Shown: in pieces, positions 1 through 64,000 of the stretch
How the letters are laid out: the number at the start of each line of letters is the position of its first letter
How positions within the stretch are numbered: position 1 is the first letter of the stretch
NCBI GenBank assembly: GCA_040386275.1
Contig: JAZKFU010000011.1
Coordinates: 1,383-65,382 of the forward strand
Source of the DNA: Patescibacteria group bacterium
GTDB lineage: Bacteria > Patescibacteriota > Minisyncoccia > Phycocordibacterales > UBA918
Length of the DNA: 64,000 nt
Direction: 5' to 3'
Made by a program: the position numbers and the translations under genes
The notes under the pieces: generated by a model
The model's input: only the letters and a program-made list of their open reading frames with translations
The model's database searches: none
Told to the model about the DNA's origin: nothing

Positions 1-117
1 TTGGAGGAAACCCTCGGGATTGAGCATGCTTCTCGCCCCCAAGAAGAACCACAAGGGTAAAAACATCAGTCCTAGCACAATAAGTGAGAAGACTGTCTTT
101 ACTACGACGATGTTCAT
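1..117 (-). CDS. partial CDS (N-terminus only, continues past window start): small hydrophobic protein
   Basis: ATG at 117-115 with AGGAAA upstream; 39 sense codons run to the window edge with no stop (MNIVVVKTVFSLIVLGLMFLPLWFF...). Not in the ORF track because no stop lies in the window. Confidence 0.3.
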   Translation of the reverse strand, partial: MNIVVVKTVFSLIVLGLMFLPLWFFLGARSMLNPEGFLQ

Positions 118-316
118 TGTTGGTTTCCTTCACTCAACGTAACCTTAGAAATAGTACACCAGATACATTCGCTGTATAGATATTGACCAAATAGTTCATC
201 CGTGTTATTCTCTTATCACCTTAAGATTCTCGTGTAGGGCATCTTTAGTGGCAGTAGAAGAATTTTGTGGCTACTTGCCACCCTACCCCTTCGATTGGTT
301 TATAACCTGCACATTC

Positions 317-434
317 GACCTCTGTAAACGACACATTTCGTCGTTACGCTGCTCAAAATAATACTCACCGTACAAGAAGTACGGCTCGCATTATTTTGTT
401 TGCGTGCCTAGAACTGTATTCGTTTACAGAGGTC
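317..434 (-). repeat. family A intergenic structured repeat, copy 1 (reverse orientation)
   Basis: Core tcaccgtacaagaagtacggctc at 365-387 is the reverse complement of GAGCCGTAC-loop-GTACGGTGA, with A/T tracts on both sides. gcctagaac flank. Outer 14 bp inverted repeat acctctgtaaacga (317-330) / tcgtttacagaggt (420-434). Confidence 0.7.
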
Positions 435-453
435 TCTAAAGACATTTACAAAT

Positions 454-1860
454 ATGGATTCATCAACAAGCCGACCTGGTCGGAAACCAGCTTTTTCTAG
501 TCGTCCCCGCTCTGGCGGAGCGTCAACTGGAGGAGCGCGACGATTTAGTAGTTCTGGAAGTCGCGGTGAAAGCGCCTCAGGCGGGCGTTCAAATGAACGT
601 CGTTCATACTCCGCTCCTTCTGCTGACCGCTCAGGTGGTGGACGTAGTTTTTCTAGTCCAGCACAACGTTCTGGCCGACGTCCTTTCTCAAGTGGCAGTG
701 GTCGTGGATCTTCTGCTCGCTCAGGCGGCGGACGAGGCGGACGCAAAATGCAGACGTTTGACGTTTCAAAATACATCAACCTTAACCCGGTAGACACCAG
801 TGCTACGGAAGAAGTGTATAAAGCGACTCACACATTCAAGACATTTGGTCTCGAACAACCACTCGTTACAACAATTACTAACATGGGACTTACTATCCCT
901 TCACCAATTCAAGATCAAATCATCCCGCACATTATGGATGGTCGTGATGTTGTTGGGTTGGCACAAACAGGTACTGGTAAAACAGCTGCGTTTCTTATTC
1001 CCACCATTAACAAAACCCTCAAGCAATATAGTCGACAAACATTGATTCTGGCTCCAACTCGCGAACTCGCGATTCAAGTTGAACAAGAACTCAAGCGTCT
1101 GACTGAAAAAATGAAAATCTTTTCTACTGTCTGTGTAGGAGGAATGAACATCCGTCCACAAATTATGGGCCTTAAGCGTCAAAACCATTTTATTATTGGT
1201 ACTCCAGGACGAGTACAGGATTTAATTGACCGTGGTCACATCAAGCCAGCTGGATTCTCAACTATCATCTTAGATGAAGCTGACCGAATGCTCGACATGG
1301 GATTCATACACGACATGCGCGCTATTCTTAAAGACGTACCGGACCCACACGAAACATTATTCTTCTCTGCGACTATGTCTGACACAGTGAAGGGATTGAT
1401 TCATGAATTCATGAATGACCCAATCACTATTTCAGTACGCAAAAAAGATATTACCGGCAGTATCACCCAAGACGTTGTGTACTACGAACCACACACAAAG
1501 TTTGATACACTCACTGCCCTCCTTAAAAAAGCTGATTTCACTCGTGTCATTATCTTTGGAGCAATGAAGCACAGTGTAGAAAAGTTATCTCAAGAACTTT
1601 CACGCGCTGGTATCAAATCAGACGCCATTCACGGAAACAAGAGTCACCCACAACGACAACGTGCTCTCCAGAACTTCAAGACAGGTCGCGTGCAAGTATT
1701 GGTAGCAACCGACGTAGCCGCCCGTGGTATTCACGTTGACGACGTCTCACACGTCATTAACTACGACCTACCAAATGCCTACGAAGATTATGTTCACCGG
1801 ATTGGGCGGACTGGACGGGCAGATAAGAAAGGGATGGCTTTGACGTTTGTGACCAAGTAG
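454..1860 (+). CDS. DEAD-box ATP-dependent RNA helicase with N-terminal Arg/Ser/Gly-rich low-complexity region (~95 aa)
   Basis: Q-motif region, Walker A AQTGTGKTAAF, DEAD box (ILDEADRMLDMGF), SAT, HRIGRTGRA motif VI. N-terminus is RGG/SR repeats. Confidence 0.9.
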   Translation: MDSSTSRPGRKPAFSSRPRSGGASTGGARRFSSSGSRGESASGGRSNERRSYSAPSADRSGGGRSFSSPAQRSGRRPFSSGSGRGSSARSGGGRGGRKMQTFDVSKYINLNPVDTSATEEVYKATHTFKTFGLEQPLVTTITNMGLTIPSPIQDQIIPHIMDGRDVVGLAQTGTGKTAAFLIPTINKTLKQYSRQTLILAPTRELAIQVEQELKRLTEKMKIFSTVCVGGMNIRPQIMGLKRQNHFIIGTPGRVQDLIDRGHIKPAGFSTIILDEADRMLDMGFIHDMRAILKDVPDPHETLFFSATMSDTVKGLIHEFMNDPITISVRKKDITGSITQDVVYYEPHTKFDTLTALLKKADFTRVIIFGAMKHSVEKLSQELSRAGIKSDAIHGNKSHPQRQRALQNFKTGRVQVLVATDVAARGIHVDDVSHVINYDLPNAYEDYVHRIGRTGRADKKGMALTFVTK

Positions 1861-1861
1861 A

Positions 1862-1985
1862 GACAACTCCCAGAACTGGCGCATTCCGTTGTTGTGCGGC
1901 GCAAAATTATTCTCACCGTACAAAAGTACGACTCGAACAATTTTCCTTGCACGCCTAGGACTGCATCCAGTTCTGAAAGTTGTTC
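1862..1985 (-). repeat. family A repeat, copy 2 (reverse orientation), immediately 3' of helicase gene
   Basis: tcaccgtacaaaagtacgactc at 1913-1934 flanked by aaaattattc / gaacaatttt. cgcattccgttgttg is the reverse complement of the caacaacg flank. gcctagga flank. Outer stem gacaactcccagaactgg / ccagttctgaaagttgttc. Confidence 0.65.
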
Positions 1986-2044
1986 GATGTTTGGCAATTC
2001 AAAAACTACCCAACCTTTAAGTAACTTAGAATGAAAACTAAAAA

Positions 2045-2073
2045 ACACCTCCCGCACAGCGGGAGGTGTTTTT
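2045..2073 (+). terminator. rho-independent terminator after DEAD-box helicase gene
   Basis: acacctcccgc-acag-cgggaggtgt followed by ttttt. Confidence 0.7.
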
Positions 2074-2201
2074 ATGTACAAATGGAAAAAATATGGTACT
2101 CTTTTGGGAATATGAAATTTCTAATTTTAGCGCTCGCTGGCTTTGTACTCTTGATGATTGTTAATTCATTTTTAGTTGGAACTCCAGTCTAATTTCTTTT
2201 T

Positions 2202-3164
2202 GTGATTTATCTTATTTCGCTGTTTCTTATTCTGTGCTCGGCCACGTTCTCGGGTTTGACGTTGGCGTATTTTTCGCTTGATATTGCCTCACTACGAAGA
2301 CGAGCAAACGCCGGTGACCCGCAAGCATTGGCTATCTACCCTCTGCGTGCGAGGGGTAATCTTTTACTCACTACCCTTTTGCTCGGTAATGTGACAGTAA
2401 ATACAATTTTGTCAGTCTTTCTGGGCTCACTGGTAAGTGGCGTATTCGCTAGTTTCCTTGCTACTGCGCTCATTTTCCTTTTTGGAGAAATCGGTCCTCA
2501 AGCTTTGTTTTCACGACATGCCTTAGCCTTTGGTAGCAAGCTAGCTCCTCTCACCCGCTTTTTACTTTTTATAGCATATCCAATCGCCTTTCCCGTAGCC
2601 TATTCTCTTGATCGTCTCTTGGGACATGCAACGCCTTCAATGTACTCCAAGCATGAAATCATGCAGATTATTTCTGAACACGAAGAATCAGAACATAGCC
2701 CCATTGATGCTGATGAGGAACGTATCGTGCATGGCGCCTTACAGTTTTCCCACCTCCAGGTACGCGAGGTTATGACACCAATTGAAAAGGTGGCGATGTT
2801 TGATGAGAATCAAAAATTAACCAATACTTTTTTTGAAGAAGTTTCTGAATTAGGGTACTCCCGCTTCCCCGTTTACAGCGGTAACAATAAAAATATTGTT
2901 GGTGTGTTATTCACAAAAGACCTCTTAACTGAAGACGAGGATATTTCAATCAAACAAACAGAAGATGCCTTTGAGTCAGATATCATGCGTATCCGCCCGA
3001 GCGCATACCTCGATACGGTACTTGCCCGGATGCTCAAGAAAAAACAACATCTCGCCATTGTTGAAAAAAATTCTGGCGAAGCCATTGGTGTAATTTCGCT
3101 TGAGGACATTATTGAAGAGATAATTCAAAGTGAAATTGAAGACGAGGAAGACGCCGAAAACTGA
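2202..3164 (+). CDS. CNNM/DUF21 transmembrane domain + CBS-pair protein (CorC/TlyC-like putative Mg/Co efflux or hemolysin-family)
   Basis: N-terminal multi-TM region with FSGLTLAYFSLD...LLLGN motif typical of DUF21. C-terminal CBS-like repeats and acidic tail. GTG start in ORF track. Confidence 0.7.
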   Translation: MIYLISLFLILCSATFSGLTLAYFSLDIASLRRRANAGDPQALAIYPLRARGNLLLTTLLLGNVTVNTILSVFLGSLVSGVFASFLATALIFLFGEIGPQALFSRHALAFGSKLAPLTRFLLFIAYPIAFPVAYSLDRLLGHATPSMYSKHEIMQIISEHEESEHSPIDADEERIVHGALQFSHLQVREVMTPIEKVAMFDENQKLTNTFFEEVSELGYSRFPVYSGNNKNIVGVLFTKDLLTEDEDISIKQTEDAFESDIMRIRPSAYLDTVLARMLKKKQHLAIVEKNSGEAIGVISLEDIIEEIIQSEIEDEEDAEN

Positions 3165-3272
3165 GCCAACAAACGAAGAGCCTATGGCGAAATTTGTTCC
3201 CAATTTACCCCTTATTCCTAGGGTAAATTGCTGGGACTGGATATCTATTCAATATTCATCAACCTGCAATAC

Positions 3273-3301
3273 TTGATTTTTTCCATAATCTATGGTATTA
3301 T
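3273..3301 (+). promoter_or_regulatory. sigma70-like promoter: TTGATT-17 nt-TGgTATTAT
   Basis: -35 at 3273-3278, extended -10 TGG+TATTAT at 3293-3301, 40 nt upstream of ATG 3341. Confidence 0.4.
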
Positions 3302-3340
3302 ACTGCTCGGTAAGTGCGGCACTAATGCTCGCACGCCAGA

Positions 3341-3670
3341 TTGAGGGATCAAATGAAACTTATCGCAGCAGCAGTTCTTTCACTTTTCGTCGGCAGCCAA
3401 GGCATCGCTCAAGAGCTTTGCACGTGCACCGACCAGGACTTTACCTTCACCACTGAAAACCCCGACCATGAAATATACATGGAGGAGTATCTTTGGGAAG
3501 TAAAATCATGTTCAGGGTCAAAGGTGATCGTGAACCTGATCGGCGAAGACAGCCCTATCCTCGATTCGTATTCTCTGGACGAGGACGGCAACCAAAAATT
3601 GTACTATGAAGGACGTTGGATTCGTTACGACGAGTTCAATCCCATCTGTCAGGATATTCCAACATCCTGA
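3341..3670 (+). CDS. small secreted hypothetical protein (signal peptide, 4 Cys)
   Basis: N-terminal KLIAAAVLSLFVGSQGIAQE signal-like sequence. No recognisable domain. Confidence 0.5.
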   Translation: MRDQMKLIAAAVLSLFVGSQGIAQELCTCTDQDFTFTTENPDHEIYMEEYLWEVKSCSGSKVIVNLIGEDSPILDSYSLDEDGNQKLYYEGRWIRYDEFNPICQDIPTS

Positions 3671-3688
3671 ACTTGGATTCTAACGCAA

Positions 3689-3720
3689 AGGAGCTGGCAT
3701 TCATTTGTCCGGCTCTTTCT
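3689..3720 (+). terminator. rho-independent terminator
   Basis: gagctgg...ccggctc hairpin followed by tttcttttttat. Confidence 0.5.
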
Positions 3721-3741
3721 TTTTTATGCTAGAGTACCAAT

Positions 3742-4560
3742 ATGCAAAAGTATGTCGTGTTAGAAAAAGGCGTGGGACAAACACCGCTTGAATGTGCTGA
3801 GTTATGGCGGGCGGCTCATCCTGAATTTACTGGTGTCCCCCTAGCGTACGCTGGACGACTTGATCCAATGGCCTCGGGGAAACTTCTCGTACTCATTGGA
3901 GATGAGTGTAAAGTTCAAGAGCAGTACCACCACCTCGACAAAGAATATGAATTCTCTGTTTTATTTGGCGTATCGTCTGATACCGCCGATGTATTAGGTA
4001 GACTCACCATAGCCCTCAAAGTGCCGTCTGTTTTGAAGTCTAAACTGTCACTCATCGTTAAAAAACTAATCGGTTCAGTCACTCTCCCCTATCCTCACTT
4101 TTCATCTAAAACCGTACACGGCAAACCACTGCATGTCTGGACACTTGAAGGCCGACTGAATGAAATCACCATCCCAACCAAACAATCAACCATCTACTCT
4201 CTCAAGGTCGTAAAGATTGAATCAAAAAACCGAGCAGAAATTTATGATGAAGTGAGCACTAGAATTGAATCTATTGCTCCCGTTACCGACCCCAGTAAAG
4301 CCCTCGGAAATGATTTTAGACGTGTGGACGTTCGCAAAGATTGGAAGCTTTTTATAGAAACCGGCACACCAACTGACCAATTCACAATAGTTACTTTCAT
4401 TTGCACAGCCAGCTCCGGCACCTACATGCGTACACTGAGTGAAGTAATCGCCAAAGAAGCCGGCACCACCGGCCTCGCCTATCATATCCACCGCACCAAA
4501 ATCGGCCAATACCAAAAAATCCCCCTCAACCAAGGCTTCTGGAAAAAAATATACAAATAA
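3742..4560 (+). CDS. truB: tRNA pseudouridine(55) synthase TruB-like
   Basis: GRLDPMASGKLLVLIGDECK and LDKEYEFSVLFGVSSDTADVLG match TruB catalytic motifs (HTGALDPLATG...KxY...G.RTDTxD). Confidence 0.75.
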   Translation: MQKYVVLEKGVGQTPLECAELWRAAHPEFTGVPLAYAGRLDPMASGKLLVLIGDECKVQEQYHHLDKEYEFSVLFGVSSDTADVLGRLTIALKVPSVLKSKLSLIVKKLIGSVTLPYPHFSSKTVHGKPLHVWTLEGRLNEITIPTKQSTIYSLKVVKIESKNRAEIYDEVSTRIESIAPVTDPSKALGNDFRRVDVRKDWKLFIETGTPTDQFTIVTFICTASSGTYMRTLSEVIAKEAGTTGLAYHIHRTKIGQYQKIPLNQGFWKKIYK

Positions 4561-4597
4561 TTTCCCTTCCGTTCGTCCGTTTAAGTAATCAATTATT

Positions 4598-4713
4598 GTT
4601 TCAAAAGTGCTTTAGATACAAGGCGCATGAGTTAAATAAGCTGAGCCGTACTTTTTGTACGGTGAAGAATATTTAGCGAAATGCAACGCCGTAGATGAAG
4701 TGCTTTTGAAACA
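4598..4713 (+). repeat. family A repeat, copy 3 (forward), abutting stop codon of GH15 gene
   Basis: caaggcg, then aaataagct-GAGCCGTAC-ttttt-GTACGGTGA-agaatattt (4643-4665), then caacgccgtagatgaagtgc. Outer stem tgtttcaaaag (4598-4608) / cttttgaaaca (4703-4713). Confidence 0.7.
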
Positions 4714-4714
4714 A

Positions 4715-6682
4715 TTACCGCAGGCTCGATAATTTCTTCAAGTAGGAATCTACTGTCAAAACATACTCGGCATGACTCCAAATTAGTGGCGACGTCGAAA
4801 GATGCTCTCTCGTATGCGGATGCATCTGCTCTGAAAGAGTCCCGGTTGATGACGCGTGTGAGGCGGTCCATTCTAACAACTCGAGCGCTGGTTTTAAATC
4901 AGCTGCTTTTTTAGCGTTAACTATATAGTACTGAGCAATCCACAACGTACAAATCACCCACGGATTGGGACTTCCGGCTTCTTGCATCGTGTAGTAGCGA
5001 TCATGCTGGTATCGGACAAAGCCTTTGCTACTACCTTCAACTTGTAATACCTTTTCAATCGTTTTAAGCGACGTTTTGACAAGAGCATCATCTGATTCGA
5101 GAACTCCAAAAAATACTACCCCGTGGAAACTACTGGCATCAATGGTGCGATCAAACACCAATTCCCCATCCTCAGTGTGCGTAACATGCTTCACAAACAT
5201 TTTGATATCAGGATCATACAACACACCCACAATCGCTTTTTGCATACGTTCCGCTACGGCCAAACAGGTTCGAGCGTCATTTTCCTTTCCAAGTAAACTT
5301 GCAAACCGAACAGCGGCCATCAGTCCGCCATAGACCGATGAAGCAGTGTAGGTTGAGGTACCATACTTTTCTTCCCATAAATCAAAAGATGCGGATGGTA
5401 AGCCCGTTAAAGGCTCGATGTAGTCACACAGGAACTTGGCCGCCGGCTCAATAAAAGAATTGTAATGTGCTTCAATAAATTCTAAATTTTTGGTGAGCTC
5501 ATAGTGCCGCCACAACATAAATAACACACTGGCCGTTTCATCTTCTTGAATTGGTAGGAAAGCTTTTCCATGTTGGAGCCACGGGTGCCAGGAACTACCC
5601 AAACTACCATCGGTTAAATACTTATGCATCAAATACCCAGCGGGTTCTTGGCACCGTGCCATAAAGGCAAAGAAACGTTCCGCCACTTCACTGTATCCAA
5701 CAGCATCAAGGGCGTGCGCTACCAGGGCGCCATCACGTGGCCAGACGTAACTATAAGTGTCGCGGCCATGGTGCAACATGTCGGTATCTGAGCTCGCAAT
5801 AATTCCTCCGCGGTTGTCAGTATGAACCCGGATAATTGCCAAAGACCGTCGGTAGAGGGTTTGCAAATCTTGCCCGAGCATTGAAATATCCCGTCCATTT
5901 TTATTAAGCCAGGCTTTCCAGTAGGCGTCCGTTGCTTGCCTGAGTCTATCAGGGGTTTCCTCAATCACCATCGCATCGAGCGTATGTACAGCCGGAATAG
6001 AACGACCACACGCGATCCAGTAAGAAATATCGGCGCTCGCACCTGCTTCCAGCTGACACGTAAACCCAAGTACTGAATCGACTGATCCGTGTTCAATTGG
6101 GTTTCGCTCCAAGACACCATCATGGGCGTCATGCCACGCACCGTCACGCCCCTCGATACCAAACAACCCAATGGTGTAATCTGTAAATTGTTTGCCGTTA
6201 TGGGTGGCGTTTATTAAAAAAGTATCTTCACCTTTGTAGTGAATAATTGCTCCCACCCGTGGATCGTAAAAAGCAGTGTCGCCACGTCTAGATTCATCTA
6301 TCCGAAATTGCTGGGCGAGATATAATTTGATTTCTTGCGCTTCATTCGACGTGTTCGTCACGGTAAACTGACGAATAAATACATCGTGTTCATTATGGAC
6401 GGCGTCACGACTCGACAGAGTTACACCTAAACCTTCATGAACAGCGGTAAAATTACCCAAGACACTATCCCCGACTGCTCCAATAGTAATGTCCCACGCA
6501 GGGTCATCAAGCCAGGAAATTACTCCCTCTACATACACACCAATACGGTGCACAAAAATACCACTCGCTCCACTGACGTGATTAGTTTGCCCAACGTACG
6601 GCCAATACAAATCACGTACTTGCCCGCGGTAGTCCATACCGACCAGCATGTTTCCGTTCCCTAGAGTAAGTGCGCGCGCCAT
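4715..6682 (-). CDS. glycoside hydrolase family 15 (glucoamylase/glucodextranase-like)
   Basis: SFDLWEEKYG catalytic-region motif and (alpha/alpha)6-barrel-like length. Start moved to MARALTLGNG (6682), because the upstream gene's stop is at 6685-6687. Confidence 0.7.
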   Translation of the reverse strand: MARALTLGNGNMLVGMDYRGQVRDLYWPYVGQTNHVSGASGIFVHRIGVYVEGVISWLDDPAWDITIGAVGDSVLGNFTAVHEGLGVTLSSRDAVHNEHDVFIRQFTVTNTSNEAQEIKLYLAQQFRIDESRRGDTAFYDPRVGAIIHYKGEDTFLINATHNGKQFTDYTIGLFGIEGRDGAWHDAHDGVLERNPIEHGSVDSVLGFTCQLEAGASADISYWIACGRSIPAVHTLDAMVIEETPDRLRQATDAYWKAWLNKNGRDISMLGQDLQTLYRRSLAIIRVHTDNRGGIIASSDTDMLHHGRDTYSYVWPRDGALVAHALDAVGYSEVAERFFAFMARCQEPAGYLMHKYLTDGSLGSSWHPWLQHGKAFLPIQEDETASVLFMLWRHYELTKNLEFIEAHYNSFIEPAAKFLCDYIEPLTGLPSASFDLWEEKYGTSTYTASSVYGGLMAAVRFASLLGKENDARTCLAVAERMQKAIVGVLYDPDIKMFVKHVTHTEDGELVFDRTIDASSFHGVVFFGVLESDDALVKTSLKTIEKVLQVEGSSKGFVRYQHDRYYTMQEAGSPNPWVICTLWIAQYYIVNAKKAADLKPALELLEWTASHASSTGTLSEQMHPHTREHLSTSPLIWSHAEYVLTVDSYLKKLSSLR

Positions 6683-6684
6683 AG

Positions 6685-7113
6685 TTAGTAGGAGTACTTC
6701 TTGAGGTGTTTCACCACTACCGCTTGCGCTGTTTTGGCAGTTTTGCACGTCCGTAAATCTACCGCACAGTCAATATCACCCAACACATCATCCACCCAAT
6801 TAGCAAAATCGTGTCGTCCGTTATTAGTGTGGTATTTATACACAGCTGCATCCATTCCCCGCAAGGCTCCTGCTAAAGCCACCAGTGTATTTAAAATCTG
6901 TCCATCGTTCATCCAAAAAGAATTGTGACTGGAGGCCACGACGAGCGTTTTGAGAGCGGGGGCTGTACTGGTTTTTTTGGCTACCGTTTTAGGAGCAGCT
7001 AGTTTTTTTACCGCCGGCTTTACTGGTTTTGTTATCACTTTTTTAGCAACCGCTTTTTTTGGAGTAGCTTTGGCCACTTTTTTTGCTGCTACTTTTTTTG
7101 TTGTTGTTTTCAT
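6685..7113 (-). CDS. hypothetical protein with Lys/Ala-rich histone-H1-like N-terminal tail (AKK repeats) and ~80 aa C-terminal globular part
   Basis: [25 protein letters not shown]... low-complexity tail. Sits between GH15 and GH57 genes. Confidence 0.5.
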   Translation of the reverse strand: MKTTTKKVAAKKVAKATPKKAVAKKVITKPVKPAVKKLAAPKTVAKKTSTAPALKTLVVASSHNSFWMNDGQILNTLVALAGALRGMDAAVYKYHTNNGRHDFANWVDDVLGDIDCAVDLRTCKTAKTAQAVVVKHLKKYSY

Positions 7114-7126
7114 ATTAAAGAACTAA

Positions 7127-8530
7127 TTATTTACGATGGAACATTGACCAGATCTTCCCTCCTATAACCGACCGTCGCAACCATGATTCCAATCTCATCT
7201 TTAGGGTCAACTGTACGGTGACTAACTCAATTGGTGGCGTCGGTTTGTGATTGACCGTCAATATCGTTTGCGCCACCTCCTCTTTTACTTTTATTTTTTT
7301 GGCTTGCTCGACTTTTTTAGCCCGAACTTTTGCGACTCTCGCTGCTACTCTTAATTGTAAATCAGAAAGCGCATTCATAAAGGCGATATACGCGTCATAT
7401 GGGGATTGGTACGGACTGAAGTACGCGTGCACATCGCCGTCGTTTGACCATTTGGTACACATGTAATAAAAGTGGTCAGAGGTTTGGAGCTTCCGCCAAA
7501 TTTCAGTCAGTTCCTTATCATTAATTTCCATGATGTCAGCTTCAAGCGCATAAATTTTTCCAAGCGCGTCACGCTGAATATCATTCCCCGTCCAGGCAGT
7601 GAGATCGCGATCAGTATCAGCCCAGGTCAACACATCAGGTACATCATACTCACCCGTTGATGAATAACTTTGAATTGTTTCCGTAGGAGTTTTAAAACTA
7701 GTATCAGGGTGTTTGAGAATATTCGCTGGTAACGCGCGCAAAAAATTAAAAATACCAGTATCTTCCCATTGGTGTTCACCAAAGGTTTCGTAGTCCATAA
7801 AAAGATTGACGGTCTCGCCATTCCCATGGTGTGCATGGACCCAGTCAGCAAACGTCTCGGCTTGGAGGGGAAAACTTTCCCATGCCTGGTTACCAAATCG
7901 AAAGGCTACGTCATCCGAAAGCTTATAGTTTTTAAGCAGTACCTTAATTTTGTCACAGCCTTTTGGTGAATACACGTAATTTGGACTTCGCCATCCGAGA
8001 TACTTGTCCCAACCTTCAGCCATGATGCCTAGGTAGCCATTGTCTTCACACCATTTTGCCAAGTCATTACGATACGACAATTCAGTATTTCGAAATACGC
8101 GGGGCGTGACGCCAAATAATGATTTGATACGCTTTTTGTGCTTGTCTACCTGACGCTCAAATTCTGGCACCGAGTAAAAGAACGCCAGCGAGTGGTGGTA
8201 GGTGTCAGCCAAAATCTCTACCCGCCCGGTAGCGACTAGTTCTTGAAACGATTCTAATACGTCAGGCACATACGCTTCGAATTGATCAAGAGCGGTCCCC
8301 GAGAACGACAGGGCAAATCGAAATTCTGGATGTGTATCAAGCAGTTCTTTTAAGATTTTATTAGTGGGACGATATGATTTATTCGCAACCTTATCAATAA
8401 TGCGACGATTGTTTAAATCAGTTTCACTATTGTCATTAAAATACTCAGTGTCGTTTCCAATATCAAAAACACGATACTGCTTAACGCGGTATGGTTGATG
8501 CACGTGAAAGTAAGGACAAACAGATAACAT
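7127..8530 (-). CDS. glycoside hydrolase family 57-like (alpha-glucan-active)
   Basis: N-terminal YFHVHQPYR (conserved HQP motif of GH57). Adjacent to GH15 and a GlgA-like gene. Confidence 0.6.
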   Translation of the reverse strand: MLSVCPYFHVHQPYRVKQYRVFDIGNDTEYFNDNSETDLNNRRIIDKVANKSYRPTNKILKELLDTHPEFRFALSFSGTALDQFEAYVPDVLESFQELVATGRVEILADTYHHSLAFFYSVPEFERQVDKHKKRIKSLFGVTPRVFRNTELSYRNDLAKWCEDNGYLGIMAEGWDKYLGWRSPNYVYSPKGCDKIKVLLKNYKLSDDVAFRFGNQAWESFPLQAETFADWVHAHHGNGETVNLFMDYETFGEHQWEDTGIFNFLRALPANILKHPDTSFKTPTETIQSYSSTGEYDVPDVLTWADTDRDLTAWTGNDIQRDALGKIYALEADIMEINDKELTEIWRKLQTSDHFYYMCTKWSNDGDVHAYFSPYQSPYDAYIAFMNALSDLQLRVAARVAKVRAKKVEQAKKIKVKEEVAQTILTVNHKPTPPIELVTVQLTLKMRLESWLRRSVIGGKIWSMFHRK

Positions 8531-8532
8531 AA

Positions 8533-9756
8533 CTAGGCAGAAATATACGACACAAGATTTTTATAGAGGGTCACTACTTTTTTGGCTGCTTCGCGCCAGG
8601 ACAAACGATTAATTTCAACACGACCTTCTTTAGTTAATTGGGCTCGCAATACATCATACCGCATCGCTGCCAAAATGTGATTAGCCATTCCATCCACATC
8701 CCAAAAATCAACTTTAAGCACATGCGTTAATACTTCTGCTACTCCCGACTGTTTTGAAATGAGTGACGGCGTACCGTGTTGCATCGCTTCCAGTGGCACC
8801 AAGCCAAATGGTTCTGACACTGACGGCATTACCACCAAATCTGCCGATTGATACATCCGGTCTCGTTCATCCTCCCAGAGCGCTCCGGCAAAAATGACAT
8901 GACCAGATAACCCTGACTCGCCAACCTGTCTGATGATTTGGTTTTGCATGTCACCCCAGCCAGAAATCACAAACACCACATTCGGATCAACATCAACCAC
9001 ACGTCTCGCGGCCCGTACGAAATAGTCGACGCCTTTTTGAATGGTAATCCGTCCATGGTACAAAACAATTTTTTTACCTTGAGCTTTAAGTTCGCGTAGC
9101 GTGGGTTCATGTACCGGTGGCACAAACGTATCACACCCATTATGGACGACCGTAACTTTATTAGGTTCAATACGATGCTTTTCAATAATGATGCGTCGCG
9201 TAAATTCACTCACTGCTACAACAGAATCAGCGGCGTTAAACGCATCTTGTTCAATCCGGAAAATTTCTGGGTCAACGTTATTACTGGCCGCTTGATCAAA
9301 TGACGTAGCGTGCACGTGCAATATCAGCGGCTTGCCACTGACTTTTTTTGCTGCCACTCCGGCGAGATACGAACTCCAGTCGTGCGCATGAATAATATCA
9401 AACTGATGCGTGCGCGCGATATGCGCCGCTTGCAACGCAAAGAGATGCACCTCATCAATCATTGACCGGGTAGCGAATCGTGGGGTTCCGTCAGTGTGAT
9501 AACCAATAATACTGGTCACCTGGCTTTGACCGCTATGGTACGGAGCAATTGCCGACTGCACCTCAATCACCGTTGTCATTCGCTCGGCACCCGCAAACAC
9601 AAATTTGGGAGTGCCGATTGTCTCTTGTTTCTTAGGCAATACAAAGATAACTTCTATTCCTTCATGAAATAGTTCCCGGGTTAATCCATGGCAAGCTACG
9701 CCAAGACCACCGTTTCGTGACGGTGGGAAATCCCAGCCAAAAGTGAGTACTTTCAT
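8533..9756 (-). CDS. glycogen/starch synthase-like GT-B glycosyltransferase (GT4/GT5)
   Basis: N-terminal NGGLGVACHGL (KTGGLGDV-like). C-terminal EPFGLVPLEAMQHGTPSL GT-B motif. Confidence 0.65.
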   Translation of the reverse strand: MKVLTFGWDFPPSRNGGLGVACHGLTRELFHEGIEVIFVLPKKQETIGTPKFVFAGAERMTTVIEVQSAIAPYHSGQSQVTSIIGYHTDGTPRFATRSMIDEVHLFALQAAHIARTHQFDIIHAHDWSSYLAGVAAKKVSGKPLILHVHATSFDQAASNNVDPEIFRIEQDAFNAADSVVAVSEFTRRIIIEKHRIEPNKVTVVHNGCDTFVPPVHEPTLRELKAQGKKIVLYHGRITIQKGVDYFVRAARRVVDVDPNVVFVISGWGDMQNQIIRQVGESGLSGHVIFAGALWEDERDRMYQSADLVVMPSVSEPFGLVPLEAMQHGTPSLISKQSGVAEVLTHVLKVDFWDVDGMANHILAAMRYDVLRAQLTKEGRVEINRLSWREAAKKVVTLYKNLVSYISA

Positions 9757-9875
9757 GGCAAAAAGTCGGCAAACATTGAGTTTATTTGCTTACCAAGCCA
9801 TCATAACACGGTACTTTTTAGCGCCTGGTTTTTCGAACCTAATAGCTGTGTATAGTCTTACTTTTACACATATTA

Positions 9876-9904
9876 TTGACTCAAAGTGCCTTATCTGCTA
9901 CAAT
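9876..9904 (+). promoter_or_regulatory. near-consensus sigma70 promoter TTGACT-17 nt-TACAAT upstream of rpmG
   Basis: -35 at 9876-9881, -10 at 9899-9904. ATG at 9915 gives a very short leader. Confidence 0.5.
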
Positions 9905-9914
9905 CGTCACCACT

Positions 9915-10094
9915 ATGTCACAAGATTTACTCGTAAAGTTGGTTTCAGCCGGAAACGCTAAAGGCGTTGGTAAAGGCCACGTTTACTACACTCGTTTTAA
10001 CAATAAGGTAAAGAAAGACCCAAGTAAGAAGTACGAAACCAAAAAGTTCAACCCAATCGCCAAAGAACACACAGTCTATAAACAAAAGAAGTAA
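9915..10094 (+). CDS. rpmG: 50S ribosomal protein L33
   Basis: MSQDLLVKLVSAGNAKGVGKGHVYYTRFNNKVKKDPSKKYETKKFNPIAKEHTVYKQKK matches the bL33 pattern (K.LVS...GHFY.T..N......KLEL.KFDP....H..YKE). Start trimmed to ATG 9915. Confidence 0.75.
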   Translation: MSQDLLVKLVSAGNAKGVGKGHVYYTRFNNKVKKDPSKKYETKKFNPIAKEHTVYKQKK

Positions 10095-10126
10095 CAAAAA
10101 GCCCCGCAAGGGGCCTTTTTGTTTTT
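10095..10126 (+). terminator. rho-independent terminator after rpmG
   Basis: aaaaagccccgcaaggggcctttttgttttt. Confidence 0.75.
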
Positions 10127-10175
10127 CTTTCATAATTTAAAACTCTCAATCATCGATACGTGTTCATAAAATCGA

Positions 10176-10268
10176 TAAGCTACAAGGCGGCAAGGAGTAC
10201 CGGCCGGAGCCGTTCATCTGAACGGTGACAACGGTACGACGCTGCTAACGCAGTAGATTGCGGTTTTT
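10176..10268 (+). repeat. family A repeat, copy 4 (forward), immediately 3' of aldolase gene stop
   Basis: ctacaaggcgg, then hairpin GAGCCGTTCA-tc-TGAACGGTGA (10207-10228) with arms changed in a compensatory way, then ctaacgcagtagattgcgg + ttttt. Confidence 0.6.
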
Positions 10269-10279
10269 GGACGCGTTCC

Positions 10280-11305
10280 CTACTTTAGCTTTGAGTCCTT
10301 CGCTGAATCGTATTCGCCCTTGGTAGCGAGAGAATTCATCTTACACACATGAAGCAGCATACTCTGCGCTGCCTCTTGGTTCTCAGGCTTCCCTTCCCAG
10401 GCCATAAGGAACGGTTCTTCAATGGCGCGGGAATATGAAAATGTTATTGGCCATGGTTGTTCTCCTAATTTGGCGATGGCGTTGAGATTTTCTGTCGCTC
10501 GCTTTGGTGTTTGTCCACCAGAGAGAAATACAATGCCGCCAACTGCATATGGCACGGACATATGGAAGGTGCGCAAGGTTGCGTTAGCAATTTCTTCAGG
10601 TGTTGATGGTTGAGGGTACATATCTCCCGCAAGCACCATTGAGGATTTTAGAATCAATCCTTCTAAGTCTACGTTATAACGCATCATAGCTTGGAACAAT
10701 ATTTGAATAGCTCTCGTGGTAACTGTTTCGGCACGGACAATATCATGTGAACCAGCAAAGATAACTTCAGGCTCAAGCATTGGCACAATGCCACAGCGTT
10801 GCGCAATCTGAGCGTATCGAGCCATCATCACCGCGTTTACTTCAAGACACTGATCGGTAGGAATGGTGTCGTCAATTGACACAACCATCCGCCACTTAGC
10901 AAACCGGGCACCGAGATCATAGTACTCTTTAAATCTGTCCTCAAGGTTATCGAGCCCTTGGGTAATAACCTCACCTTTAAACCCTTCAAAATCCTTAGTC
11001 CCGAGATCTACTTTAATGCCCGGAATAATTCCGCGTGAAATAAGCAACTCTCCAAATGGTGTCCCGTCATCAGTACCTGACTTTAAGGTTGAGTCATAGA
11101 GAATCACTCCAGAAAGATACTCTTCAATACCCGGAGCGGTAAACATCATTTCTCGAAAATCCTGCCGGTTCGCCTCTTCGTTGGGAAGATGGACCATCTC
11201 CAATCGCTTCCCAGCGGTACTATCACTTTCGTCAGCGGCGAGAATTCCCTTGCCGTGTGCCATCAACGCTGCAACGGTTTCATATAATTTTGGATTTTTA
11301 TTCAT
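10280..11305 (-). CDS. fructose-bisphosphate aldolase, class I
   Basis: GKGILAADESDSTAGKRL matches class I FBA active-site region. Start chosen at MNKNPKLYE (11305). ORF-track start 11368 is an alternative. Confidence 0.7.
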   Translation of the reverse strand: MNKNPKLYETVAALMAHGKGILAADESDSTAGKRLEMVHLPNEEANRQDFREMMFTAPGIEEYLSGVILYDSTLKSGTDDGTPFGELLISRGIIPGIKVDLGTKDFEGFKGEVITQGLDNLEDRFKEYYDLGARFAKWRMVVSIDDTIPTDQCLEVNAVMMARYAQIAQRCGIVPMLEPEVIFAGSHDIVRAETVTTRAIQILFQAMMRYNVDLEGLILKSSMVLAGDMYPQPSTPEEIANATLRTFHMSVPYAVGGIVFLSGGQTPKRATENLNAIAKLGEQPWPITFSYSRAIEEPFLMAWEGKPENQEAAQSMLLHVCKMNSLATKGEYDSAKDSKLK

Positions 11306-11399
11306 ACTGTTAAAAGTATAACAGCCCGCAACTAAATTGTATTTTTGATATGGGGACTCATTTACCAAAAGACGCTCATTGTGCTTCTATAAAATCACT

Positions 11400-11492
11400 A
11401 AGCCTTAGATGGGGGTCCAGTGATTTTCCCAAGGAAAGAAAAAATCAGGACATAAATTCAGAATAATCACTACGTTCATTTCTTCATTCAAT
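11400..11492 (+). repeat. family B intergenic repeat, copy 1
   Basis: agatgggggtccagtgattttcccaaggaaagaaaaaatcaggacataaattcagaataatcactacgttcatttcttcattc. Hairpin tgattttcc/gaaaaaatca. Confidence 0.65.
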
Positions 11493-11503
11493 TTTTTGCG
11501 AGT

Positions 11504-12271
11504 TTAAGATCGGATTTTCCAACCTCGTTTAAATATCTGCGTAACCACCGTCCCCAACACCAACACCAAACCAACAGTAATGATTAATCCGACTACTTGA
11601 TTTGCTTCATGATAGCCAATCATTGAACCACGAATTCCATCAGCAAAGTAGAAGAATGGGTTAAGCACGGTAATTTGCGCTGCGAGTGCTGGCAACATGG
11701 TAATAGAATAGAAAATTCCGCCCAAATACGTTAAAGGTGTAATCACAAAGGTATTAAGCATTTGTAATTGTTCAAACCCTTCAGCCCACAGAGCTACAAT
11801 AATTCCTAACATCGCAAAGATGGCTGAAATGGCGGCGACGTAAAATATGAACATGAGTGGATTGGTGAGCGTCACAGCCCCAAACAACATTCCGACAATG
11901 AGAATCAGAAACGCCACAATCATCGCCCGCGCAACCGCACTCCCCACAAACCCGAGCAACATCTCAAGATACGAAAATGGTGTTATTAAAATCTCCTCAA
12001 TGCCCCGGGTAAATTTCATAAAGAATAGTGCCGACGAAGCACTGGAAAAACTCGCATTAATGATTGAAAGCATCAGTACTCCCGGAAATACAAAAGAGAT
12101 ATACGGCACCCCAGCAAAGCTTTCTATTTTTGATCCAATCACGGTACCAAAAATAAAAATGTAAAGAGCTGCAGAAATCACCGGCGCTGCCAAAGTCTGC
12201 ACTGACACACGCAAGGTTCTTTTAACTTCGCGTCTCAACATCGTATATAACCCAATCCAATTAATAGTCAT
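11504..12271 (-). CDS. ABC-2 type transporter permease
   Basis: 6-TM protein of ~255 aa directly downstream of an ABC ATPase. Typical ABC-2 architecture. Confidence 0.7.
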   Translation of the reverse strand: MTINWIGLYTMLRREVKRTLRVSVQTLAAPVISAALYIFIFGTVIGSKIESFAGVPYISFVFPGVLMLSIINASFSSASSALFFMKFTRGIEEILITPFSYLEMLLGFVGSAVARAMIVAFLILIVGMLFGAVTLTNPLMFIFYVAAISAIFAMLGIIVALWAEGFEQLQMLNTFVITPLTYLGGIFYSITMLPALAAQITVLNPFFYFADGIRGSMIGYHEANQVVGLIITVGLVLVLGTVVTQIFKRGWKIRS

Positions 12272-12273
12272 AA

Positions 12274-13038
12274 TTATTTTTTATCAGACTCACCAATAAC
12301 TGCCAAGTACGCCTCTTCAATTGATTTACCATCTTTCATAAATTCTTCTTTGGTACCTTGCGCTACAATCCGTCCATGATTAATAATCGCAATGTCTCGA
12401 CAGAGATACTGAATTTCCTCTAAATAGTGCGAGGTAAGAATAATTGTTTTTCCGCCTTCATTTAGTTCCTTGAGGTACGCCCATAATCCTCGCCGTTGTT
12501 CAACATCCACTCCAGCGGTTGGTTCATCGAGAATTAGTAGGTCCGGTGTATGCACGAGTGCTCGTCCCAACATCGCTCGACGTTTTAGTCCGCCGGATAA
12601 TTTTTGGAACTTAACATTTCTGTGTTCTTCCAAATCAAATTGTGCAATCAATTCATTAATTCGCTTCATTTTTACCTCGTGCGGAATTCCATAGTACCCA
12701 CCAATAAAATCCATAAGTTCCACCGGCGTTGAAAAAATGTCCACGTTAAATTCCTGCGGTGAGAGACCGACTTTAGTACGTGCCAATTTATAGTCAGCCA
12801 CCACATCCACCCCATCAATAAGAATTTGACCGCTAGTAGGTTGGGCGATGCCCGTAATGCAGTGAATCGTCGTCGACTTCCCCGCTCCATTGGGACCAAG
12901 CAATCCAAAAAACGCCCCCTTAGGGATAGAGAGACTTATTCCATCAACGGCAGTTTTATCATCTTTTTTCTTCCCCCCTTTGTACACCTTCACCAAATTC
13001 TTAATCTCCAACATCGGCACGTTTGAATTGTCTGACAT
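12274..13038 (-). CDS. ABC transporter ATP-binding protein
   Basis: Walker A GPNGAGKST, signature LSGGLKRR, Walker B LLILDEPTAGVD. Start moved to MSDNSNVPM (13038). Confidence 0.85.
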   Translation of the reverse strand: MSDNSNVPMLEIKNLVKVYKGGKKKDDKTAVDGISLSIPKGAFFGLLGPNGAGKSTTIHCITGIAQPTSGQILIDGVDVVADYKLARTKVGLSPQEFNVDIFSTPVELMDFIGGYYGIPHEVKMKRINELIAQFDLEEHRNVKFQKLSGGLKRRAMLGRALVHTPDLLILDEPTAGVDVEQRRGLWAYLKELNEGGKTIILTSHYLEEIQYLCRDIAIINHGRIVAQGTKEEFMKDGKSIEEAYLAVIGESDKK

Positions 13039-13086
13039 ATGTATATAATTATCACCAGTATACCAGATTTGCAAAATTAGACGTAG

Positions 13087-13114
13087 AAAAGGCGACACCG
13101 CGGTGTCGCCTTTA
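13087..13114 (-). terminator. bidirectional hairpin terminator (serves minus-strand gene 13130..13807)
   Basis: aaaaggcgacaccgcggtgtcgccttta perfect stem, T-run on minus strand. Confidence 0.6.
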
Positions 13115-13129
13115 TCAATTTTGACCAAA

Positions 13130-13807
13130 TTATTCATCAGCGCTTGACGCTTCCACTCGATGACTCATGTACAACTGGTAGTCTTCGTCCGTCACTGAAG
13201 CAAATTCCAGTCCTTGTCGCTTCAAGATGTTTCTTATCCGAGCCACAGTGTTGTAAGCATGAATTATCTCATACGCCTCATCCTCACTTTTGATGAGCAG
13301 TTGACCTAATGTGACAACACCAGCCGCAGTAAGCGAGCGTTGCGCTGACTTAGGAACTTCTTCGAACCACCCCAGCTCAAGCAATGGTATATGCCACGGC
13401 ACTAGTGGTTCTGGAACAAGCCTTTCCAACTGAGGGACTGGTACGTACATTTCAGATGAAAACTCGAGTTTAAAGCTCAATTTGTATTTGAACGCGATAC
13501 CAAAGGCCATCAAAAGTACCCTCTGTACGTATTGATTTTTTGGCCAAACGAGACTCCAATATTTTTCGTCTTCTTTTGACGAAACCCATTCATAAAGTCT
13601 ATTTACTCTGGTGATATCATCCCAGCCAAACAGTTTACTGATTTCTTCTGTCGTCAAGAGATTAAGCTCAACAACTTCAAACAACTGCTCGCAAAACCAC
13701 CTTTCGGTGATTTTGTCAGAGCTTATATCCGTACAATTATTCACCAAATCATTTACGACCTGGGTCACGAGCGTTCGGAATTGCACTTCTGCAGCATTAA
13801 AATTCAT
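13130..13807 (-). CDS. hypothetical protein; C-terminal helix-hairpin-helix resembling RNAP alpha-CTD
   Basis: LTAAGVVTLGQLLIKSEDEAYEI...ARIRNILKRQGLEF resembles alpha-CTD HhH. The rest is unrecognised. Confidence 0.4.
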   Translation of the reverse strand: MNFNAAEVQFRTLVTQVVNDLVNNCTDISSDKITERWFCEQLFEVVELNLLTTEEISKLFGWDDITRVNRLYEWVSSKEDEKYWSLVWPKNQYVQRVLLMAFGIAFKYKLSFKLEFSSEMYVPVPQLERLVPEPLVPWHIPLLELGWFEEVPKSAQRSLTAAGVVTLGQLLIKSEDEAYEIIHAYNTVARIRNILKRQGLEFASVTDEDYQLYMSHRVEASSADE

Positions 13808-13880
13808 GTTGGCATCTCCCTTGATTTTCACAAATCAGCTTGTTTTCTAAGCTTCCGTGTAGTACCATGCCATAAATTCG

Positions 13881-14684
13881 ATGAAAAATCAAGAAAAAGC
13901 CTGGCTTCTGAAGGAAAAATATCAAGGCGTGGAAAGCTCCGCTTTCAACGCTGATTGTGTCCGTTTGGAGGCTGGAGTACCACTCGCCTACCTCATTGGT
14001 TCTGTGCCGTTTCTTGATTGCACCATCCACCTCGACTCCTATCCCCTCATCCCCCGCCCGGAAACAGAATATTGGGTAGAAAAAGCCATCACCGCCATCA
14101 GAGTGCATAGTTCGAGGCGAGACCTCGAACGTACTACCGAAGGAGGTCCTGCCTCCTCCTTAAAAATTCTTGACCTTTGTGCTGGTAGTGGAGCGATTGG
14201 GGTGGCGGTCGCAAAAGCTGAATCTTCCGCTCACGTGACATTTGCCGAACTCGACCCTGCTCACCTGCCCACCATTGAAAAAAATATTCTCTCCAACCTT
14301 TCTGTTAACAGAAAGGTTGGAGAGAATGAAATAAACATCATCAGTGGTGATTTGTTTGAAAATGTACCACCGGGGCAAAAATTTGATTTCATTCTCACTA
14401 ACCCGCCCTATATAGATGCTGCTGCCAATACGGTAGATACTAACGTTGTCGAACAGGAACCACATCTGGCATTATTCGGGGGTGATAGTGGGATGGAAAT
14501 AATTGCTCGTATTATTACTTGTGCACCCCTGTACCTCACCCCAATCGGACAACTCTGGATTGAACATGAACCAGCACAAGTTGCGGAAATCGCTTCCCTC
14601 GCGCTCGAACATGGCTTCTCTATAATTACCCACCCTGACCAGTACGGAGTCCCTCGTTTTAGCGTGCTCACTATGGCACAATAG
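13881..14684 (+). CDS. prmC: release factor glutamine N5-methyltransferase PrmC/HemK
   Basis: DLCAGSGAIGVAVA (SAM site) and NPPY motif (ILTNPPYIDAAAN). Confidence 0.8.
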   Translation: MKNQEKAWLLKEKYQGVESSAFNADCVRLEAGVPLAYLIGSVPFLDCTIHLDSYPLIPRPETEYWVEKAITAIRVHSSRRDLERTTEGGPASSLKILDLCAGSGAIGVAVAKAESSAHVTFAELDPAHLPTIEKNILSNLSVNRKVGENEINIISGDLFENVPPGQKFDFILTNPPYIDAAANTVDTNVVEQEPHLALFGGDSGMEIIARIITCAPLYLTPIGQLWIEHEPAQVAEIASLALEHGFSIITHPDQYGVPRFSVLTMAQ

Positions 14685-14689
14685 TAGAT

Positions 14690-14908
14690 ATGGCAAACAT
14701 TCCTTCACTCTCGTTACCTCTCGATTTAATAACCAATGTTATTTTCTTAGTCGCCGTTATTATCTATGTTATTTTTACCATTGTGTTTTACTATCACTGG
14801 CAAAACTATTCAGTAGAAAAATCAGCTACTATCCAAACGTATCTAGCGTATTTTGTGATTACCCTTCCCCTCCTGGCCCTGATGGGACTAAGCGTGTTAA
14901 TTATTTAA
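14690..14908 (+). CDS. small membrane protein (2 TM)
   Basis: 72 aa, two hydrophobic helices, 5 nt after prmC stop. Confidence 0.4.
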   Translation: MANIPSLSLPLDLITNVIFLVAVIIYVIFTIVFYYHWQNYSVEKSATIQTYLAYFVITLPLLALMGLSVLII

Positions 14909-14914
14909 AATTGT

Positions 14915-15478
14915 ATGTTATTTGAAAAAATACAACTTGAACCAGATGAATTGGTAATTAAAACGGTACGTAAACACTGGTTTGTAATTACCGTAGAGTT
15001 ACTCGTTATAGTCCTTTTTGGGTTAATGCCGGTATTTGGATTAATGATTGCCTTAGCTTTACCGCCGGAATTACTGATTATAAATTTTCTTGAAACGCAG
15101 ACGCCCATAATTATTTTTGGATTATCTGCCTGGTTACTGATGAGCGCCATGGCCACTGCAACCGCTTGGACTCATTACTATCTTGATCTCTGGGTAATTA
15201 CCGACAGACGGATTATTGTGATTGATCAGGTAAATTATTTTAGTCGTAAAGTGAGTAATTTTAGATTAGAACGATTGCAAGATATTAAAGTCTCTATCAC
15301 CGGATTAATTCCTACCTTACTTAACTATGGTACAGTTCGCGCCCAAACCGCCTCTGCCGCAGAGAGCAACTTTGAAAGCCGTTTCCTTCCTGATCCACGA
15401 GAACTCCAGGCACTCATTCAAACCGCGATGGATGAACGACTCCAAAAACTCGGAAATAATGTTCCTTTGGCTGATTAA
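14915..15478 (+). CDS. membrane protein with bacterial PH domain (bPH_2/YdbS-YdbT-like, DUF304)
   Basis: N-terminal TM helices then WVITDRRIIVIDQVNYFSRKVSNFRLERLQDIKVSITGLIPTLLNYGTV, which resembles the bPH_2 pattern. Confidence 0.5.
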   Translation: MLFEKIQLEPDELVIKTVRKHWFVITVELLVIVLFGLMPVFGLMIALALPPELLIINFLETQTPIIIFGLSAWLLMSAMATATAWTHYYLDLWVITDRRIIVIDQVNYFSRKVSNFRLERLQDIKVSITGLIPTLLNYGTVRAQTASAAESNFESRFLPDPRELQALIQTAMDERLQKLGNNVPLAD

Positions 15479-15527
15479 TTTAAAAATAATTCCACTAGTA
15501 TAAATCTGCAGGGAAACTATATTTTAC

Positions 15528-15556
15528 TTGCCATTTAAGCCTTCCTCCCCTACAAT
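15528..15556 (+). promoter_or_regulatory. sigma70-like promoter TTGCCA-17 nt-TACAAT upstream of hisS (short leader)
   Basis: -35 at 15528-15533, -10 at 15551-15556, ATG at 15566. Confidence 0.45.
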
Positions 15557-15565
15557 CAATCCATT

Positions 15566-16840
15566 ATGACTGACAAAACTCAACCAACTGATTCATACAA
15601 AGGGGTACGCGACTTCTACCCAGAAGACATGGCGGTCCAACGGTACATTTTTGATGTCTGGAGCCAAACAGCCGAGAGTTTTGGGTTTGAACGGTACGAC
15701 GCGTCGGTACTTGAACCATCTGATTTATATAAAGCGAAAGGGGCAGAAAACGAAGAAATGGTGAATGAACAAACATACACCTTTATTGACCGCGGAGAAC
15801 GAGAGGTAACACTTCGTCCTGAAATGACTCCAACCGTGGCCCGGATGGTAGCCGGTAAACGGCGTGAACTGTCGTTCCCCATTCGTTGGTATTCTATACC
15901 TAACCTATTTCGGTATGAACGTCCACAGCGCGGTCGGTTGCGAGAACACTGGCAATTAAACTGTGATATTTTTGGCGCGACAGACTATACCGCTGATGTT
16001 GAAATGATTGCGTTAGCTTCACAAGTAATTCTTAACTTTGGTGCTGACCCGTCATTGTTTGAAATTCGAGTGAACGATAGAACCGAAATGCGTTCGCTCT
16101 ACGCTGGCTTTGGTGTTACTGATGAATCAGTGCAAGACAGCATCACCAGACTTAACGATCGATTTTATAAGATATCAGCTACCGAATACAAAATTGCCTT
16201 AGGTGAAATTGTCGAGGATGGCAGTGCGGTGGAAAAAATATACACTCTGGTTTCAGGTGGTGACAGCACTGACAGCAACGCAGTGGTTGAGGGATTAAAA
16301 GAACTTGGTATCACCAACGTCAAAATCGATCGCTCAATTGCGCGAGGGTTTAATTACTATACCGGGACCATTTTTGAAATCTTTGACGTCTCAGGAGAAA
16401 ACAACCGTTCAATGTTGGGTGGTGGTCGCTACGACAACCTCACCTCCATGTTTGGCGGTGAAGCTATTTCTGGAATTGGATTTGGTATGGGTGATGTCAC
16501 GATGCGTGATTTTCTCGAAACTCATGATTTAATTACTGCCAATATCACTGCTCCCGATTTGATGGTGATTCCGATGGACCCAGCTCAAAACCTGCAGGCA
16601 CAAAAAATTGCTATGCAATTCCGCGAGACCGCCGGCTTAAGTGTCGCGACCGACATCAGTACCAAAAAATTAGGTAAAAAGATTGGTGATGCCAGCGAGA
16701 AGCTTGTAAACTATGTACTCGTGGTTGGTGAAAACGAAATCAAAGAAAACACCTACACCCTTAAGAATCTTAACGAAGAGATGCAAGTTAAAGGAACTAT
16801 AGAAGATATCCTTAAAAAATTCACCGACGGAGACCTGTAG
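15566..16840 (+). CDS. hisS: histidyl-tRNA synthetase
   Basis: Class II motifs; GVRDFYPEDM and GGGRYDNL are HisRS-specific signatures. Confidence 0.9.
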   Translation: MTDKTQPTDSYKGVRDFYPEDMAVQRYIFDVWSQTAESFGFERYDASVLEPSDLYKAKGAENEEMVNEQTYTFIDRGEREVTLRPEMTPTVARMVAGKRRELSFPIRWYSIPNLFRYERPQRGRLREHWQLNCDIFGATDYTADVEMIALASQVILNFGADPSLFEIRVNDRTEMRSLYAGFGVTDESVQDSITRLNDRFYKISATEYKIALGEIVEDGSAVEKIYTLVSGGDSTDSNAVVEGLKELGITNVKIDRSIARGFNYYTGTIFEIFDVSGENNRSMLGGGRYDNLTSMFGGEAISGIGFGMGDVTMRDFLETHDLITANITAPDLMVIPMDPAQNLQAQKIAMQFRETAGLSVATDISTKKLGKKIGDASEKLVNYVLVVGENEIKENTYTLKNLNEEMQVKGTIEDILKKFTDGDL

Positions 16841-17003
16841 GCTTCGAAAGCACTCAATATCACCCATTCTGCTTTGTTGGGTGATAAAAAATTTTGTTCA
16901 ATGTGCAATAAGCACACCTCACAATATTTTTCATCACCCGTCGCGCATCTCGGGTAATCTTGAGCACTCGTGATATAATTGATTTCTCAACCATTTTTCT
17001 CTT

Positions 17004-17579
17004 ATGCGCTACATTATATTCGACCTCGAAACCCAGAATATTTTCCAAGAAGTTGGCAGTAGCGATCCGGCTGCCCTTGATATCTCGGTGGGGTCTTTTT
17101 ATGACAGTGCGACTGACAAATACCTCACCGTCACCGTTGATGAAATCGCCAAAGCCTGGCCACTTTTAGAGCAAGCCGATGCGCTTGTTGGCTACAATAG
17201 TAACCACTTTGACATTCCCCTTTTAAATAAATACTACCCAGGAGATTTAACCCAAATTAAAAGTATCGATATTCTCGAATCAATTCGCGCTTCCCTCGGA
17301 CGACGATTACGTCTTGATAGTATTGCAGAAGCGACAATTGGCGCCAAGAAATCTTCCAACGGACTGCAAGCTGTACGCTGGTGGAAGGAAGGTAAAATTG
17401 ATGAAATCAAAAAGTACTGTGAGCAGGACGTAAAGGTCACGAAAAAAGTATTTGATTACGCCATGAAGCACGGTCACGTAAAATTCAAAGACGGCTCCCG
17501 CAAACGCGAAATCCCCTTAGACATATCAACCTGGATGATCAAAGAAGACACCGCCATGACCCACTCGCTGTTGTTTTAA
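17004..17579 (+). CDS. RNase H-like/DEDD 3'-5' exonuclease superfamily protein (YprB/PolB-exo-like)
   Basis: IIFDLET (Exo I-like), YNSNHFDIPLL (Exo II-like), YCEQDVKVT (Exo III-like YxxxD). Confidence 0.5.
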   Translation: MRYIIFDLETQNIFQEVGSSDPAALDISVGSFYDSATDKYLTVTVDEIAKAWPLLEQADALVGYNSNHFDIPLLNKYYPGDLTQIKSIDILESIRASLGRRLRLDSIAEATIGAKKSSNGLQAVRWWKEGKIDEIKKYCEQDVKVTKKVFDYAMKHGHVKFKDGSRKREIPLDISTWMIKEDTAMTHSLLF

Positions 17580-17631
17580 TTGACAAAATTGTCTGGTGAG
17601 CTAGCATGCAGTAAGAAAAAAGGAGACGAAA

Positions 17632-17946
17632 ATGTTGGACTTTCCTCCACGTGGAAGCGGGTCAGATAAGCCAACCTGGGATGATATCGAAACTTTAATT
17701 AAGTCTCATATCGACCACTACCTAAAAGTCTGCAGCTACGCAGTAAAACATACGACGTGTTTCGTAGGTGGCGGTTCAAAGATTATGGAAATAATCGCCC
17801 TAGCAGGTAATTCAATTTTACAAAGGGTGATCACAGACATCATTGCAGAATTAATTGCCACAGATCCCCACGACATCTGCTTCAAGCAGTTCATCAAACG
17901 ACTAAAGTTACGACTTAAAAATTACGAACTGATGAACACCTCATAA
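17632..17946 (+). CDS. hypothetical protein
   Basis: AAGGAG RBS 5 nt before ATG. TTGACA at 17580. No recognisable domain. Confidence 0.4.
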   Translation: MLDFPPRGSGSDKPTWDDIETLIKSHIDHYLKVCSYAVKHTTCFVGGGSKIMEIIALAGNSILQRVITDIIAELIATDPHDICFKQFIKRLKLRLKNYELMNTS

Positions 17947-17950
17947 CACC

Positions 17951-17977
17951 AAAAGGAGCGGCCCCCGCTCCTTTTTC
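17951..17977 (+). terminator. rho-independent terminator
   Basis: aaaaggagcggcccccgctcctttttc. Confidence 0.7.
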
Positions 17978-18021
17978 ATATCAATAATTCCAATTTCAAA
18001 GTAACAACAAGTAAGCAAAAT

Positions 18022-18141
18022 CTAAACGTCTTAAATTGCTTTAGCTGCTAGGCGCGACCGAGTGAGCGTATGAGCCGTACATCGGTACGGTGAAAAGCGA
18101 GCGACCGAGCAACAACGCAGATGAAGTGATTTAGACGTTTA
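18022..18141 (+). repeat. family A repeat, copy 5 (forward), overlapping stop codon of uppP
   Basis: gctttagctgctaggcgcgaccgag, then GAGCCGTAC-atcg-GTACGGTGA (18072-18093), then gcgaccgagcaacaacgcagatgaagtgatttag. Outer stem aaacgtcttaaat / atttagacgttt. Confidence 0.7.
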
Positions 18142-18957
18142 AGCCACCAAAACCGTGTAGGCTACGAATAGTGCAAGTAAAAGTCTATACCAAATAAACG
18201 GCCACAAAGTATTCCGCCTCACAAAGGATAACAAGAAATGAATCGCAAATAATCCGGTCCAAAATGCTATAAATGACCCTACCACTAACGCGCCCCATGA
18301 TACATCCCCACCGACTTGAATCAGGTCAATTAATTTTTTAGCTCCGGCCCCTAAGAGAATTGGGATAGCTAGGAGAAAGGAAAATCGTGCCGCTTCCCCA
18401 CGTGTAAGACCAAGGAGCATACCTCCCGCAATTGATGCTCCAGAGCGAGACATACCGGGAATCAAAGCCAGACACTGAAATAGTCCAATCTGGAAACCTT
18501 TCTTAATAGTCATTTCATTTTGCGGAACGGTTTTACTATAGACCCATTCGGCGTACATAAACAAAAATGAACCAACCACCAGCACCCCCGCAACCAAAAG
18601 CGGTGAACGGAATAGTGTTTCCATCGTTGATTCTAAAAGTAACCCGGCAATCACCGCAGGAATGGTACCGATAAGTAACGCATTTAGTAACGTCAGGTCT
18701 TTTTGATTGACCGGTAACCGTCCTAATTTTCGTAACGCAGTTTGCGTTAGAAGCCACAAGTCGTTTTTAAAATAAAACATCACCGCACAGACGGTAGCGA
18801 GTTGTAATACGGCGTCAAATGCCAAAGCCCCCTCTACTTCCATCCCCAAAAGACTTCTAATTAAGATTAAGTGCCCGGAAGAAGAAATCGGGAGAAATTC
18901 GGTAATTCCCTGGACGAGTCCCAAGATAATGGCTTCAAAAATAGTCATAATTTCCAC
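18139..18957 (-). CDS. uppP: undecaprenyl-diphosphate phosphatase
   Basis: 8-TM protein with SRSGASIAGGMLLGLTR signature of the BacA/UppP family. Confidence 0.85.
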   Translation of the reverse strand: MEIMTIFEAIILGLVQGITEFLPISSSGHLILIRSLLGMEVEGALAFDAVLQLATVCAVMFYFKNDLWLLTQTALRKLGRLPVNQKDLTLLNALLIGTIPAVIAGLLLESTMETLFRSPLLVAGVLVVGSFLFMYAEWVYSKTVPQNEMTIKKGFQIGLFQCLALIPGMSRSGASIAGGMLLGLTRGEAARFSFLLAIPILLGAGAKKLIDLIQVGGDVSWGALVVGSFIAFWTGLFAIHFLLSFVRRNTLWPFIWYRLLLALFVAYTVLVA

Positions 18958-19053
18958 AAAAGTATATCACAGTCCTACGAGTACCCTTCTTAGTAGTGTA
19001 TAATTCCGTAAGTGGACGTCTGTGCACTATTAATTAGAATCATTTTAATACCT

Positions 19054-19779
19054 ATGCAACCTCAATCTAACCCCCCATCTATAGCTATCCCTGTTGCGAT
19101 TGTTATTGGCTTTGGACTTATTGCCGCTGCCATTTTCTTTAGTGGAAGTGGAAAGGCACCAGTGGCTGTCGTTAATAATGTTCCGACCGAAACAGCAACG
19201 GAAACCACTGTTCGCCCCGTTGATGACACTGACTATATTCGCGGTAATCCCAATGCTCCCATCTTAGTGATTGAATATTCTGACTACGACTGCCCATTCT
19301 GCAAAAGTTTCCACGAGACAATGACTCGAGTAATGGAAGACTATGGTGTAACGGGTAAAGTTGGTTGGGTCTACCGCCAATTCCCTCTCGAACAATTACA
19401 CCCTAACGCACCGCGGATTTCTGAAGCGGCGTACTGTGTTGGTGATCTTGGTGGTGGTGAAGCGTACTGGAAGTTTTCTGATTTAGTATTTGGTGAACGA
19501 GATGTGAACGCTCCTACCAATATGACTCGTTTGCCAGAATTTGCCGGCACAGCAGGAGTTGATAAAGCTAAATTTACTGAATGTCTTGATAGTGGAAAAT
19601 TCAAAGACAAAGTTGATGCTTCAATCGCTGAAGGAGCTGCTGCTGGAGCACAAGGTACACCGTACTCGATTGTGACAGTCGGTGGTCAGCAAGCAGTGAT
19701 TAATGGCGCACAACCATATCCAGTGGTAAAACAAATCATTGATAACTTGGTATCTCAACTCGAAGGAGAAGGTGCGTAA
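19054..19779 (+). CDS. DsbA-like thioredoxin-fold thiol-disulfide oxidoreductase (membrane-anchored)
   Basis: N-terminal TM anchor and CPFC active-site motif (YSDYDCPFCKSF). Start moved to MQPQ (19054). Confidence 0.6.
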   Translation: MQPQSNPPSIAIPVAIVIGFGLIAAAIFFSGSGKAPVAVVNNVPTETATETTVRPVDDTDYIRGNPNAPILVIEYSDYDCPFCKSFHETMTRVMEDYGVTGKVGWVYRQFPLEQLHPNAPRISEAAYCVGDLGGGEAYWKFSDLVFGERDVNAPTNMTRLPEFAGTAGVDKAKFTECLDSGKFKDKVDASIAEGAAAGAQGTPYSIVTVGGQQAVINGAQPYPVVKQIIDNLVSQLEGEGA

Positions 19780-19792
19780 TCTGCACCACACT

Positions 19793-19826
19793 AAAAAATC
19801 CCCGACATAAAAGTCGGGGATTTTTT
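19793..19826 (+). terminator. bidirectional rho-independent terminator between convergent genes
   Basis: aaaaaatccccgacataaaagtcggggatttttt. Confidence 0.75.
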
Positions 19827-19846
19827 ATTATTTCGTTTATTCATTG

Positions 19847-22800
19847 TTATGAACGTAACAAAGAAATGTAATGAGCGTAGTTACTGGTTTCCGCCAAAGC
19901 TTGATCATGTATGTAATCACCTTTTATGATAGCTTTAACTGCGTCAATTAATTCTTGTGTAAGTACTTCCACTTCTGCGTCAGAAATGGTAAATGTTTCT
20001 TCATGAAGCACTCCCTTAGCATCAGGCTCTACAAACGACAACGTGCAGGTATTAGTTTGGTAACGCTCATCATTATTTAATTTTAATAGTAATGCATAAA
20101 AAACTAATTGTCGTTTATACGCACCATCGCTACTAGCCGTTTTTCCTTCAATGTCGTTACGTGTTTTTGGTTTACCAGTTTTATAATCAAGTACACGAAC
20201 AGCGTTACCCCGCGCGTCAATATCAACCCGATCTAACTTCCCTGTTAACGGGAGCTCAGGAAATTCTGGAATGCCCGTCTGCAAGAGTGTTTTTATATTT
20301 AGTTCCTCTTTAGAAGTCTCCGTAAGAGTTTGCTTCATGTGATCAATATAGGGGTAGATAACGAGTAACCCTTTATCAAGCAAGCGCACAAATTCATTGG
20401 TCGAAAGTGGTAACCGTCCCAAAGCTGTTTCGAGTTTTTGTTTGATTACCGTATCACTGGGGAAAGTGCCTGACTGTGTATGGTTCTTTGTAACATACTC
20501 TAAAACACTGTGGACGGCGGTACCAAATTGCATGTGAGCCGGCTGCACTTCAGGAACCCTAAGAACATTTCGATAAATATAATCCCAAGGATTTTTTAAA
20601 TAGTTATTAAATGAAGTTGCAGAAAAGCCCCGGTCACGTAACACCGAGGTGATAAAGTTACTATCAATCTGCAACCCCACATCATTTTGTGTTAGCGTAT
20701 TAATAGGATTAAAGTCACTAGCTCCTGCATCACTTTGCTCAGTAACATAGGAGTCATCAATTTCAGTAATCAATCGACTCTGAACCAAAGTTTTACCGCT
20801 TGTGTTACTGCTAGCACTAGAAAAATGTAGGGCAGTTTTAGCGCGCGTCATCGCTACGTAGAGCAAACGCTTTTCATCATCAATACTGTCCATATCGTCG
20901 AGGACCACTTTTTGCAGCGGTATAGTGAAATACGTTCGGTTAGTTCCCCCACCCCAGTTATTGTCCTGAAGATGTGGGATGTATACCACTTCGAATTCTA
21001 GTCCTTTAGACTTATGAGCGGTCATTACTTTGACCGAATTGGTATTACTTTCTATGTAGGGTGCTTCCATGGACACTCCATATAAGCGGCGCTGAGCCAG
21101 TTGATCACGTACGACTTGCAGCGTACTCATGCCGTCATTTTGAACTAATGATTCCACTTCGTCATATATCCGACGTACTATCCGCACACCTTCAAAGGGG
21201 CTCTGCTTCATAACGTGTGCCAAGAACCCACTTTCCTGTAAAAGATACTCTAATACTCGGTGCGGGGCATGGGAGATACTGCGGGCTCGGGCTGTTTCTA
21301 TCACGGTGACGATATTCATAGCTGCTTCCACATGGTCTACCCCCAATTCAGCTAATTTTTCTGATGAAGATAAAATAGAGAGCAAGGTTGTGGAGTAGCT
21401 TCGAGCACTACAAATTTTAATCACGTCATGGAGCGACAATCCCCAATAGGCTCCGTGAAGCACTGTAAACAATGCCTCTTCGTTATTAGTGGTAACTACT
21501 ACTGAAATTAACGCTTCAATAGTATGCGTGATTGGATGCTGCAAAATATCACCATCAGCGGACGCTGCCACTTGCATGCCTGCTTTTCGAAGTTGCGTTG
21601 CAAGCGCCTCCACTTCTTTATTAGTGCGTACAATCACAGCTATTTCCTCGAGGGGAATCCCCGCCTTACTATTTTTTACAATTGATTCAACTACCCATGA
21701 ATCTTCAATTGCTGTGTGCGCAAAACTTTGAGTAGTAACGAGTGACGCTTCCACAGTTTGAGCGAGTAGCGGAATACGTAATGCTGTAAGCGGACCATCC
21801 TCAACCGCTACCAAGCTATGGGCCGCATCTAGAATAATCTGTCCCGAACGATAGTTGTCAGTCAGACTAATGACTTTAGTTCCCATAAAGCGTTCTTGAA
21901 AGTACATGAAGTTCGTCAACGACGCTCCTTGAAACCGATAGATAGCCTGCTTCTCATCTCCTACCACAAAGATATTTGGTGAGTCATGGTATGACGCTAA
22001 GAGTTCGAGGATCTTGTTCTGCGCCCCGTTCACATCCTGATGCTCGTCCGCTAACACATACTGGTATTGCTCCTGCAAATCGCGCACCATATCTTCATTA
22101 TTAGACAAAGCCACCACCGTTTCCGCAATCATATCTTCAAAGTCATAGAGTTTAGCCTCCCGTAAACTTGCTTGGTAGTGACGATAGATATGAATGAGCT
22201 CCCTATTTTTAACAACCACTTGTTCTAACTTTGTGTAGTCACCTCGCACCTTACCTTTGTGCGCTCCTTTAGTGTGCGTTTTTTCAGTATTAGCTAATTC
22301 GTCTTCTTGACCATCAACGATTTTAGCCAACCCATCGGGGGTTATATATTCCTTTTTTAAATCAGCAATAATCCGCAAAATATGACGTACGTAGTACGAA
22401 GGGTCGCCACTCGGACGAAGCTTCTTAATAGTGGGATTATCTAAAATTGATTCAATAATAGAAATTTTCTGTATCTCGGTGGCCGGCTTCCCGCCAATAA
22501 TGCGGTCATACGCGTCAGGATACTCTCGAATTAATCTATCAGCAAAACCGTGAAAGGTATAAATCGGCACTTGGTACGCGCGAGCGCCAATATATTTTTG
22601 TAGCCGGGTACGCATCGCTTTGGCTCCAGAGTCGGTAAAGGTGATTGCTAAAATACTCGACGGGTCAGTGTCAGTTTTAAGAAGAATATTGGCAATGCGC
22701 AAGGTAAGGATTTGTGTCTTACCTGTTCCTGGTCCCGCAATTACCATAACGGGACCTTCAATAGTATCAACCGCTTCTTTCTGGGCGTCGTTGAGGTTAT

Positions 22801-22855
22801 TGTAGGCAGTATCAAATGAAGCCTTTAATTCTTGTTTTTCTTGAGTGATGGACAT
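19847..22855 (-). CDS. UvrD/PcrA-like superfamily I DNA helicase fused to C-terminal PD-(D/E)xK (RecB/AddA-type) nuclease
   Basis: N-terminal Walker A AGPGTGKTQIL. Helicase motifs across 1-700. C-terminal LDRVDIDARGNAVRVLDYKTGKP nuclease motif. Confidence 0.8.
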   Translation of the reverse strand: MSITQEKQELKASFDTAYNNLNDAQKEAVDTIEGPVMVIAGPGTGKTQILTLRIANILLKTDTDPSSILAITFTDSGAKAMRTRLQKYIGARAYQVPIYTFHGFADRLIREYPDAYDRIIGGKPATEIQKISIIESILDNPTIKKLRPSGDPSYYVRHILRIIADLKKEYITPDGLAKIVDGQEDELANTEKTHTKGAHKGKVRGDYTKLEQVVVKNRELIHIYRHYQASLREAKLYDFEDMIAETVVALSNNEDMVRDLQEQYQYVLADEHQDVNGAQNKILELLASYHDSPNIFVVGDEKQAIYRFQGASLTNFMYFQERFMGTKVISLTDNYRSGQIILDAAHSLVAVEDGPLTALRIPLLAQTVEASLVTTQSFAHTAIEDSWVVESIVKNSKAGIPLEEIAVIVRTNKEVEALATQLRKAGMQVAASADGDILQHPITHTIEALISVVVTTNNEEALFTVLHGAYWGLSLHDVIKICSARSYSTTLLSILSSSEKLAELGVDHVEAAMNIVTVIETARARSISHAPHRVLEYLLQESGFLAHVMKQSPFEGVRIVRRIYDEVESLVQNDGMSTLQVVRDQLAQRRLYGVSMEAPYIESNTNSVKVMTAHKSKGLEFEVVYIPHLQDNNWGGGTNRTYFTIPLQKVVLDDMDSIDDEKRLLYVAMTRAKTALHFSSASSNTSGKTLVQSRLITEIDDSYVTEQSDAGASDFNPINTLTQNDVGLQIDSNFITSVLRDRGFSATSFNNYLKNPWDYIYRNVLRVPEVQPAHMQFGTAVHSVLEYVTKNHTQSGTFPSDTVIKQKLETALGRLPLSTNEFVRLLDKGLLVIYPYIDHMKQTLTETSKEELNIKTLLQTGIPEFPELPLTGKLDRVDIDARGNAVRVLDYKTGKPKTRNDIEGKTASSDGAYKRQLVFYALLLKLNNDERYQTNTCTLSFVEPDAKGVLHEETFTISDAEVEVLTQELIDAVKAIIKGDYIHDQALAETSNYAHYISLLRS

Positions 22856-22910
22856 ACAAAAAAGTATATCATTATTAACCGGTCGCGACTAAAAACACCC
22901 CAAATACTAG

Positions 22911-22939
22911 TTGCCTACTGCAGACAACAGGAGTATAGT
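22911..22939 (+). promoter_or_regulatory. sigma70-like promoter TTGCCT-17 nt-TATAGT upstream of antiporter gene
   Basis: -35 at 22911-22916, -10 at 22934-22939. Confidence 0.4.
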
Positions 22940-22969
22940 GGCACCCTAGTAATTTTAAGACCTCCCATT

Positions 22970-25066
22970 ATGCTTACTGCCAATGCAACTTTAGCAATTT
23001 TCTCTATGTTAGGAATCTCGAGCCTAGCTATATTTTGGGCAAAACGGTTTCGCTTACCGCATACAGTATTTCTGGTAATTATCGGTATGGGTTTAGGACT
23101 ACTCGCTACCATTCCTAGTTTTCATTTTTTTGCTGAGTTTAAACTCACGCCCGAACTCCTCTTTTTCCTTCTCCTCCCTACCCTTATTTTTGAATCTGCC
23201 TACAACATCAATGTGCGTCGGTTGGTAGAAGAGACGCCGATTGTGCTTGTGCTCTCAATTGTGGGGTTACTTATTTCAACTATTTTTATTGCCGTACCTT
23301 TATTTTTCCTCCTACAATTATTTGGTTTATCGGTTCCCTTTATTATTCCCTTAATATTCGGCGCACTTATTTCGGCTACCGACCCCGTGGCTGTTCTGGC
23401 ACTCTTTAAAGAGTTTGGTGCACCGGGCAGATTATCGCTTATTTTTGAAGGAGAAAGTCTCTTTAATGATGCGACGGCTGTGGCGTTATTCTTGGTGTTA
23501 CTCGAGATTGCTCAATTTGGATATCATGGGTACGACACGATTATATCAGGTCTCGTTAGCTTCACCTCGATGATGGTAGGCGGAGTTTTATTTGGAGTTT
23601 TGTGCGGTGGAGTGTTTTCCTACCTCATTGGTCTTACCCGAGAAAATGAAACCGCCAGTATTACGCTGACTGTTGTATTGGCGCACGTGACGTTTATTTT
23701 AGCGGAAATTTTATCCCACCACCTCTCTATTGGTGGCATGGAGTTACCGCTCTCCCCTATTATCGCTACCACTGTCGCTGCTTTATTACTCGGTAACTAT
23801 GGCCGACCAAAAATTCATCCTCGGGCAGAGGAGTTTGTGGAGAAATTGTGGGGGCAATTAGCGTTTTTTGCCAACTCACTGATTTTTATTTTAATTGGTA
23901 TTTTGTTTGTCGGCGGTCCAGCCTTAACATCCGAAATATTTATCGTGGTGCTCGTTACGATTATTATCGTCGCGATAGCTCGTGCTGTATCTATTTACCC
24001 GGTCATTGGAGTATTTAATAAACTGGTAAATAAAAAGCAGCATATCCCACTCGCCTGGCAACATTTGTTGTCTTGGGGATCACTGCGCGGAGCTTTAGCT
24101 GTGACGATGGTTCTCCTTATTCCTGCCGACTATACCCTACCTAATTGGACTTTGGAAATGAGTGTGCGGGACTTTCTGCTTGCTTTAACAATCGGCTGTA
24201 TCTCTGCAACCTTATTTATTAAAGCGCCAACGATGCAGTGGTTTATGCGCAAATTAAAGCTTGATACCCTGACTGACATTGAACAAATTGAATACCAAGA
24301 AGCGCGCGCCATCATGCACCGCGAAGTATCGGAAAAACTAGCTGTCTACAAAGAGCGTGGCTATATCCAAGCAAACCTAGCTGAGGCACTACAACTAGAA
24401 CACACTAAATTATTTACTGAATCATGTGCCATGGTAAGCACCCTATCAAAAAGTGCAAAAGATGCGGTTGCAATTCAAGTATTACGATTGTTTGCCATCG
24501 GTATAGAAAAGCGACACCTCAAGGAACTCTACCATCATGATGAAGTGAACGAATCAGTCTTTAAACGTTTGACTGGTAAACTACAACTCCAGCATGAATC
24601 AATTTCAGCGGGTGAACTCAATTCCAACATGTCTATTCATACCGATAGTAAAGATGTGTTTGAACGCATGGCTCTTGTACTTCGAAAGTTCCTTGGACAA
24701 GAAACAGTATTCACCAGTATCCAGAATAACTTTATGTACTACCGCGCCCAAACGATTATTGCTCGAAAGGTACTGAAAGAACTTGATTCGTTTTCAAGCA
24801 ACACCCACGCTAGTATTTTTACAGCCGAAGCAGTTGAGCATACTAAAAATCTCTACGTAGAATTCCGCAATCAGTCACAACAAAAGATGCAGCATATCTA
24901 CGAAAACAACGTCCAAATTATTGAGGCCCTCTCACAAAAACTAGCTCAACGTACCGTACACAAAGTAGCTGAACATGTACTCCACCGCGTGACTGAAAAT
25001 GAATTGATAACCCCGAAGCTATCGGTAATTTTGCAAAGTGAACTGGCGACCGACTCTCACAAATAA
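22970..25066 (+). CDS. Na+/H+ antiporter, CPA1 (NhaP-type) with ~300 aa C-terminal cytoplasmic domain
   Basis: 12-13 TM core with ATDPVAV and FNDATAV motifs typical of NhaP/NHE exchangers. Start moved to MLTANATL (22970) to avoid overlap with the convergent... actually divergent helicase gene end. Confidence 0.7.
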   Translation: MLTANATLAIFSMLGISSLAIFWAKRFRLPHTVFLVIIGMGLGLLATIPSFHFFAEFKLTPELLFFLLLPTLIFESAYNINVRRLVEETPIVLVLSIVGLLISTIFIAVPLFFLLQLFGLSVPFIIPLIFGALISATDPVAVLALFKEFGAPGRLSLIFEGESLFNDATAVALFLVLLEIAQFGYHGYDTIISGLVSFTSMMVGGVLFGVLCGGVFSYLIGLTRENETASITLTVVLAHVTFILAEILSHHLSIGGMELPLSPIIATTVAALLLGNYGRPKIHPRAEEFVEKLWGQLAFFANSLIFILIGILFVGGPALTSEIFIVVLVTIIIVAIARAVSIYPVIGVFNKLVNKKQHIPLAWQHLLSWGSLRGALAVTMVLLIPADYTLPNWTLEMSVRDFLLALTIGCISATLFIKAPTMQWFMRKLKLDTLTDIEQIEYQEARAIMHREVSEKLAVYKERGYIQANLAEALQLEHTKLFTESCAMVSTLSKSAKDAVAIQVLRLFAIGIEKRHLKELYHHDEVNESVFKRLTGKLQLQHESISAGELNSNMSIHTDSKDVFERMALVLRKFLGQETVFTSIQNNFMYYRAQTIIARKVLKELDSFSSNTHASIFTAEAVEHTKNLYVEFRNQSQQKMQHIYENNVQIIEALSQKLAQRTVHKVAEHVLHRVTENELITPKLSVILQSELATDSHK

Positions 25067-25071
25067 TAAAA

Positions 25072-25848
25072 CTACTTGCTGTCGTCGATAAACATCTCAT
25101 ATATCATCACCACGCCAAACGGAATAAGCAGTAAAAGCAGCAACTCCTCAAGCGGTACAATACTGCCGTTCCAGGTAAAGTACCCCAAGTATTCATTAAC
25201 GTTTGCAAAAATTCGAATCTCATTTTCTACCATAACCCATTCGTAAATGAGCGATAACGGGAAAACTGCTAACGTAAACATCCCCGCTTTCTTAAACAGC
25301 GCTGCGCTTGGGAGTGTTTTATTAATGAGAATAATGAGAGCAAATAATGAGCTCATTAATGCCAACAAAAACGCAAACGGATAGTTTACTAAGACAGTCG
25401 GATCGAGGTACAACATTCCCAAAATGAGTGAATATATAATCCCTACAATTCCGAGACCCCGCGCTGATATCTTTGTTCGTTTAGCACTCACGCCATCGTC
25501 AAAAAAGTACTCGTAGAGAAGTATCAAATATAGGATATGAAGCACTGAAAATAGATAAGCCTCAAGCGGCGCCCCACCCAAAATGGAGATAGAAAGCGGC
25601 GACAGTTCATACCACAGACCACTTTTATAGGCGTATAACTGCAGTATAGCCGTGCCTAAGAGCGTAAAGGTAGCTATGAGGGGTATGAGATGCGATTGCA
25701 GGTGCAAACGGTTCCACACCACAATTAAAGGTCCGCCCAAAAGCAAGGCCGTAATAATCAAAAACGAAGCATCACTCCAGACCAACACAAACGCCGTACA
25801 CAGCGTGTACAAGGTCAAAAAACAAACAAAGAGCAAACGAGCATACAT
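25072..25848 (-). CDS. polytopic membrane protein with two lycopene-cyclase-domain-like repeats (PLEE motifs)
   Basis: Two internal repeats with GAPLEAYLF and VPLEELLLL, reminiscent of CrtYcd-type domains. Function unknown. Confidence 0.35.
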   Translation of the reverse strand: MYARLLFVCFLTLYTLCTAFVLVWSDASFLIITALLLGGPLIVVWNRLHLQSHLIPLIATFTLLGTAILQLYAYKSGLWYELSPLSISILGGAPLEAYLFSVLHILYLILLYEYFFDDGVSAKRTKISARGLGIVGIIYSLILGMLYLDPTVLVNYPFAFLLALMSSLFALIILINKTLPSAALFKKAGMFTLAVFPLSLIYEWVMVENEIRIFANVNEYLGYFTWNGSIVPLEELLLLLLIPFGVVMIYEMFIDDSK

Positions 25849-25981
25849 GGAAGTATTGTAACAAACCCGAAGCCCGAAGCCCGGCGTTTGTTCAACACCC
25901 CTACCTAAATAATTGTAACCAGTCAAAAACCGCCAAAGGCGGTTTTTGCTTTTTCTAAATTCCACCATCTCCGAAAAGGTT

Positions 25982-26095
25982 TCAAAACGTGGGTAGATGC
26001 AAGGCGCGCAAGGAAGTTGCTGCGAGCCGTACTTACTGTACGGCGAGCTTCAACTTGCCGCAGTCGCAACGTAGCAGATGCGTGCGTTTTGGAAG
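25982..26095 (+). repeat. family A repeat, copy 6 (forward), immediately 3' of rpoD stop
   Basis: gatgcaaggcgcg, then GAGCCGTAC-ttact-GTACGGCGA (26024-26046), then cgcaacgtagcagatgcgtgcg + tttt. Outer caaaacg/cgttttg. Confidence 0.65.
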
Positions 26096-26101
26096 CTCTG
26101 T

Positions 26102-27508
26102 TTAGTAGCTCTTTAATCTCCGCGCTTTCTCGTGCTGTCTGATTTTTTCGAGAGCCTTCGCCTCAATCTGTCGAATACGTTCTCGCGTTACCCCAAACTC
26201 CTTCCCTACTTCTTCTAATGTATGGTAGGTTCCATCGAGCAGTCCATGACGCATTTCGAGAATCTTTCGTTCTTTTTCTGAAAGCGTATCGAGAATTTCG
26301 GTAATTTGATCAGTTAAGATACTGTGTGATACTTCTTGGTCTGGTGAGGTAATTTTATCGTCAGCGATAAAGTCAGACAATCGTGAGTTATCGTCCTCGT
26401 CTCCAATTGGGAGCTCGAGCGAAATGGTGTCCTGACTAATTTTTTCAATTTGATAAATCTTTTCAACTTCAACACCCATTTCAGTGGCGATTTCTTCAGG
26501 CATTGGATCTCGTCCTAAATCTTGTGACAAACGGCGTGAGACTTGTTTGTACTTGGCCATAGTTTCCACCATGTGCACCGGAATACGAATCGTTCGTGAC
26601 TGGTCAGCGAGCGCACGGGTAATAGCTTGTCTAATCCACCAGGTAGCGTAGGTAGAGAATTTAAAACCTTTTGTGAAGTCGAATTTATCTACCGCTTTAA
26701 AGAGACCGAGGTTACCTTCTTGAATAAGGTCAAGGAGAGTCAGATCCGGAGACCGACCAACGTACTTTTTAGCAATCGAAACTACCAATCGTAAGTTAGC
26801 GCGCGCGAGTAGGTTACGAGCTTCTTCATCACCATCAACAATTCGTTTAGCTAAAACTCGTTCTTCGTGCGCATTTAACAGTGGGTACTGTCCAATTTCG
26901 CGGAGGTACATTTGAATTGAATCGTAACTACTTTCATTTCGCTTAAACGCATTCTTTTGCGCGAGTAATTCTTCGGCTGGATCGTCCCCCAGCATTCCGC
27001 CAGATTTTAATACATCAATCCCCGCTACGTTAAAACGCTCGTAGAGATCATCAAGAAACATCACATCCTTTTCAATTTCAGGAAAAGAACGAAGTAGTTC
27101 ATCGTACGTCACATAGCCTCGTTCACGTCCAAGTTTCATTAATTCAGCTGCTTTGAGTTCAAGTACTTTTTCACTCTTGGTTAATTTTTTCGGAATAACT
27201 GGTACTACTTTTTTAACCACTGGTGCAGGCGTAGCTTTTTTTACCACGACTTTTTTTGCCACTGATTTGGTCGGAGTAACTACTTTCTTGACTGCTTTTT
27301 TAGGCACGACTTTTTTAGCCGCTACCTTTTTAGGTGCTGCTTTTTTTACGACCTTCTTAACCTCCTTCTTCACGGCAACCTTCTTTACGACTTTTTTTGG
27401 TGCGACGACTTTTTTGTTAGTCTTTTTTGCTACCGGTTTTTTTGTGACTTTAGGAGCGGTTTTGGCCGCTTTTTTACTGCTTGAATTGGCTTTTTTCTTG
27501 ACTGCCAT
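26102..27508 (-). CDS. rpoD: RNA polymerase sigma-70 factor (RpoD-like) with ~115 aa Lys/Ala/Val/Pro-rich basic N-terminal extension
   Basis: Regions 1.2-4 conserved ([35 protein letters not shown], region 4 HTH). N-terminus is a KKxxAKK repeat in place of an acidic region 1.1. Confidence 0.9.
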
Positions 27509-27544
27509 AGATACGCACTACTATACAGAAAATCCCAAAAATGT

Positions 27545-27674
27545 CCACCCTGAGCTTCACAAATGGCATATTTCGTTGTTGCTCTACATAAAATAAAATT
27601 CACCGTATAAAAATACGGCTCATCTTATTTTATTTGATCGCCTAGAACTATGTCCATTTCTGAAACTCAGGGGA
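27545..27674 (-). repeat. family A repeat, copy 7 (reverse), between dnaG stop and rpoD start
   Basis: tcaccgtataaaaatacggctc (27599-27620) flanked by aaaataaaat / atcttatttt. cgcctagaa. Outer stems ccctgagcttc (27548-27558) / gaaactcaggg (27663-27674). Confidence 0.65.
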
Positions 27675-27679
27675 TTTGG

Positions 27680-29449
27680 TTAGCTATTTTTAGGGAAGAT
27701 AGTTACTTGGTATTCGGCGGCTTGCAACTGACGTCGTAGTTCGTTTACTCGCAGTAGTACGGGCATGGTGTCGCCTTCTCCGTTGGCTTCAATACTTCGC
27801 AGGGCGGCGCGTTCGATGGCTATTTTTCCTTCGATGGTTAGCTTGTGGAGTTGGTTTAGTTTATGGGTGAACTCTTCGATTTGTAATCTATATGAACTCT
27901 TTTCAATAAATTGTTCAATTTGAAACGTGAGTTTTGAGATATGGTCTGCCCCACTGATATTTTCTTGCATAAACACCTCCTCACCTACAATGGTTTTAAT
28001 TTCTCGCTCGAGAATTTCTTTCACAGGAACAGGCACGACGGTTAAGGCCGCGAGTAAATAATGTAACGTTCCTTCTTTGCGTAAAATAGTTGCGATAGGT
28101 TCGGGTTGTTTATGGGTGGGAGTAGACTCAGAGTGGTCGGTATTTTTTATGGGTTCACGTTTCTCGACTTCAAGGACCCGCAACACTTCTGCGTGAACCG
28201 CGTCTTTAGTTGTCCCAAGAGCCGTGGCGGTTATGCCTTCAAAATGGTCGCGGTCAACCATATTGGGAATGAGGGTAATAAAGGGAACAACTTCGGCAGT
28301 GGCTTTGAGTTTATACGCTCTATCGTCAGGGGTAGTGGCGCGCAAATGTGCGAGCAGGAATTCGATAATATGTGTTGCGTGCCCAACGGCTGTTTTAAAA
28401 GATTTAGGGTCTTCTAAAATCATATCCGCCGGATCAGCGCCGTCAGGCATCGCGGCTACTTTCACATCAATCCCACGCCTGAGCATCAAGTCAGCAGATT
28501 TTTTCATCGCGGCAATTCCCGCTTTATCTGAGTCTAATGCCAGCACTACTTTATTTGATAACCGCTCGAGTAACTGCACATGATGCAAGGTGAGGGCAGT
28601 ACCCGATACGGCAACGGTATTGGTGTATCCGGCTTGGTGACTCATCACCACATCAAACTGCCCTTCCACAATAATCCAAAACCCCAGGTTACGAATTCCC
28701 TGCTTGGCCATATCGTACCCGTAGAGTAATTCTGATTTATGATAGAGCTCCGTTTCTGGTGAGTTTACATATTTAGGCGCCTCAGTATCCTTCGCTAAAA
28801 TGCGACCCGAGAAACCGACTACGCGTCCCGCCTGATCCCGTAACGGAAACATGATGCGATCCCGAAACGTATCAAACGGCTCTTTACCCCCTTCCGCACT
28901 TTTTATCAGACCGGCTTTGAGCATCGTGCCCGGCAAAAACTTTTCATTAATTAAATGAGTCTTTAGTTCTCGCCATCCTGCAAGCGGTGGCCCCGGAGCG
29001 TACCCAATGCGCCATTTTTTAATAGTTTCTTTTGTCACCCCGCGCCGCTCTAGGTAGGCAGTAGCATCCACCATATTTGGTAACTGATTTTCATAGTAGG
29101 CAGTGGCCGCTTCAATAACGGCTACGAGCTCATCACGTTCTGTTTTCTTTTGTGGATTTTCTGGCACCAATTCAACCCCCGCTTTTTCAGCGAGCGTCTT
29201 TAACGCATCTTTAAATTCCACTCCATCAATGGCTTGAATAAATGAAAAAATATCTCCTCCCACTCCACACCCAAAACAGTGATAGGTTCCCCGCTCGGGA
29301 GACACATGGAATGACGGTGACTTCTCTTGATGAAACGGACATCGTGCCACAAAATGCCTCCCCGACCGAGTTAATTCCGCATACGGCGAAATCACATCAA
29401 TAATATTGATCCGATCCTTAATCTGCTGAACCGCGTCCCCTGATGCCAT
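27680..29449 (-). CDS. dnaG: DNA primase
   Basis: CHC2 zinc finger CPFHQEKSPSFHV...HCFGCG. TOPRIM region with EGQFDV. Confidence 0.9.
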   Translation of the reverse strand: MASGDAVQQIKDRINIIDVISPYAELTRSGRHFVARCPFHQEKSPSFHVSPERGTYHCFGCGVGGDIFSFIQAIDGVEFKDALKTLAEKAGVELVPENPQKKTERDELVAVIEAATAYYENQLPNMVDATAYLERRGVTKETIKKWRIGYAPGPPLAGWRELKTHLINEKFLPGTMLKAGLIKSAEGGKEPFDTFRDRIMFPLRDQAGRVVGFSGRILAKDTEAPKYVNSPETELYHKSELLYGYDMAKQGIRNLGFWIIVEGQFDVVMSHQAGYTNTVAVSGTALTLHHVQLLERLSNKVVLALDSDKAGIAAMKKSADLMLRRGIDVKVAAMPDGADPADMILEDPKSFKTAVGHATHIIEFLLAHLRATTPDDRAYKLKATAEVVPFITLIPNMVDRDHFEGITATALGTTKDAVHAEVLRVLEVEKREPIKNTDHSESTPTHKQPEPIATILRKEGTLHYLLAALTVVPVPVKEILEREIKTIVGEEVFMQENISGADHISKLTFQIEQFIEKSSYRLQIEEFTHKLNQLHKLTIEGKIAIERAALRSIEANGEGDTMPVLLRVNELRRQLQAAEYQVTIFPKNS

Positions 29450-29581
29450 AGTTGCACTAGTATACTTGATTGCCCGAAGTATCGTAAGCTATTGACTTTT
29501 TTAATTTTAAAGGTAAATTATTATTGGATTTTGGCTGGCTTTTTCACTGAAATCCACGTCATCAACACGAAAGGATACCTA

Positions 29582-29884
29582 ATGCTTAAGTGGATACTTG
29601 CCGCTTCATTTATTGCAGTAGCGGGAACAGCTTCAGCCAACCCCGCAAACTGCATCCGATTCGAAAACAATGGCTACGGCGGCCAGAATGTCGCGAATTA
29701 CTGCAATGAAGCAGTGATTCTCGAATGGCGATCGACCCATGGTCCATGTTCTTCAGGACAGCTCTGTGGCGCTTCCGTTGCTGGAAGGTCACAACAAGGC
29801 ACTTCCAATCCCGCAGGATCTGGGGCCAGCTGGAGTGCCTGCTGGTATGATGATTGGGTCAATGGGTATTGCACCTTTAACTGA
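29582..29884 (+). CDS. small secreted Cys-rich hypothetical protein (8 Cys)
   Basis: AAGGA RBS 7 nt upstream. Signal peptide MLKWILAASFIAVAGTASA. TTGACT at 29503. Confidence 0.5.
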   Translation: MLKWILAASFIAVAGTASANPANCIRFENNGYGGQNVANYCNEAVILEWRSTHGPCSSGQLCGASVAGRSQQGTSNPAGSGASWSACWYDDWVNGYCTFN

Positions 29885-29907
29885 ACCCTGAATTCAATTT
29901 TCAAGTA

Positions 29908-29937
29908 GAAGGCCGTGGGATCTCCCATGGCCTTTTC
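29908..29937 (+). terminator. rho-independent terminator
   Basis: gaaggccgtggga-tctc-ccatggcctt + ttctgttt. Confidence 0.6.
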
Positions 29938-29972
29938 TGTTTATAAATCAGTACTAAACTTATAACAAAACA

Positions 29973-29996
29973 AAAACCGCTGAAAGGCGGTTTTTG
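29973..29996 (+). terminator. second (bidirectional) hairpin terminator
   Basis: aaaaaccgc-tgaaa-ggcggttttt. Confidence 0.6.
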
Positions 29997-30049
29997 TTTT
30001 CACTAAATTCTATACTCCCCACTTTCGCAAATTAGAGGAATTTCAATAC

Positions 30050-30150
30050 GTATTCAGATGCTAGGCGGACAAGAAAAAAGACCCCGAGCGGTACCTGATG
30101 TACCGTGAGGGTCTTTTTTCGCAGGCCAACAACGCAGATGAGTGCGTAGT
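30050..30150 (+). repeat. family A repeat, copy 8 (forward), 3' of rpoC; contains canonical bidirectional intrinsic terminator
   Basis: gatgctaggcgg, then aaaaaagacccc-GAGCGGTAC-ctgat-GTACCGTGA-gggtctttttt (30074-30119), then caacaacgcagatgagtgcgtag. Stem is a compensatory variant (cggtac/gtaccg). Confidence 0.75.
30074..30119 (-). terminator. rpoC intrinsic terminator (embedded in family A copy 8)
   Basis: A6 + 17 bp stem + T6. Reads as terminator on both strands. Confidence 0.75.
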
Positions 30151-30160
30151 GGAATTTCTC

Positions 30161-40502: not shown

Positions 40503-42416
40503 ATGGTTCGAGGTAAAGGAACGGGGTTTGTTAAAATTCTGGGCCACGAGGAAGACGTGATTATTGAACGAGAAAACCTCGGGTTTGCGCTTGATGGGGA
40601 TGTCGTTGAAATTAAGCTAAAAAAGCTTGCGCCGGGCAAACGCCAGGAAGCTGAGGTGGTACGTGTCGTTTCAAAGGCCTTCCGGGAACTGATTGGCGTA
40701 GTGAAAGAGAAAACTATCGGTGGGAAAAAGGTCCTCTTTTTTAACCCGGACAACCACCGCATCCACGTCCGTCCCCTCTTACCTACCGCTACCGCCTCAG
40801 ATATTGATATGAAGGTAGCAATTGAAATCACGAGCTGGGCTGATGTCAAAGAAGAGCCGATTGGTACCATTATCGAAACGTTGGGGCGGGCTGGAGATCA
40901 CGAAACCGAAATGCAGGCAATTATTCGTTCAGGCGGGTTTGCTAAAAACTTCCCGGAAGTCGTCCAAGAAGCCGCTCAGAAATTGTATAAAGACCAGGCT
41001 CAGATTTTTGCTGACGCGGTCGCTGACCCAAAGCGACGTGACTTTCGGGGAGTAACCACAATGACGATTGACCCGCATGATGCCAAGGACTTTGACGATG
41101 CATTGTCATTTGAGAAACTCGAGAATGGTAACTACTCTATCGGTATTCATATTGCTGACGTATCACACTATGTGCGCGTGGGTGAAGTGCTCGATGACGA
41201 AGCTAAAGAACGCGGTACGTCCGTATATTTGGTAGACCGAGTCATTCCGATGTTGCCTGAAATTTTGAGTAATGACCTCTGTTCCCTACGACCAAACGAA
41301 GACCGCCTCGCCTTCTCTGCAGTATTTGAAATTACCCCGGGGGCTGAAGTAGTTGGCGAATGGTTTGGACAAACGATTATCAATTCTGACAAACGCTTTG
41401 CCTACGAAGGTGCCCAGGAAGTACTCGACAATGGCGCCGGTGAATACTACGAGGAACTCAACACCATGATGACGCTCGGACGGATTCTCCGTAAAAAACG
41501 CTACGCGTCAGGTGCCATTGCGTTTGAACAACCAGAAGTTAAATTTGAATTAGATGAAGCGGGCAAACCAATCCGCGCCTTTAAGAAAGAACGAGTGGAA
41601 ACCATGTTGATGATCGAGGATTTTATGTTGCTCGCTAACCAACAAGTAGCCAAACACATTGATGACCTGGCCAAAAAATACAAGCGCGACCTCGTGTACG
41701 TCTACCGTATTCACGATGTGCCAAACCCTGACAAAATTGAGGAACTGGCTATTTTCCTGCACGCTCTCGGGTATGAGTTTGAAACAAATAAAGGAACCGT
41801 TAAAGCTAATGAAATTAATCGTCTCCTAAAAGAGATTGTCGGTTCTCCCGAGGAAAACTTAATTAAGACTGCTGCTATTCGCTCAATGGCCAAAGCCGTG
41901 TACTCAACCAAGAACATCGGACACTTTGGTCTGGCGTTTAAATTCTATAGTCACTTCACCTCCCCCATTCGTCGCTACCCTGACTTGCTCGCTCACCGGC
42001 TCTTGCGCGCCCACTTGGATAACGTGCAGATTAAAAGTAGTGACTTTGCGCGTTATGAAGCCGTAGCCGTGCAATCATCAGCTCGTGAAATGGAAGCGGT
42101 TAAAGCTGAACGTGATTCAATCAAGTTCAAGCAAGTAGAGTTTATGCAAGGCAAAGTGGGTGATGAATTCCAAGCGATTATTACTGGCGTGACGGATTGG
42201 GGTATCTACGTCCAAGAACAAGAAGCGCTCTGTGAAGGCATGGTGCGTTTGGCCTCAATCCGGACTGATTACTTTGAACACGTAGCCAGCAAATACTGTA
42301 TTCGTGGTCAAAAGACCGGCAAGATTTATCGCCTCGGGGATACTGTTAAGGTAAAACTCGTCAAAGCCGATGCTGATGAACGACAACTGGATTTCGAGTT
42401 AGTAATCGAGAAATAA
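40503..42416 (+). CDS. rnr: ribonuclease R / RNase II-family 3'-5' exoribonuclease
   Basis: RNB domain motifs (TIDPHDAKDFDDALS, HFGLAFKFYSHFTSPIRRYPDL). C-terminal S1-like. Start moved to MVRGKG (40503, AAGGA RBS), because the ORF-track start lies inside the repeat. Confidence 0.85.
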   Translation: MVRGKGTGFVKILGHEEDVIIERENLGFALDGDVVEIKLKKLAPGKRQEAEVVRVVSKAFRELIGVVKEKTIGGKKVLFFNPDNHRIHVRPLLPTATASDIDMKVAIEITSWADVKEEPIGTIIETLGRAGDHETEMQAIIRSGGFAKNFPEVVQEAAQKLYKDQAQIFADAVADPKRRDFRGVTTMTIDPHDAKDFDDALSFEKLENGNYSIGIHIADVSHYVRVGEVLDDEAKERGTSVYLVDRVIPMLPEILSNDLCSLRPNEDRLAFSAVFEITPGAEVVGEWFGQTIINSDKRFAYEGAQEVLDNGAGEYYEELNTMMTLGRILRKKRYASGAIAFEQPEVKFELDEAGKPIRAFKKERVETMLMIEDFMLLANQQVAKHIDDLAKKYKRDLVYVYRIHDVPNPDKIEELAIFLHALGYEFETNKGTVKANEINRLLKEIVGSPEENLIKTAAIRSMAKAVYSTKNIGHFGLAFKFYSHFTSPIRRYPDLLAHRLLRAHLDNVQIKSSDFARYEAVAVQSSAREMEAVKAERDSIKFKQVEFMQGKVGDEFQAIITGVTDWGIYVQEQEALCEGMVRLASIRTDYFEHVASKYCIRGQKTGKIYRLGDTVKVKLVKADADERQLDFELVIEK

Positions 42417-42447
42417 AAAAACTGCCCGGCAACCGGGCAGTTTTTTT
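42414..42447 (+). terminator. bidirectional rho-independent terminator shared by convergent genes
   Basis: aaaaaaactgcccggcaaccgggcagttttttt. Confidence 0.75.
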
Positions 42448-42448
42448 A

Positions 42449-43711
42449 TTAATTGCTCGCCATCTGGACTTCTTGTTGTTTCTTCTCGTAATCTGAAAAC
42501 GCTTGCGTCCAGCCCATCACTTTCGATACGTAGGTACTTGCTTCAGGTCCGTATGCCTCGACTCCTTTTTCTTTGGCACACTGGTGAATCATCGCAAAAA
42601 ATACATCGTATCCTGAGAGTGGTTCAGTTTGACCGACTAACTCAGCTGTTGATTCTGGTTCAGGATAGTTTTCCAAAAACCAACGCACTACTTCAGTCAT
42701 ACGGCGCTGTCCTGCATTGTATGAATTTATCATCAACGGCACTAAGAAATATTTTTCCATTGAAGCGGTATTCCCGTCAAAGTAAACTTTCGTTATGTAT
42801 GCTAATTCAAGATCTAGATCTTCAGCTAGTTTGGTATACGACGTTTCAATATGCTGAACACCCACTGGCAATTGATCAAGTAGATTTCGTGGATCAAGAT
42901 GCGGAAGATTGTGCTCTTTAATATATCCTTCAAATGTCCGTGGCATGGTTTGAAGCAACCCCACCGCCCCCGCTTTACTTGTCTTATTTGCATCAAAACG
43001 TGACTCTTCCGCTGCTAGTCCTATGAGATAGGGTGTAAATTCTTCTTCGACTCGTGGAGTTAATTGCGTAAAATTAGTTTCCAGTCTAATTATTGATAGA
43101 GCATCCCTCCCCTGAGGATCAGTTTCCAGTGGAGTTGTAGCGTTATCATAGACAAGTTCAACCTTACTATTCATATGCTCTGCACGGGTACTAGAGAGGT
43201 CTTGATACACATGGAGCATATTAATATCCGAAGTAGGGATATCTAATTGTTTACCAATATACGCTTCTTGCTCTTTTATCCACGCACCGGGAATTCCTTT
43301 TGGACCCGCACCTTCAAATCGCCAGGTCATTTCTTCAGGTGATAAACCGACGGACTCAGTGAGATTAAAGGGCTCAGTAATTTGTCTACCTAATGAATCC
43401 ACAAAGAGAACTTGGTCACGTCGTAACTCTCCCGCCTCAATGGTTCGAGCCGCTAACACTTTTTCAAAAACTGGCGAAGGCAATTCCTCAGCAATCATTT
43501 CCGCATCGTCTATTCGTTCTACTCTCTCATTTGTGTCTTTTGCAGACTCTTCAGTTCGATCCAACTTTTCCGTATAGCTATATCCCTCTTTTGCCATAGC
43601 TCCTAACGCAAGCGTCGAGCCAATAAGACCAGCCTTCATTGTTCCTTGTGCCCATTTCCCTGGGTTATACCGTTTTTCTACTTTTATGTTTGAAATAGGA
43701 GTTTTTTCCAT
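42449..43711 (-). CDS. secreted/membrane-anchored lytic transglycosylase (SLT) domain protein
   Basis: AAEESRFDANKTSKAGAVGLLQTMPRTF matches the SLT catalytic ES...GLMQ motif. N-terminal hydrophobic anchor. Confidence 0.5.
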   Translation of the reverse strand: MEKTPISNIKVEKRYNPGKWAQGTMKAGLIGSTLALGAMAKEGYSYTEKLDRTEESAKDTNERVERIDDAEMIAEELPSPVFEKVLAARTIEAGELRRDQVLFVDSLGRQITEPFNLTESVGLSPEEMTWRFEGAGPKGIPGAWIKEQEAYIGKQLDIPTSDINMLHVYQDLSSTRAEHMNSKVELVYDNATTPLETDPQGRDALSIIRLETNFTQLTPRVEEEFTPYLIGLAAEESRFDANKTSKAGAVGLLQTMPRTFEGYIKEHNLPHLDPRNLLDQLPVGVQHIETSYTKLAEDLDLELAYITKVYFDGNTASMEKYFLVPLMINSYNAGQRRMTEVVRWFLENYPEPESTAELVGQTEPLSGYDVFFAMIHQCAKEKGVEAYGPEASTYVSKVMGWTQAFSDYEKKQQEVQMASN

Positions 43712-43745
43712 AGTACCTATAAGTATAGCATTGCCCTACAAGGGT

Positions 43746-43764
43746 CTGTACACAGCCTGTACAT
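43746..43764 (+). promoter_or_regulatory. candidate operator: TGTACA-N5-TGTACA palindromic repeat in divergent promoter region
   Basis: ctgtacacagcctgtacat between divergent genes (starts at 43711 and 43821). Confidence 0.25.
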
Positions 43765-43820
43765 TAATTAAAAATATGTCATGATGAAAGCGGAGGAGAC
43801 ATCACTTATGAAAGGAGGCT

Positions 43821-44117
43821 GTGATGCATTATGATCTTCCACCACGCAAAACTCCCCACCGTTGGCGCGTAGAACTGACAGGTCAAATTGATGAGTTACA
43901 AGAAGCAGTAAATGCTCTAGAATATTATCTCGAGGAGGCCTGGATAGGAGTACTACAAAAAGGAGACGATGATGAAGCTAACGCCATCATCACGCTTAAA
44001 TGGCTTGATGTCGGCATGACCCAAATGGTCCGGAGTATCATTGAGAGCGATTTTGATGGAATTCGGATTATCTACAACGGAGGAACAGACGAAGATGGGG
44101 ACAGAATTACAATCTGA
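43821..44117 (+). CDS. hypothetical small acidic protein
   Basis: GGAGG RBS 6 nt upstream. Followed by terminator. Confidence 0.4.
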   Translation: MMHYDLPPRKTPHRWRVELTGQIDELQEAVNALEYYLEEAWIGVLQKGDDDEANAIITLKWLDVGMTQMVRSIIESDFDGIRIIYNGGTDEDGDRITI

Positions 44118-44124
44118 TAGAGGA

Positions 44125-44176
44125 AAAGCTTGTGCGACTATTGGTTACCATACCATCGTCACACAAGCTTTTTTAA
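44125..44176 (+). terminator. rho-independent terminator
   Basis: aaaagcttgtgcgac...gtcacacaagctttttt. Confidence 0.6.
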
Positions 44177-44219
44177 TACATATTTTTTATAACTACCCGT
44201 GAATGAATGTCTTTGATAG

Positions 44220-44297
44220 ATTTCACCTCAACGAGTACAAGTTCCAGGAGTTTGGCCTAGGAAAGGGCCAAACTCGGAACAAAATTCGCAATATGCC
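44220..44297 (+). repeat. tandem structured repeat, unit 1 (~78 nt)
   Basis: atttcacctcaacgagtacaagttccag, then hairpin gtttggcc-taggaaa-gggccaaac (44250-44273), then tcggaacaaaattcgcaata. Confidence 0.55.
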
Positions 44298-44332
44298 TTC
44301 TTAACTTTAAAACATATTACTTCGGTAGAGAT

Positions 44333-44410
44333 AATTTCAACGATTTCAGGTTCTAGCAATTTGCCCTAGGAAAAAGGGGCAAATTGAGAACAAAATTCGC
44401 AATACACCCT
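44333..44410 (+). repeat. tandem structured repeat, unit 2 (~78 nt), followed by UUCG-loop hairpin at 44404-44418
   Basis: aatttcaacgatttcaggttctagc, then hairpin aatttgccc-taggaaaaag-gggcaaatt (compensatory changes relative to unit 1), then gagaacaaaattcgcaata. Then acaccc-ttcg-ggtgt + T-rich. Confidence 0.55.
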
Positions 44411-44427
44411 TCGGGTGTTTGCTCATT

Positions 44428-46683
44428 TTATTTCGCAACAGCCAATGCATCCTCGAACTTTACTGAGAGCAATTTAGATACCCCATCACTCCCCATAGTT
44501 ACACCATACAAAATTCCCGCTCGACTCATAGTTTCGCGATTGTGGGTAATTAAAATTAGTTGGGACTTTTCTGACAGAGCCTGAATCATATCACCGTAGC
44601 GCCGACTGTTGGCTTCGTCTAAAGCAGCGTCTGTTTCATCGAGGATAATAAACAGGGGTGGATTGACCTGACTCATCGCAAAGATTAAGGCGATTGATGT
44701 TAGAGCACGTTCACCACCGGACAACATCTCGAGCCCTTTCACGCGCTTGTTTGGTAACGCGACATCAAGTTCCACCCCTTCCTCCTTCCCTTCTTCTTCA
44801 GACAATGTTTCTGCTCCTTCATCATCAATTACTTTTACTTTTGGCTTCACTCGTTTAAGCTCTGCTTTTCCCCCGCCAAACATCAAGACAAAGAACCGAT
44901 TGAACTCGGTACCAATTTTATCAATCCCGGCGATAAATCGTTCGTTTAACTGGGCGTTTAATTCGGTGATGAGTGACTCTAATTTTTCAACTGAACTTTC
45001 TAAATCACTAATTTCGCGCGCCAAAAACTGATCTCGCTCTTCAGCATCTTTATGCTCCTTAAGCACGTCTTCGGTAGCACCAATCCCCAATTCTTCGAGT
45101 CTTATTTTTAATTTCTCAAGCGCCCGTCTGCGATCACGTTGTATACTTCGATCTTCATTTACAATTTGCTCAGTTGAAACCGCTACTCCATTGTCGATGA
45201 TTTCGTAATTAAAATACTGAGCGGCGGCACTTTTGATTAAGGTGACTGCTTCTTGTAACTCTTGTTTAAATTCATCACGGTCCCGTTCTAGTACAAATAA
45301 TTCCCGATCAATTTTCTCGAGTTCTATATCAACCAGACGTTGCTCGCTCACGAGCGAAAAAACGGCTCGTTCAGCATCGCGATTATTCAAAGCTTCGGCT
45401 TCAATGGACGCTTTAAGCGCATCGTATGCAGACTGTGCGATTTGTTCTTTTTGTTGTGCTGCTTGATGGGCTGATTCAAGGCTTTTATTTTGTTGCGTTA
45501 ATTCTCGCAACTCTGCTTCTTCAGCTTTAGTATCTTCAAGCGCCGTTGGTTCGTTGCGGGTAATAAAGACCTTAAGGGTATGCACGATATCGGACAAAGC
45601 CCGTTTAAGTATCGCCACATCGTCACGCTTGAGCGCTTTTTCAACCTCACTTTCAATTGTAGTGATGAGTGACTCGTATGACGCGACATTCACAAATTGC
45701 GTTTGGGTCGTTGGCTTTTGTTGTTGCTTAGCTTCAATGCGCTTGGTAACGTACGCAATTTGTCCCTCGAGTTGATTGAGGGCGCGAAAGGCTGATTGCC
45801 GTGCGGACCGGGCATTTGCTAAGTTTTCTTCAGCTTCACTCACCGCTGAGTTACCTGATTTATTTTCTGCTTTTCGTAACGTATCTTTGGCTTCGGCAAG
45901 TTGCTGCGCTAATTTTTCTTTGAGTTCAGAGGGGGTACGTCTCGCTTCCTTTAAGGCATCAACATGGTACGCAATGTACGTGTCTTCTCGTTTAAGGTAT
46001 TCGGCATAGACTGATTTTAATTCCGCTTGGACTTGCAGAGATTTCTCAACGCGCGCCACTTGTTTTTTGAGGTATGCTAAATGCGGTGCGTGTTCTCGCC
46101 TGAGTGACTGCACCTGTTCGATATTTCCTTTAGTTTTTTCGAGTTTCTTTTCTGCTTCGTTCTTTTTGTATTGATACACTTTGAGTCCCAAGGCATCTTC
46201 AATCATTTCACGACGTTCGCGGCCTGAAGCAGAGAGAATCCGGTCGGCTTCCCCTTGAGAAATAATATGATGCCCAGTTGAACCTATATTAGCGGCCGCC
46301 AGTAGTTCTTGAACATCCTTTAACCGTACCTGGGAATCATTAATAAAATATTCATTTTGTCCATCGCGATGGACCACGCGCTCAATTTTGATACTATCAA
46401 AATCTACTCCAAATACCCGCTTGGTATTGTCGAGCATCACGGATACCGAGGCTCGGTTTCCCCGAGACACTGATTCCGAACCACCCCAGATTAAATCTTC
46501 TCCGCGCTTTCCACGCAATGACTTAACAGACTGTTCCCCGAGTACAAACCGAAAGGCTTCAGCGACGTTACTTTTCCCTGAACCATTTGGTCCGACAATT
46601 GAGGTAATGGGTGCAGAAAATTCCAGCTCGCTCTTTTTAGCAAAAGATTTAAAACCATTAATACTGAGTTCTTGAAGGTACAT
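44428..46683 (-). CDS. SMC-family chromosome segregation ATPase (short form, 751 aa)
   Basis: N-terminal Walker A GPNGSGKSNV. Long coiled coil. C-terminal signature LSGGERALTSIAL and Walker B FIILDETDAALD. Confidence 0.7.
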   Translation of the reverse strand: MYLQELSINGFKSFAKKSELEFSAPITSIVGPNGSGKSNVAEAFRFVLGEQSVKSLRGKRGEDLIWGGSESVSRGNRASVSVMLDNTKRVFGVDFDSIKIERVVHRDGQNEYFINDSQVRLKDVQELLAAANIGSTGHHIISQGEADRILSASGRERREMIEDALGLKVYQYKKNEAEKKLEKTKGNIEQVQSLRREHAPHLAYLKKQVARVEKSLQVQAELKSVYAEYLKREDTYIAYHVDALKEARRTPSELKEKLAQQLAEAKDTLRKAENKSGNSAVSEAEENLANARSARQSAFRALNQLEGQIAYVTKRIEAKQQQKPTTQTQFVNVASYESLITTIESEVEKALKRDDVAILKRALSDIVHTLKVFITRNEPTALEDTKAEEAELRELTQQNKSLESAHQAAQQKEQIAQSAYDALKASIEAEALNNRDAERAVFSLVSEQRLVDIELEKIDRELFVLERDRDEFKQELQEAVTLIKSAAAQYFNYEIIDNGVAVSTEQIVNEDRSIQRDRRRALEKLKIRLEELGIGATEDVLKEHKDAEERDQFLAREISDLESSVEKLESLITELNAQLNERFIAGIDKIGTEFNRFFVLMFGGGKAELKRVKPKVKVIDDEGAETLSEEEGKEEGVELDVALPNKRVKGLEMLSGGERALTSIALIFAMSQVNPPLFIILDETDAALDEANSRRYGDMIQALSEKSQLILITHNRETMSRAGILYGVTMGSDGVSKLLSVKFEDALAVAK

Positions 46684-46707
46684 GCCGGCGTTTATAATAT
46701 CAAAGTT

Positions 46708-47208
46708 TTACCAGCTAACACCGCCTGCTGAATAGACCGCGTACGTATTTGAATCAGTGGTGCCGTTAGCGTACTCGTCTCCCGTGGTAGTAAATTTAAC
46801 TTCAACTGAATCTTTAACCATAAGTTTGTAATCATCACCGCTCGCATCAGTGCGGTACATAAATCCTTGCCCAGCGGTGTTTTCACTGCTAGGGTCACGT
46901 GGTAACGCGGGAATGTAATCAGGAACTAACCCCGTAATATAATCGGTACAACTAGCACTTGCTTCAGCATAACTTCCAGCCGCTACACTACAGCCCGCGG
47001 CTGGGTACCGGTCATTTTGCGCTTTATAAAATTCAATAGCGAGTTGCAGTTCTTTGAGACTAGTTTTTCGAATATCATCACGAGATGATTTGCGCGCTTC
47101 ACCAAAGTTAGCGTAGACAATCGACGACAAAATTCCAATAATAGAGATAGCCACCATGAGTTCAACTAAGGTAAATCCTTTAAAGTGTTTTGAATATTTA
47201 TGTAACAT
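46708..47208 (-). CDS. type IV pilin-like / pseudopilin (prepilin N-terminal methylation motif)
   Basis: MLHKYSKHFKGFTLVELMVAISIIGIL class III signal (G|FTLxE + hydrophobic helix). Confidence 0.6.
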   Translation of the reverse strand: MLHKYSKHFKGFTLVELMVAISIIGILSSIVYANFGEARKSSRDDIRKTSLKELQLAIEFYKAQNDRYPAAGCSVAAGSYAEASASCTDYITGLVPDYIPALPRDPSSENTAGQGFMYRTDASGDDYKLMVKDSVEVKFTTTGDEYANGTTDSNTYAVYSAGGVSW

Positions 47209-47209
47209 A

Positions 47210-47785
47210 TTATGAGCAAATTACGACAGCGGTGTTTGTTTTTACTGAGGCAGGGGTAGTTCCGTCAGCAAACCCACCCCACAGTGCATAGGTTCGTTGG
47301 TAGGTAGCATCGCTCGGACTGCAAACTCCAGTGGTGGTACAGATAGCGGCAGAACTAGTATCACACCGCTTCATAACATGGGTGTTGGTCACCGTTTCTG
47401 CCTCTACCGATCCCACTGCCATTATTTTATAACTAGTCCCTGCAGCGTTCGTAACGTATGAATACCCCAGTGCACTGCCTCGTCTCGAGTCATTGGGCAA
47501 AACCGGAATATACTCGGGAGCTAGCCCGGCGATATACGTCAGACCATCAGCTTCACTTGATAACCCATCACCACCCGGGTATCCCATAGCGGGATACCTC
47601 CCCACTTTTCGTTTGTATTGCTCAATAGCACTCTGGAGGTTTCGCAAATCAGCTTGTCGCTCGATATCGCGCGCGCGTGGGTTGGCACGTCCAACATTGG
47701 CATACACAATAGCCGCTAAAATACTCACAACGGTAATAGTGACTAAAAGTTCAACCAATGTAAACCCAGCGATGCGTCGTTTCAT
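47210..47785 (-). CDS. type IV pilin-like / pseudopilin
   Basis: MKRRIAGFTLVELLVTITVVSILAAIV prepilin motif. Start moved to MKRR (47785). Confidence 0.6.
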   Translation of the reverse strand: MKRRIAGFTLVELLVTITVVSILAAIVYANVGRANPRARDIERQADLRNLQSAIEQYKRKVGRYPAMGYPGGDGLSSEADGLTYIAGLAPEYIPVLPNDSRRGSALGYSYVTNAAGTSYKIMAVGSVEAETVTNTHVMKRCDTSSAAICTTTGVCSPSDATYQRTYALWGGFADGTTPASVKTNTAVVICS

Positions 47786-47862
47786 TGCTACCAGTGTATC
47801 ACGATACAAAAGAGGCACGAGCCTTGGCCGTACCTTCCTGTGCATTATAGGTACAAGCGATT

Positions 47863-48579
47863 TTAATCAGCCTCCCAGCCCTTGGCAATCAAAGCCTTTT
47901 CTGCCGCTGCTTGTTCAGCCTCTTGTTTAGAACGACCATCTCCTTCAGCAATCTTTTCTTGTCGCAAAAATACTCCGACGGTAAACACGCGATCATGGTC
48001 GGGACCACTTTGACTCATCAATTGATAGGTTGGCGTCACGGAAGCATGTTCTTGTCCCAATTCCTGGAATCGACTTTTTGCATCTTGCCATAATTTTTTG
48101 CGGACAATCTCATCAGTTTTAGGGAATAGTTCTCGCGCCACAAATGTACGCGCAACATCAAACCCTTGATCTAAATAAATAGCTCCGATAAACGCTTCAA
48201 AAACGTTCGCTAGGATGTATTGTCGGGCCCGCCCTTCATCTTTGGCTTCACCCTTACTCATCAGTAGGTATTGATTTACTCCGAGCGCTTCGGATGATGC
48301 TGAAAGTGACACGGTATTAACCAACGCTGCCCGGATAGCAGTTAATTCCCCTTCTGGTTTATCCGCGTACGTTTTAAATAGATAGTCAGTCACTACTAGC
48401 TCCAATACCGCGTCTCCCAAAAACTCCAACCGTTCATTATGGTCTTGAGTAGCATTACGATGCTCATTTAAATATGAACGATGGGTAATCGCAGAGAGTA
48501 ACAGCTGCTTATCAGTAAAAACGACACCTAATATTTCTTCCAAGCTGGCTAAATCATCTTCAATGTTTCGTGCATCCAT
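47863..48579 (-). CDS. rnc: ribonuclease III
   Basis: RNase III signature ERLEFLGDAVLELVV and C-terminal dsRBD. Start moved to MDARNIED (48579). Confidence 0.85.
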   Translation of the reverse strand: MDARNIEDDLASLEEILGVVFTDKQLLLSAITHRSYLNEHRNATQDHNERLEFLGDAVLELVVTDYLFKTYADKPEGELTAIRAALVNTVSLSASSEALGVNQYLLMSKGEAKDEGRARQYILANVFEAFIGAIYLDQGFDVARTFVARELFPKTDEIVRKKLWQDAKSRFQELGQEHASVTPTYQLMSQSGPDHDRVFTVGVFLRQEKIAEGDGRSKQEAEQAAAEKALIAKGWEAD

Positions 48580-48668
48580 AAAATAGAAATAAGATATTTG
48601 TTTATTTGAATCGATAGAAATGAGTGCAATTCGCGTGAGAAGTGACCTTATGTCACTTCGCAAGACTC

Positions 48669-48718
48669 ACCCTGTTACTTTATGAACTAAAGTGAAATAA
48701 AGTAACGAGTGAGTAGAC
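48669..48718 (+). promoter_or_regulatory. long imperfect hairpin just upstream of rnc start
   Basis: actcaccctgttactttat ... ataaagtaacgagtgagt inverted repeat. Confidence 0.3.
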
Positions 48719-48749
48719 AGTTCCTGTAAGGAAGGGCAAGGAAAATATT

Positions 48750-48838
48750 TCTCGAAGTGCGGTCCAGCGATTTTCCTTAGGAGGAAAAATCGGGACATAA
48801 ATTCAGAATAATCGCTACGCTCATTTCTTCATTCACCA
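48750..48838 (+). repeat. family B intergenic repeat, copy 2
   Basis: ctcgaagtgcggtccagcgattttccttaggaggaaaaatcgggacataaattcagaataatcgctacgctcatttcttcattc. Hairpin cgattttcc/ggaaaaatcg. Confidence 0.65.
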
Positions 48839-48856
48839 TTTGTATCGATTCTAGCA

Positions 48857-49756
48857 TTAACGACTTTTTCTGCCAACTAGCATGGTAATGGCCTTGGTCA
48901 CAATTGGAAGGATGTCTTCGTAAAAATTTAGGTCAAGAATATCCGCTACCTTGAACCATTGCCCGTCGTCGAGACCGCCTTTTTGCTCCATTTCAATGGT
49001 GGTGTAGGGTGATGAGGCGAGGAAATAGTGTACTTGCTTACGCACCTTCCCTTTTTCTGGATGGGTTGCTACGTATTCGTTGTTACCCAATTCCGCTTCG
49101 ATAGTTATATCTAAGCCCATTTCTTCTTTCAGCTCGCGAACCGCTCCTGCTTGCACATCTTCTCCTTCTTCAATTTTTCCTTTTGATAGTGTCCAGTGGC
49201 CAAAAATGTCATGCACTAAAGCGAGGTACATCGAACCATTATCTTCGGCGTACACCACGGCACCAGCTAATCGTTCAATCGGCATTTCATTAAAAGGAAC
49301 TTCTTTTTTCTTCTTCCCTACTTCCTCTTTACCGGGTTCACCAATTTCCTTATAGACAGCCCCTAATACCCCGTTAACAAAACGGCTACTATTATCACCT
49401 CCAAATTGCTTCGCCAGTTCAATTGCTTCATTAATCGCTACTTTCGCCGGCACTTCTTTTCTATCTGCAAACAACAATTCAAATAACCCGAGACGCAGGA
49501 TATTTCGATCTACGGGTGAGATTCTATCAATTGGCCACTCCGGGGCGGCTTTTTCAATCACTAAATCAAGTTCGGGTTGCTTACTTAAAATACCATCGAG
49601 GAGTCGCTCCATAAATGGCCTGTCAGTTTTATTGGGTGCAAATTCTTCTATATTTCTATCTAAAACTTCAATAACTGCTTTTCGATCTATTGCATTCAAA
49701 TCCCACTCAAAAAGTGATTGTAGAACGATACTGCGTGAAAGGTGCCTATTTGCCAT
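48857..49756 (-). CDS. nusB: NusB-like antitermination domain fused to C-terminal NUDIX hydrolase domain
   Basis: N-terminal ~150 aa NusB fold (RSIVLQSLFEWD...FVNGVLGAV). C-terminal Nudix box GAVRELKEEMGLDITIEAE. Confidence 0.7.
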   Translation of the reverse strand: MANRHLSRSIVLQSLFEWDLNAIDRKAVIEVLDRNIEEFAPNKTDRPFMERLLDGILSKQPELDLVIEKAAPEWPIDRISPVDRNILRLGLFELLFADRKEVPAKVAINEAIELAKQFGGDNSSRFVNGVLGAVYKEIGEPGKEEVGKKKKEVPFNEMPIERLAGAVVYAEDNGSMYLALVHDIFGHWTLSKGKIEEGEDVQAGAVRELKEEMGLDITIEAELGNNEYVATHPEKGKVRKQVHYFLASSPYTTIEMEQKGGLDDGQWFKVADILDLNFYEDILPIVTKAITMLVGRKSR

Positions 49757-49829
49757 GAAAAAATGTACTTAACTGCTTCTGAGATTGAGTATACACGAAC
49801 CATACTTTCGCTACTACCCTTAATCCACA

Positions 49830-49858
49830 AATCCCGCACCGAGGTGCGGGATTTCTAA
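49830..49858 (-). terminator. hairpin 3' of rpmF (weak terminator)
   Basis: aaatcccgcacc-gagg-tgcgggattt. No clean U-run on minus strand. Confidence 0.3.
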
Positions 49859-49867
49859 ATGGGATAC

Positions 49868-50137
49868 TTATTTAGCTTCTGGTACTACAGGAGTAGCATC
49901 TGTTACTTGTGCTTTGATTGCATCACGCTTGGCGTTCATACGCGCTTCACGTTCTGACTTCTTAGCCGCTAAATCTAGTACCATTTTGCCGTTGTAAAAA
50001 CCACAATCAAGGCACATGTGGTGTGGTCGGTGGTTTCCACCACAGTTTTTGCAGATCGCTAACTCAGGACTCTTAAGAGCGTGATGTGAGCGTCTGTTAG
50101 CGGTGTGTGACCGCGTATGTCGCATTCGGATTACCAT
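49868..50137 (-). CDS. rpmF: 50S ribosomal protein L32 (zinc-ribbon form) with C-terminal extension
   Basis: RHTRSHTANRRSHHAL (bL32 N-terminus), CKNCG...CLDCG zinc ribbon. Confidence 0.7.
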   Translation of the reverse strand: MVIRMRHTRSHTANRRSHHALKSPELAICKNCGGNHRPHHMCLDCGFYNGKMVLDLAAKKSEREARMNAKRDAIKAQVTDATPVVPEAK

Positions 50138-50291
50138 AGTGGCGCAACTATAACAAATCTACGTAAAAACGCAAGCAAGCCAAGGAATGTAACAACCATA
50201 GCTAACTTAATTCCTGATTTGTCTCTTTCTAAGGCAAATTGCTAGAACTGTCGCGTAATTGTTAACTTTTTGAGTAAAAAAGAGAGATAAG

Positions 50292-50316
50292 AAAAAAGAC
50301 GGGATATAGTATCCCG
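50292..50316 (-). terminator. rho-independent terminator (minus strand) 3' of small ORF 50356..50541
   Basis: Minus strand gggatactatatccc followed by gtcttttttc. Confidence 0.5.
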
Positions 50317-50355
50317 CCTTTCTGTAACAATCTCCGTCTTGCAAGACCGGAGCTA

Positions 50356-50541
50356 TCAAGCTGCCTGAGCAACCGGCGATACACACTTGAAGTGTTTGCA
50401 CGAAGTCTGAACTTCGGTTGGTCCGCGATTCATTTCGCAAGCGATGTGCGTCACCACACCGTTTTTGCATGAATGCGGGCGTGATTCCCTGTAGTGGGTG
50501 CACCCCTCACAAATTGCACCCTTGGGAAATTCTAGTGCCAT
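50356..50541 (-). CDS. candidate small Cys-rich (zinc-ribbon-like) protein, 61 aa
   Basis: Flanked by a TTGTAA-17-TATAGT promoter (revcomp of 50611-50639) and its own terminator. 7 Cys/His. Confidence 0.3.
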   Translation of the reverse strand: MALEFPKGAICEGCTHYRESRPHSCKNGVVTHIACEMNRGPTEVQTSCKHFKCVSPVAQAA

Positions 50542-50611
50542 TTAGTAGACCCTCGCTGTTTTTGTACAAAACCGCATTTTTACACGGTTACGTCCCTTTG
50601 ACGTTTCCTTA

Positions 50612-51295
50612 CTATACAACGATAACAATATTCTTACAATAGGTAGCCCGATGCAGGGTGGATAACCCATTTTGAGCGATTGCAGCCCTATGAGTCTTCG
50701 TGCCATAGCCTTTATGACGAGCAAAATCATAGGCTTCATAATCACCACGGGTGGCAATTTTAGTCATATATCTATCCCGGGTCACCTTAGCCATAATGGA
50801 CGCGAGTCCTATTACCTTCTCTTTACTATCTCCCTTAATAATCGTCTCTTGATGCACGTACTCCATAGGTGCCCGAAGCGACCCATCCAACTTAACCATA
50901 ACCTCCTCAAGTACGAGGTTTAACCTCGTACTTTTGTTTTTCGAATTTTGTTTGTTTTCAACTTCCTTTTGAAGTTCGAGGCGAGACCTCGAACTTGTGA
51001 GTTTCTTCAGTCCGGTGTTGATGGCTTTTTTGATACACACTGAAATACCGTCGCTGTCTATTTTGTGAGCGGGGACCATCTCGACTACGTACTGGAGCTT
51101 CCCTTCTTTTTGCAATGCCTGTGCATGTTTAAAAATATCTTCACGTTTCTTTTCAGATAATTGTTTACTATCCCCTACACCAGGAATTAACTTCCAATCA
51201 AAACTGACTGGCACAAGAACAAGACCAACCGACACGGGTCCGGCAAGGGGCCCTCTCCCGGCCTCATCTATACCAATTAACCATTTGTATTTCAT
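50612..51295 (-). CDS. rnhB: ribonuclease HII
   Basis: IGIDEAGRGPLAGPV N-terminal catalytic motif. HKGYGT C-terminal motif. Internal low-complexity insertion. Confidence 0.85.
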   Translation of the reverse strand: MKYKWLIGIDEAGRGPLAGPVSVGLVLVPVSFDWKLIPGVGDSKQLSEKKREDIFKHAQALQKEGKLQYVVEMVPAHKIDSDGISVCIKKAINTGLKKLTSSRSRLELQKEVENKQNSKNKSTRLNLVLEEVMVKLDGSLRAPMEYVHQETIIKGDSKEKVIGLASIMAKVTRDRYMTKIATRGDYEAYDFARHKGYGTKTHRAAIAQNGLSTLHRATYCKNIVIVV

Positions 51296-51384
51296 TTTAG
51301 AAATACTACCATATATTGACTTTTTAGTTTTTTATTATATTGTTAGATAGAGACTAGATATTCATCCAGCTGAGGAATTCAAAG

Positions 51385-51717
51385 ATGAACCAAGTTCTTT
51401 CCGGCGTCCTATTGGTCGCACTTACCGCTGGCACTACCCCACTATTTGCAGATTCAGTCGTGATGCTCTGTGATGCCAGCACCGTGATTATCACGGACAA
51501 TGACTTATTGCAGGTCGTTGTCAGTGATGAAGTTGCACCGATGGTCAATATGGTAGTCTGGGACACCACAACCACCCTGAACTCCTCTACTACGCCCAGC
51601 AAAATCAGTCTGTACTGCGCCGACGGTAACCTGTCTATCGGTTACGACGGAATAAATGTGGTTGAGGTTGAAGTCACACTACAAACCGGCGCCCAAATCA
51701 AACAACGCAGTCAATAA
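51385..51717 (+). CDS. small secreted hypothetical protein
   Basis: Signal peptide MNQVLSGVLLVALTAGTTPLFA, GAGGAA RBS. Confidence 0.45.
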   Translation: MNQVLSGVLLVALTAGTTPLFADSVVMLCDASTVIITDNDLLQVVVSDEVAPMVNMVVWDTTTTLNSSTTPSKISLYCADGNLSIGYDGINVVEVEVTLQTGAQIKQRSQ

Positions 51718-51721
51718 CGCT

Positions 51722-51747
51722 ACGCCCGCAATTCTGCGGGCGTTTTT
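51722..51747 (+). terminator. rho-independent terminator
   Basis: acgcccgca-attc-tgcgggcgt + ttttc. Confidence 0.75.
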
Positions 51748-51772
51748 CTGTAGATAACTATGTTTTCTTTTT

Positions 51773-51781
51773 TTGGTATAC
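51773..51781 (+). promoter_or_regulatory. extended -10 element TGgTATACT 7 nt upstream of dnaE ATG (apparent leaderless start)
   Basis: tttggtatactggtgccATG. No room for an RBS. Confidence 0.35.
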
Positions 51782-51788
51782 TGGTGCC

Positions 51789-54700
51789 ATGTCAGAGAAT
51801 TCTTCAATAAAATCAACGTTTGTTCACCTCCACACCCACTCGCACTATACGCTTTTAGGAGCCCTCCCAACCCCCAAAGAACTCGCCAAAGCGGCCAAGG
51901 AAGATGGTCAAGAGGCACTGGCTATTACTGATGCAGGCGCGCTCTATGGAGCAATTGATTTTTATAAAGCCTGCACCAAAGAAGGTATCAAACCAATTAT
52001 TGGTCTTGATGCGTACCTCGCTCCGCGGACGCGCCATGATAAGGAAGCGATGATTGATAAACCGCGCGCGCGAGTAGTACTGTTAGCTAAAACATTTGCC
52101 GGCTATCAAAATCTGATTCAGCTGGTGACGCGGTCAAACTTTGAAGGCTTTTACTACAAACCCCGACTCGATGAGGAGTTACTGAAAGAGTACGCCAAAG
52201 ATTTAATTTGCATCATCCCCTCTTTCGCCGGTGAAGTGGCCCACGCCCTTAAAGATGGCGATACCGAACGTGCTGAACAACGACTTGATTGGTATAAGGG
52301 TGTCTTTGGTGATGATTGTTACCTTGAACTCACTCACCATCCAGCGATGTATGAACACGCCGAAAATCAAAAACGAATTGTGGCGTTAGCGCACAAAACG
52401 AATACCCCACTCGTGGCGGCGCACGATGTGTATTACCTCAAGCCGACCGATAGACTCGCCCGAGCCACGATGCACAAAATTCAAAGTGGTGGAGTAGTTG
52501 ATACCAGTAGCGTCGAAGACGACAATGAGGATTTTAGTTTTATTACTCAAGCCGACGCAGCCGAGCGATTTAAAGATACCCCTGAAGCGTTAACCAACAC
52601 CATCAAGATAGCAGAACAATGTAACGTAGAAATTGAGATTGGTACGCACTGGTATTTCCCTGATTACAAAATTGACTCGGGACGTACCCCGGATGAAGAA
52701 CTCCAAGTAACGGCCTATGAAGGCGTGGCCTGGCGAGGATTATCTATTGAGTCTGAGGAAGTTAAAACGAGACTCGACTATGAGCTGGAGGTAATTAAAA
52801 ACAAAGGCTACGCCAAATACTTCCTCGTGGTAGGTGACTTGCTTCGCGAGTCGCGTGAGCGAGGGATTTTGACAACCATTCGAGGATCAGTGGCGGGCTC
52901 ACTCACTACGTACGTGCTGGGGATTACCAACGTAGACCCCTTGGAATACAAATTACCGTTTGAACGATTCCTTAACCCCGAACGACCATCAGCACCGGAT
53001 ATCGACATGGACTACGCTGATAATCGGCGTGACGAAATTATTGAATACGCCAAATCAAAATATGGTGCTGATAAAGTAGCGCAAATTGGAACCTTCGGAA
53101 CTATGATGGCCCGCGCTGCTGTGCGCGACGTAGCGCGCGCACTTGGTCATCCGTATTCAGTTGGTGACAGACTCGCCAAAATGATTCCGATGGGAAGTCA
53201 GGGATTTGCGATGACTATTAAGCGCGCCATGGAAATTGAGCCGGAGCTGGCCAAACTCTATAAGAGTGACGGTGAGAGTCGTGAAGTACTTGATCTCGCG
53301 CGACAAATTGAAGGGCGCGTCCGCCACCTTGGGGTACACGCCGCGGGTGTGGTTATTGCCCCTGCCCCGTTGTCACAGTTTGTACCGTTGCAACCCGACC
53401 CGAAAACCGGAAAATTTGTGACGCAGTACGAAATGAAATCTGTCGGAGAAGACGGCGTGGGACTACTCAAGTTCGACTTTCTGGGTATTAAAAACCTGGC
53501 GATTTTAGCGGACGCGGTGAAGCGCGTAAAAAAGATTCGTAATGAGGTGGTTGATATTGAAAACATTCCGCTTAATGACCCTAAAACGTTTGCCATTTTA
53601 GCGGCGGGCCAAACGATGGGTCTCTTCCAATTAAATGGTTCGGGGATGACGAGTTTTCTTAAACAGCTCAAGCCGACCAGTATCCACGACATTAACGCGA
53701 TGGTAGCGCTCTACCGCCCGGGACCGATGGAATCAATTCCCCAATACATTGAACGAAAACACAATCCGCAATTGGTGACGTACCTCGACCCGCGCATGAA
53801 AACGATTCTTGATCGTTCATATGGCGTTATTACCTACCAGGACGACGTTATGACGATTGCGCGTGAACTTGCAGGCTACAGCTGGCTTGAAGCTGACATG
53901 TTGCGTAAGGCGATGGGTAAGAAAATTCCGGAGGTGATGGAGGCGGAAAAAGATAAACTCCTCACCGGGTTTGCGAACTTTGGAAAATTACATCCGTCGT
54001 TGGGTGACAAGCTCTGGAAATTGATTGAACCTTTTGCAGCGTACGGATTTAACAAAGCACACGCCGCCTCCTACGGTCGGGTTGCCTACCAAACCGCTTA
54101 CATGAAAGCCAACTACCCAGTTGAATACATGTCTGCGGTGTTAACCGCTGACGCCGGCGACGTGGAAAAGATTTCGGAAATTATTCACGAGTGTGACCGG
54201 ATGGGCATTGAGGTGCTCCCGCCTGATATCAACGAATCGTTTGCCGACTTCTCGGTAGTGCCCGGCACGCAAACTATTCGCTTTGGTTTAACTACCATCA
54301 AAAACTTTGGTGAGGCAATTTCTGAAGCAATTATTGAAGACCGCAAAGCCCACGGCCCGTACACCTCCATGCAGGACTTCTTATCGCGATTAACCCACCG
54401 AAATTTAAATAAAAAATCACTCGAAGCCTTGGTGCTTGTGGGTGCCTTTGATAGTTTCGGAGAACGAGGCTTCCTGCATGCCAACATTGAACACATGCTG
54501 GAGTTTAACCGCGAAAAAGTAGCCGCCCGTGAATCAGCTCAAGACTCACTGTTTGGTATGGGCAGTGGCAGTGTGAGTGACCTCACCTTAACCCCGGCAC
54601 CGCCCGCACCGACCGCGACTAAATTAATTTGGGAAAAAGAGCTGTTGGGAGTATACCTCTCGGGACATCCTCTGGATGCTTTTAAGGAAGAACTCGCCAA

Positions 54701-55025
54701 ACGAGTATCTGTTGAAGCTATCAAAAAAGCCGTGTACGAAAAACAAGAAATTCCTGTCTTGCAAATGAAAGGTTCGCTCGCGACGGCCGGCATCATTACC
54801 GCCATGCGTGAACTCATTACCAAAAAAGGTGACAAAATGGCATTTGTTACACTAGGAGATTTAAAAGACCAAATCGAAATGGTCGCCTTCCCCGAAACCT
54901 ACGCGGAGCAACGAGAACTATTTGTGATTGGTAACTGTATTGCAGTGAAAGGAAAATTAACTATCAGAAACGACGAACCGAGCATTGCGATTGACCGCGT
55001 AAAAGCGCTTGCTCCCAGTACCTAA
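51789..55025 (+). CDS. dnaE: DNA polymerase III alpha subunit
   Basis: PHP domain HLHTHSHYTLLGA, polymerase core, OB fold. 1078 aa. Confidence 0.95.
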   Translation: MSENSSIKSTFVHLHTHSHYTLLGALPTPKELAKAAKEDGQEALAITDAGALYGAIDFYKACTKEGIKPIIGLDAYLAPRTRHDKEAMIDKPRARVVLLAKTFAGYQNLIQLVTRSNFEGFYYKPRLDEELLKEYAKDLICIIPSFAGEVAHALKDGDTERAEQRLDWYKGVFGDDCYLELTHHPAMYEHAENQKRIVALAHKTNTPLVAAHDVYYLKPTDRLARATMHKIQSGGVVDTSSVEDDNEDFSFITQADAAERFKDTPEALTNTIKIAEQCNVEIEIGTHWYFPDYKIDSGRTPDEELQVTAYEGVAWRGLSIESEEVKTRLDYELEVIKNKGYAKYFLVVGDLLRESRERGILTTIRGSVAGSLTTYVLGITNVDPLEYKLPFERFLNPERPSAPDIDMDYADNRRDEIIEYAKSKYGADKVAQIGTFGTMMARAAVRDVARALGHPYSVGDRLAKMIPMGSQGFAMTIKRAMEIEPELAKLYKSDGESREVLDLARQIEGRVRHLGVHAAGVVIAPAPLSQFVPLQPDPKTGKFVTQYEMKSVGEDGVGLLKFDFLGIKNLAILADAVKRVKKIRNEVVDIENIPLNDPKTFAILAAGQTMGLFQLNGSGMTSFLKQLKPTSIHDINAMVALYRPGPMESIPQYIERKHNPQLVTYLDPRMKTILDRSYGVITYQDDVMTIARELAGYSWLEADMLRKAMGKKIPEVMEAEKDKLLTGFANFGKLHPSLGDKLWKLIEPFAAYGFNKAHAASYGRVAYQTAYMKANYPVEYMSAVLTADAGDVEKISEIIHECDRMGIEVLPPDINESFADFSVVPGTQTIRFGLTTIKNFGEAISEAIIEDRKAHGPYTSMQDFLSRLTHRNLNKKSLEALVLVGAFDSFGERGFLHANIEHMLEFNREKVAARESAQDSLFGMGSGSVSDLTLTPAPPAPTATKLIWEKELLGVYLSGHPLDAFKEELAKRVSVEAIKKAVYEKQEIPVLQMKGSLATAGIITAMRELITKKGDKMAFVTLGDLKDQIEMVAFPETYAEQRELFVIGNCIAVKGKLTIRNDEPSIAIDRVKALAPST

Positions 55026-55067
55026 CGTGCTATATTGCTCCGAGAAACTCATAAGGAGCACATAACA

Positions 55068-55538
55068 ATGCAAGGACAGCAACTTGGCGTCATCAACTCT
55101 ATGACTCAATCTGAAGTAAACGTTTCGGATTTAGTGTCGGCTCATGAAGATTTGTTCTATCAACAAAAAGCTTCCAACTTTTCACATCAGGTTTTTACTG
55201 AAAGGAGATTTTTAAACCGTCAGATTGTTAATGACTACACAAAAGCCTTTGAAGCTCAGCGACTTGATTTTGGACGTTCACACAATATGCCCGAGGACAA
55301 AATTCTTAATCCGACATTCCCTCTATTGGAAACGATGGCGTGGTGGATTGCCTACACTCGTAGTCGGGAAGTTGGTCACGGTATGCGTTCATATGTCACA
55401 CCTACTTCAACATATATCGAGGGGCATCGATTGGGTGTTGCGTTACTCGTTAACGAATGTCTCCGAGTTGCATATACCTTTGTAGCACGGGAAGTTGTTT
55501 CCCCTCATAATCAAATCTGGCCCGCAATCACATGGTGA
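55068..55538 (+). CDS. hypothetical protein
   Basis: AAGGAG RBS at 55053-55058. Stop overlapped by terminator hairpin. Confidence 0.45.
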   Translation: MQGQQLGVINSMTQSEVNVSDLVSAHEDLFYQQKASNFSHQVFTERRFLNRQIVNDYTKAFEAQRLDFGRSHNMPEDKILNPTFPLLETMAWWIAYTRSREVGHGMRSYVTPTSTYIEGHRLGVALLVNECLRVAYTFVAREVVSPHNQIWPAITW

Positions 55539-55546
55539 TTGCGGGC
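55518..55546 (+). terminator. rho-independent terminator (perfect palindrome)
   Basis: ggcccgcaatcaca-tg-gtgattgcgggcc + ttatgtatt. Confidence 0.6.
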
Positions 55547-55640
55547 CTTATGTATTAAATATAAAACAAATAAAATATTGGCTTTTATAATAAAAGACGG
55601 TATCCTTGTACGTATGTCATCATTAGAATCAGGAGGAACG

Positions 55641-55883
55641 ATGCCCGATAAAAAAGAAATGATAGTTTCAACCGAAGAGTTGGGAGCAGTATCTAAAGAA
55701 TTAGAAGATAACGCCAATGAAAAGCCAGCTCTCGCTATGTTCTTGGCAAAGCTCCTGGAATCTCCTGAAGCTGACGCCAAAACGCTCGCGGTGGTAGAAA
55801 AAATTGTTCGCAATGAAGCAAGCCCCGAAGAAGTAACCCTTCTGCAAGACAGTCTCGCGCAGTGGATTAATGGAAATCGCTAA
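55641..55883 (+). CDS. hypothetical small acidic protein
   Basis: AGGAGG at 55631-55636. Alternative start 55614. Confidence 0.4.
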   Translation: MPDKKEMIVSTEELGAVSKELEDNANEKPALAMFLAKLLESPEADAKTLAVVEKIVRNEASPEEVTLLQDSLAQWINGNR

Positions 55884-55887
55884 CAAC

Positions 55888-55913
55888 ACGCGCCCGCAAC
55901 CGGGCGCGTTTTC
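55888..55913 (+). terminator. rho-independent terminator
   Basis: acgcgcccg-caac-cgggcgcgt + tttc. Confidence 0.7.
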
Positions 55914-55927
55914 TTATGCCTGAGCAA

Positions 55928-56155
55928 GTTGACCTTTACTCTACAAAAAGCTACCATACTACCACTTCAGAGATTGTGATGGCTACCACCCATCAGTTTG
56001 ACTAATCATCAGTCAGACGGAAATTTCCCTAATCTGCAATACAAAGAGCGTAGACAGCAGACTGTCACGAAGCCCGGTGGAACCGCGTTAGAGACCTTGT
56101 TCTCAATCGTCCGAGCGAACACACAAATTTTTGTGTAGTCGCTCGGGCGATTTTT
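55928..56155 (+). promoter_or_regulatory. candidate T-box-like leader upstream of thrS
   Basis: TTGACC at 55928. AGAGA + GUGA and ACCA (Thr codon ACC + A) candidates in 55940-55975. cccGGTGGAACCGCG at 56073-56087 matches the T-box core GGUGGNACCGCG. Terminator ccgagcga...tcgctcgg + ttttt at 56108-56155. Confidence 0.3.
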
Positions 56156-56185
56156 ATTACCAATAATTACCAACTAGACGTTCAG

Positions 56186-56288
56186 AATCAAATGCAGTAC
56201 GCGGCATGGAGAAAAAGAGTTGTGAGCCGTATGCCTATACGGTGAATAAATCTTAGAGGCTCTATAACAAAGTAACGCATTGATTGTG
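56186..56288 (+). repeat. family A repeat, copy 11 (forward), between leader terminator and thrS start
   Basis: gcggcatggag, then GAGCCGTAT-gcc-TATACGGTGA (56224-56245), then ctataacaaagtaacgcattgattg. Outer aatcaaatgc / gcattgatt. Confidence 0.55.
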
Positions 56289-56306
56289 GACGTCTCCCCC
56301 CCCCAT

Positions 56307-58061
56307 ATGGAAAATTCATTACAAAACAAACGACACACTCTCGCCCACCTCCTCGGTGCCGCGGTGTTACAAAACTACCCACACGCCAAACTCACGCTTG
56401 GTCCGGCGATTGATAACGGGTTTTATTACGACTTTGATTTTACGGGCGGACCAACGCTCGGTGACGATGGACTCAAAGAAGTACAGAAGTCGATGAAGAA
56501 AATCCTCAATGGGTGGAATGAATTTTCACACCGTGAAGTGAGTGTTGACGAAGCGCGCACGCTCTACGCCTCTAATCCGTTCAAGCTAGAGCTCGTGAAT
56601 GAAATCGCCGAACGGGGTGAAACCATTACCCTCTATACAGTCGGGGATTTTACCGACCTTTGTCGGGGCGGACACTGTAAACACCCCAACAAGGAGCTCA
56701 ACACCGATGCTTTTAAACTTGATAAAGTAGCGGGAGCTTATTGGCGTGGTGATGAGAAAAATCCCATGCTCACCCGCGTGTATGGCCTGGCGTTTGATAC
56801 ACCAGAAGAACTACATGAGTATCTCACCATGATTGAAGAAGCCAAAAAACGCGACCACCGTAAACTCGGTAAAGAGATGGGATTGTTTTCGTTTTCTGAA
56901 TTAGTCGGTGCAGGACTTCCCCTTTGGTCACCCAAAGGTACTGCACTGCGTCAACGGCTTGATGCCTTTGTGCAAGAACTCCGCGATGCGCGCGGGTACG
57001 AACACGTGACCATTCCCCACATTGCAAAAAAGTCTCTCTACGAAACCTCAGGTCACTGGAATAAATATAGTGAAGACTTATTTAAAGTGAGCGCTAAAGA
57101 AGGTGATGAACACGAAATGTATGTTCTTAAACCAATGAACTGTCCCCACCACACGCAAATCTATGATGCGGTCCCCCGTTCATACCGTGACCTCCCGCAA
57201 CGCTACGCTGAAACTACTATGGTGTACCGGGCAGAACAGTCAGGAGAATTAAATGGTCTGACTCGGGTACTTTCTATCACTCAAGATGACGCACATGTGT
57301 TTTGTCGCGAATCCCAACTACGTGACGAGATTGAAAAAATTTGGGACATCGTCAATGAATTTTATGGAGCGTTTAATTTCAAATTACGCGTCAGGCTTTC
57401 CTTCCATGACCCGGCTGACAAAGAAAAATATTTAGGTGACGCTAGTATCTGGGAAGAAACAGAAAGTCTGATGAAACAAATCGCCACCGACCGCAACGCC
57501 GACTATTTTGAAGGTGTCGGTGAAGCTGCGTTCTACGCTCCTAAACTCGACTTTATGGCCAAAGATTCAATTGGTCGCACCCACCAGGTAGCTACTATCC
57601 AACTCGATCGATTAATGCCAGGGCGGTTTAATTTATTCTGCACCAACGAAAAGGGTGAGAAGGAACCAATCGTTATGATTCACGCTGCTATTGCTGGATC
57701 ACTAGAACGGTTTTTAGCAGTATTGATCGAACACGTCGGCGGGAACTTCCCGCTCTGGCTCGCACCGGAACAAATAAAAATTATTCCGGTGAATGAAGCA
57801 CATATGCCATATGCAGAAAAAGTGTTTGCCGAACTAAAAGCAGCCGGACTGCGCGTAACACTCGATGGCGATAACGAATCAATGGGCAAGAAAATCCGCG
57901 CCGCCAAAACCAACCGCCTCCCCTACTTCATCGTCCTTGGAGATCAAGAAGTAGCCGACCAAACCGTCACCCTAGAAAAACGAGACGGCACCAAACAAGT
58001 ACTCCCCCTGTCAGACCTAACCCTCAAACTAACCACCGAAGTCCAAACCAAAGCCATCTAA
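56307..58061 (+). CDS. thrS: threonyl-tRNA synthetase (lacks N-terminal TGS domain)
   Basis: Editing domain HxxxH...CxxxH-like region. Class II core FRxE, HCPHHTQIYD zinc site. Anticodon-binding C-terminus. Confidence 0.9.
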   Translation: MENSLQNKRHTLAHLLGAAVLQNYPHAKLTLGPAIDNGFYYDFDFTGGPTLGDDGLKEVQKSMKKILNGWNEFSHREVSVDEARTLYASNPFKLELVNEIAERGETITLYTVGDFTDLCRGGHCKHPNKELNTDAFKLDKVAGAYWRGDEKNPMLTRVYGLAFDTPEELHEYLTMIEEAKKRDHRKLGKEMGLFSFSELVGAGLPLWSPKGTALRQRLDAFVQELRDARGYEHVTIPHIAKKSLYETSGHWNKYSEDLFKVSAKEGDEHEMYVLKPMNCPHHTQIYDAVPRSYRDLPQRYAETTMVYRAEQSGELNGLTRVLSITQDDAHVFCRESQLRDEIEKIWDIVNEFYGAFNFKLRVRLSFHDPADKEKYLGDASIWEETESLMKQIATDRNADYFEGVGEAAFYAPKLDFMAKDSIGRTHQVATIQLDRLMPGRFNLFCTNEKGEKEPIVMIHAAIAGSLERFLAVLIEHVGGNFPLWLAPEQIKIIPVNEAHMPYAEKVFAELKAAGLRVTLDGDNESMGKKIRAAKTNRLPYFIVLGDQEVADQTVTLEKRDGTKQVLPLSDLTLKLTTEVQTKAI

Positions 58062-58092
58062 ATCCTTTCAATCGATTGAAAGCACGTACAAC

Positions 58093-58123
58093 AAAAACCC
58101 TCACGCAAAGCGTGAGGGTTTTT
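58093..58123 (+). terminator. rho-independent terminator after thrS
   Basis: aaaaaccctcacgcaaagcgtgagggttttt. Confidence 0.75.
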
Positions 58124-58189
58124 GCTTAACTCAAGGTCAAGTTCCCGATAAAGTGTCAAAATTAAATGAAGTGCTCAAAGCCATAAAAC

Positions 58190-58214
58190 AAAATCGCCCA
58201 GAAGGGCGATTTTG
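58190..58214 (+). terminator. second bidirectional hairpin
   Basis: aaaatcgccc-agaa-gggcgatttt. Confidence 0.5.
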
Positions 58215-58249
58215 TTTTATGCTCTAAGTCCTCGATAAAATGGATATAG

Positions 58250-58345
58250 TGGATGAAGTGCTAGGAGCGGTCCAGCGATTTTCTCAAGGGAAGAAAAAAT
58301 CGGGACAGAAATTCAGAATAATCGCTACGCTCGTTTCTTCATTCC
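58250..58345 (+). repeat. family B intergenic repeat, copy 3
   Basis: gatgaagtgctaggagcggtccagcgattttctcaagggaagaaaaaatcgggacagaaattcagaataatcgctacgctcgtttcttcattc. Compensatory hairpin cgattttct/agaaaaaatcg. Confidence 0.65.
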
Positions 58346-58377
58346 ACAACGCAATTCGCCGCTATATACGTTTTACT

Positions 58378-60906
58378 CTAGATCTTTGAGGCTAATTCAA
58401 TCATGCGGTCGGTGGTGATAGTAACCCACCCCTCTTCACTCGGGTATGACGCCTTAGCAGCGGTCAAAATTTGAGCGAGAACTGTAGCACGATCTTCGTT
58501 TGCTGTTGCTCCGATAAAGTAAGCAATAGCGTCAGATGAAAGCAATACGTGTTGGGCATGTGCTTGAGCTTCGATAGCTTCAGCGGCAGTAGTGTGAGCT
58601 TCGTAACCTACAACTGCTGTAGTGGGAGCTACTGGTGCTGGCGCTTGGTAAAACGCTGGAGCAGCAGTAATCTTTTCAGGCATAAGTTGTGTACTTGGTA
58701 CGATATCAGAAGTAACTGTAGCCGGAGTAAATGCTGAAGCATTTACTGCGTTACGACGTCCTACTAATACGTATGCCATGTAGAGAGCCCACGCTGCTAG
58801 TAATGTGTAGAATACACTTGTCATAAATGGTCCAGCTTCAAATCCAGTGTATGGAACATTGGTTAGAGCAATTCCAGTAACAAGTGGTTGCTGATCACGT
58901 ACTTGTGTTACCACTACGGTATCTTCAACATCAACACTTACTTTACACGTCTTGTCTCGACTTCCTTTCTCCGCTACCAATGTGTAGGTAGTATCTTTTT
59001 CAGGTCGGAGAGTAATTTCACCGTCGTACAGGTCTTTCTTTTGTGAACTACTCTTTCCGTCAGTATCAATTAAAGTTTTACCGTGATTGTCTTTGATAGT
59101 TACTTCAGTAGCGCGGGTTGTATCCCAAGTAAGGGTTACTCGGTCGCCACGTGAGATACTTTTGTCAGAAATCTTTAGAGTACATTTTGGAGCAGATGAT
59201 CCGCCACCGCCTCCACCACCATTGTTATCTTCGTCAACATTGATGGTAACGGGACAATTAATTGTGTCGTTACCTTTTGTTGCAGTTAAGGTGTAGGTAG
59301 TGTCACTTCGTGGAGAAACTGATACTGAACCATCAAGGTCAGTTGCGTTGATGCCGTTGTTGAAACGAACACCAGTTACTCCCGTTGTATTCCAAGTAAG
59401 CGTTGAACTGTTTCCTTCACGAATTGAAGTTGGACTCGCACTGAAATTTACATTAGCAGCACACGTAATCGCTGCATCTGGTTGATTAACAGTAACGGTT
59501 ACTGGACATGATACTTGTTGGTTATTGCTACCAACACCGGTAAGGGTGTACGTGATAGTTTGTAATGGAGAAACGGTTACGTTTCCATCAACGTTCACAT
59601 TACCAATCGCGTTGTTAATACTAACTGAGTTTACGTTTGTTGTATTCCACGTAAGCACTGAACTTTGTCCACGATTAATTGTTGAAGCGTTTGCTGTAAA
59701 TGAATCACAGATTGGTGAAAGTGGTGTAGGAGTTTCAACGGTAATAGTTTTGTGACACACTGCTTCTACGCCAGCATTGTTTCGTACAGTAAAGGTGTAG
59801 GTTGTTGTATCGTTTGGTGATACTGAACGGTTACCATTTAATGATACAGAACCGATACCTTGGTTGAAACTACCCGTAGCTCCATTTTGAGAAGTCCAGG
59901 TAAGTTCAACTGAACTACCACGAGTGATAGTGTGGGGTGCTCCATTTAATGTACAAACTGGTGTAGGTACATCAGTTACAGTTACTGTTACTGGACAAGA
60001 TACCGTTTTGGCATCTTTTGTTGCAGTTAAAGTGTAAGTAGTTGTGTTAGTTGGTGACACAACTCGTGTACCATCAACAGCTACTCCACCGATACCTTGA
60101 TTGATACTTACGCCAGTAGCGTTAGTAGTTGCCCAAGTCAATGTTGCAGAGTTACCACGAACGATTGATGTTGGATTTGAAGTGAATGAATCACAGATAG
60201 GTAATACTACTGGGTGAGTTACGGGATTTACCGTTACTGAATCAGTACAAGTACCTTTTGCGTTAGTTCCTGTTAACGTTACCGTCACTGGGGTCGTACG
60301 ACCAGCAGGCCAGGTATACGTTTGAGAATCTGAAGCCGCAACAATCTGATTATTTACTCGGTACACAGTACTGTGTGCTGGAGTACCATTCCATGAAATT
60401 GTAAATTGTTGACCATCATTAGCAGCTGTAAGGTTTGTTGTAATATCACAAACCGGTGCTTCAACATATCGGTAAACCGTTACTGTATCTGAACAAGTAG
60501 CACCTGAACTATTTCTTCCTGTAACTGTGAATGTTAGGAAAATATTGTCAGCGTTCCAGGTATAGGTTAGAAATCCTGTTCGCTCTACATCTACACCGCC
60601 TACTTTGTAGGTACCGGTTGAACCGTTACTCCAAGAAATTGTGTATTGTTCTCCTGGATTAACATATTGTTTGTTTGCTGAAATATCACAAACTGGAGCA
60701 GGAATAGTTGTATTTCCGCCTCCATCATTGCCTCCACCTCCCGCTATATCACCACCTCCGGTTGATCCGCCTCCACAATCTGAACAGCCCGTACCGCCTC
60801 CGCCGGTAACTTGCGCTGAAGCGTTGTTAGCGTAAGAAAAGGCAGCCACAAATAACATGGCCGTGAGTACTGTTGCAAAACTAATTTTTTGAATAGTTGA
60901 TGTCAT
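58378..60906 (-). CDS. large cell-surface protein: signal peptide, Gly-rich region, ~7 tandem ~90-aa Ig-like repeats, TM anchor preceded by VPYTG (LPXTG-like), ~140 aa cytoplasmic tail
   Basis: Repeats each carry conserved Cys pair and TYTLTA / SCPVTVTV motifs. NVPYTGFEAGP + hydrophobic helix + GRRN. Confidence 0.7.
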   Translation of the reverse strand: MTSTIQKISFATVLTAMLFVAAFSYANNASAQVTGGGGTGCSDCGGGSTGGGDIAGGGGNDGGGNTTIPAPVCDISANKQYVNPGEQYTISWSNGSTGTYKVGGVDVERTGFLTYTWNADNIFLTFTVTGRNSSGATCSDTVTVYRYVEAPVCDITTNLTAANDGQQFTISWNGTPAHSTVYRVNNQIVAASDSQTYTWPAGRTTPVTVTLTGTNAKGTCTDSVTVNPVTHPVVLPICDSFTSNPTSIVRGNSATLTWATTNATGVSINQGIGGVAVDGTRVVSPTNTTTYTLTATKDAKTVSCPVTVTVTDVPTPVCTLNGAPHTITRGSSVELTWTSQNGATGSFNQGIGSVSLNGNRSVSPNDTTTYTFTVRNNAGVEAVCHKTITVETPTPLSPICDSFTANASTINRGQSSVLTWNTTNVNSVSINNAIGNVNVDGNVTVSPLQTITYTLTGVGSNNQQVSCPVTVTVNQPDAAITCAANVNFSASPTSIREGNSSTLTWNTTGVTGVRFNNGINATDLDGSVSVSPRSDTTYTLTATKGNDTINCPVTINVDEDNNGGGGGGGSSAPKCTLKISDKSISRGDRVTLTWDTTRATEVTIKDNHGKTLIDTDGKSSSQKKDLYDGEITLRPEKDTTYTLVAEKGSRDKTCKVSVDVEDTVVVTQVRDQQPLVTGIALTNVPYTGFEAGPFMTSVFYTLLAAWALYMAYVLVGRRNAVNASAFTPATVTSDIVPSTQLMPEKITAAPAFYQAPAPVAPTTAVVGYEAHTTAAEAIEAQAHAQHVLLSSDAIAYFIGATANEDRATVLAQILTAAKASYPSEEGWVTITTDRMIELASKI

Positions 60907-61043
60907 AAATAATAACTTTGATTTAATAATGTAACCTACACCGAATTTCTTCGGATGAAAAAGATTGTTCGTTGGAACAATCTCTCAGAATCCGAATTGA
61001 TTCTTGAGATTGATGAGGGCATCTTTCGACGCCCTCTTCATGT

Positions 61044-61391
61044 TTATTGCCAGTCTGGCTGCCATCTTCCGTCAACGCGACGGTTGATGAATTTCTTGCC
61101 TTCGAGTACAGCCCACTGGTAGTCCCAATGGATTTTGCCGTCACTTCCGAGGAAGCAAACGGCCTGATTGCCCGTCGGCGCAGTGTGCACTGCTCGTGGA
61201 TCCTGGCATGCGATTTTCGTGTACGGACCACCAGCGGGTCCAATCACACAATACTCGACATGCCACACCGGCACTTTTACCCCTTTTCCCACGCCAGTTG
61301 GATCGTTGCAGTTGACCCCACACGCCATCGCCATACCTGCAAACAGAGTGAGCACACTGGCGAGGATGCCAACACGATAAGTTTTTTTCAT
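61044..61391 (-). CDS. small secreted Cys-rich hypothetical protein (in GC-rich islet)
   Basis: Signal peptide MKKTYRVGILASVLTLFAGMAMA. Local GC clearly above window average. Confidence 0.45.
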   Translation of the reverse strand: MKKTYRVGILASVLTLFAGMAMACGVNCNDPTGVGKGVKVPVWHVEYCVIGPAGGPYTKIACQDPRAVHTAPTGNQAVCFLGSDGKIHWDYQWAVLEGKKFINRRVDGRWQPDWQ

Positions 61392-61516
61392 TATGGCCTC
61401 CTGCCATGTTGAATTGAGTTGTACTCCTATCAAAGAACTAAAGGAGCGTTTACCCAAACAGTGTATCATAACGAACAGTATTTGTCAATACAATACGGTT
61501 ATTGTCAAATATAGTA

Positions 61517-61552
61517 AAAGGCCGGTATCCAAAAGATATCCGGCCTTCTTTG
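61517..61552 (-). terminator. hairpin terminator between the two GC-islet genes
   Basis: aaaaggccggtatcc-aaaag-atatccggccttcttt. Confidence 0.55.
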
Positions 61553-61568
61553 TGACGCAACCTCCTCC

Positions 61569-62105
61569 TTAGAAGATGTCGACGCCGTCATTGCCACCGT
61601 TGGTGGTGTCGCCCTGGGTGCCCTCATCAGGTTGAGCATCCGATTGCGTTGCCCCTTCAGCGGTGACCGAATCGGCCTCATCGTCGGAATCGCCATCGTT
61701 GTTAGTATCAATGACGCCATCATGGTCGACGACCGGACCTGGATCAATCGTCTCGACGGAACCGGGCGGAAGATCGAGATCTGCCGCCACTTCTTCGGCC
61801 GTTTGGCCGGTGTGGGTTCCTTGCTTCACGGTTGTGGTGGTGCCACCGCCGCCATTCTGCTTGGTGCACGTAATCCGAGTCACCACGCCGCCGATCGTGA
61901 CATATTTGCCTTGCCGATCGACATCGTAGCGCGCCGGACCAGCTTTCATGGTCGCCATTCCGCAAATCCTCTTGATCGGAATGGCATACGCCACACCGTC
62001 GGAAATGAGAACGTTCTGAGTCCCTTGTCCGGTATCAACCGTCAAGGCTGACGCGAACGAGGTCGACATGACGGCGAATAGAATCGCCAAAAGAACTTTC
62101 TTCAT
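61569..62105 (-). CDS. secreted hypothetical protein with Gly/Thr stretch and strongly acidic Asp-rich C-terminal tail (in GC-rich islet)
   Basis: Signal peptide MKKVLLAILFAVMSTSFASA. C-terminal DTNNDGDSDDEADS... Confidence 0.45.
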   Translation of the reverse strand: MKKVLLAILFAVMSTSFASALTVDTGQGTQNVLISDGVAYAIPIKRICGMATMKAGPARYDVDRQGKYVTIGGVVTRITCTKQNGGGGTTTTVKQGTHTGQTAEEVAADLDLPPGSVETIDPGPVVDHDGVIDTNNDGDSDDEADSVTAEGATQSDAQPDEGTQGDTTNGGNDGVDIF

Positions 62106-62200
62106 CACTGTTCTCCTTATGTTATGGATTGTGAATTTCACACCGAGACCATCCTCGGCTTACCCTACTACTGTATCATACTAAATCATTTCTGTCAACA

Positions 62201-62225
62201 AAAAAGCCCCTAGTTAAGGGCTTTT
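62201..62225 (-). terminator. sortase-gene terminator overlapping its stop codon
   Basis: Minus strand aaaagccc-ttaacta-ggggctttttt. Confidence 0.6.
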
Positions 62226-62887
62226 GTTGAAACGAGCGTAGCCTCGACCACATAGCGGTCCTCGGTACTTCCAAAACTATTACACGTAACTAACGTAAGG
62301 GTTTTCCCCTTCCCCGCTACCGGGACAGTAAAACCAGAGGCTTTTACTTTAAAGGATTTTTCTACCTTATACGTATAGGCAGTGTTTTTTGAATGTACCG
62401 TTATTACATCACCCCATTTCAGATTCTGAATACCATTTAAGGCTTGAAAATTACGGTTATGGACCGTTGGGAGGTAACTTGAGTGACCAAGGATAAACAT
62501 CGTGCCTTCGTCAGCAAACGTGGCCGAATCGGGGTGACGAATCACGCCTTTAAGTAGCGCCGCATCAAGCGCTGCCACTGAATTAGAAGATGGATTTAAT
62601 ACCGGGACGGTTCGACTAAGCGCAGGGATAAGAAGGGTTTGTGGCAAAGTATCTGATCCAATAGTTGAAACTGTTTCAGTTTTTGGAGTCGTCGTTGCTA
62701 CCGCAGGTTTAGGAGTGGTGGTGGTTGCAGCTGCTACGGTAGAAGTAGCCGATGTTGTAATTGGCTCAGGATAAAAATCTAGAGCGTATAAAATACCGTA
62801 CGACACGGTAAAGATACAGAAAAAAGCTATGAGAAACGCAATTTTATTGGCCATAATTTGATCGATTATATGTTCGAGCTTTTTCAT
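62210..62887 (-). CDS. sortase-family transpeptidase (membrane-anchored)
   Basis: N-terminal TM anchor. Catalytic TLVTC motif (TLxTC). His region MFILGHSSY. Thr/Ala-rich linker. Confidence 0.6.
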   Translation of the reverse strand: MKKLEHIIDQIMANKIAFLIAFFCIFTVSYGILYALDFYPEPITTSATSTVAAATTTTPKPAVATTTPKTETVSTIGSDTLPQTLLIPALSRTVPVLNPSSNSVAALDAALLKGVIRHPDSATFADEGTMFILGHSSYLPTVHNRNFQALNGIQNLKWGDVITVHSKNTAYTYKVEKSFKVKASGFTVPVAGKGKTLTLVTCNSFGSTEDRYVVEATLVSTKALN

Positions 62888-63007
62888 AGATGTATAATGT
62901 AACTATAATAGCACGTTTAACAGATTTGTCAACCATTTATCCTACGAGCCAACATGAATATACCCTTTATTGACAACGAACTTCTCTTATGGTAGCGTGA
63001 ATTTACT

Positions 63008-64000
63008 ATGGAAAAAAATACGGATACCAAGGGTAAGGAAGGAATATTAAAAGTACTAGCAATTGGTGGATTTATTGGTCTCATTATTATAATTGCCTGG
63101 CTCGGGATTCAACTTATTAGTTTTATGCCGTCGGCCTTCACCTCACTCGCCTCGTTAGCTGATAGTGTCTACAACTACAAACCAGTAGAAATTGTGGTGG
63201 TAAGTAATACATCAGTAGCTAACTCAGGTGAATCGTTTACACTCTCATGGAATAAACCAAAGCAAGACGGAACCTTTACGTTTACCTACAAATGTACCGA
63301 GGGAGTGTCAGTTGAATTACGCTCAAAGCTTGATGAAATTGAAACGGTAACGTGTGACCAACCCTATGATATTGGTGCCGTAGATACTATTGATCTCAGT
63401 GTTAACTCAGAACGAAATCGTTTTACAGAAATTCCCTACACCCTTGCCTTTATTCCGTCTAAGTCAGATGATCCTGCTGCTACCACTGACAAAACAATTA
63501 CCGTTGTAAACGCCATGATTTCACCGGTAGCAGTTGGAGCGACAACTACACCTGAAGTTATCACCCCTGACCCAGAACCAGTAGTAGTAGTTACCCCAAC
63601 TCCGAACCCAAAGCCCGTTACTCCAACTCCAACGCCTACCCCTACCCCAACTCCAACCACTCCTAAACCAGTTACGCCAAAGCCGGTAACTGTCAGTACT
63701 CCAATCTATGGTATTCCAGTTTCTAATCCAAATGGATTCACCGATGTGGGAACTCGTATCCTCGCCGTGGGCACACTCACTAGCAATGATCGATTCACTG
63801 CCGCTAACGTTATTGATAACGACGAGCAAGGAGCGATTCAATTCGAAATTAAAAACTTTGGTACCAAAACTTCAAATTCATTTACCTACACTGTCTCACT
63901 TCCAAATGGAACAGAATACAAAAGTTCATCACAATCAGGTCTCAAACCAAACGAACGCAGTGTCGTAACAATTGGTTTTGAAACCAATGACATGACCGGC
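63008..64000 (+). CDS. partial CDS (continues past window end): membrane-anchored surface protein with Thr/Pro-repeat linker
   Basis: ATG 63008. N-terminal TM helix ILKVLAIGGFIGLIIIIAWLGIQLI. ...TPTPNPKPVTPTPTPTPTPTPTTPKPVTPKP linker. No stop before window end, so it is absent from the ORF track. Confidence 0.55.
   Translation, partial: MEKNTDTKGKEGILKVLAIGGFIGLIIIIAWLGIQLISFMPSAFTSLASLADSVYNYKPVEIVVVSNTSVANSGESFTLSWNKPKQDGTFTFTYKCTEGVSVELRSKLDEIETVTCDQPYDIGAVDTIDLSVNSERNRFTEIPYTLAFIPSKSDDPAATTDKTITVVNAMISPVAVGATTTPEVITPDPEPVVVVTPTPNPKPVTPTPTPTPTPTPTTPKPVTPKPVTVSTPIYGIPVSNPNGFTDVGTRILAVGTLTSNDRFTAANVIDNDEQGAIQFEIKNFGTKTSNSFTYTVSLPNGTEYKSSSQSGLKPNERSVVTIGFETNDMTG

Follow-up and report, generated by a model that had tools for sequence, protein, structure and literature searches.

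Uncatalogued extragenic hairpin elements, dispersed and abundant in Patescibacteria

In a 64-kb stretch of patescibacterial DNA (hereafter, the window) we describe family A, a set of dispersed, extragenic hairpin elements not catalogued before and abundant in Patescibacteria (CPR). It is not a classical MITE, nor is it generally a terminator. The reading we favour, with a probability of about 0.4, is that of a REP/REPIN-like element whose folded single strand, probably DNA, would be read by a putative trans-acting factor. In the window, covariance models identified 12 solid copies (67-108 bits) and a chimeric 13th at 26.6 bits, and a search with filters off returned nothing beyond these 13 at E<0.09. 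Together they cover 1515 nt, or 2.4% of the window, at a spacing of one copy per ~5 kb, and all are intergenic. The pattern GAGCCGTA-N3-9-TACGGTGA occurred 5 times, against 0 expected from shuffles. A preliminary description of this DNA had listed 11 copies, all of which are present at the coordinates and on the strands it gave; the one at 39170, which it called degenerate, proved to be a normal member of 74 bits. The copies are as follows, with scores labelled R1 or R2 and the earlier coordinates in brackets.

Copy 1: 318..432 (-) (earlier 317-434); R2 106.9 bits; fold -60.2 kcal/mol, z -10.2; in the 5' leader of a DEAD-box helicase gene, antisense, 5' end 21 nt from the start codon (454), no abutting stop codon.
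Copy 2: 1866..1979 (-) (earlier 1862-1985); R2 107.7 bits, and fold; 3' end ~5 nt from the DEAD-box helicase stop (+, ends 1860), with a canonical terminator then at ~2040-2075.
Copy 3: 4598..4713 (+); R2 103.5 bits; fold z -9.2; between convergent truB (+) and a GH15 gene (-), 3' end 1 nt from the GH15 stop (4715) (Pfam).
Copy 4: 10162..10274 (+) (earlier 10176-10268); R2 69.8 bits; on the 3' side, 5 nt to the stop of a class-I aldolase gene (-, 10280); on the 5' side, a small rpmG-like gene (9915-10094, +) and its terminator.
Copy 5: 16850..16966 (-) (overlooked earlier); R1 58.9 bits, R2 73.7 bits; fold -61 kcal/mol; 3' end 9 nt from the histidyl-tRNA synthetase stop (+, ends 16840) (Pfam), 5' end 38 nt from the start of the next gene.
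Copy 6: 18027..18139 (+) (earlier 18022-18141); R2 67.3 bits; BacA/UppP stop codon (-, 18139-18141) within the outer stem.
Copy 7: 25979..26096 (+) (earlier 25982-26095); R2 82.4 bits; 3' end 5 nt from the rpoD stop (-, 26102), bidirectional terminator at 25924-25948 on the 5' side.
Copy 8: 27553..27666 (-) (earlier 27545-27674); R2 102.7 bits; sense-oriented between dnaG and rpoD (both -); AT-rich interior subtype, terminator-like.
Copy 9: 30040..30156 (+) (earlier 30050-30150); R2 95 bits; 3' end 4 nt from the rpoC stop (-, 30161), two canonical terminators on the 5' side.
Copy 10: 39149..39263 (+) (earlier 39170-39250); R2 74.4 bits; fold -45 kcal/mol; intercistronic between khpA and a NUDIX gene (both -), antisense to both, khpA stop (39255) within the 3' arm (Pfam).
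Copy 11: 40312..40426 (+) (earlier 40310-40427); R2 96.4 bits, and fold; sense-oriented, directly upstream of the RNase R gene, divergent from rpsP (Pfam).
Copy 11, 5' loop: 40333-40339 (+), CTAGGCG, read from the sequence.
Copy 11, apical module: 40357-40379 (+), GAGCCGTAC-TTTTT-GTACGATGA, read from the sequence.
Copy 11, 3' loop: 40398-40405 (+), CAACAACG, read from the sequence.
Copy 12: 56179..56293 (+) (earlier 56186-56288); R2 82.1 bits; sense-oriented, upstream of an ORF starting near 56280, terminator-like hairpin ~50 nt away on the 5' side.
Copy 13, chimeric: 58240..58372 (+); R1 20.8 bits, R2 26.6 bits; sequence and fold; family-A frame intact (outer stem, GTGCTAGGAG ... CACAACGCAATTC), interior swapped for a family-B repeat; 3' end 5 nt from the stop of the gene at 58378-60906 (-).

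The element is a rod hairpin of 105-130 nt. From the base upwards, the outer stem is variable and leads to a conserved asymmetric internal loop (5' WAGGCG / 3' CAAC(AAC)), after which come variable inner stems and an almost invariant apex made of a tandem G.A followed by a G.U-closed GCCGUAC stem (GCCGUAC/GUACGGU). Two modules can be told apart in each copy, namely a frame (the outer stem, a purine-purine mismatch, a clamp of 3 bp and the conserved asymmetric internal loop) and an interior (the variable P2 and P3 stems together with the apical module that caps them). Alignments of the copies display the common layout proposed earlier, and eight copies folded one by one each gave a single long hairpin (-44 to -60 kcal/mol, z -4 to -10).

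The preliminary description had argued that structure, not sequence, is conserved, and very strong covariation bears this out. In an alignment of 133 family-A copies, drawn from the window and 99 other loci, 83.6% of pair cells were canonical, as compared with 35-38% with slid partners. The covariation score was 0.60 versus ~0.10, double changes were found at all 43 of 43 pairs, and none of 500 shuffles reached the observed pairing and covariation values. Window copies are 38-70% identical pairwise, and pairing is kept nonetheless. Likewise, the differences between orthologous copies are compensatory changes, as in the L112 ortholog of copy 2 (1866..1979). The central-hairpin variants reported before are all present (cggtac/gtaccg at 30050, ccgttca/tgaacgg at 10176, ccgtat/atacgg at 27545 and 56186), and so are the copy-specific outer inverted repeats.

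This conservation is strand-specific. In 130 of 132 copies, the strand of the model gave the better fold (mean -54.3 kcal/mol, versus -41.9 kcal/mol for the complement), and G.U/U.G cells number 589 (464 plus the conserved closing pair) versus 138 for A.C/C.A. Reverse complements of the window copies obtained no R2 score except for a 14-bit partial match at 16885-16934 (+), with E 0.63. A cruciform was considered and set aside, since it leaves the strand asymmetry unexplained. G.U wobble tolerance and a tandem G.A beside a G.U are classic RNA features; they are compatible with DNA but not diagnostic of it.

Placement relative to genes is also asymmetric. In tandem contexts, the folding strand is antisense to local transcription in 58 cases versus 21 in sense. 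An ORF on the opposite strand stops within -11 to +7 nt of the model 3' end in 82 of 123 copies, and the stop lies -16 to +9 nt from the hairpin base in 76 of 80. Most elements are found within the transcription unit of the upstream gene, either between its stop codon and a canonical terminator or in an intercistronic position. Pairing (0.81-0.85) and the core (11.4-11.6 of 12 bases) were alike in antisense-tandem, sense-tandem, convergent and divergent contexts. Judged by GC skew and gene orientation, 9 of 13 window copies have their folding strand on the presumed leading-strand template. Hexamers resembling a -10 box are mildly over-represented 20-50 nt upstream. No conserved promoter at a fixed distance was found on the 5' side, a promoter-like site on either strand being present in 17 of 126 copies, and no U-tract was found after the hairpin.

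Several copies had been taken for bidirectional intrinsic terminators. This look is real for an AT-rich interior subtype with A/T tracts around the central hairpin (5 of 12 window copies, 16 of 128 copies family-wide), but not for the other copies. As a general reading it is not supported. At least 7 of the 13 window copies are separated from the upstream gene by a distinct canonical terminator lying 25-60 nt away. Moreover, the folding strand is mostly antisense to the adjacent gene, so that a simple 3'-UTR or terminator RNA fails to explain the constraint.

Family A is not confined to the window. We found it at 115 loci at least, mostly from CPR, many 8-kb loci having 2-4 copies. More than 100 related genomes carry it. 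Most of its occurrences are in Patescibacteria, and a few copies come from MAGs that bear the label of another phylum. Viral contigs contained no exact-pattern match. Rfam yielded no family-A match, and sensitive searches that covered four copies (25900-27750, 1-460) found no intron family there. Thus, covariation holds in a larger alignment, the family is widespread in related CPR genomes and no known family was matched, all of which agree with the preliminary description. The neighbouring genes scanned were all housekeeping genes, with no gene family common to element neighbourhoods, and no transposase, HUH nuclease or recombinase was seen beside the copies.

Comparison of relatives revealed turnover. 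Family-A presence or absence differs between relatives that are ~90% identical: in L110, a copy occupies a site where the window has none, and the window's 10176 site is a different sequence in L110. Orthologs can also be retained, copy 8 being 90% identical to L011:725-838. Furthermore, the modules behave separately. Copy 7 and L012:6937-7052 share 91% identity in the frame and 29% in the interior, the corresponding values for copy 9 and L011:2338-2452 are 93% and 27%, and the copy 4 ortholog in L013 has the same outer stem and a different interior. The reverse swap was observed as well (interior 97%, frame 40-49% across comparisons), for instance between copy 6 and L001:4345-4456, whose interiors are 97% and frames 49% identical. 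Finally, a family-B repeat can be nested within a family-A frame or arm. Given presence/absence, interior replacement and nested repeat, the opposition of functional RNA and mobile element is too clean. The earlier preference for a functional RNA over a MITE was right in that fixed terminal inverted repeats are lacking, but it does not account for behaviour typical of mobile or recombining DNA.

Since mRNAs usually carry the complement of the folding strand, and since conservation does not depend on context, we infer that the selected form is probably single-stranded DNA rather than a cis-acting mRNA element. In this scheme, one specific strand would fold into the hairpin, with a geometry that can be likened to that of integron attC sites. 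A putative structure-specific trans-acting protein would recognise the conserved loop and the apical module, the stems being required merely to pair, and copies would be gained, lost and re-assorted at the ends of genes. Most host mRNAs would then hold only the weaker reverse complement, directly after the stop codon, as an incidental 3' hairpin. Several observations go against the REP-like reading. Transposase, HUH nuclease and recombinase genes were not seen beside the copies, conserved termini, target-site duplications and a long autonomous version were not found, and the wobble tolerance and tandem G.A are RNA-like. Within a genome, copies differ from one another far more than REPINs or active MITEs do, and locus-by-locus function fits at least as well as mobility. 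In addition, the leading-strand-template bias is the opposite of what IS200/IS605-type single-strand transposition predicts.

A serious rival, possible though we hold it to be somewhat less probable, is a structured non-coding RNA made from the folding strand, acting as an antisense-transcription insulator or factor-dependent terminator, or forming a protein-bound small RNA family. As an insulator, it would block polymerases that read past a terminator or start divergently at the neighbouring promoter, keeping them from transcribing the adjacent gene in antisense. The covariation is RNA-like, with G.U intermediates at many pairs (U.G/U-A/C-G and G.U/A-U alternations), the tandem G.A with its G.U cap and the conserved asymmetric internal loop are as in protein-binding RNAs, the hairpin ends, on its 3' side, precisely where the opposite-strand ORF ends, a position at which an antisense block would be most useful, and the hexamer excess points the same way. 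However, neither a fixed-distance promoter nor a U-tract accompanies the element, and the terminators upstream of at least 7 window copies imply that little folding-strand RNA is to be expected. The ~27% of copies in sense orientation escape the insulator logic and yet are equally conserved, and more than 100 such RNA genes in a ~1 Mb genome, as extrapolated from the window density, would be unprecedented. An mRNA hairpin after the stop codon, in a 3' UTR or between cistrons, as first suggested, appears unlikely. It might protect the transcript from 3' exonucleases, mark a site of processing or terminate transcription, and REP and ERIC elements are known to have such effects on mRNA. The location inside the upstream transcription unit, the reverse complement that still folds (~-42 kcal/mol) and the terminator-like AT-rich subtype would suit it. 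Yet the mRNA strand is the worse folder almost throughout and does not evolve in a wobble-neutral manner, the G.U pairs of the other strand being A.C mismatches here, and few copies have a terminator-like configuration. Besides, any hairpin would do for such a role, which leaves the conserved loops and apical sequence unexplained.

Two further readings fare worse. A classical IS-derived MITE, moved by a DDE transposase via terminal inverted repeats and having the hairpin as a by-product, is largely refuted, although a multi-copy, intergenic family with presence/absence between relatives and nesting with another repeat family would be in line with it. The ends, that is, the outer stems, are the least conserved part, and we found no conserved termini, terminal consensus or target-site duplication. 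Conservation is instead internal and strand-specific, copies this divergent keep their pairing, and ~0.9 Mb of flanking DNA contained no related transposase gene or long autonomous version. Integron-like attC sites, in which folded bottom-strand recombination sites mark gene cassettes, seem the least probable of all. They do share the geometry, with a site of similar length directly 3' of an ORF, productive folding of the ORF-complementary strand only, structure prevailing over sequence and unpaired bases as recognition features, and in related genomes, flank-plus-element units from the rpoD end and the rpoC end appear to have changed places. But attC sites conserve a basal R box (AAC/GTT) around a variable centre, and family A does the reverse, with no RYYYAAC/GTTRRRY pair at the hairpin base. 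Its flanking genes are syntenic housekeeping genes in both orientations, with no cassette array, and no integrase was seen.

Among known systems, the proteobacterial REP/BIME/REPIN elements, which RAYT (Y1/HUH) transposases mobilise, likewise are high-copy extragenic hairpins at gene 3' ends or between cistrons, and they too form part of mRNAs. Recognition of REPs takes place on a folded single strand, REPINs are long hairpins of ~100 nt, similar in size to family A, and presence or absence varies between strains or relatives in both systems. A REP unit, however, measures 20-40 nt and carries a GTAG or CGTC tag, two such units making up the symmetric REPIN, whereas the two arms of family A bear different conserved loops, with only AG conserved at the place of the tag. 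REPINs are also near-identical within a genome, unlike family-A copies, which are joined by covariation. ERIC/IRU, Correia (NEMIS) and RUP elements (100-170 bp) resemble family A in size, imperfect palindrome, transcribed intergenic location and RNA hairpin, and have orientation-dependent effects on mRNA. In contrast to family A, in which structure and a few internal motifs are conserved, the ends vary and no duplication was detected, they are conserved in sequence, end in inverted repeats and duplicate their target (TA or similar). ssoA-type single-strand origins and primosome assembly hairpins of plasmids and phages are, like family A in the reading favoured here, strand-specific folded DNA of ~100-150 nt, orientation-dependent, with conserved unpaired motifs amid variable stems. 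Each replicon has one of them, placed on whichever strand comes to be single-stranded, whereas family A is chromosomal, recurrent and mostly on the presumed leading-strand template. Lastly, although it has no 2-nt bulge, distal helix, GNRA loop or other intron domains, the apical module GAGCCGUAY...RUACGGU presumably resembles the lower helix of group II intron domain V (AGC triad, G.U wobble), a likeness that we take as a lead.

All 11 copies named in the preliminary description were found where it had placed them, on the strands it had given, and alignment confirmed their common layout. The core pattern (GAGCCGTA-N3-9-TACGGTGA) occurred five times in the window and never in 100 shuffles. A covariance model built from the 11 copies (R1) recovered all of them, and added a twelfth at 16850-16966 (-) and a weak one at 58240-58372 (+). 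R2, a further model based on 133 family members and run on the window without filters, returned the same 12 solid copies (67-108 bits) and the weak copy (26.6 bits); beyond these 13, nothing else appeared under E = 0.09. The 13 copies, all intergenic, add up to 1515 nt: CPR genomes are streamlined to ~1 Mb, yet 2.4% of the window is given to one structured element. Folded individually, eight copies each gave a single long, imperfect hairpin (-44 to -60 kcal/mol; z -4 to -10). Pairwise identity among the 12 window copies was just 38-70%, so pairing persists through extensive divergence. The protein genes of the window are ordinary housekeeping genes (rpoB/C-sized ORFs, rpoD, dnaG, hisS, class-I aldolase, truB, trmD, rpsP, khpA, RNase R, an AddA-like helicase-nuclease and others), and ARAGORN found no tRNA or tmRNA gene in the 64 kb.

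Complete hairpins measured 105-128 nt. Their parts are given below 5' to 3' on the strand read in the preliminary description, which forms the better hairpin and is called here the folding strand.

Parts of a family-A element
Outer stem: ~13-20 bp, without sequence conservation
Purine-purine mismatch: between outer stem and clamp
Clamp: 3 bp, NNC/GNN, the middle pair covarying freely
Asymmetric internal loop: 5' (U/A)AGGCG opposite 3' CAAC(AAC)
Inner stems P2 and P3: two, variable
Tandem G.A/A.G: between the inner stems and the apical stem
Apical stem: 7 bp, GCCGUAC/GUACGGU, closed by a conserved G.U
Terminal loop: 4-8 variable bases

The loop came in two subtypes, CUAGGCG occurring with CAACAACG and CAAGGCG with CAACG. 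The conserved loops differ between the arms (WAGGCG versus CAAC(AAC)), and upstream only AG is conserved. The conserved AAC is unpaired and lies within the internal loop, while the hairpin base is variable: the first and last 10 positions showed no base preference and no terminal consensus. Core motifs were identical across genomes ranging from 32% to 70% G+C. A K-turn formed by the tandem G.A was ruled out by inspection, as there is no 3-nt bulge, and so was TadA-type editing of UACG, a motif that sits within a stem. GAGCCGUAY/RUACGGU may resemble the lower helix that domain V forms in group II introns; a sensitive Rfam search of only four copies (25900-27750 and 1-460) gave no match to intron families.

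We then counted pairs on a 133-sequence alignment, the full hairpin being taken from the minimum-energy fold of one copy. Canonical pairs filled 83.6% of 5553 pair cells, as compared with 59% after column shuffling and 35-38% when partners were slid by 1-3 columns. The model used to fit the alignment already held a partial version of the hairpin, which somewhat inflates pairing, and the margin far exceeds such a bias. The covariation score was 0.60, against 0.19 for shuffled and ~0.10 for slid columns. Double changes were seen at 43 of 43 pairs, and on all five measures the observed values were reached by 0 of 500 shuffles. Every compensatory variant previously noticed in the central hairpin was confirmed in the window sequence, and compensatory changes also separate orthologous copies (window 1866-1979 and L112:103-217, in a locus from a related genome). 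The structure of family A is thus under selection, and the earlier proposal that structure is kept beyond sequence holds against all shuffled and slid controls.

Selection was not symmetrical between the strands. The folding strand carried 464 G.U/U.G cells, plus 125 at the conserved closing pair, versus 138 A.C/C.A cells. Single pairs switched among U.G, U-A and C-G, or between G.U and A-U; such switches are wobble-neutral on the folding strand and would alternate between mismatch and pair on its complement. Under RNA folding, the folding strand had the lower energy in 130 of 132 copies (mean -54.3 kcal/mol, against -41.9 kcal/mol for its complement). Cytosine deamination on an exposed coding or lagging-template strand would give the opposite bias. 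The asymmetry therefore points to selection on a single-stranded form of the folding strand, and rules out that selection acts on a cruciform or on a double-stranded protein site. Variation of the loop length from 4 to 8 nt, together with this asymmetry, likewise ruled out a cruciform or double-stranded operator.

Family A extends far into related CPR genomes. The exact pattern, running from the 5' loop through the apical hairpin, was scanned against 185,579 species genomes and found at no fewer than 115 loci, whereas 2.9 million viral contigs gave 0 matches. Among the matches listed, nearly all loci were from Patescibacteria MAGs (Kaiserbacteria, Saccharibacteria, Paceibacterota, Zambryskibacteria, Uhrbacteria, Yonathbacteria, Peribacteria), and a few records were labelled Rokubacteria, Treponema, Syntrophomonas, Clostridia or Bacillota. 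Given their 65-70% G+C, the Rokubacteria-labelled records are not mis-binned CPR. Beyond the pattern alone, the whole architecture was present at 116 of the 116 matches listed. R1 (E < 1e-3) collected 133 copies from the window and 99 loci, and 21 more from the other 16 loci; many 8-kb loci held two to four copies. The closest relatives of the window among the matches listed were L110 (~90% DNA identity), L012 (86%), and L011 and L112 (~80%), which belong to one Patescibacteria MAG and to Kaiserbacteria MAGs.

No Rfam 15 family matched family A: in gathering mode the whole window returned no RNA family, and 18 loci gave no match at the position of the element. In sensitive mode 25900-27750 gave chance matches only (E>0.7) and 1-460 gave nothing. 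The literature, searched by topic and with sequence words, offered no description of it. Family A is real, far broader than could be seen from the window, and unexplained by any catalogued family.

The copies show a preferred orientation with respect to neighbouring genes. In tandem contexts, 58 were antisense and 21 sense to local transcription; 29 further copies were convergent and 9 divergent. An opposite-strand ORF ended -11 to +7 nt from the 3' end of the model in 82 of 123 copies. Measured from the true hairpin base, a stop codon lay at -16 to +9 nt in 76 of 80, about half of these inside the outer stem. The abutting stops were TAA (24), TAG (19) and TGA (5), a distribution that ruled out recoding, whether SECIS or read-through. 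Nine window copies abut the opposite-strand stop of a gene: DEAD-box helicase, GH15, aldolase, HisRS, BacA/UppP, RpoD, RpoC, KhpA and the 58378-60906 gene. Four others are placed differently.

Window copies in other positions
318-432: in the helicase 5' leader, antisense to the gene
Sense-oriented copy: dnaG-rpoD
Sense-oriented copy: upstream of RNase R
Sense-oriented copy: upstream of the 56280 ORF

From this placement, most host mRNAs would carry the element as its reverse complement, located after the stop codon and before the terminator or next cistron. Here lies the puzzle: selection acts on a strand that runs antisense to the gene next to it, and the element ends at the stop codon of that gene.

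Several individual contexts deserve mention. The antisense placement also holds away from protein contexts, as two loci show. In a Yanofskybacteria rRNA operon, an element (L058 5038-5152, +) lies antisense in the 23S-5S spacer, between the 5S (4695-4806, -) and 23S (6239-8000, -) genes. On a 248-kb Syntrophomonas contig, an element (L067 6931-7047, +) lies antisense between an 823-aa gene and a cobalamin riboswitch aptamer (7091-7277, -; RF00174, 95 bits) that presumably controls it, which would put the element inside the expression platform or leader. In the window, the next gene starts just 38 nt beyond the 16850-16966 copy, on its 5' side; this spacer (16967-17003) holds an extended -10 (TGATATAAT), so that any -35 would fall within the outer arm of the element. 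At 9915-10094 (+) we noticed a 59-codon ORF (MSQDLLVKLVSAGNAKGVGKGHVYYTRFNNKVKK...) with a TTGAC-N17-TACAAT promoter and a canonical terminator, whose peptide we judged to be ribosomal protein L33 (rpmG)-like. It is shorter than the ORF-length cut-offs used, and taking it into account changes the context of the 10162-10274 copy from tandem to convergent.

On its 5' side, family A borders a spacer of ~90-100 nt, with a canonical terminator in ~20% of all copies; among the 13 window copies, at least 7 have one. Bidirectional intrinsic terminators of textbook form (A-tract, G+C hairpin, T-tract) were seen 25-60 nt from the 5' side of several copies, indicating that the genome uses them alongside family A.

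Intrinsic terminators near family-A copies
25924-25948
29907-29936
~29975-30000
~10100-10125
~17953-17977
~2040-2075
~58095-58125
~58190-58215

The preliminary description had also likened several copies to bidirectional terminators. As a trait of the family this did not hold: the hairpin lacks a T-rich 3' flank, and A/T tracts flanked the apical stem in a mere 16 of 128 copies. Such copies fall in an AT-rich interior subtype, whose over-representation in the window accounts for the first impression. Family A as a whole is not an intrinsic terminator. No conserved promoter was found either, a promoter-like site occurring on either strand in 17 of 126 copies; at these frequencies, neither promoter nor terminator is part of the unit.

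Comparison of related loci revealed turnover. L110 (~90% identical) carries a full element, outer stem included, where the window has an empty site; conversely, unrelated sequence occupies the L110 place corresponding to the 10176 copy of the window. The empty site showed neither a target duplication nor stem-derived sequence. For this one filled/empty pair, an origin of the outer stem as an inverted target duplication was ruled out, the stem sequence being absent from the empty site. Frame (outer stem to internal loop) and interior (P2, P3 and apical module) showed very different identities: 93% for the frame and 27% for the interior between window 30040-30156 and L011:2338-2452, 91% and 29% between window 25979-26096 and L012:6937-7052, and, the other way round, 49% for the frame and 97% for the interior between window 18027-18139 and L001:4345-4456. 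As judged from these sequence comparisons, frame and interior evolve as separate modules. Moreover, units made of an element and its 5' flank beside rpoD and rpoC (window 25924-26096 and 29964-30160) are exchanged in L011 (2334-2527) and L012 (6937-7103): the post-rpoD unit of the window follows rpoC in L012, and its post-rpoC unit follows rpoD in L011. The elements thus coincide with rearrangement junctions, the break apparently falling at the element's 3' end, beside the stop codon. Such breakpoints matter for MAG assembly and synteny analysis.

Elements can also be nested with a second dispersed repeat of ~72-80 nt, family B (GAATGAAGAAATGAGCGTAGCGATTATTCTGAATTTATGTCCCGATTTTTCC...GGAAAATCGCTGGA, often flanked by CCG/CGG). 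The weak copy 58240-58372 has an intact family-A frame, the interior of which is a family-B copy, and in L036 a family-B repeat sits within the 3' outer arm of a family-A element.

Copies of family B
Window 11410-11489 (-)
Window 48755-48834 (-)
Window 58265-58344 (-)
L036 5815-5903

What might read the folding strand? Pairing fraction and core-motif conservation were indistinguishable across the four context classes. Equal conservation in sense and antisense, together with upstream terminators and the lack of a promoter, indicates a constraint independent of transcription of that strand, and this favours folded DNA over a cis-acting RNA. Adding the gain and loss of copies, module exchange and nesting, we arrive at a REP/REPIN-like element with attC-like geometry, which a trans-acting protein would read in its folded single-stranded form; to this reading we give a probability of about 0.4. 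The data call for a single-stranded form of one specific strand, proposed here to be folded DNA, and for recognition of a few conserved unpaired or non-canonical features, the stems varying freely otherwise. The protein would act in trans on a non-autonomous element, which would be tolerated mainly in the orientation that places the weaker complement into mRNAs. Like REPs and REPINs, family A is a high-copy extragenic hairpin repeat at gene ends. In contrast, a REP unit is 20-40 nt with a GTAG or CGTC tag and a REPIN is its inverted doublet, whereas the arms of family A have unlike loops. Divergence is a weakness of this reading, as REPIN copies cluster tightly at a master sequence while the 13 copies visible in the window do not. 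So is the partner enzyme, none being seen: no RAYT (Y1 transposase) gene was noticed among the neighbours in the window and the 8-kb loci. The 882 ORFs from the loci listed (at least 115) yielded no shared neighbour protein family on clustering, the seven commonest clusters were all housekeeping by Pfam scan, without transposases or recombinases, and neither a transposase nor a longer version, its frame halves set apart by an ORF, turned up in ~0.9 Mb. Moreover, by GC skew and gene orientation the folding strand is for the most part the template of the presumed leading strand, the reverse of the IS200/IS605 precedent; and of the 13 window orientations, 10 are explained by gene direction and 9 by replichore, two determinants that are not separable there.

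Other mobile elements fit less well. MITE copies share terminal inverted repeats, whereas family A has no base preference at its ends; the flanks inspected, those of 60 out of 126 copies, had no visible target-site duplication, and composition across the full set of 126 gave no flanking consensus. With variable ends and no visible duplication, family A is not a classical MITE. Its location 3' of an ORF, with a folding strand complementary to that ORF, recalls attC. Yet in attC the R''/R' boxes (RYYYAAC ... GTTRRRY) pair at the base, which is variable in family A, and promoterless cassettes are arrayed beside an intI gene, whereas family A accompanies syntenic housekeeping genes on both strands (rpoB/C, rpoD, dnaG, hisS, aldolase). 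Lacking a basal R box and a cassette array, it is not an attC site.

The main rival, which we consider possible though less probable than the folded-DNA reading, is that the folding strand gives rise to a structured RNA. A factor-dependent block to antisense transcription would agree with the wobble pattern, with the tandem G.A and with the precise boundary at the stop codon; against it stands the apparent independence of the constraint from transcription. That the complement serves as a 3' hairpin of mRNAs is unlikely as the primary role: such a function may well exist as a side effect, but it cannot account for which strand is constrained. A bolder view, about as doubtful, is that the hairpins are sites of an undescribed structure-specific single-strand recognition system typical of CPR. 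By analogy with attC, this might be a recombination or transposition machinery that reads folded DNA at gene ends and re-assorts interiors and flanks, an attC-like logic applied to housekeeping genes. Alternatively, it might be a new class of structured antisense RNA, with >100 copies per ~1-Mb genome, bound by a conserved protein. If true, either would count as a major feature, so far unrecognised, in the genome biology of one quarter of all bacterial diversity.

Dispersed extragenic hairpin repeats are a known kind of element. The combination seen here was new to us, and new relative to the resources searched: structure conserved across the phylum among highly diverged copies, modularity of frame and interior, a strict asymmetry between the strands and antisense placement that ends at stop codons. 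With hundreds of diverged copies of one architecture, family A constitutes a large natural covariation data set and, since Rfam has no model for it, a practical annotation target. The factor that reads it could reveal a new mobile-DNA mechanism leaving neither terminal repeats nor duplications, or else a new RNA-protein system in organisms that are hard to study.

Lastly, we noticed a third repeat, family C, made of two tandem ~65-nt hairpins (GTTCYAG-stem-CCTAGGAAA-stem-GAGAACAAAATTCGCAATA).

Copies of family C
Window 44223-44293 and 44338-44429 (+)
L111 3036-3132, similar sequence

Its flanking words (GTTCTAG ... AACAAAAT) resemble the frame of family A, of which family C may, on this likeness, be a smaller relative.

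Follow-up and report, generated by a model that had tools for sequence, protein, structure and literature searches.

Family B in the window

Three copies of an intergenic element, which we call Family B, lie on the + strand of the 64-kb window (the whole stretch of DNA analysed, 64,000 nt), and all three were confirmed where the first-pass annotation had placed them, with exact units at 11414-11489, 48761-48834 and 58269-58344. A 27-nt degenerate core, searched with up to 3 mismatches, occurs at exactly these sites in the window (shuffles, 0.00). The conserved block is about 76 nt long rather than the ~90 nt first described, the flanking sequence being unrelated among the copies, and it consists of two hairpins, HP1 and HP2. 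These lie at 11415-11451 and 11454-11489 in copy 1 (covariance-model match, 96.3 bits), at 48762-48796 and 48799-48834 in copy 2 (102.8 bits), and at 58270-58306 and 58309-58344 in copy 3 (99.1 bits).

All three copies face the stop codon of a minus-strand gene across gaps of 14, 22 and 33 nt, close to the 15-35 nt originally reported. The convergent neighbours are, by Pfam, an ABC-2 permease gene (stop 11504-11506, 14 nt from the HP2 end of copy 1), a NusB-NUDIX fusion, and, beside copy 3, a gene for an 842-aa protein for which a Pfam search gave no match. Copy 1 carries the variant GTGATT/AATCA in HP1 and an A-U pair replacing G-C in the HP2 mini-helix (TCACTACGTTC), and the HP1 loop of copy 2 reads TTAGGAGG. 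Upstream of copy 3 there is a TATAGT box (58243-58248) and next to it GTGGATGAAG (58249-58258), which could pair with CTTCATTCCAC (58336-58346).

The covariance model adds four diverged copies. Two of them stand in tandem on the + strand: 44235-44308 (43 bits, E = 6.5e-8) is ordered as CAACGAGTACAA, HP1 with loop TAGGAAA, AAAATTCGCAATA and a degenerate HP2, and 44344-44429 (53 bits, E = 2.1e-10) has a GC hairpin, CACCC-TTCG-GGTG, in place of the top of HP2, its end overlapping the stop (44428) of a convergent SMC-family gene (Pfam). On the - strand, the HP2 end of 3158-3243 (38.7 bits, E = 7.5e-7) overlaps the stop codon of a convergent CNNM/CBS gene (2202-3164; Pfam), while 50184-50254 (25.6 bits, E = 0.0013), whose membership is uncertain, has an HP1-type hairpin without a canonical HP2, followed by a hydrophobic 22-codon ORF.

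Copy 2 is the 3' module of a composite, "long-form" element of about 245 nt (48608-48851, + strand), which occupies the entire spacer between nusB-NUDIX and rnc. Its outer stem pairs GAATCGATA (48608-48616) with TATCGATTC (48843-48851) and encloses, in order, a 5' motif GAAATGAGTGCAATTC, three internal hairpins, HP1 and HP2. The predicted fold has a minimum free energy of -80.1 kcal/mol (z = -6.3). In a 9-sequence alignment of the composite (A4), 24 of the 73 predicted pairs show double changes and the outer stem covaries; at one orthologous locus, L010, that stem is kept by compensatory changes.

Family A is a module related to Family B, and the two combine. It is found at 40335-40401 (+), with other copies at 4621-4687 (+), 26002-26058 (+), 334-375 (-), 1882-1923 (-) and 27569-27610 (-), which brings the window to seven B-like and six A-like elements. 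Family A outer stems are copy-specific, 13-19 bp long, and contain U.G wobbles. At locus L012, the orthologue of 40335-40401, a discrete 76-nt B unit is inserted in the A element just before AACGAAATG, and it is absent from the orthologous A element of the window.

Anatomy and covariation

HP1 has 15 bp, an AG bulge and a loop rich in purines. A linker of 1-2 nt separates it from HP2, whose stem has the form AAAU-UC-NNAA / UUN'N'-UC-AUUU. The 16-nt HP2 loop, UARUCGCUACGCUCRU, is nearly invariant, an invariance partly built in by the search pattern for external copies, which fixed most of that loop. The stem cgattttcc/ggaaaaatcg noted in the initial reading is present and compensated (in copy 1, C>T is paired with G>A, GTGATT...AATCA); the conserved tail beside it is itself a covarying hairpin, HP2. 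Covariation of the HP1 stem was strong in 25 homologues and then in 122. Over the 25 pairs of the 122-sequence alignment, 93.4% of positions are paired against 71.9% after shuffling, and compensatory double changes occur in 23 of the pairs, values reached by 0 of 500 shuffles. At both NN pairs of HP2, every Watson-Crick type occurs.

Some variants carry the HP2 loop on unrelated stems; others retain the stem beneath a replaced top. HP1 loops are mostly AGGA or AGGAGG, some are without GGA (GGGCUAAAGCC), and copies at atpG have an unrelated HP1. The short ORF that copy 2 has on the reverse strand (MVNEEMSVAIILNLCPDFSS) is either closed or missing in the other two copies, copy 3 being the case noted at first. 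Only one reverse frame is open through HP2, and the frame to the downstream ATG varies (offsets 1 and 2). Covarying positions alter reverse-frame residues radically (E>Q, M>T, L>A) while the pairs are kept, in agreement with the original reading of a structured nucleic-acid element rather than a peptide. Family B is a structured module, present in many copies across Patescibacteria.

Distribution across genomes

The element, first taken as a local family of three, has more than 140 further copies with strong structural support: pattern scans recovered at least 144 distinct instances in at least 149 loci. GTDB genomes contributed 29 loci, all from Patescibacteria and with up to 8 contigs from a single MAG, and a metagenome scan at least 120 stretches; every named genome with the element belongs to Patescibacteria, and the viral contigs scanned yielded 0 instances. 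Family B occurs many times per genome across these CPR bacteria. At recR (L003, L017, L024, L062) and at rpsS (L025, L083, L095), several genomes share the element, and their HP1 stems are kept paired by compensation. Some copies are found in rRNA trailers, behind 16S in L066 and behind 5S in L005 and L014. Two loci (L063, L110) carry tandem arrays of directly abutting units, and one (L082) the sole inverted pair seen.

Position relative to genes

The HP2 end nearly always lies flush with a codon at a gene boundary, the stop of a convergent gene or the start of one on the same strand. Among the 144 instances listed, 71 have a convergent stop at the HP2 end, mostly at -5 to +2, and 34 a same-strand start just past it, with a sharp mode at +2 (15 cases). 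Placement downstream of a minus-strand gene, as first described, holds in the window and is one half of the general rule, the same-strand start codon being the other. In all four orientation classes the HP2-side gap has a mode of 0-2 nt and the HP1-side gap a median of 140-190 nt (a spacer of ~150 nt). Genes starting after HP2 encode RecR, S19, S14, ATP synthase gamma, EF-P, L11, TIM and Dus; at recR, rpsS, rpsN, atpG, efp and rplK, for example, the ATG lies one nucleotide past HP2. No -10 box fits between HP2 and such an ATG, so the mRNAs of those genes must carry the element. Copies occur within ribosomal-protein and atp operons, and between co-directional genes 51 are antisense and 32 sense. 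No transposase, nuclease or Y1-like family recurs among 709 neighbouring proteins.

The genomes carrying the element are largely leaderless and poor in Shine-Dalgarno (SD) sequences. Across 827 genes in element loci, the last base of -10-like hexamers falls most often at -7 from the ATG (110, background ~18). SD-like motifs are scarce, and one 16S rRNA is without CCUCC. Boxes of the -10 type are also about 3-fold enriched 27-41 nt upstream of HP1 (e.g., gtgtTATAAT at recR loci); a promoter motif can be recognised in only some 20-25% of copies, and relative to AT-rich intergenic DNA the excess is modest. Canonical terminators follow some copies (L054, L060, L072, L114).

The two hairpins give conflicting strand signals. 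HP1 is slightly more stable in sense (74 vs 37), with a conserved G.U in one subclass, and HP2 is more stable in antisense (94 vs 11) because its UC/UC internal loop becomes tandem G.A and its terminal A.C becomes G.U.

Tests against known elements

In agreement with the first-pass annotation, which could assign the element to no class, Rfam 15 gave 0 matches in the whole window at the gathering threshold. For copy 2, a search at E up to 10 returned only SCARNA15 (12.5 bits against a threshold of 65), and a scan of ten further loci and of window positions 1-5000 returned nothing on the elements and recovered the tRNA positive control. Models of the known self-cleaving ribozymes (hammerhead, twister, twister-sister, pistol, hatchet, HDV and hairpin) did not match either. 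The element is no tRNA, tRNA fragment or tRNA-like structure: ARAGORN found 0 genes in the window, the ends GGTCCAG/TTCATTC are not complementary, and the covariation describes two separate hairpins. A riboswitch or gene-specific leader was rejected, the downstream genes being unrelated and half of the copies listed facing a convergent gene.

MITEs have terminal inverted repeats and a target-site duplication. The ends of the unit (GGTCCAGCG... / ...TTCATTC) form no inverted repeat, and comparison of the flanks of more than 100 copies revealed no common duplication. No insertion-sequence end was found; the outer stems of long forms are copy-specific and covarying, unlike the inverted repeats bound by transposases. 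Integron attC sites, which occur in cassette arrays, are imperfect palindromes bounded by conserved R''/R' boxes (RYYYAAC / GTTRRRY) and variable at the centre. Family B has the opposite layout, a conserved centre or loop on variable stems, with no GTTRRRY box and with core housekeeping neighbours.

Discussion

The flush placement of Family B against start or stop codons suggests an RNA signal, probably one that marks or processes gene ends. We tentatively favour the view that it is an RNA module defining or processing mRNA ends, a reading we regard as possible though short of probable. The HP2 loop and the two-hairpin shape would together be read by a conserved trans-acting factor, either a nuclease or an RNA-binding protein. 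In sense copies, a cut or a block at the 3' foot of HP2 would place the next AUG at the 5' end or 1 nt from it, which is the leaderless form of most genes in these genomes, and this mode would serve internal cistrons (atpG, rpsS, rpsN) as well as genes with long leaders (recR). In antisense copies, hairpins directly after the stop of the convergent gene would cap its 3' UTR, an arrangement that fits all three copies of the window. The analysis shows the structure, its conservation and copy number, the rule of position and the leaderless setting; cleavage or protection, the factor and the acting strand we infer.

Several observations count against this reading. The strand signals of HP1 and HP2 conflict. 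An RNA-binding factor cannot read the 16-nt loop alike from both strands, and with the mixed orientation of copies between co-directional genes a strictly sense-strand RNA function leaves most of them unexplained, the three in the window included. Tandem arrays, the inverted pair and the presence or absence of the unit at L012 all look like mobility.

A processing role has parallels in known systems. Mitochondrial tRNAs that punctuate polycistronic transcripts are likewise structured units of ~75 nt on either strand, flush with leaderless coding regions and beside rRNA genes, and by analogy cleavage at the edge of Family B would expose a 5'-terminal AUG; unlike them, Family B has no acceptor pairing and gives no ARAGORN hit, and we do not suggest that RNase P or RNase Z processes it. 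The intercistronic RNase III sites of phage T7 (R1.1 and others) and rRNA processing stalks are also repeated, conserved hairpins with internal loops between cistrons, and when they are cut, a protective 3' hairpin stays behind and the cistron that follows is released. Long forms and A modules have closing stems of 13-25 bp, the size that RNase III cuts, and copy 2 adjoins rnc (Pfam). Short B units, in contrast, have no long duplex, and a sequence-specific 16-nt loop is foreign to such sites.

The signs of mobility would be accounted for if Family B were a selfish or domesticated REP- or MITE-like hairpin whose HP2 loop is read on single-stranded DNA by a trans-encoded enzyme (e.g., Y1/HUH, RAYT-like) that copies or moves the unit, gene ends being where insertions are tolerated. 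REP and REPIN elements are short GC-rich palindromes with a GTAG foot, usually in inverted pairs, with a REP-flanked RAYT gene. Together with their BIME arrangements in enterobacteria and Pseudomonas, they resemble Family B in being short, high-copy intergenic hairpins close to the ends of genes, in both orientations, and in having a short conserved motif in or next to a covarying stem, and they can stabilise mRNA 3' ends. The copy number in the window, the occurrence of both orientations, the abutting and inverted units and the 76-nt difference at L012 are all consistent with such an origin, as are mixed G.U and A.C statistics that fit DNA hairpins. HUH enzymes read conserved loops on covarying stems, and the CTAC of the HP2 loop is the complement of the REP GTAG, though that GTAG lies in the loop rather than at the stem foot. 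Against this, one-sided flush contact with start and stop codons is unexpected under random tolerated insertion, and divergent genomes retain the element at one and the same gene with compensated stems, which points to selection on each copy. The unit has neither terminal inverted repeats nor a target-site duplication, viral contigs yielded none, and no RAYT-like gene or recurrent transposase is found among the 709 neighbouring proteins. Family B also differs from REP/BIME in combining two unlike hairpins and a conserved 16-nt loop in a fixed unit that is usually single or in direct tandem rather than in alternating pairs and that meets the codons with one particular end, and in its conservation across classes of a superphylum where REPs are species-specific. 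We consider a REP-like origin rather unlikely. BOX, RUP, ERIC and Correia elements share the modular, combinable character of A and B (nested or appended) and co-transcription with neighbours, but are confined to a species or genus, have terminal inverted repeats or target duplications, and lack compensatory evolution across phyla.

An equally doubtful alternative is a Csr/Rsm-like docking site, in which the AUG-adjacent module would bind a conserved protein or the 30S subunit and control initiation in SD-poor genomes, with stand-alone copies and tandem arrays acting as small RNAs that titrate the same factor. CsrB/RsmZ decoys and CsrA sites similarly place one hairpin motif both beside start codons and in stand-alone or tandem form, and in at least 15 diverse housekeeping genes a single nucleotide separates HP2 from the AUG, HP1 loops usually resemble CsrA sites (AGGA/AGGAGG), and upstream -10-like boxes, arrays and occasional terminators would suit small-RNA genes. 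Yet the most conserved part, the HP2 loop, is without GGA, as are some HP1 loops, and the atpG copies have an unrelated HP1; many copies have no promoter or terminator of their own, half of those listed face a convergent gene with no room for a terminator, and the binding protein is purely hypothetical. A new self-cleaving ribozyme, cut at its 3' edge to free the downstream message, seems very improbable. High copy number in either orientation, tandem units, a small invariant core on covarying helices and sharp boundaries are hallmarks of the twister/hammerhead kind, and cleavage at the HP2 foot would yield leaderless mRNAs. Searches at E up to 10 still matched none of the known ribozyme families, however; the fold is two simple side-by-side hairpins with no tertiary pairing or pseudoknot detected, variants with a plain GC hairpin replacing the HP2 loop persist, and no small ribozyme is known to cleave at its extreme 3' end. 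We give least credence to an intrinsic or bidirectional terminator or a short reverse-strand protein gene. The element does directly follow convergent stop codons, the 3' arm of HP2 is rich in U and in some variants stands behind a GC hairpin, but a terminator scan was negative at all three copies, no U-tract follows HP1 on either strand, the next sequence being AUAAAUUC in sense and non-U flanks in antisense, and termination would be harmful inside the ribosomal-protein and atp operons. Copy 2 has a minus-strand TGcTAGAAT box 8 nt before the ATG of a 20-codon ORF. Copies 1 and 3 and most subtypes close this frame, and covarying positions, the NN pairs among them, are non-synonymous.

Our proposal of a module at mRNA ends can be taken further, to a version we hold as speculative and think rather improbable: Patescibacteria that have largely abandoned SD initiation would use a universally conserved two-hairpin "punctuation mark", cut or blocked at the HP2 foot by a factor yet to be named or by the RNA itself. 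If this were true, internal and long-leader cistrons would be turned leaderless, convergent messages would gain a defined, capped 3' end, and the element would do in bacteria what tRNA punctuation does in mitochondria, with a module that is no tRNA and with the frozen 16-nt loop as its recognition code.

Structure and covariation of the element

Family B is real, far larger than was visible to the first-pass annotation, and structurally well supported. The three copies described there are confirmed, all on the plus strand, at 11414-11489 (copy 1), 48761-48834 (copy 2) and 58269-58344 (copy 3), and a 27-nt degenerate core allowed up to three mismatches found only these in the window, with 0.00 matches in dinucleotide shuffles. 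The conserved block is ~76 nt rather than ~90 nt long, and the flanks of the copies are unrelated. As had been noted, each copy lies close to the stop codon of a minus-strand gene (14, 22 and 33 nt away, respectively), the neighbors being an ABC-2 permease, a NusB-NUDIX fusion and an 842-aa protein. This last ORF (58378-60906, minus strand) has no Pfam domain at E <= 1e-5, contains DNA repeats (59237-59301/59978-60042 and 60390-60459/60630-60699), and presumably encodes a repetitive surface protein.

Each unit consists of two hairpins, HP1 followed by HP2 on the strand we call sense. The stem proposed earlier corresponds to HP1 and is supported, with 12 of 15 pairs changed on both sides among 25 sequences; the supposed plain tail is itself the second hairpin, HP2. 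HP1 is built of a 5-bp foot (GUYC/GRAC), an AG bulge of two bases, a 10-bp upper stem and a purine-rich loop (UAGGAAA, UUAGGAGG). In HP2, AAAU-UC-NNAA pairs with UUN'N'-UC-AUUU beneath a 16-nt loop, UARUCGCUACGCUCRU, which contains a 2-bp mini-helix (GC-UAC-GC). The N positions always match, as AG/CT, GC/GC, AC/GT, GA/TC, AT/AT, TG/CA, AA/TT, GT/AC, TT/AA or CC/GG.

Covariation was measured over 25 pairs in a covariance-model alignment of 122 sequences, with shuffles as the control. Standard pairs filled 93.4% of cells, compared with 71.9% after shuffling, and double changes occurred in 23 of the 25 pairs, a number reached by no shuffle. None of 500 shuffles matched the observed standard-pair fraction, double-change pairs, both-side-changed cells or covariation score, and one of 500 reached the count of further pair types. 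When partners were slid by one column, pairing was 46-53%.

The mini-helix G-C becomes A-U in copy 1 and a few others (TCACTACGTTC). Some variants retain the HP2 loop on quite different stems (e.g., CCTAAAACA/TGTTTTAGG in locus L080), while others retain the HP2 stem under a GC hairpin (window 44344-44429, L066:709, L078). Because HP1 occurs in a second class (CGCGGAUAA...UUACUCGCG) and is replaced at atpG loci by unrelated hairpins, HP2 is the constant part. The external set was pattern-seeded, with most of the HP2 loop fixed and HP1, NN, the R positions and the flanks free, so part of that loop's invariance follows from the search itself. A pairing between the HP1 5' arm and the tail (AGCGATT/AATCGCT), suggested by copy 1, was discarded since copies with GCAATT keep AATCGCT unchanged.

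Distribution and related modules

An exact pattern, AAATTCAGAATAATCNCTACG, scanned against one genome per GTDB species, returned 29 loci, all 29 in Patescibacteria (labeled Kaiserbacteria, Paceibacterota, Parcubacteria, two Saccharibacteria and one Elulimicrobium), with up to eight Family B contigs from a single MAG. A looser pattern matched at least 120 stretches in metagenome contigs and none in the viral contigs scanned. Pooled, the two scans yield at least 144 distinct instances, and a covariance-model search revealed four diverged copies inside the window itself, at 44235-44308 (plus, 43 bits), 44344-44429 (plus, 53 bits), 3158-3243 (minus, 38.7 bits) and, weakly, 50184-50254 (minus, 25.6 bits); the original three-copy scope was thus too narrow. 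A 22-codon hydrophobic ORF (MVVTFLGLLAFLRRFVIVAPLW; 50140-50210, minus) begins 15 nt past the weak hairpin.

Copy 2 makes up the 3' module of a ~245-nt long form (48608-48851; -80 kcal/mol, z = -6.3), which nine genomes or more carry. The outer stem of the long form is copy-specific in sequence and maintained in pairing: between the window and L010, which is orthologous to the copy 2 locus, G-C changes to A-U, G-C to C-G and C-G to U.G. In long forms B follows an A-type 3' motif (CGAAATGCG). The related Family A has six copies in the window (minus strand, 334-375, 1882-1923 and 27569-27610; plus strand, 4621-4687, 26002-26058 and 40335-40401), each a long hairpin whose core is conserved (AGTTCTAGGCG ... 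GAGCCGTAC-loop-GTACGGTGAG ... CAACAACGAAATGCG) and whose perfect closing stem of 13-19 bp is copy-specific and contains U.G wobbles. B is appended to A at loci L028, L016 and L011 and nested inside A in L012; the orthologous window element (40335-40401) lacks B. Orthology with L010 and L012 places the window in a Kaiserbacteria-like genome. Together the A and B modules number ~13 in the 64 kb of the window. The HP2 loop is complementary to the A 3' motif at 9 of 10 positions in one A copy, a match that is not conserved in others and was rejected as a feature. Units may also be grouped: in L082 (3285-3601) a pair in facing orientation encloses a ~146-nt spacer bordered on both sides by a 20-bp inverted repeat, and direct tandems of two to three units with 0-1 nt between them occur at L063 (1371-1482) and L110 (2740-3010).

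Contact with gene boundaries

Among the 144 instances listed, the HP2 end nearly always lies at a gene boundary. A same-strand start codon falls within a few nucleotides in 34, with a sharp mode at +2 (TCATTYA|ATG, 15 cases), and the stop codon of a convergent gene in 71, mostly at -5 to +2 and often as TGA within AATGA; 39 show neither. The spacer on the HP1 side is long (median 140-190 nt) in all four orientation classes, which among the instances listed number 51 (-,-), 32 (+,+), 17 (-,+) and 16 (+,-). Genes directly after HP2 are mutually unrelated housekeeping genes (RecR, S19, S14, ATP synthase gamma, EF-P, L11, TIM, Dus, aminotransferase). The element stands at one gene across several divergent genomes with its HP1 stems compensated, as at recR (L003, L017, L024, L062), rpsS (L025, L083, L095), atpG (L002, L076) and efp (L009, L031, L064). 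The 3' position is likewise recurrent, at one ~700-aa gene in L039, L104 and L108, and rRNA trailers also contain the element, that of 16S in L066 and those of 5S in L005 and L014. Upstream of a pilB-like ATPase gene (L056, L092, L149, L052), a strong TATAAT precedes a leaderless mini-ORF, ATG AGG TGG TAA (MRW*, or MGW*), which may be a leader peptide, followed by the B element and the ATG of the gene.

These contacts occur against a leaderless background. For most genes in the window, the ATG is preceded at 6-9 nt by an extended -10 box (TGnTATACT), and a Shine-Dalgarno site is lacking (e.g., ORFs at 51789, 42449-43711, 27680-29449 and 19847-22855). Across 827 genes from all loci, the last base of -10-like hexamers falls most often at -7 (110, with ~18 as background) and Shine-Dalgarno-like motifs hardly exceed background, and we therefore regard these genomes as largely leaderless with few Shine-Dalgarno sites. 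In L066 (440-500) the 16S 3' tail reads GGAUUAAUUCC in place of GGAUCACCUCC, so that the anti-Shine-Dalgarno CCUCC is missing in that organism; in L087 the 16S tail is canonical. Some 230 nt downstream of the L066 16S gene, ahead of its terminator, is a B-like copy. Since the interval between HP2 and the ATG is too short for a -10 box, transcription of a gene that follows HP2 must pass through the element.

Transcribed strand

Wobble counts and folding energies give conflicting answers for HP1 and HP2. The sense strand is favored by the contact of HP2 with start codons, a modest, ~3-fold enrichment of -10-like boxes 27-41 nt upstream of HP1 (e.g., gtgtTATAAT at recR loci), canonical terminators directly past some copies, a conserved G.U in class-2 HP1, and U.G wobbles within A and long-form outer stems. 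In favor of the antisense strand, the UC/UC internal loop conserved in HP2 becomes a stabilizing tandem G.A, a terminal A.C becomes G.U in 50 copies, and among 105 informative cases HP2 folds more stably as antisense in 94. Where a stop codon lies inside or adjoins HP2, the convergent gene must transcribe the antisense strand, and a terminator lies beyond HP1 in about one third of such cases. Judging from these arrangements, both strands would certainly be part of messages, sense in 5' leaders and antisense in 3' UTRs.

Between thrS and copy 3 stand two canonical bidirectional terminators (58093-58125 and 58188-58224; A-tract, GC hairpin, T-tract), the latter of which would end the message of the 842-aa gene past the antisense of copy 3. 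Beside copy 2, a promoter-like TTGGCA-17-TGcTAGAAT on the minus strand (48876-48780), its -10 box retained in L010, is followed 8 nt on by an ATG opening a 20-codon ORF (MVNEEMSVAIILNLCPDFSS) antisense to HP2 and HP1. The predicted transcript would be an rnc (RNase III, 47863-48573) leader carrying the antisense of the whole 245-nt element.

Identity and possible function

The earlier failure to assign Family B to a riboswitch or sRNA class is borne out: Rfam gave no match at gathering or permissive thresholds for the window, copy 2, ten other loci or the A elements. The whole window (1-64000) contains zero tRNA genes and zero Rfam families at the gathering threshold, and a tRNA or tmRNA identity was rejected. 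An integron attC site, a gene-specific leader or riboswitch, and a MITE (no terminal inverted repeats or target duplications) were also rejected. The HP2 loop showed no 10-of-11 complementarity to the loci's 23S, 5S or partial (5'-incomplete) 16S rRNA. The HP1 loop was dismissed as a Shine-Dalgarno site, being ~55 nt from the AUG, with at least one host 16S lacking CCUCC. Scanning copies 1-3 for sigma-70 promoters gave promoter-like sites on the minus strand only; the scan depends on a -35 box, an element that these genomes apparently do without. No description of the element was found in the searchable Patescibacteria literature (structured RNA, leaderless, REP, RAYT, MITE, small RNA).

We tentatively propose, as the likeliest of several possibilities, that Family B is an end-defining RNA module. 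A conserved factor would recognize the loop of HP2 together with the two-hairpin shape. In sense copies, a cut or block at the HP2 3' foot would bring the following AUG to the 5' terminus, or to 1 nt from it, giving the leaderless form of message that is usual for these ribosomes; in antisense copies, the hairpins would cap the 3' UTR directly past the stop codon. The steps beyond structure and position are our inference from sequence. This reading accounts for the one-sided flush contact, for copies within operons and rRNA trailers, and for the leaderless setting. It leaves unexplained how a sequence-specific loop could work from both strands.

A REP-like hairpin repeat mobilized by a trans-encoded Y1/HUH enzyme, which we think unlikely, would fit the copy number, the tandem and inverted arrangements, the presence of B in L012 and its absence from the orthologous window locus, and the mixed wobble statistics. 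However, no Y1/HUH gene was seen among neighboring proteins (709 proteins contained no transposase or nuclease, the recurrent families being ordinary housekeeping ones), the element is retained with compensation at orthologous sites, and the contact rule is one-sided. A docking site for a Csr-like regulator or for the ribosome, with decoy small RNAs, seems to us doubtful to the same degree, and a new self-cleaving ribozyme would be a considerable surprise. Least probable is a terminator or small ORF: a terminator scan is blank at copies 1-3 and the element lies within atp and ribosomal-protein operons, while on either strand the reading frame is not kept and covarying positions are non-synonymous, in agreement with the earlier non-peptide reading.

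Family B falls under a known kind, the multi-copy structured intergenic or UTR element, and there is a non-trivial chance that it represents a new gene-punctuation system of leaderless bacteria. Patescibacteria make up a big share of bacterial diversity and have tiny, streamlined genomes; to our knowledge they have seen almost no experimental work. The element takes up a good part of the little intergenic space they have, and shows cross-class conservation and textbook covariation, yet is missing from Rfam and the searchable literature. Its contact with starts and stops in leaderless, Shine-Dalgarno-poor genomes offers a handle on internal-cistron expression and message-end definition. Were it to turn out a REP-like mobile hairpin, this superphylum would gain its first described family of that sort, and the element would still be useful as a marker in annotating gene boundaries and in the search for a partner enzyme.

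Follow-up and report, generated by a model that had tools for sequence, protein, structure and literature searches.

T-box riboswitches that act on transcription have been reviewed as molecules in which a long Stem I with a double T-loop captures the tRNA before the polymerase reaches the terminator (PMC7583486 sections 3, 6.2), and their rapid capture of tRNA is said to depend on this elbow-binding platform, the IDTM (PMC7583486 section 6.2). The same is reported of glyQS, a minimal transcriptional T-box without Stem II, which retains the long Stem I, the K-turn and the IDTM and needs the IDTM for function (PMC7583486 section 3). Specifiers located in an apical loop have been assigned to actinobacterial translational ileS T-boxes (PMC7583486; 10.1101/2023.02.28.530422), such as those of M. 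smegmatis, M. tuberculosis and N. farcinica, and this ultrashort (US) Stem I class is described as translational and confined to ileS (10.1101/2023.02.28.530422). The US class relies on a K-turn, a Stem II of ~70 nt with an S-turn, and a IIA/B pseudoknot (PMC7583486 sections 3-4).

Here we describe the leader of thrS in a 64,000-nucleotide stretch of DNA (hereafter the window), whose host genome is, judging from the best relatives of its threonyl-tRNA synthetase (ThrRS), Patescibacteria/CPR-like. An earlier note on this DNA had proposed that a T-box leader, with an ACC specifier followed by A, a T-box core and a terminator, precedes thrS in a CPR-like genome, and the comparative evidence presented below supports this proposal. 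On the strength of sequence comparison, the leader is very probably a tRNA-Thr-sensing T-box that controls thrS by transcription attenuation and is built on a minimal decoding domain. The ultrashort-Stem-I T-boxes are the closest known class, the thrS element being transcriptional and thrS-specific instead.

The thrS locus and its promoter

The leader occupies 55964-56158 of the window and consists of a sensor of 150 nt followed by an intrinsic terminator, with a promoter ahead, all of it upstream of thrS. It is situated in an intergenic gap of 423 nt (55884-56306) that contains mechanical open reading frames (ORFs) of 46-64 aa alone, in line with the statement in the earlier note that no ORF occupies this gap of ~420 nt. 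Leader-peptide attenuation was considered and rejected, the ORFs of the gap being only mechanical and its stems covarying as RNA. The regulated gene, thrS (56307..58061, + strand), encodes a ThrRS of 584 aa counted from the ATG, with alternative in-frame starts at TTG 56280 and GTG 56286. Pfam matches to tRNA_SAD, the class II core and HGTP_anticodon identify the product, and its relatives, the best of which (55-74% identity) come from Parcubacteria, Paceibacterota, Nomurabacteria and Kaiserbacteria MAGs, align with the window protein from residue 1; no public record identical in sequence to this ThrRS was found. No T-box was found in the 87-nt gap upstream of hisS, which is also encoded in the window.

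The sole promoter-like site within 55500-56500 is TTGACC-17 nt-TACCAT (55929..55957, + strand). Its -35-like element, TTGACC, had been recognised previously and is indeed present, at 55929-55934, one base away from the 55928 given for it; the -10-like element, TACCAT, lies at 55952-55957. Transcription is predicted to start at ~55964, which is 3-4 nt ahead of P0, the outer helix of the leader. The promoter is conserved: TTGAY-N16-18-TAnnnT occurs at most 60 nt upstream of P0 in 62/101 family leaders, compared to 0/101 control windows, and the median distance from the end of the -10 element to the first P0 pair in the family is 8 nt.

A compact decoding domain presents a Thr codon

P0 surrounds Stem I plus one or two tiny hairpins. 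Its 5′ strand, CAGA (55968-55971), is followed by GA (55972-55973) and UUG (55974-55976), both of which are invariant or near-invariant across 79 sequences (whole segment 55968..55976, + strand). The partner of this strand is UCUG at 56033-56036, preceded by a conserved C-UAA (56029-56032) at an F-box-like position (whole segment 56029..56036, + strand). Within the family, compensatory changes were observed at 5/5 P0 pairs, with 92.4% of cells paired. An alternative P0 register, GAUU/AAUC, which is preferred by unconstrained MFE folding, was discarded because variation is seen at columns 38-39 and none at GA.

Stem I (55977..55995, + strand) is a hairpin of 19 nt, with a 6-bp stem (UGAUGG/CCAUCA) and a 7-nt apical loop, CUACCAC (55983-55989); compensatory changes were found at 6/6 pairs in the family, with 97.7% of cells paired. 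The loop has the layout C-U-ACC-A-N, containing the Thr specifier ACC at 55985-55987 and a purine, A55988, directly after it, and its last base is C in the window and A in the family. A codon that fits the aminoacyl-tRNA synthetase encoded downstream and is followed by a purine, here ACC and A upstream of thrS, is the T-box codon criterion and is shared with the class I T-boxes of RF00230 (for example B. subtilis thrS, tyrS and glyQS); ACC also obeys the third-position 'C rule' of canonical T-boxes. Two specifier candidates had been put forward previously, of which ctaccac (55983-55989) is upheld as the Stem I loop, and actacca (55958-55964) is lost, since it overlaps the -10/transcription-start region.

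The remainder of the domain is a variable insert (55996..56028, + strand), which in the MFE fold forms two hairpins, one resembling Stem II (55996-56018) and a small one resembling IIA, GGA-AAUU-UCC (56019-56028). Across the family, the insert has a median length of 23 nt (16-48), 1-2 hairpins and no conserved S-turn motif, AGUA plus GAA occurring in just 3/103 family inserts. For a IIA/B pseudoknot, the complementarity of the IIA loop to downstream sequence in the family is no higher than chance, and the F-box-like CC-CUAA, located at the equivalent position, is the sole remnant of the Stem II/IIA/B domain. At the base of the domain, no K-turn with a 3-nt bulge and tandem G-A/A-G pairs can be drawn from the sequence, a non-canonical kink being possible; GA-UUG opposite C-UAA, flanking P0, is the invariant feature at the K-turn position.

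An elbow-binding IDTM (AGAGA + UGxRA double T-loop) was not found in the leader, in which Stem I has 6 bp and a 7-nt loop. The earlier note had read AGAGA/GUGA-like motifs in cagagattgtgatgg, which does lie at 55968-55982 where it was placed, as the apex of Stem I. This reading is not sustained by the alignment: AGA is part of the P0 5′ strand, UGAUGG is one strand of the Stem I stem, and the AGAGA and UGUGA of the window fall inside these two covarying helices, where the sequence is not conserved and only GA is invariant. Unlike class I T-boxes, the leader has no long Stem I, no side-bulge S-turn specifier loop, no AG-bulge/distal-loop double T-loop and no recognisable K-turn; its Stem II domain is cut to ~23 nt without a IIA/B pseudoknot, and P0 closes the decoding domain.

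Antiterminator and terminator are mutually exclusive

The discriminator begins with AAGAG (RRRNG, 56044-56048), Stem III (56049-56069) and AA (56070-56071), as seen in the fold (56044..56071, + strand), corresponding to the RRRNG-Stem III-AA motif as defined previously (PMC7778990). RRRNG is found directly 5′ of Stem III in 74/99 family leaders, and AA follows Stem III in 78/99. The T-box core reported in the earlier note, cccGGTGGAACCGCG, is present at 56073-56087 and unique in the window: GGTGGNACCGCG has one exact match in 64 kb on both strands, compared to 0.01 expected from 100 dinucleotide shuffles, and 0.57 matches are expected by chance when one mismatch is allowed.

In the antiterminator (56074..56114, + strand), taken from the Rfam alignment, helix A1 joins CCGG (56074-56077) to CCGA (56111-56114), and helix A2 joins GCG (from 56085) to CGU (ending at 56110). 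The 7-nt T-box bulge UGGAACC (56078-56084) adjoins A1, with GGUGGAACCGCG at 56076-56087, and is invariant across 79 sequences except at position N. A1 contains a C-A mismatch in the window, and the same CCGG/CCGA combination recurs in 7 leaders. A1 covariants in the family include UCGG/CCGA, UGGG/CCCA, UAGG/CCUA, CGGG/CCCG, GCGG/CCGC and CAGG/CCUG, with compensatory changes at 2/4 pairs in 79 distinct sequences.

The intrinsic terminator (56105..56158, + strand; -31.5 kcal/mol) consists of a 14-bp outer stem (56105-56118/56139-56152), an inner hairpin and a U-run at 56151-56158, with UUUUUAUU directly after the hairpin. A strong terminator had been noted at this site, correctly as to its presence; its outer stem, at 14 bp and with the inner hairpin, is larger than had been described. 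The 5′ arm of the terminator contains the 3′ strand of the antiterminator, and the common strand, 56105-56114, makes the two folds mutually exclusive, with energies in the window of -6.7 to -8.9 kcal/mol for the antiterminator versus -31.5 kcal/mol for the terminator. It had been suggested that gcccg (56072-56076) and cgggc (56144-56148) pair as the antiterminator; both are found at these positions, but the antiterminator that covaries is instead the one in which CCGG (56074-56077) and GCG (56085-56087) pair with CGU-CCGA (56108-56114) in the terminator 5′ arm.

The antiterminator was recovered in 112/112 leaders. A strong hairpin with a U-run was detected in 96/112 by an automated parse that mis-anchors 16/112 leaders, including that of the window, although most of these 16 do show a 3′ arm and a U-run; 92 of the 96 hairpins overlap the antiterminator 3′ strand. 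This half of the leader follows RF00230 class I closely, in the RRRNG-Stem III-AA motif, A1, the 7-nt bulge with a 5′ UGGN, A2, the sharing of the antiterminator 3′ strand with the terminator 5′ arm, and the U-run. The locus set also includes thrS T-boxes of Firmicutes, and these likewise have UGGA.

The leader recurs upstream of thrS and its helices covary

We found the same leader upstream of thrS in at least 11 Patescibacteria species genomes and in at least 120 metagenomic stretches. More than 110 distinct sequences carry it upstream of thrS, which places the element far beyond chance; thrS lies downstream in 107/109 testable loci, encoding ThrRS proteins only 40-80% identical to that of the window. 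The metagenome search left the specifier codon and the bulge base N free, and among the 121 matches listed, ACC accounted for 117 codons and ACA for one, both specifying Thr, and the remaining three matches had unpaired stems; at position N, A was found 116 times and G twice. The same architecture with codons for other amino acids was thus not seen among the matches listed from this codon-free search, and no T-box cores were found outside thrS leaders in the Patescibacteria loci examined.

Comparison of related thrS leaders, which the earlier note had recommended, showed that the same element recurs and that the helices tested covary. Pair counts were taken from gap-free, anchor-based module sequences, as MAFFT alignment of full leaders scrambled the variable hairpins. 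Across 79 distinct sequences, 96.9% of cells were paired, a percentage that is inflated by the family filters (a minimum of 5/6 pairs in Stem I and of 3 in P0, with the antiterminator partner picked by complementarity), yet these filters do not create the compensatory-change signal. The covariation score was 0.638, compared to 0.176 for shuffles, of which 0/500 reached 0.638, and slid registers scored at most 0.11.

At the gathering threshold, Rfam gave 0 matches in the whole window. In a permissive search, RF00230 alone touched the leader, scoring 17.1 bits (E=0.14, 501 nt), far below the gathering score of 93, so that the significant RF00230 match that had been proposed as a check did not materialise. 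Patescibacteria relatives score 30-45 bits with the same model, and Firmicutes thrS leaders only 69-82. The 5′ domain of the leader departs from the canonical form described by RF00230, and treating the absence of a significant match as a refutation, as the earlier note had proposed, would wrongly discard the finding. A covariance model, R1, was built from 69 relatives with the window excluded, and it produced a single match in the 64 kb of the window, at 55964-56114, with 80.2 bits and E=7.7e-20, covering model positions 1-138 (full length). Held-out relatives scored 45-90 bits with R1, and canonical Firmicutes thrS T-boxes only 20-35.

Proposed mechanism and alternative explanations

In the mechanism that we propose, transcription would begin ~4 nt ahead of P0, and the nascent RNA would fold into a closed junction, in which P0 surrounds Stem I together with one or two further hairpins of small size. 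The 7-nt loop of Stem I would offer ACC in an anticodon-loop-like layout (pyrimidine-U-NNN-purine-N), probably with U-turn geometry, allowing tRNA-Thr(GGU) to dock through loop-loop codon-anticodon pairing. When this tRNA is uncharged, its predicted 3′ UCCA would pair with the UGGA that opens the T-box bulge on its 5′ side, and this pairing, together with Stem III stacking, would stabilise the weak antiterminator (~-7 kcal/mol). With its 5′ arm held in the stabilised antiterminator, the terminator (-31.5 kcal/mol) would not form, and RNA polymerase would read through into thrS; with the tRNA charged or absent, the terminator would fold and transcription would stop at the U-run, 56151-56158.

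The cognate tRNA-Thr is accordingly predicted, from the leader sequence, to have the anticodon GGU and the discriminator base U73, a base with which the two UGGG bulge variants could form a G-U pair. Since N73 is not among the identity elements for Thr (PMC9976931), it is free to vary. No tRNA genes were found in the window, and the tuf/secE/nusG cluster, a possible lead to a tRNA gene in relatives, is absent from it; 24 tRNAs were found in 200 related loci (1.4 Mb), none of them a true tRNA-Thr.

Several other explanations of the leader have to be weighed against this mechanism. A canonical T-box of class I, an RF00230 member of the ordinary kind whose long Stem I has diverged too far to score well, would account for the canonical 3′ discriminator half, and some other CPR lineages, among them L055 (Peregrinibacteria; a long-Stem-I form) and L029, score better, reaching 44-45 Rfam bits over the full model. 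We nevertheless consider this improbable, since the promoter leaves only ~4 nt before P0, all six pairs of the 19-nt Stem I hairpin covary, and the Rfam alignment of the window deletes 88 Stem I positions. AGAGA and UGUGA, moreover, sit in covarying helices of unconserved sequence, the whole sensor has a median length of 132 nt in the family, and the class model separates Firmicutes thrS T-boxes (20-35 bits) from members (45-90). The apical-loop specifier and the lack of an IDTM, both known from the ultrashort class (10.1101/2023.02.28.530422; PMC7583486), could point to translational control by sequestration of the ribosome-binding site, as in the ultrashort-Stem-I T-boxes of Actinobacteria. 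This is very improbable: in at least 96/112 leaders, what competes with the antiterminator is a GC-rich hairpin (~-30 kcal/mol) that leads directly into a U-run, and the gene under control is thrS rather than ileS. The thrS start, furthermore, is ~100 nt (family median) or 220 nt (window) downstream of the T-box core, so that sequestration of the start site by the antiterminator-alternative helix is not possible. Unlike the US class, with which it shares the discriminator core, the leader has an intrinsic-terminator read-out, the codon ACC, a Patescibacteria host and an enclosing P0, and the auxiliary modules are absent or vestigial.

A T-box core that matches by chance and adjoins some unrelated transcript's terminator, or a decayed, non-functional relic, would be in keeping with the low Rfam score, the C-A mismatch in A1 and the atypical last loop base. 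It is highly improbable given that only 0.01 exact core matches are expected, that every module is intact, that CCGG/CCGA is seen in 7 leaders, and that the 80.2 bits obtained with the window-free model lie inside the held-out range. Control of thrS by its own product is known from E. coli, where the translational operator of the gene mimics the tRNA anticodon arm and binds ThrRS in autoregulation. A ThrRS-binding operator of this kind, with Stem I as the anticodon-arm mimic, would agree with the gene and with the dimensions of the leader hairpin (a 6-bp stem and a loop of 7 nt in which U occupies the 33-equivalent position), but is extremely unlikely here. The loop holds the codon ACC, which is the complement of the anticodon and is predicted to bind tRNA, rather than a Thr anticodon (NGU), the read-out is a T-box antiterminator, and a complete T-box discriminator (UGGN bulge) with a terminator switch would be superfluous for a protein operator. 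The identity elements of bacterial ThrRS are G34, G35 and U36 (PMC9976931 Table 1).

Relation to known T-boxes and implications

As a tRNA-Thr-sensing transcriptional T-box, the leader resembles glyQS in being compact, transcriptional and without a Stem II domain, and differs from it in having neither a K-turn-bearing long Stem I nor an IDTM. In both, a G/C-rich codon-anticodon duplex probably lowers the need for lateral stabilisation. The evidence is evenly poised on the broader proposal that the family constitutes a widespread, previously undescribed minimal class of transcriptional T-box, which would make two base-paired tRNA contacts only (heptaloop-anticodon kissing and the NCCA-bulge interaction) from a P0 junction, without an IDTM, K-turn, S-turn Stem II or pseudoknot. 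A transcriptional T-box free of an IDTM would mean either that the IDTM rule is not general or that an unseen factor helps.

The thrS class, which is abundant in nature, breaks both of the reviewed associations, that of the IDTM with transcriptional T-boxes and that of apical specifiers with translational ileS T-boxes. If our reading is true, co-transcriptional tRNA capture is not inherently IDTM-dependent, and Patescibacteria retain a streamlined, or possibly ancestral, T-box as a regulator of thrS. T-box regulation would thereby be extended to Patescibacteria/CPR, for which no link to T-boxes was found in the literature searched, an earlier description elsewhere being possible. A further suggestion is that these organisms, in which very few regulators can be recognised, adjust their supply of ThrRS through feedback from tRNA charging.

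To our knowledge, the ~130-nt sensor is the smallest natural T-box architecture known. Its small size makes it directly testable which tRNA contacts really matter, and provides a compact part for engineering. Standard annotation overlooks the class because every member scores far below the Rfam threshold; a search with a model made for the class, such as R1, would find it.

Additional features of the locus

A second structured element (56194..56274, + strand) lies downstream of the terminator and ahead of the thrS start, with compensatory changes at 9/23 predicted pairs. It matched no Rfam family in a permissive search and is lineage-restricted, being common to the window and five related loci (L096, L123, L170, L180 and L185); it is separate from the T-box proper. 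In another related locus, L133, ARAGORN labelled the reverse complement of Stem I as 'tRNA-Thr(ggu)', which shows how closely this hairpin mirrors the anticodon arm of tRNA-Thr(ggu).

A T-box variant upstream of thrS

The 423-nt gap that separates the threonyl-tRNA synthetase gene thrS (56307-58061, forward strand, ATG at 56307, encoding a ThrRS of 584 aa) from a small upstream ORF (55641-55883, followed by a terminator of its own at 55888-55909) holds, first, TTGACC-17-TACCAT (55929-55957), which is the region's sole sigma-70-like promoter match, and then a highly structured stretch (MFE z = -5.1 vs shuffles). It contains the T-box core GGUGGAACCGCG at 56076-56087, which occurs once in the 64 kb window against a chance expectation of 0.01, and, just ahead of UUUUUAUU, a large hairpin whose outer stem pairs 56105-56118 with 56139-56152 (-31.5 kcal/mol). 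The strings quoted in the earlier note, which had proposed a T-box-like leader here, were all located at most one base from where it placed them, and the CPR-like host that it suspected is borne out by the nearest ThrRS sequences (55-74% identity), which come from Parcubacteria, Paceibacterota, Nomurabacteria and Kaiserbacteria MAGs.

Across the whole window no Rfam family attained its gathering score, and a permissive Rfam search of 55850-56350 returned the T-box model RF00230 alone, at 17.1 bits (E=0.14) versus a gathering score of 93 bits, as the tool reports for Rfam 15; in this alignment the antiterminator fits well and 88 Stem I positions are deleted. Related Patescibacteria leaders score 30-45 bits, and even canonical Firmicutes thrS leaders score 82.3 bits (L046:2589-2777) and 69.4 bits (L058:2752-2933), so annotation at the gathering threshold overlooks ordinary T-boxes together with the present variant. 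The lack of a significant RF00230 match, which the earlier note took as grounds for dropping its proposal, was thus indeed what we found, and given the sub-threshold scores of these relatives that rule would discard a real element. R1, a covariance model of the Patescibacteria thrS leader trained on 69 relatives with the window deliberately excluded, yields a single match in the window, full-length at 55964-56114 (80.2 bits, E=7.7e-20); held-out relatives score 45-90 bits.

Architecture and covariation of the leader family

From 5' to 3', the family begins with the 5' strand (3-9 nt) of an outer helix, P0 (55968-71 with 56033-36 in the window), an invariant GA (55972-73) and an invariant UUG (55974-76). 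Stem I (55977-95) follows, with 6 bp and the heptaloop C-U-ACC-A-A (55983-89) carrying the ACC specifier (55985-87), then a G. An insert of median 23 nt (range 16-48) forms one or two small hairpins, here a Stem II-like hairpin (55996-56018) and a IIA-like hairpin (56019-28), and is succeeded by C-UAA (UAA at 56030-32), the 3' strand of P0, an A-rich linker ending in RRRNG (56044-48), Stem III (56049-69) and AA. The antiterminator consists of helix A1 (56074-77 with 56111-14), the bulge UGGAACC (56078-84) and helix A2 (56085-56110); the 3' strand of A1 doubles as the terminator 5' arm, after which come the remainder of the terminator hairpin (56105-56152) and the U-run (56151-58). The window copy departs from the consensus in its final loop base (C for A) and in a C-A mismatch in A1, a variant also seen in 7 leaders.

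When 79 distinct sequences are aligned without gaps, standard pairs occupy 96.9% of cells, a percentage biased by collection of the family through a sequence pattern and pairing filters, which also conceals loop variants. The covariation score is 0.638 versus 0.176 for column shuffles (0/500 reach 0.638), and no register slid by 1-3 nt exceeds 0.11. Two-sided compensatory changes support all 6 Stem I pairs, all 5 P0 pairs and 2 of 4 A1 pairs; the UUG/UAA trio is invariant and so uninformative on whether UUG pairs with UAA. An antiterminator can be drawn in 112/112 unique leaders, and an automated parse found a strong hairpin with a U-run in 96 of them (median -30 kcal/mol), overlapping the antiterminator 3' strand in 92/96. 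The other 16, the window included, are mostly mis-anchored parses, with a terminator 3' arm and U-run visible in 14. Additionally, a TTGAY-N16-18-TAnnnT promoter precedes 62/101 leaders versus 0/101 control windows and ends a median of 8 nt upstream of P0, so that the transcript starts essentially at P0, too late to include a long Stem I. The sensor, from P0 to the end of A1, has a median length of 132 nt.

Relation to known T-boxes

Several modules of known T-boxes are absent. The double T-loop elbow platform is missing: the window's AGAGA and UGUGA, which the earlier note read as Stem I apex motifs (AGAGA/GUGA), sit inside covarying helices and are not conserved in sequence, arguing against that reading. 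The leader has no recognisable K-turn, and an S-turn-bearing Stem II is also absent, with AGUA plus GAA found in just 3/103 inserts; the typical Stem II domain is ~70 nt, whereas the insert here has a median of 23 nt. Complementarity for a IIA/B pseudoknot is no better than chance, an F-box-like CC-CUAA being its sole remnant. In their stead, P0 encloses the decoding domain and so creates a three- or four-way junction, which presumably sets the orientation of Stem I relative to the discriminator; in other T-boxes this role is assigned to the K-turn and the pseudoknot (PMC7583486 sections 3-4).

A canonical T-box that has merely diverged is contradicted by the promoter position, by the covarying 19-nt Stem I and by reciprocal model scores, canonical Firmicutes thrS T-boxes reaching just 20-35 bits with R1 through the common discriminator. 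A translational T-box is incompatible with terminators bearing a U-run and with start codons that lie 100-220 nt downstream. The anticodon-loop-like Stem I loop could bring to mind an operator bound by ThrRS, but it holds the codon, not the anticodon that ThrRS reads (G34, G35, U36; PMC9976931), and 80 bits from a model built without the window contradict a chance match or relic.

By its discriminator sequence and its presumed mechanism the element is thus a T-box, yet it shows neither the defining 5' domain features of canonical class I nor those of the ultrashort translational class, and it is probably a new variant outside both. The TBDB short-Stem-I model was run only on Actinobacteria and on sequences that the class I model had already found (PMC7778990), and a 2008 survey listed T-box hosts among Firmicutes, Actinobacteria, Chloroflexi, Deinococcus/Thermus and two Proteobacteria (PMC2494555). 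Our full-text literature search, of incomplete coverage, returned no paper tying T-boxes to CPR, Patescibacteria or Parcubacteria.

Proposed mechanism

In sequence and predicted structure, the discriminator half bears all the hallmarks of a T-box sensor for the tRNA 3' end. The modelled energetics of the leader correspond to a switch whose default state is off. Following the standard T-box mechanism, uncharged tRNA-Thr would bridge the specifier and the UGGA bulge and stabilise the antiterminator, allowing RNA polymerase to continue into thrS. The leader departs from this scheme in its presumed reading of the anticodon: the heptaloop follows the order pyrimidine, U, three bases, purine, N, as an anticodon loop does. 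In one leader (L133:138-213, +) ARAGORN called a 'tRNA-Thr (ggu)' that corresponds to the opposite-strand Stem I region in reverse complement, so tRNA finders can give false tRNA-Thr calls antisense to these leaders. Together, these observations make it likely that the anticodon is read in a loop-loop kissing complex between heptaloop and tRNA anticodon loop. In this complex GGU would be the partner of ACC, the next A could additionally pair with U33, and the heptaloop may adopt a U-turn geometry. No tRNA-Thr gene was retrieved from the window or related loci, so anticodon GGU and discriminator U73 are predictions; the Thr identity elements do not include position 73, which is free to vary among lineages (PMC9976931).

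Distribution among relatives

A T-box core recurs upstream of thrS in related genomes, always with UGGA in the loci L001-L003, L007, L009-L011, L017 and L029-L031 and as variant cores in L015, L035, L036, L039, L055 and L057. Unexpectedly, these leaders share one common design: AUUG, a 6-bp stem, a CUACCAA loop, the stem return strand and G. A metagenome scan that left both codon and bulge base free matched at least 120 stretches. Among the 121 matches listed, the specifier is ACC in 117 and ACA, also a Thr codon, in one with a perfect stem, the remaining 3 having unpaired stems; in the same list the bulge carries A in 116 matches and G in 2, and thrS lies downstream in 107/109 of their testable loci. 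The ThrRS of the listed loci are just 40-80% identical to that of the window, so the class is old and diverse; its distribution is patchy, as R1 finds no match at many Patescibacteria thrS loci.

Further CPR-like lineages have thrS T-boxes of different form. The Peregrinibacteria leader L055 (2755-2937) aligns to the full Rfam T-box model (44 bits) and appears to retain a long Stem I; L035 (~2690-2810), L036 (~2830-2920) and L057 (~2760-2950) have 9-nt loops with ACC still inside, and L029 (2726-2914) has the loop ACACCAU and AG-UUG where others have GA-UUG. Side by side, these forms may trace a gradation in Stem I from long to minimal. No T-box core was found near Patescibacteria genes other than thrS in ~1.4 Mb of related DNA, nor in the 87-nt gap upstream of the window HisRS gene (15566-16840, +), and thrS may be the sole T-box-regulated gene in these genomes. 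One short contig carries two slightly different, facing leader copies (L182:534-661, +, and L182:833-966, -), with thrS absent from the 853 nt downstream; the arrangement most likely reflects a misassembly of two strains, chimeric or as an inverted repeat.

Other features of the locus

Downstream of the T-box terminator and ahead of the thrS start lies a second structured element (56194-56274, +), without an Rfam match, which also occurs at L096:13695-13776(-), L123:7241-7321(-), L170:824-904(-), L180:772-853(+) and L185:1019-1099(+). It is an extended hairpin with the closing helix (A/G)(U/C)GGAG...CUCC(A/G)(U/C), conserved internal loops GAG...UGA and an inner hairpin CGUA...UACG, and compensatory changes affect 9/23 predicted pairs across six sequences only. 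Its presence in ~6/112 leaders confines it to one lineage, where it may add a further layer of regulation or stabilisation, perhaps by binding a protein.

A nine-C run (56296-56304, in the region 56295-56306), not kept in relatives, directly precedes the thrS ATG at the expected Shine-Dalgarno position, and the nearest 15 nt contain no GGAGG-like motif; alternative in-frame starts are TTG 56280 and GTG 56286. The encoded ThrRS begins at the second additional (editing-associated) domain, with no Pfam match to an N-terminal TGS domain. Further upstream, a perfect 13-bp inverted repeat, GGCCCGCAATCAC-ATG-GTGATTGCGGGCC (55519-55547), flagged as terminator-like on both strands, spans the junction of the small ORFs 55035-55538 and 55539/55641-55883. 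Elsewhere in the window, a 299-aa ORF (48857-49756, -) joins an N-terminal NusB domain (Pfam E=2e-36) to a NUDIX hydrolase domain at the C-terminus (1e-15), an unusual fusion, and a second, separate NUDIX gene lies at 38644-39111.

Follow-up and report, generated by a model that had tools for sequence, protein, structure and literature searches.

GC-rich genes for two small secreted proteins in a conserved sortase-adhesin locus of Patescibacteria

Several described systems share features with the locus analyzed here, which lies in a 64-kb stretch of patescibacterial DNA (referred to below as the window) and includes two adjacent genes for small secreted proteins, A and B. As in Gram-positive sortase/pilus loci, where a sortase gene is grouped with genes for its LPXTG substrates, a sortase with catalytic motifs lies beside a large Ig-repeat surface protein, small accessory genes belong to the cluster, and the adhesin carries a motif of the xPxTG form followed by a membrane helix and basic residues. 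In contrast to those loci, sorting signals, pilin motifs, and E-boxes are missing from A and B, the adhesin has VPYTG as its putative signal, with an extra C-terminal domain of ~140 to 250 aa after the helix, and the locus belongs to a Patescibacterium. The GC and GC3 anomaly, confined to ~1.2 kb and sharply bordered, resembles that of classical genomic islands. However, A and B are not accompanied by an integrase, tRNA, or direct repeats and occupy the same site in all relatives, and their anomaly is common to nearly all relatives, scales with host GC, and comes with a normalized signature that is not extreme.

Pneumococcal genes of the PspA/PspC type are mosaic, recombination-shuffled surface loci with conserved flanks. 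The A/B locus shares with them conserved flanks and regulatory DNA, allele classes that are discordant with flank phylogeny, and mosaicism at the level of domains, with a breakpoint in a linker. It differs in that the protein families are unrelated orphans, that promoter and terminator are separate for each of two neighboring single-gene slots, one of which can take a nonhomologous occupant, and that a persistent GC3 surplus goes with the slots. In bacteria, GC-biased gene conversion gives recombining genes a higher GC3. The A/B locus is similar in that GC3 is raised specifically in the exchanging genes, with a shift to both G- and C-ending codons; the difference is that gene conversion is here a candidate cause only, beside expression-linked selection.

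Composition and coding content of the gene pair

The window is ordinary chromosome in which RpoB/C, RpoD, DnaG, DnaE, ThrRS, and SMC are encoded. A sequence-only reading had singled out positions 61044 to 62105 as a GC-rich islet, and sliding-window analysis confirmed that this is the most GC-rich spot of the window, with a maximum of 0.581 at 61541 compared to 0.526 at the next peaks (540-nt windows; sd, 0.029). GC is 0.533 over the whole segment, 0.540 in gene A, and 0.570 in gene B, against a window mean of 0.445 (gene-level z of +4.1 for A and +5.3 for B versus the 42 other genes of the window). Codon usage also departs from that of the other genes: GC3 is 0.56 in A and 0.63 in B versus 0.41 ± 0.056 in the 42 others, none of which exceeds 0.55 (GC3 z in the window, +3.1 and +6.2, respectively). 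The islet is two GC-rich coding sequences, not one block, as an AT-rich spacer without GC excess (61392 to 61568; GC, 0.41) splits A from B and the excess ends at the ORF borders of both genes. The composition-normalized signature of the segment is not extreme, with dinucleotide delta* at the 87th percentile of the window. Its tetranucleotide distance is at the 96th percentile, and the most deviant signature in the window belongs to the neighboring adhesin gene. The segment does hold numerous overlapping ORFs on both strands, as had been described; these are by-products of composition, and neither the A frame nor the B frame has unusually conserved synonymous sites.

Gene A (61044 to 61391, minus strand), delimited from its ORF and homologs, encodes a 115-aa secreted protein. 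By inspection, its N terminus has the signal-peptide pattern of MKK, a hydrophobic stretch, and AxA, and reads MKKTYRVGILASVLTLFAGMAMA|C, ending in AMA|C. AxA-like residues precede the first Cys in 33 of 48 family members, and a strict lipobox ([LVI][ASTVI][GAS]C) was found in 0 of 48. The mature domain is all-beta and ~92 aa long, and the AF2 model has a mean pLDDT of 80, with most of the mature domain at 88 to 98 per 10-residue block. Of the five Cys residues, C28, C48, C62, and C79 are invariant in the family and C24 is nearly so; further conserved residues are His69, His88, Asp84, Lys86, and Trp43, -89, -110, and -114. The C terminus, RRVDGRWQPDWQ, ends in RWQPDWQ and has no hydrophobic segment. 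A is predicted to be a compact, disulfide-bonded, Trp/His-rich beta domain and is probably a binding module.

Gene B (61569 to 62105, minus strand), likewise delimited from its ORF and homologs, encodes a 178-aa secreted protein with four parts, all on the minus strand. A signal peptide recognized by inspection (residues 1 to 20; 62046 to 62105) has the MKK, hydrophobic, and AxA pattern and reads MKKVLLAILFAVMSTSFASA|L. It is followed by a small beta N-domain with two Cys (residues 21 to 84; 61854 to 62045; AF2 pLDDT, ~80), a linker with GGGG (residues 85 to 94; 61824 to 61853), and an acidic tail that is predicted to be disordered (residues 95 to 178; 61572 to 61823; most pLDDT, <55). The final 84 residues include 22 Asp/Glu and 0 Lys/Arg, and the protein ends in a conserved TNGGNDGVDIF without a hydrophobic segment. 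There is no Cys at the cleavage site of B in the window and hence no lipobox, which is present in some other family members (LSAC, LAGC, and LIAC in P0035, P0073, P0078, and P0079). Within the tail, D1, N3, D5, G6, and D9 of DTNNDGDSDDEAD match a DxDxDG-type calcium-binding loop of the EF-hand or thrombospondin-type-3-like kind by eye, with Ala at position 12, and no Pfam repeat was detected. A +1-frame ORF that is open in several loci was considered as an alternative-frame gene in the tail that might cause synonymous constraint; it was rejected because four-fold sites there are as diverged as those of the sortase gene (0.45 versus 0.45).

The A and B families are orphans. Neither A nor B matched Pfam, NCBIfam, PHROGs, or PADLOC (E < 0.1), the best E value against PDB sequence profiles was 1.4, and Foldseek comparison of the models to the PDB returned noise, with best E values of 0.64 for A (OB-fold-like ribosomal S12 and CspE; E ≥ 0.6) and 3.8 for B. 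The A homologs form ~50 clusters, all unannotated, and the B family has ~35 proteins; matches of the B profile to giant proteins (P0077 and P0081) were discarded as repeat or low-complexity artifacts. The A core and the B N-domain are weakly similar (hhalign, 76%; 39 columns), and no relationship of A or B to the Ig repeats of the adhesin was found.

Each gene is predicted to form a separate transcription unit that runs from a near-consensus sigma-70-type promoter through a structured 5′ leader to an intrinsic terminator. The A promoter region (61460 to 61508, minus strand) has TTGACA-N17-TACACT with an upstream TG at 61488 to 61460 (core, GTATTGACAAATAC) and a second TTGACAA box 20 nt upstream (61508 to 61502). 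The B promoter (62170 to 62198, minus strand), TTGACA-N17-TACAGT with TG upstream, begins right after the sortase terminator, and within the 64 kb the exact pattern occurs upstream of A and B only. The A leader (61392 to 61459, minus strand; fold z, −2.9) can form a hairpin, GCUCCU...AGGAGU, around a conserved GUUCYUUGA, and a second hairpin, AUGGC/GCCAU, carries the Shine-Dalgarno AGGAG in its loop. In relatives the stems differ in sequence while pairing is kept (UUGCC/GGCAA in L021; GCGC/GCGC in L009 and L001); RNAalifold gave no consensus structure on a MAFFT alignment of this leader, the alignment being poor. The B leader (62106 to 62169, minus strand) has the hairpin CCGAGGAUGGUCUCGG, and by inspection other stems stand at the same position in L013 (TCGGGgaaggCCCGA) and L001 (CGGCGAatcgGTCGCCG). 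Two small secreted proteins beside a sortase gene, each gene with its own terminator, had been proposed from the sequence, and folding confirmed both terminators. That of B (61514 to 61551, minus strand) is a hairpin, GAAGGCCGG...CCGGCCUU, with a GGCCGG stem followed by UUU (minimum free energy, −25.5 kcal/mol; z, −4.2; stability reached by none of 200 shuffles), and the A terminator region (60957 to 61036, minus strand; z, −7.3) has hairpins at 61015 to 61036 and 60957 to 60986, the second followed by a U-run. An Rfam Thr_leader match on the opposite strand scored 22 bits, below the gathering score of 55, and was taken as chance.

On one side of the pair lies the 225-aa sortase gene (62210 to 62887, minus strand; Pfam PF04203; 3.9e-20). 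The product has an N-terminal membrane anchor, and the catalytic motifs can be read from the translation (Cys in LTLVTC, His in GHSSY, and Arg in DRYVVEA); NCBIfam gave weak class D and class E matches, with every class model below cutoff. On the other side is the gene for a large surface adhesin of 842 aa (58378 to 60906, minus strand), recognized from its translation and a weak Ig-like Pfam match. The adhesin consists of a signal peptide, a Gly-rich stretch, tandem Ig-like repeats (~80 aa, with a Cys pair each), and a C-terminal part with VPYTGFEAGP, a membrane helix, GRR, and then a domain of ~140 aa. VPYTG is present in all eight orthologs whose inspected C-terminal 230 residues reach the motif position (among 10 orthologs, the inspected stretches of L001 and L017 begin downstream of it). 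The adhesin is the likely substrate of the sortase. A divergently oriented gene (63011 to 64000, plus strand), which runs past the window end, encodes a membrane-anchored protein of ~350 aa with beta domains and a Pro/Thr-rich linker. No Pfam family scored above threshold for it; it is 81% identical to its L008 ortholog and is found at the same position in L001, L004, L005, L015, L017, L018, and L021.

Conservation of the locus and exchange between lineages

The relatives compared here, loci L001 to L021, come from independent studies. At least 12 independent Patescibacteria assemblies (Kaiserbacteria/Parcubacteria-like) share the order GyrB, ~350-aa membrane protein, sortase, B slot, A slot, adhesin, ThrRS, and DnaE. 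Searches covering 5.8 billion clustered proteins and 1.84 billion representatives, together with phages, plasmids, and IMG/VR, yielded only the ~50 A clusters and ~35 B-family proteins mentioned above, and a scan of metagenome contigs added almost no further loci. All source names, and all contigs of sufficient length to reveal gene context, pointed to the same Patescibacteria clade. No homolog placeable outside this clade was found among the 5.8 billion and 1.84 billion proteins, and phages, plasmids, and IMG/VR gave no hit at all; a mobile-element origin of A and B was rejected on the latter result. No tRNA gene was found in the 64 kb and no integrase next to A and B, whose neighbors are sortase, adhesin, and ThrRS; repeats flanking the segment were at chance level. 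A is 85% identical to its L008 counterpart at the protein level with four-fold-site identity of 0.37, and since amino acid identity lies far above synonymous-site identity, A and B are real coding genes.

The regulatory DNA of the two slots is better conserved between lineages than the ORFs that it serves. Intergenic blocks are 0.73 to 0.98 identical between lineages, compared to 0.3 to 0.6 for most A and B coding sequence. The A terminator region is 90 to 95% identical with L013, L008, and L021; the B promoter block, 'GGGGCTTTTTTG-TTGACAGAAA..TATGATACAGTAGTA', has 85 to 98% identity in L013, L008, L021, and L018; and the A-slot promoter is kept in relatives, including L018, whose ORF at this position is unrelated to A. 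The B N-domain is 80 to 84% identical to that of lineages whose sortases are only 67 to 69% identical, whereas against the closest sortase relatives (sortase identity, 88 to 93%) it is ~28 to 40% identical in L013 and undetected by BLAST in L008, where the B-slot protein is a remote B relative only (hhalign, 94%). Four-fold-site identity to L021 is 0.71 in the B N-domain versus 0.33 in the flanking sortase (Fisher P = 7e-4), while that of A to L013 is 0.19 versus 0.52 in the flanks (P = 4e-4). Across lineages, identity of A is weakly correlated with that of the sortase (Spearman, 0.38), and B is a mosaic with its N-domain from one lineage and its acidic tail from another.

The slots behave like cassettes, with conserved promoters and terminators and with ORFs that are swapped or mosaic among related lineages. 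To this extent the earlier proposal of a cassette is retained; import from a high-GC organism is not. Replacement or recombination of ORFs between related lineages appears to have its joints within the conserved blocks of regulatory DNA and at the GGGG linker of B, and as a result the slots hold diverged, mosaic, and even nonhomologous small secreted proteins. Between two strains that are 97 to 98% identical, A is identical and an SNP-free tract of 1,282 bp covers the islet. A recent sweep over the islet was considered and rejected, as the pattern is generally patchy; similar tracts elsewhere (1,424 and 898 bp) mean that there is no sign of extra strain-level recombination at the islet.

Source of the GC excess and origin of the genes

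We consider it rather likely that A and B are native to this clade and specific to it, as genes of a conserved surface locus, in recombining slots whose GC is set by amino acid composition together with a persistent local force on GC3, and that they have a surface function. In nearly all lineages the slot genes are rich in GC, irrespective of host GC (0.43 to 0.53). Family-wide, GC exceeds the local background by +0.073 in A and +0.099 in B, of which +0.042 and +0.041, respectively, are expected from amino acid composition. GC3 is above expectation by +0.10 for A in 9 of 10 loci (P = 0.006) and by +0.176 for B in 9 of 9 loci (P = 0.004), where the loci share phylogeny and so are not independent. 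In the window itself, amino acids and background codon usage predict a GC of 0.50, compared to 0.547 (A) and 0.574 (B) observed, and the residues that raise GC1 and GC2 are Gly, Ala, Asp, Glu, Val, Thr, and Pro. Nonhomologous occupants of the A slot also have raised GC3 (0.635 versus 0.419 for the sortase in L018 and 0.421 versus 0.319 in L017), and B GC3 scales with host GC3 (slope, 1.4). Roughly half of the GC excess therefore comes from amino acid composition, and the remainder is a GC3 surplus found in nearly every lineage and in unrelated occupants. We infer that foreign origin is not its cause.

A persistent local force would be needed to keep this surplus up. We prefer, as its cause, GC-biased gene conversion associated with recombination at a site prone to exchange, the alternative being synonymous-site selection in abundantly expressed, stable mRNAs. 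On the opposing side, the AT-rich spacer lacks the GC excess, and the strain comparison gave no sign of extra recombination at the islet. Tentatively, A and B may occupy two "expression slots," in which promoter-leader and terminator blocks serve as homology arms, ORFs or half-ORFs joined at GGGG are swapped and thereby diversify host-contact molecules, and the GC3 surplus is the footprint of gene conversion; as a whole, this reading is speculative and somewhat doubtful. If it is true, the footprint would mark the slots compositionally even when their occupants are unrelated.

It is also possible, if on the unlikely side, that the genes are native but owe their GC3 surplus to synonymous-site selection, with highly expressed, long-lived mRNAs favoring GC-ending codons and avoiding AU-rich RNase sites. 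The near-consensus conserved promoters, 5′ stabilizing hairpins, and strong terminators of A and B would fit such selection, as would the enrichment of C-ending codons for Phe, Cys, Asn, Ile, Gly, and Val, the GC3 surplus of unrelated ORFs behind the same promoter, and the end of the excess at ORF borders. However, Asp, His, and Tyr codons show no C-ending preference, and GC3 is average or low in S16 and RpoB/C. Simple translational selection for GC-ending codons is disfavored because S16, the only ribosomal-protein gene of the window, has a low GC3 (0.36). Selection for mRNA structure found no support, since A and B mRNAs fold no more strongly than synonymous shuffles (z, −1.4 and −1.7, compared to −2.2 for the sortase control).

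That A or B, or both, are sortase substrates or pilin-like subunits, polymerized or wall-anchored by the adjacent sortase, is very unlikely. The idea, which the sequence-only reading had also raised, draws on the position of both genes between sortase and surface adhesin in every lineage and on an invariant Lys of A (K86 in GSDGKxHWD). It is contradicted by the C termini, as neither protein has an LPXTG-like motif, a membrane helix, or a basic tail there, and the only such signal of the locus sits on the adjacent adhesin.

We regard recent horizontal transfer of a 1.2-kb cassette from a high-GC organism outside the clade, such as the host of the episymbiont, as extremely improbable. The pair is the highest GC spot of the window and deviant in GC3 as well, with a general codon shift toward C- and G-ending codons (CCG, TCG, ACG, and GCG up) such as might be brought from a genome of ~57 to 60% GC. 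Acquisition from a high-GC partner, the origin first suggested for the islet, is nevertheless contradicted by clear orthologs in the same context (sortase, B, A, adhesin, ThrRS, and DnaE), a finding that the sequence-only reading had itself named as refuting it; the slot is occupied by orthologs in every relative examined. Across the family the GC excess recurs, and it scales with host GC; the dinucleotide signature lies inside the variance of the window (87th percentile), and intergenic regulatory DNA is 73 to 98% identical in relatives. The homolog searches, as a check for an outside donor, placed all placeable relatives within the clade, and the segment has no tRNA, integrase, or flanking repeat that would accompany an imported cassette. 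Finally, although the source is a metagenome-assembled genome and the segment is full of overlapping ORFs, a chimeric assembly or spurious ORFs in GC-rich noncoding DNA can be dismissed for practical purposes, given that the arrangement is repeated in >10 independent assemblies (including a strain 97 to 98% identical) and that strong protein-level conservation with diverged synonymous sites indicates real coding.

Surface function and implications

The native locus that we favor would comprise five members: the ~350-aa membrane protein, the sortase, the B slot, the A slot, and the sortase-anchored Ig-repeat adhesin. Their signal peptides suggest that A and B are exported through Sec. B would then present a strongly acidic, disordered tail with a DxNxDG-type motif and a conserved GVDIF tip. 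In the protein encoded here, this tail would hang from the small beta domain, while other family members would use a lipid anchor. Alongside the adhesin, A and B probably function on the cell surface in contacts with a host or partner cell. They may be abundantly expressed extracellular surface-interaction proteins, the one indication of high expression being the quality of their promoters.

For island detection, the locus is a caution: in a CPR genome, a GC island with sharp borders can look foreign and yet be an old resident, its composition set by amino acid content and a local, persistent synonymous bias. The five genes of the surface locus are candidates for host attachment and specificity in the poorly understood episymbiotic Patescibacteria. 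If the slot-exchange and gene-conversion reading is true, a GC3 surplus could flag other diversifying loci in uncultivated lineages.

Two GC-rich genes beside the sortase gene

A sequence-only reading of this region had described a GC-rich islet beside a sortase gene, encoding two small secreted proteins (one Cys-rich and one acidic-tailed), each with its own terminator, and covered by many overlapping open reading frames (ORFs). All of these features were recovered here. Gene A (61044-61391, minus strand) encodes 115 aa with five Cys, and gene B (61569-62105, minus strand) encodes 178 aa, the final 84 of which include 22 Asp/Glu and no Lys/Arg. By inspection, both N termini carry a signal peptide pattern (MKK, a hydrophobic stretch, and AxA). 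The neighboring sortase (62210-62887) matches PF04203 (3.9e-20), and a stable hairpin with a U-run follows each gene (folding z of -4.2 for B and -7.3 for A). The overlapping ORFs are present but are by-products of composition, given that synonymous conservation in the A and B frames is not unusual.

Both genes are preceded by TTGACA-N17-TACA(C/G)T with TG upstream. The exact form, TTGACA-N14-TGATACANT, occurs only twice within the window. Among related Patescibacteria loci (numbered L001 to L030), it lies upstream of both the A slot and the B slot, the conserved positions between the sortase and adhesin genes, in L008, L013, L014, and L018; in L019 and L021, it precedes the B slot. Each slot gene forms its own transcription unit, and its regulatory blocks are conserved. 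The public annotation of gene A (P0001; 141 aa) starts at an ATG at 61469, 5′ of the predicted -10 box (61465-61460); homolog alignment and an AGGAGG 8 nt before 61391 favor the 115-aa form. The 5′ leaders (61392-61459 for A and 62106-62169 for B, minus strand) are conserved at the same positions in L001 to L021, and neither matched an Rfam family. The A leader has the motif GUUCYUUGA and a short hairpin whose loop contains the Shine-Dalgarno AGGAG and whose stem sequence varies among lineages with pairing kept, and the B leader has a hairpin at a constant position with stem sequences that differ among lineages.

Window GC is 44.5% (540-nt windows, standard deviation [sd] 0.029), and the highest 540-nt value in the whole 64 kb, 0.581 at 61541, falls in the islet; the next peaks reach 0.526. 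Because the spacer between the genes has a GC of 0.407, versus 0.540 for A and 0.570 for B, the islet consists of a pair of GC-rich ORFs and is not a single homogeneous block. Relative to 42 other window genes, total GC was elevated in A (z = +4.1) and B (z = +5.3), as was GC3 (0.56 and 0.63, respectively, versus 0.41 ± 0.056). Each protein re-drawn with the window's own codon usage had an expected GC of 0.50, so amino acid composition accounts for roughly half of the excess. The B tail has a GC1 of 0.74 since Asp, Glu, Gly, Ala, and Val codons all begin with G. The rest of the excess is codon choice (GC3 3.1 sd above expectation in A and 6.2 sd in B), a general shift in which C- and G-ending codons are both up, including GGC, GTC, TTC, TGC, CCG, TCG, and ACG. 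The composition-normalized signature was not extreme (87th percentile for dinucleotide delta*, 96th for tetranucleotide distance).

The strongest signature outlier in the window, and its top tetranucleotide outlier, was the adjacent adhesin gene (58378-60906, minus strand), which encodes a large Ig-repeat surface protein of 842 aa. Its GC3 is 0.27 versus 0.42 expected (z = -9.8), and its orthologs are likewise AT3-rich in most relatives; neighboring genes therefore hold opposite, conserved codon-composition offsets.

A native locus with a clade-wide GC excess

Acquisition of the islet from a high-GC partner organism, as the sequence-only reading had raised as a possibility, is not supported in view of same-slot orthologs (evidence which that reading had itself named as refuting), a lack of mobility signs, and a clade-wide GC excess. 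Protein searches returned ~50 clusters of A homologs and ~35 B-family proteins, none annotated, and the named sources were Patescibacteria, Parcubacteria, Kaiserbacteria, or Minisyncoccia. Kaiserbacteria MAG names at NCBI appear to encode GC contents of ~38 to 59%, read by the naming convention. Every contig long enough for context shares one gene order, to which the window is identical: GyrB, a divergent ~350-aa membrane protein, sortase, (B), A, the large Ig-repeat protein, ThrRS (opposite strand), a small ORF, DnaE, and RNase HII. The remainder of the window is ordinary chromosome (RpoB/C, RpoD, DnaG, SMC, S16, and TrmD). A tRNA search of the window found none, the islet flanks held no meaningful repeat, and no relatives of A or B were found in phages, plasmids, or IMG/VR.

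Elsewhere in these loci, GyrB carries an intein in L008 (3612-7049) and L018 (1852-5283), giving proteins of 1,143 to 1,145 aa, with PF14890 Intein_splicing recorded for L018; it is absent in the others examined. Two adjoining genes at 46708-47845 (minus strand) have N-terminal methylation (type IV pilin-like) motifs, in keeping with the pilus-based lifestyle reported for these bacteria.

Across loci with background GC from 0.43 to 0.53, A genes averaged +0.073 over local background GC (+0.042 expected from amino acids) and B genes averaged +0.099 (+0.041 expected). GC3 exceeded expectation by 0.10 in A (9/10 loci; Wilcoxon P = 0.006) and by 0.176 in B (9/9 loci; P = 0.004), with the loci not phylogenetically independent. 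B GC3 rose with host GC3 with a slope of 1.4, and the window was typical of its relatives in slot GC excess. The A slot of L018 holds a protein unrelated to A (hhalign probability, 1.5%), and that of L017 holds a different 196-aa Cys-containing protein that tblastn with A did not find; GC3 of these occupants was 0.635 and 0.421, compared with 0.419 and 0.319 in the adjoining sortase genes. The GC excess is therefore associated with the slots and has two components, amino acid composition and GC3. Since it recurs in every lineage and tracks host composition, a recent foreign origin would not produce it, and a persistent local force is required. A and B are old residents of a native, conserved locus, not imports.

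Allelic exchange within the clade

In a sliding comparison of the window with L013, L008, L021, and L018, nucleotide identity was 0.85 to 0.98 over the sortase terminator and B promoter, 0.60 to 0.78 over the A promoter, and 0.77 to 0.95 over the A terminator plus the sequence upstream of the adhesin but mostly fell to 0.3 to 0.6 over A and B coding sequence. The B N-domain is 80 to 84% identical to those of L021 and L019, whose sortases are ~67 to 69% identical to the window's, and only about 28 to 40% identical to that of L013, though the L013 sortase is 93% identical. The B tail is 82% identical to that of L013; L021 and L019 lack this tail and carry another type. Four-fold-site identity to L021 was 0.71 in the B N-domain (n = 28) versus 0.33 in the sortase (n = 82; Fisher P = 7e-4). 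B is thus a mosaic, with an N-domain and tail of differing lineage affinity and an apparent breakpoint at the GGGG linker. In L008, whose sortase is 88% identical, the occupant of the B slot is only remotely related to B (hhalign, 94%). The A alleles, too, disagree with their flanks: L013 and L008 are 92% identical in sortase but only 60% identical in A, A and sortase identities are weakly correlated (Spearman, 0.38), and four-fold identity between the window and L013 is 0.19 in A versus 0.52 in the flanks (P = 4e-4). Given the mosaic B and discordant alleles, the idea of a cassette survives in modified form, as alleles swapped among related Patescibacteria and not as DNA from a high-GC outside donor; these comparisons show that the slot ORFs are exchanged and mosaic within the clade.

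Between two 97 to 98% identical assemblies, the A genes are identical and a SNP-free tract of 1,282 bp spans the islet; similar tracts occur elsewhere, so there is no special strain-level activity at the islet. SNPs between the window and the L029/L030 strain (97 to 98% identical) are strongly clustered (e.g., 9 in 34 bp at 60511-60544) and nearly all synonymous, which suggests gene-conversion patches. That strain also lacks one ~77-aa Ig-like repeat of the adhesin (59730-59956; 765 versus 842 aa). ThrRS (56280-58061) and DnaE (51789-55025) are 80 to 82% and 79% identical, respectively, to those of L001 and L005, whose sortases are ~53% identical, and ThrRS is only 68% identical to that of L013, as against 93% for the sortase. 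Separate histories are therefore possible for the surface locus as a whole and its housekeeping flank.

Codon bias and a putative role in cell contact

We prefer recombination-linked biased gene conversion as the force that would keep up the GC3 surplus. Alternatively, selection on abundantly expressed, stable mRNAs could maintain it, an option weakened by the average or low GC3 of S16 and RpoB/C, by the lack of a C preference for Asp, His, and Tyr, and by the unremarkable structure of the A and B mRNAs.

Following the AxA cleavage site, A has a predicted all-beta domain of ~92 aa (mean pLDDT of 80, with most of the mature domain at 88 to 98 per 10-residue block). A strict lipobox was found in 0/48 members of its family. 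Four Cys are invariant, and His69, His88, Asp84, Lys86, and several Trp are conserved, a set that would suit a disulfide-stabilized binding module. In the predicted structure of B, a Gly linker joins a small beta N-domain (one Cys pair; pLDDT of ~80) to an acidic tail that is disordered. Its family includes several barely related N-domain types, or a lipoprotein signal in their place, and at least three tail types whose C-terminal tips are conserved (...GVDIF, ...PSIDG, and ...PPMF). By eye, DTNNDGDSDDEAD in B looks like a calcium loop of the DxDxDG type, with no supporting profile match. Residues 25 to 64 of A and 44 to 82 of B, covering the Cys...Cys segment of each, have weak hhalign similarity (76%; E = 2e-5; 39 columns), and the two families may be very distant paralogs.

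A and B were earlier suggested as possible sortase substrates, a role that is not supported: neither has a sorting signal, and the adhesin carries a putative one. Its C-terminal part (58378-58900) has VPYTGF(E/D)AGP followed by a membrane helix and then RR/KK, kept wherever the ortholog region was reached (compared in L001, L004, L005, L008, L009, L012, L013, L015, and L017, with the L001 and L017 windows beginning downstream of the VPYTG motif), and the adhesin is the likely substrate. Unusually for a sortase substrate, the signal is followed by a conserved Ala-rich domain of 130 to 250 aa (...AHAQHVLLSSDA...KASYPSEEGWV...), which is probably cytoplasmic; sortase cleavage would leave it in the membrane.

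Loci of this type are known from Gram-positive bacteria; here, A and B are orphan families, and the locus is of moderate interest, chiefly to CPR biologists. Both proteins are probably exported and, at the cell surface or outside the cell, join the sortase-anchored adhesin in host or partner-cell contact, a role that their allelic diversity fits.
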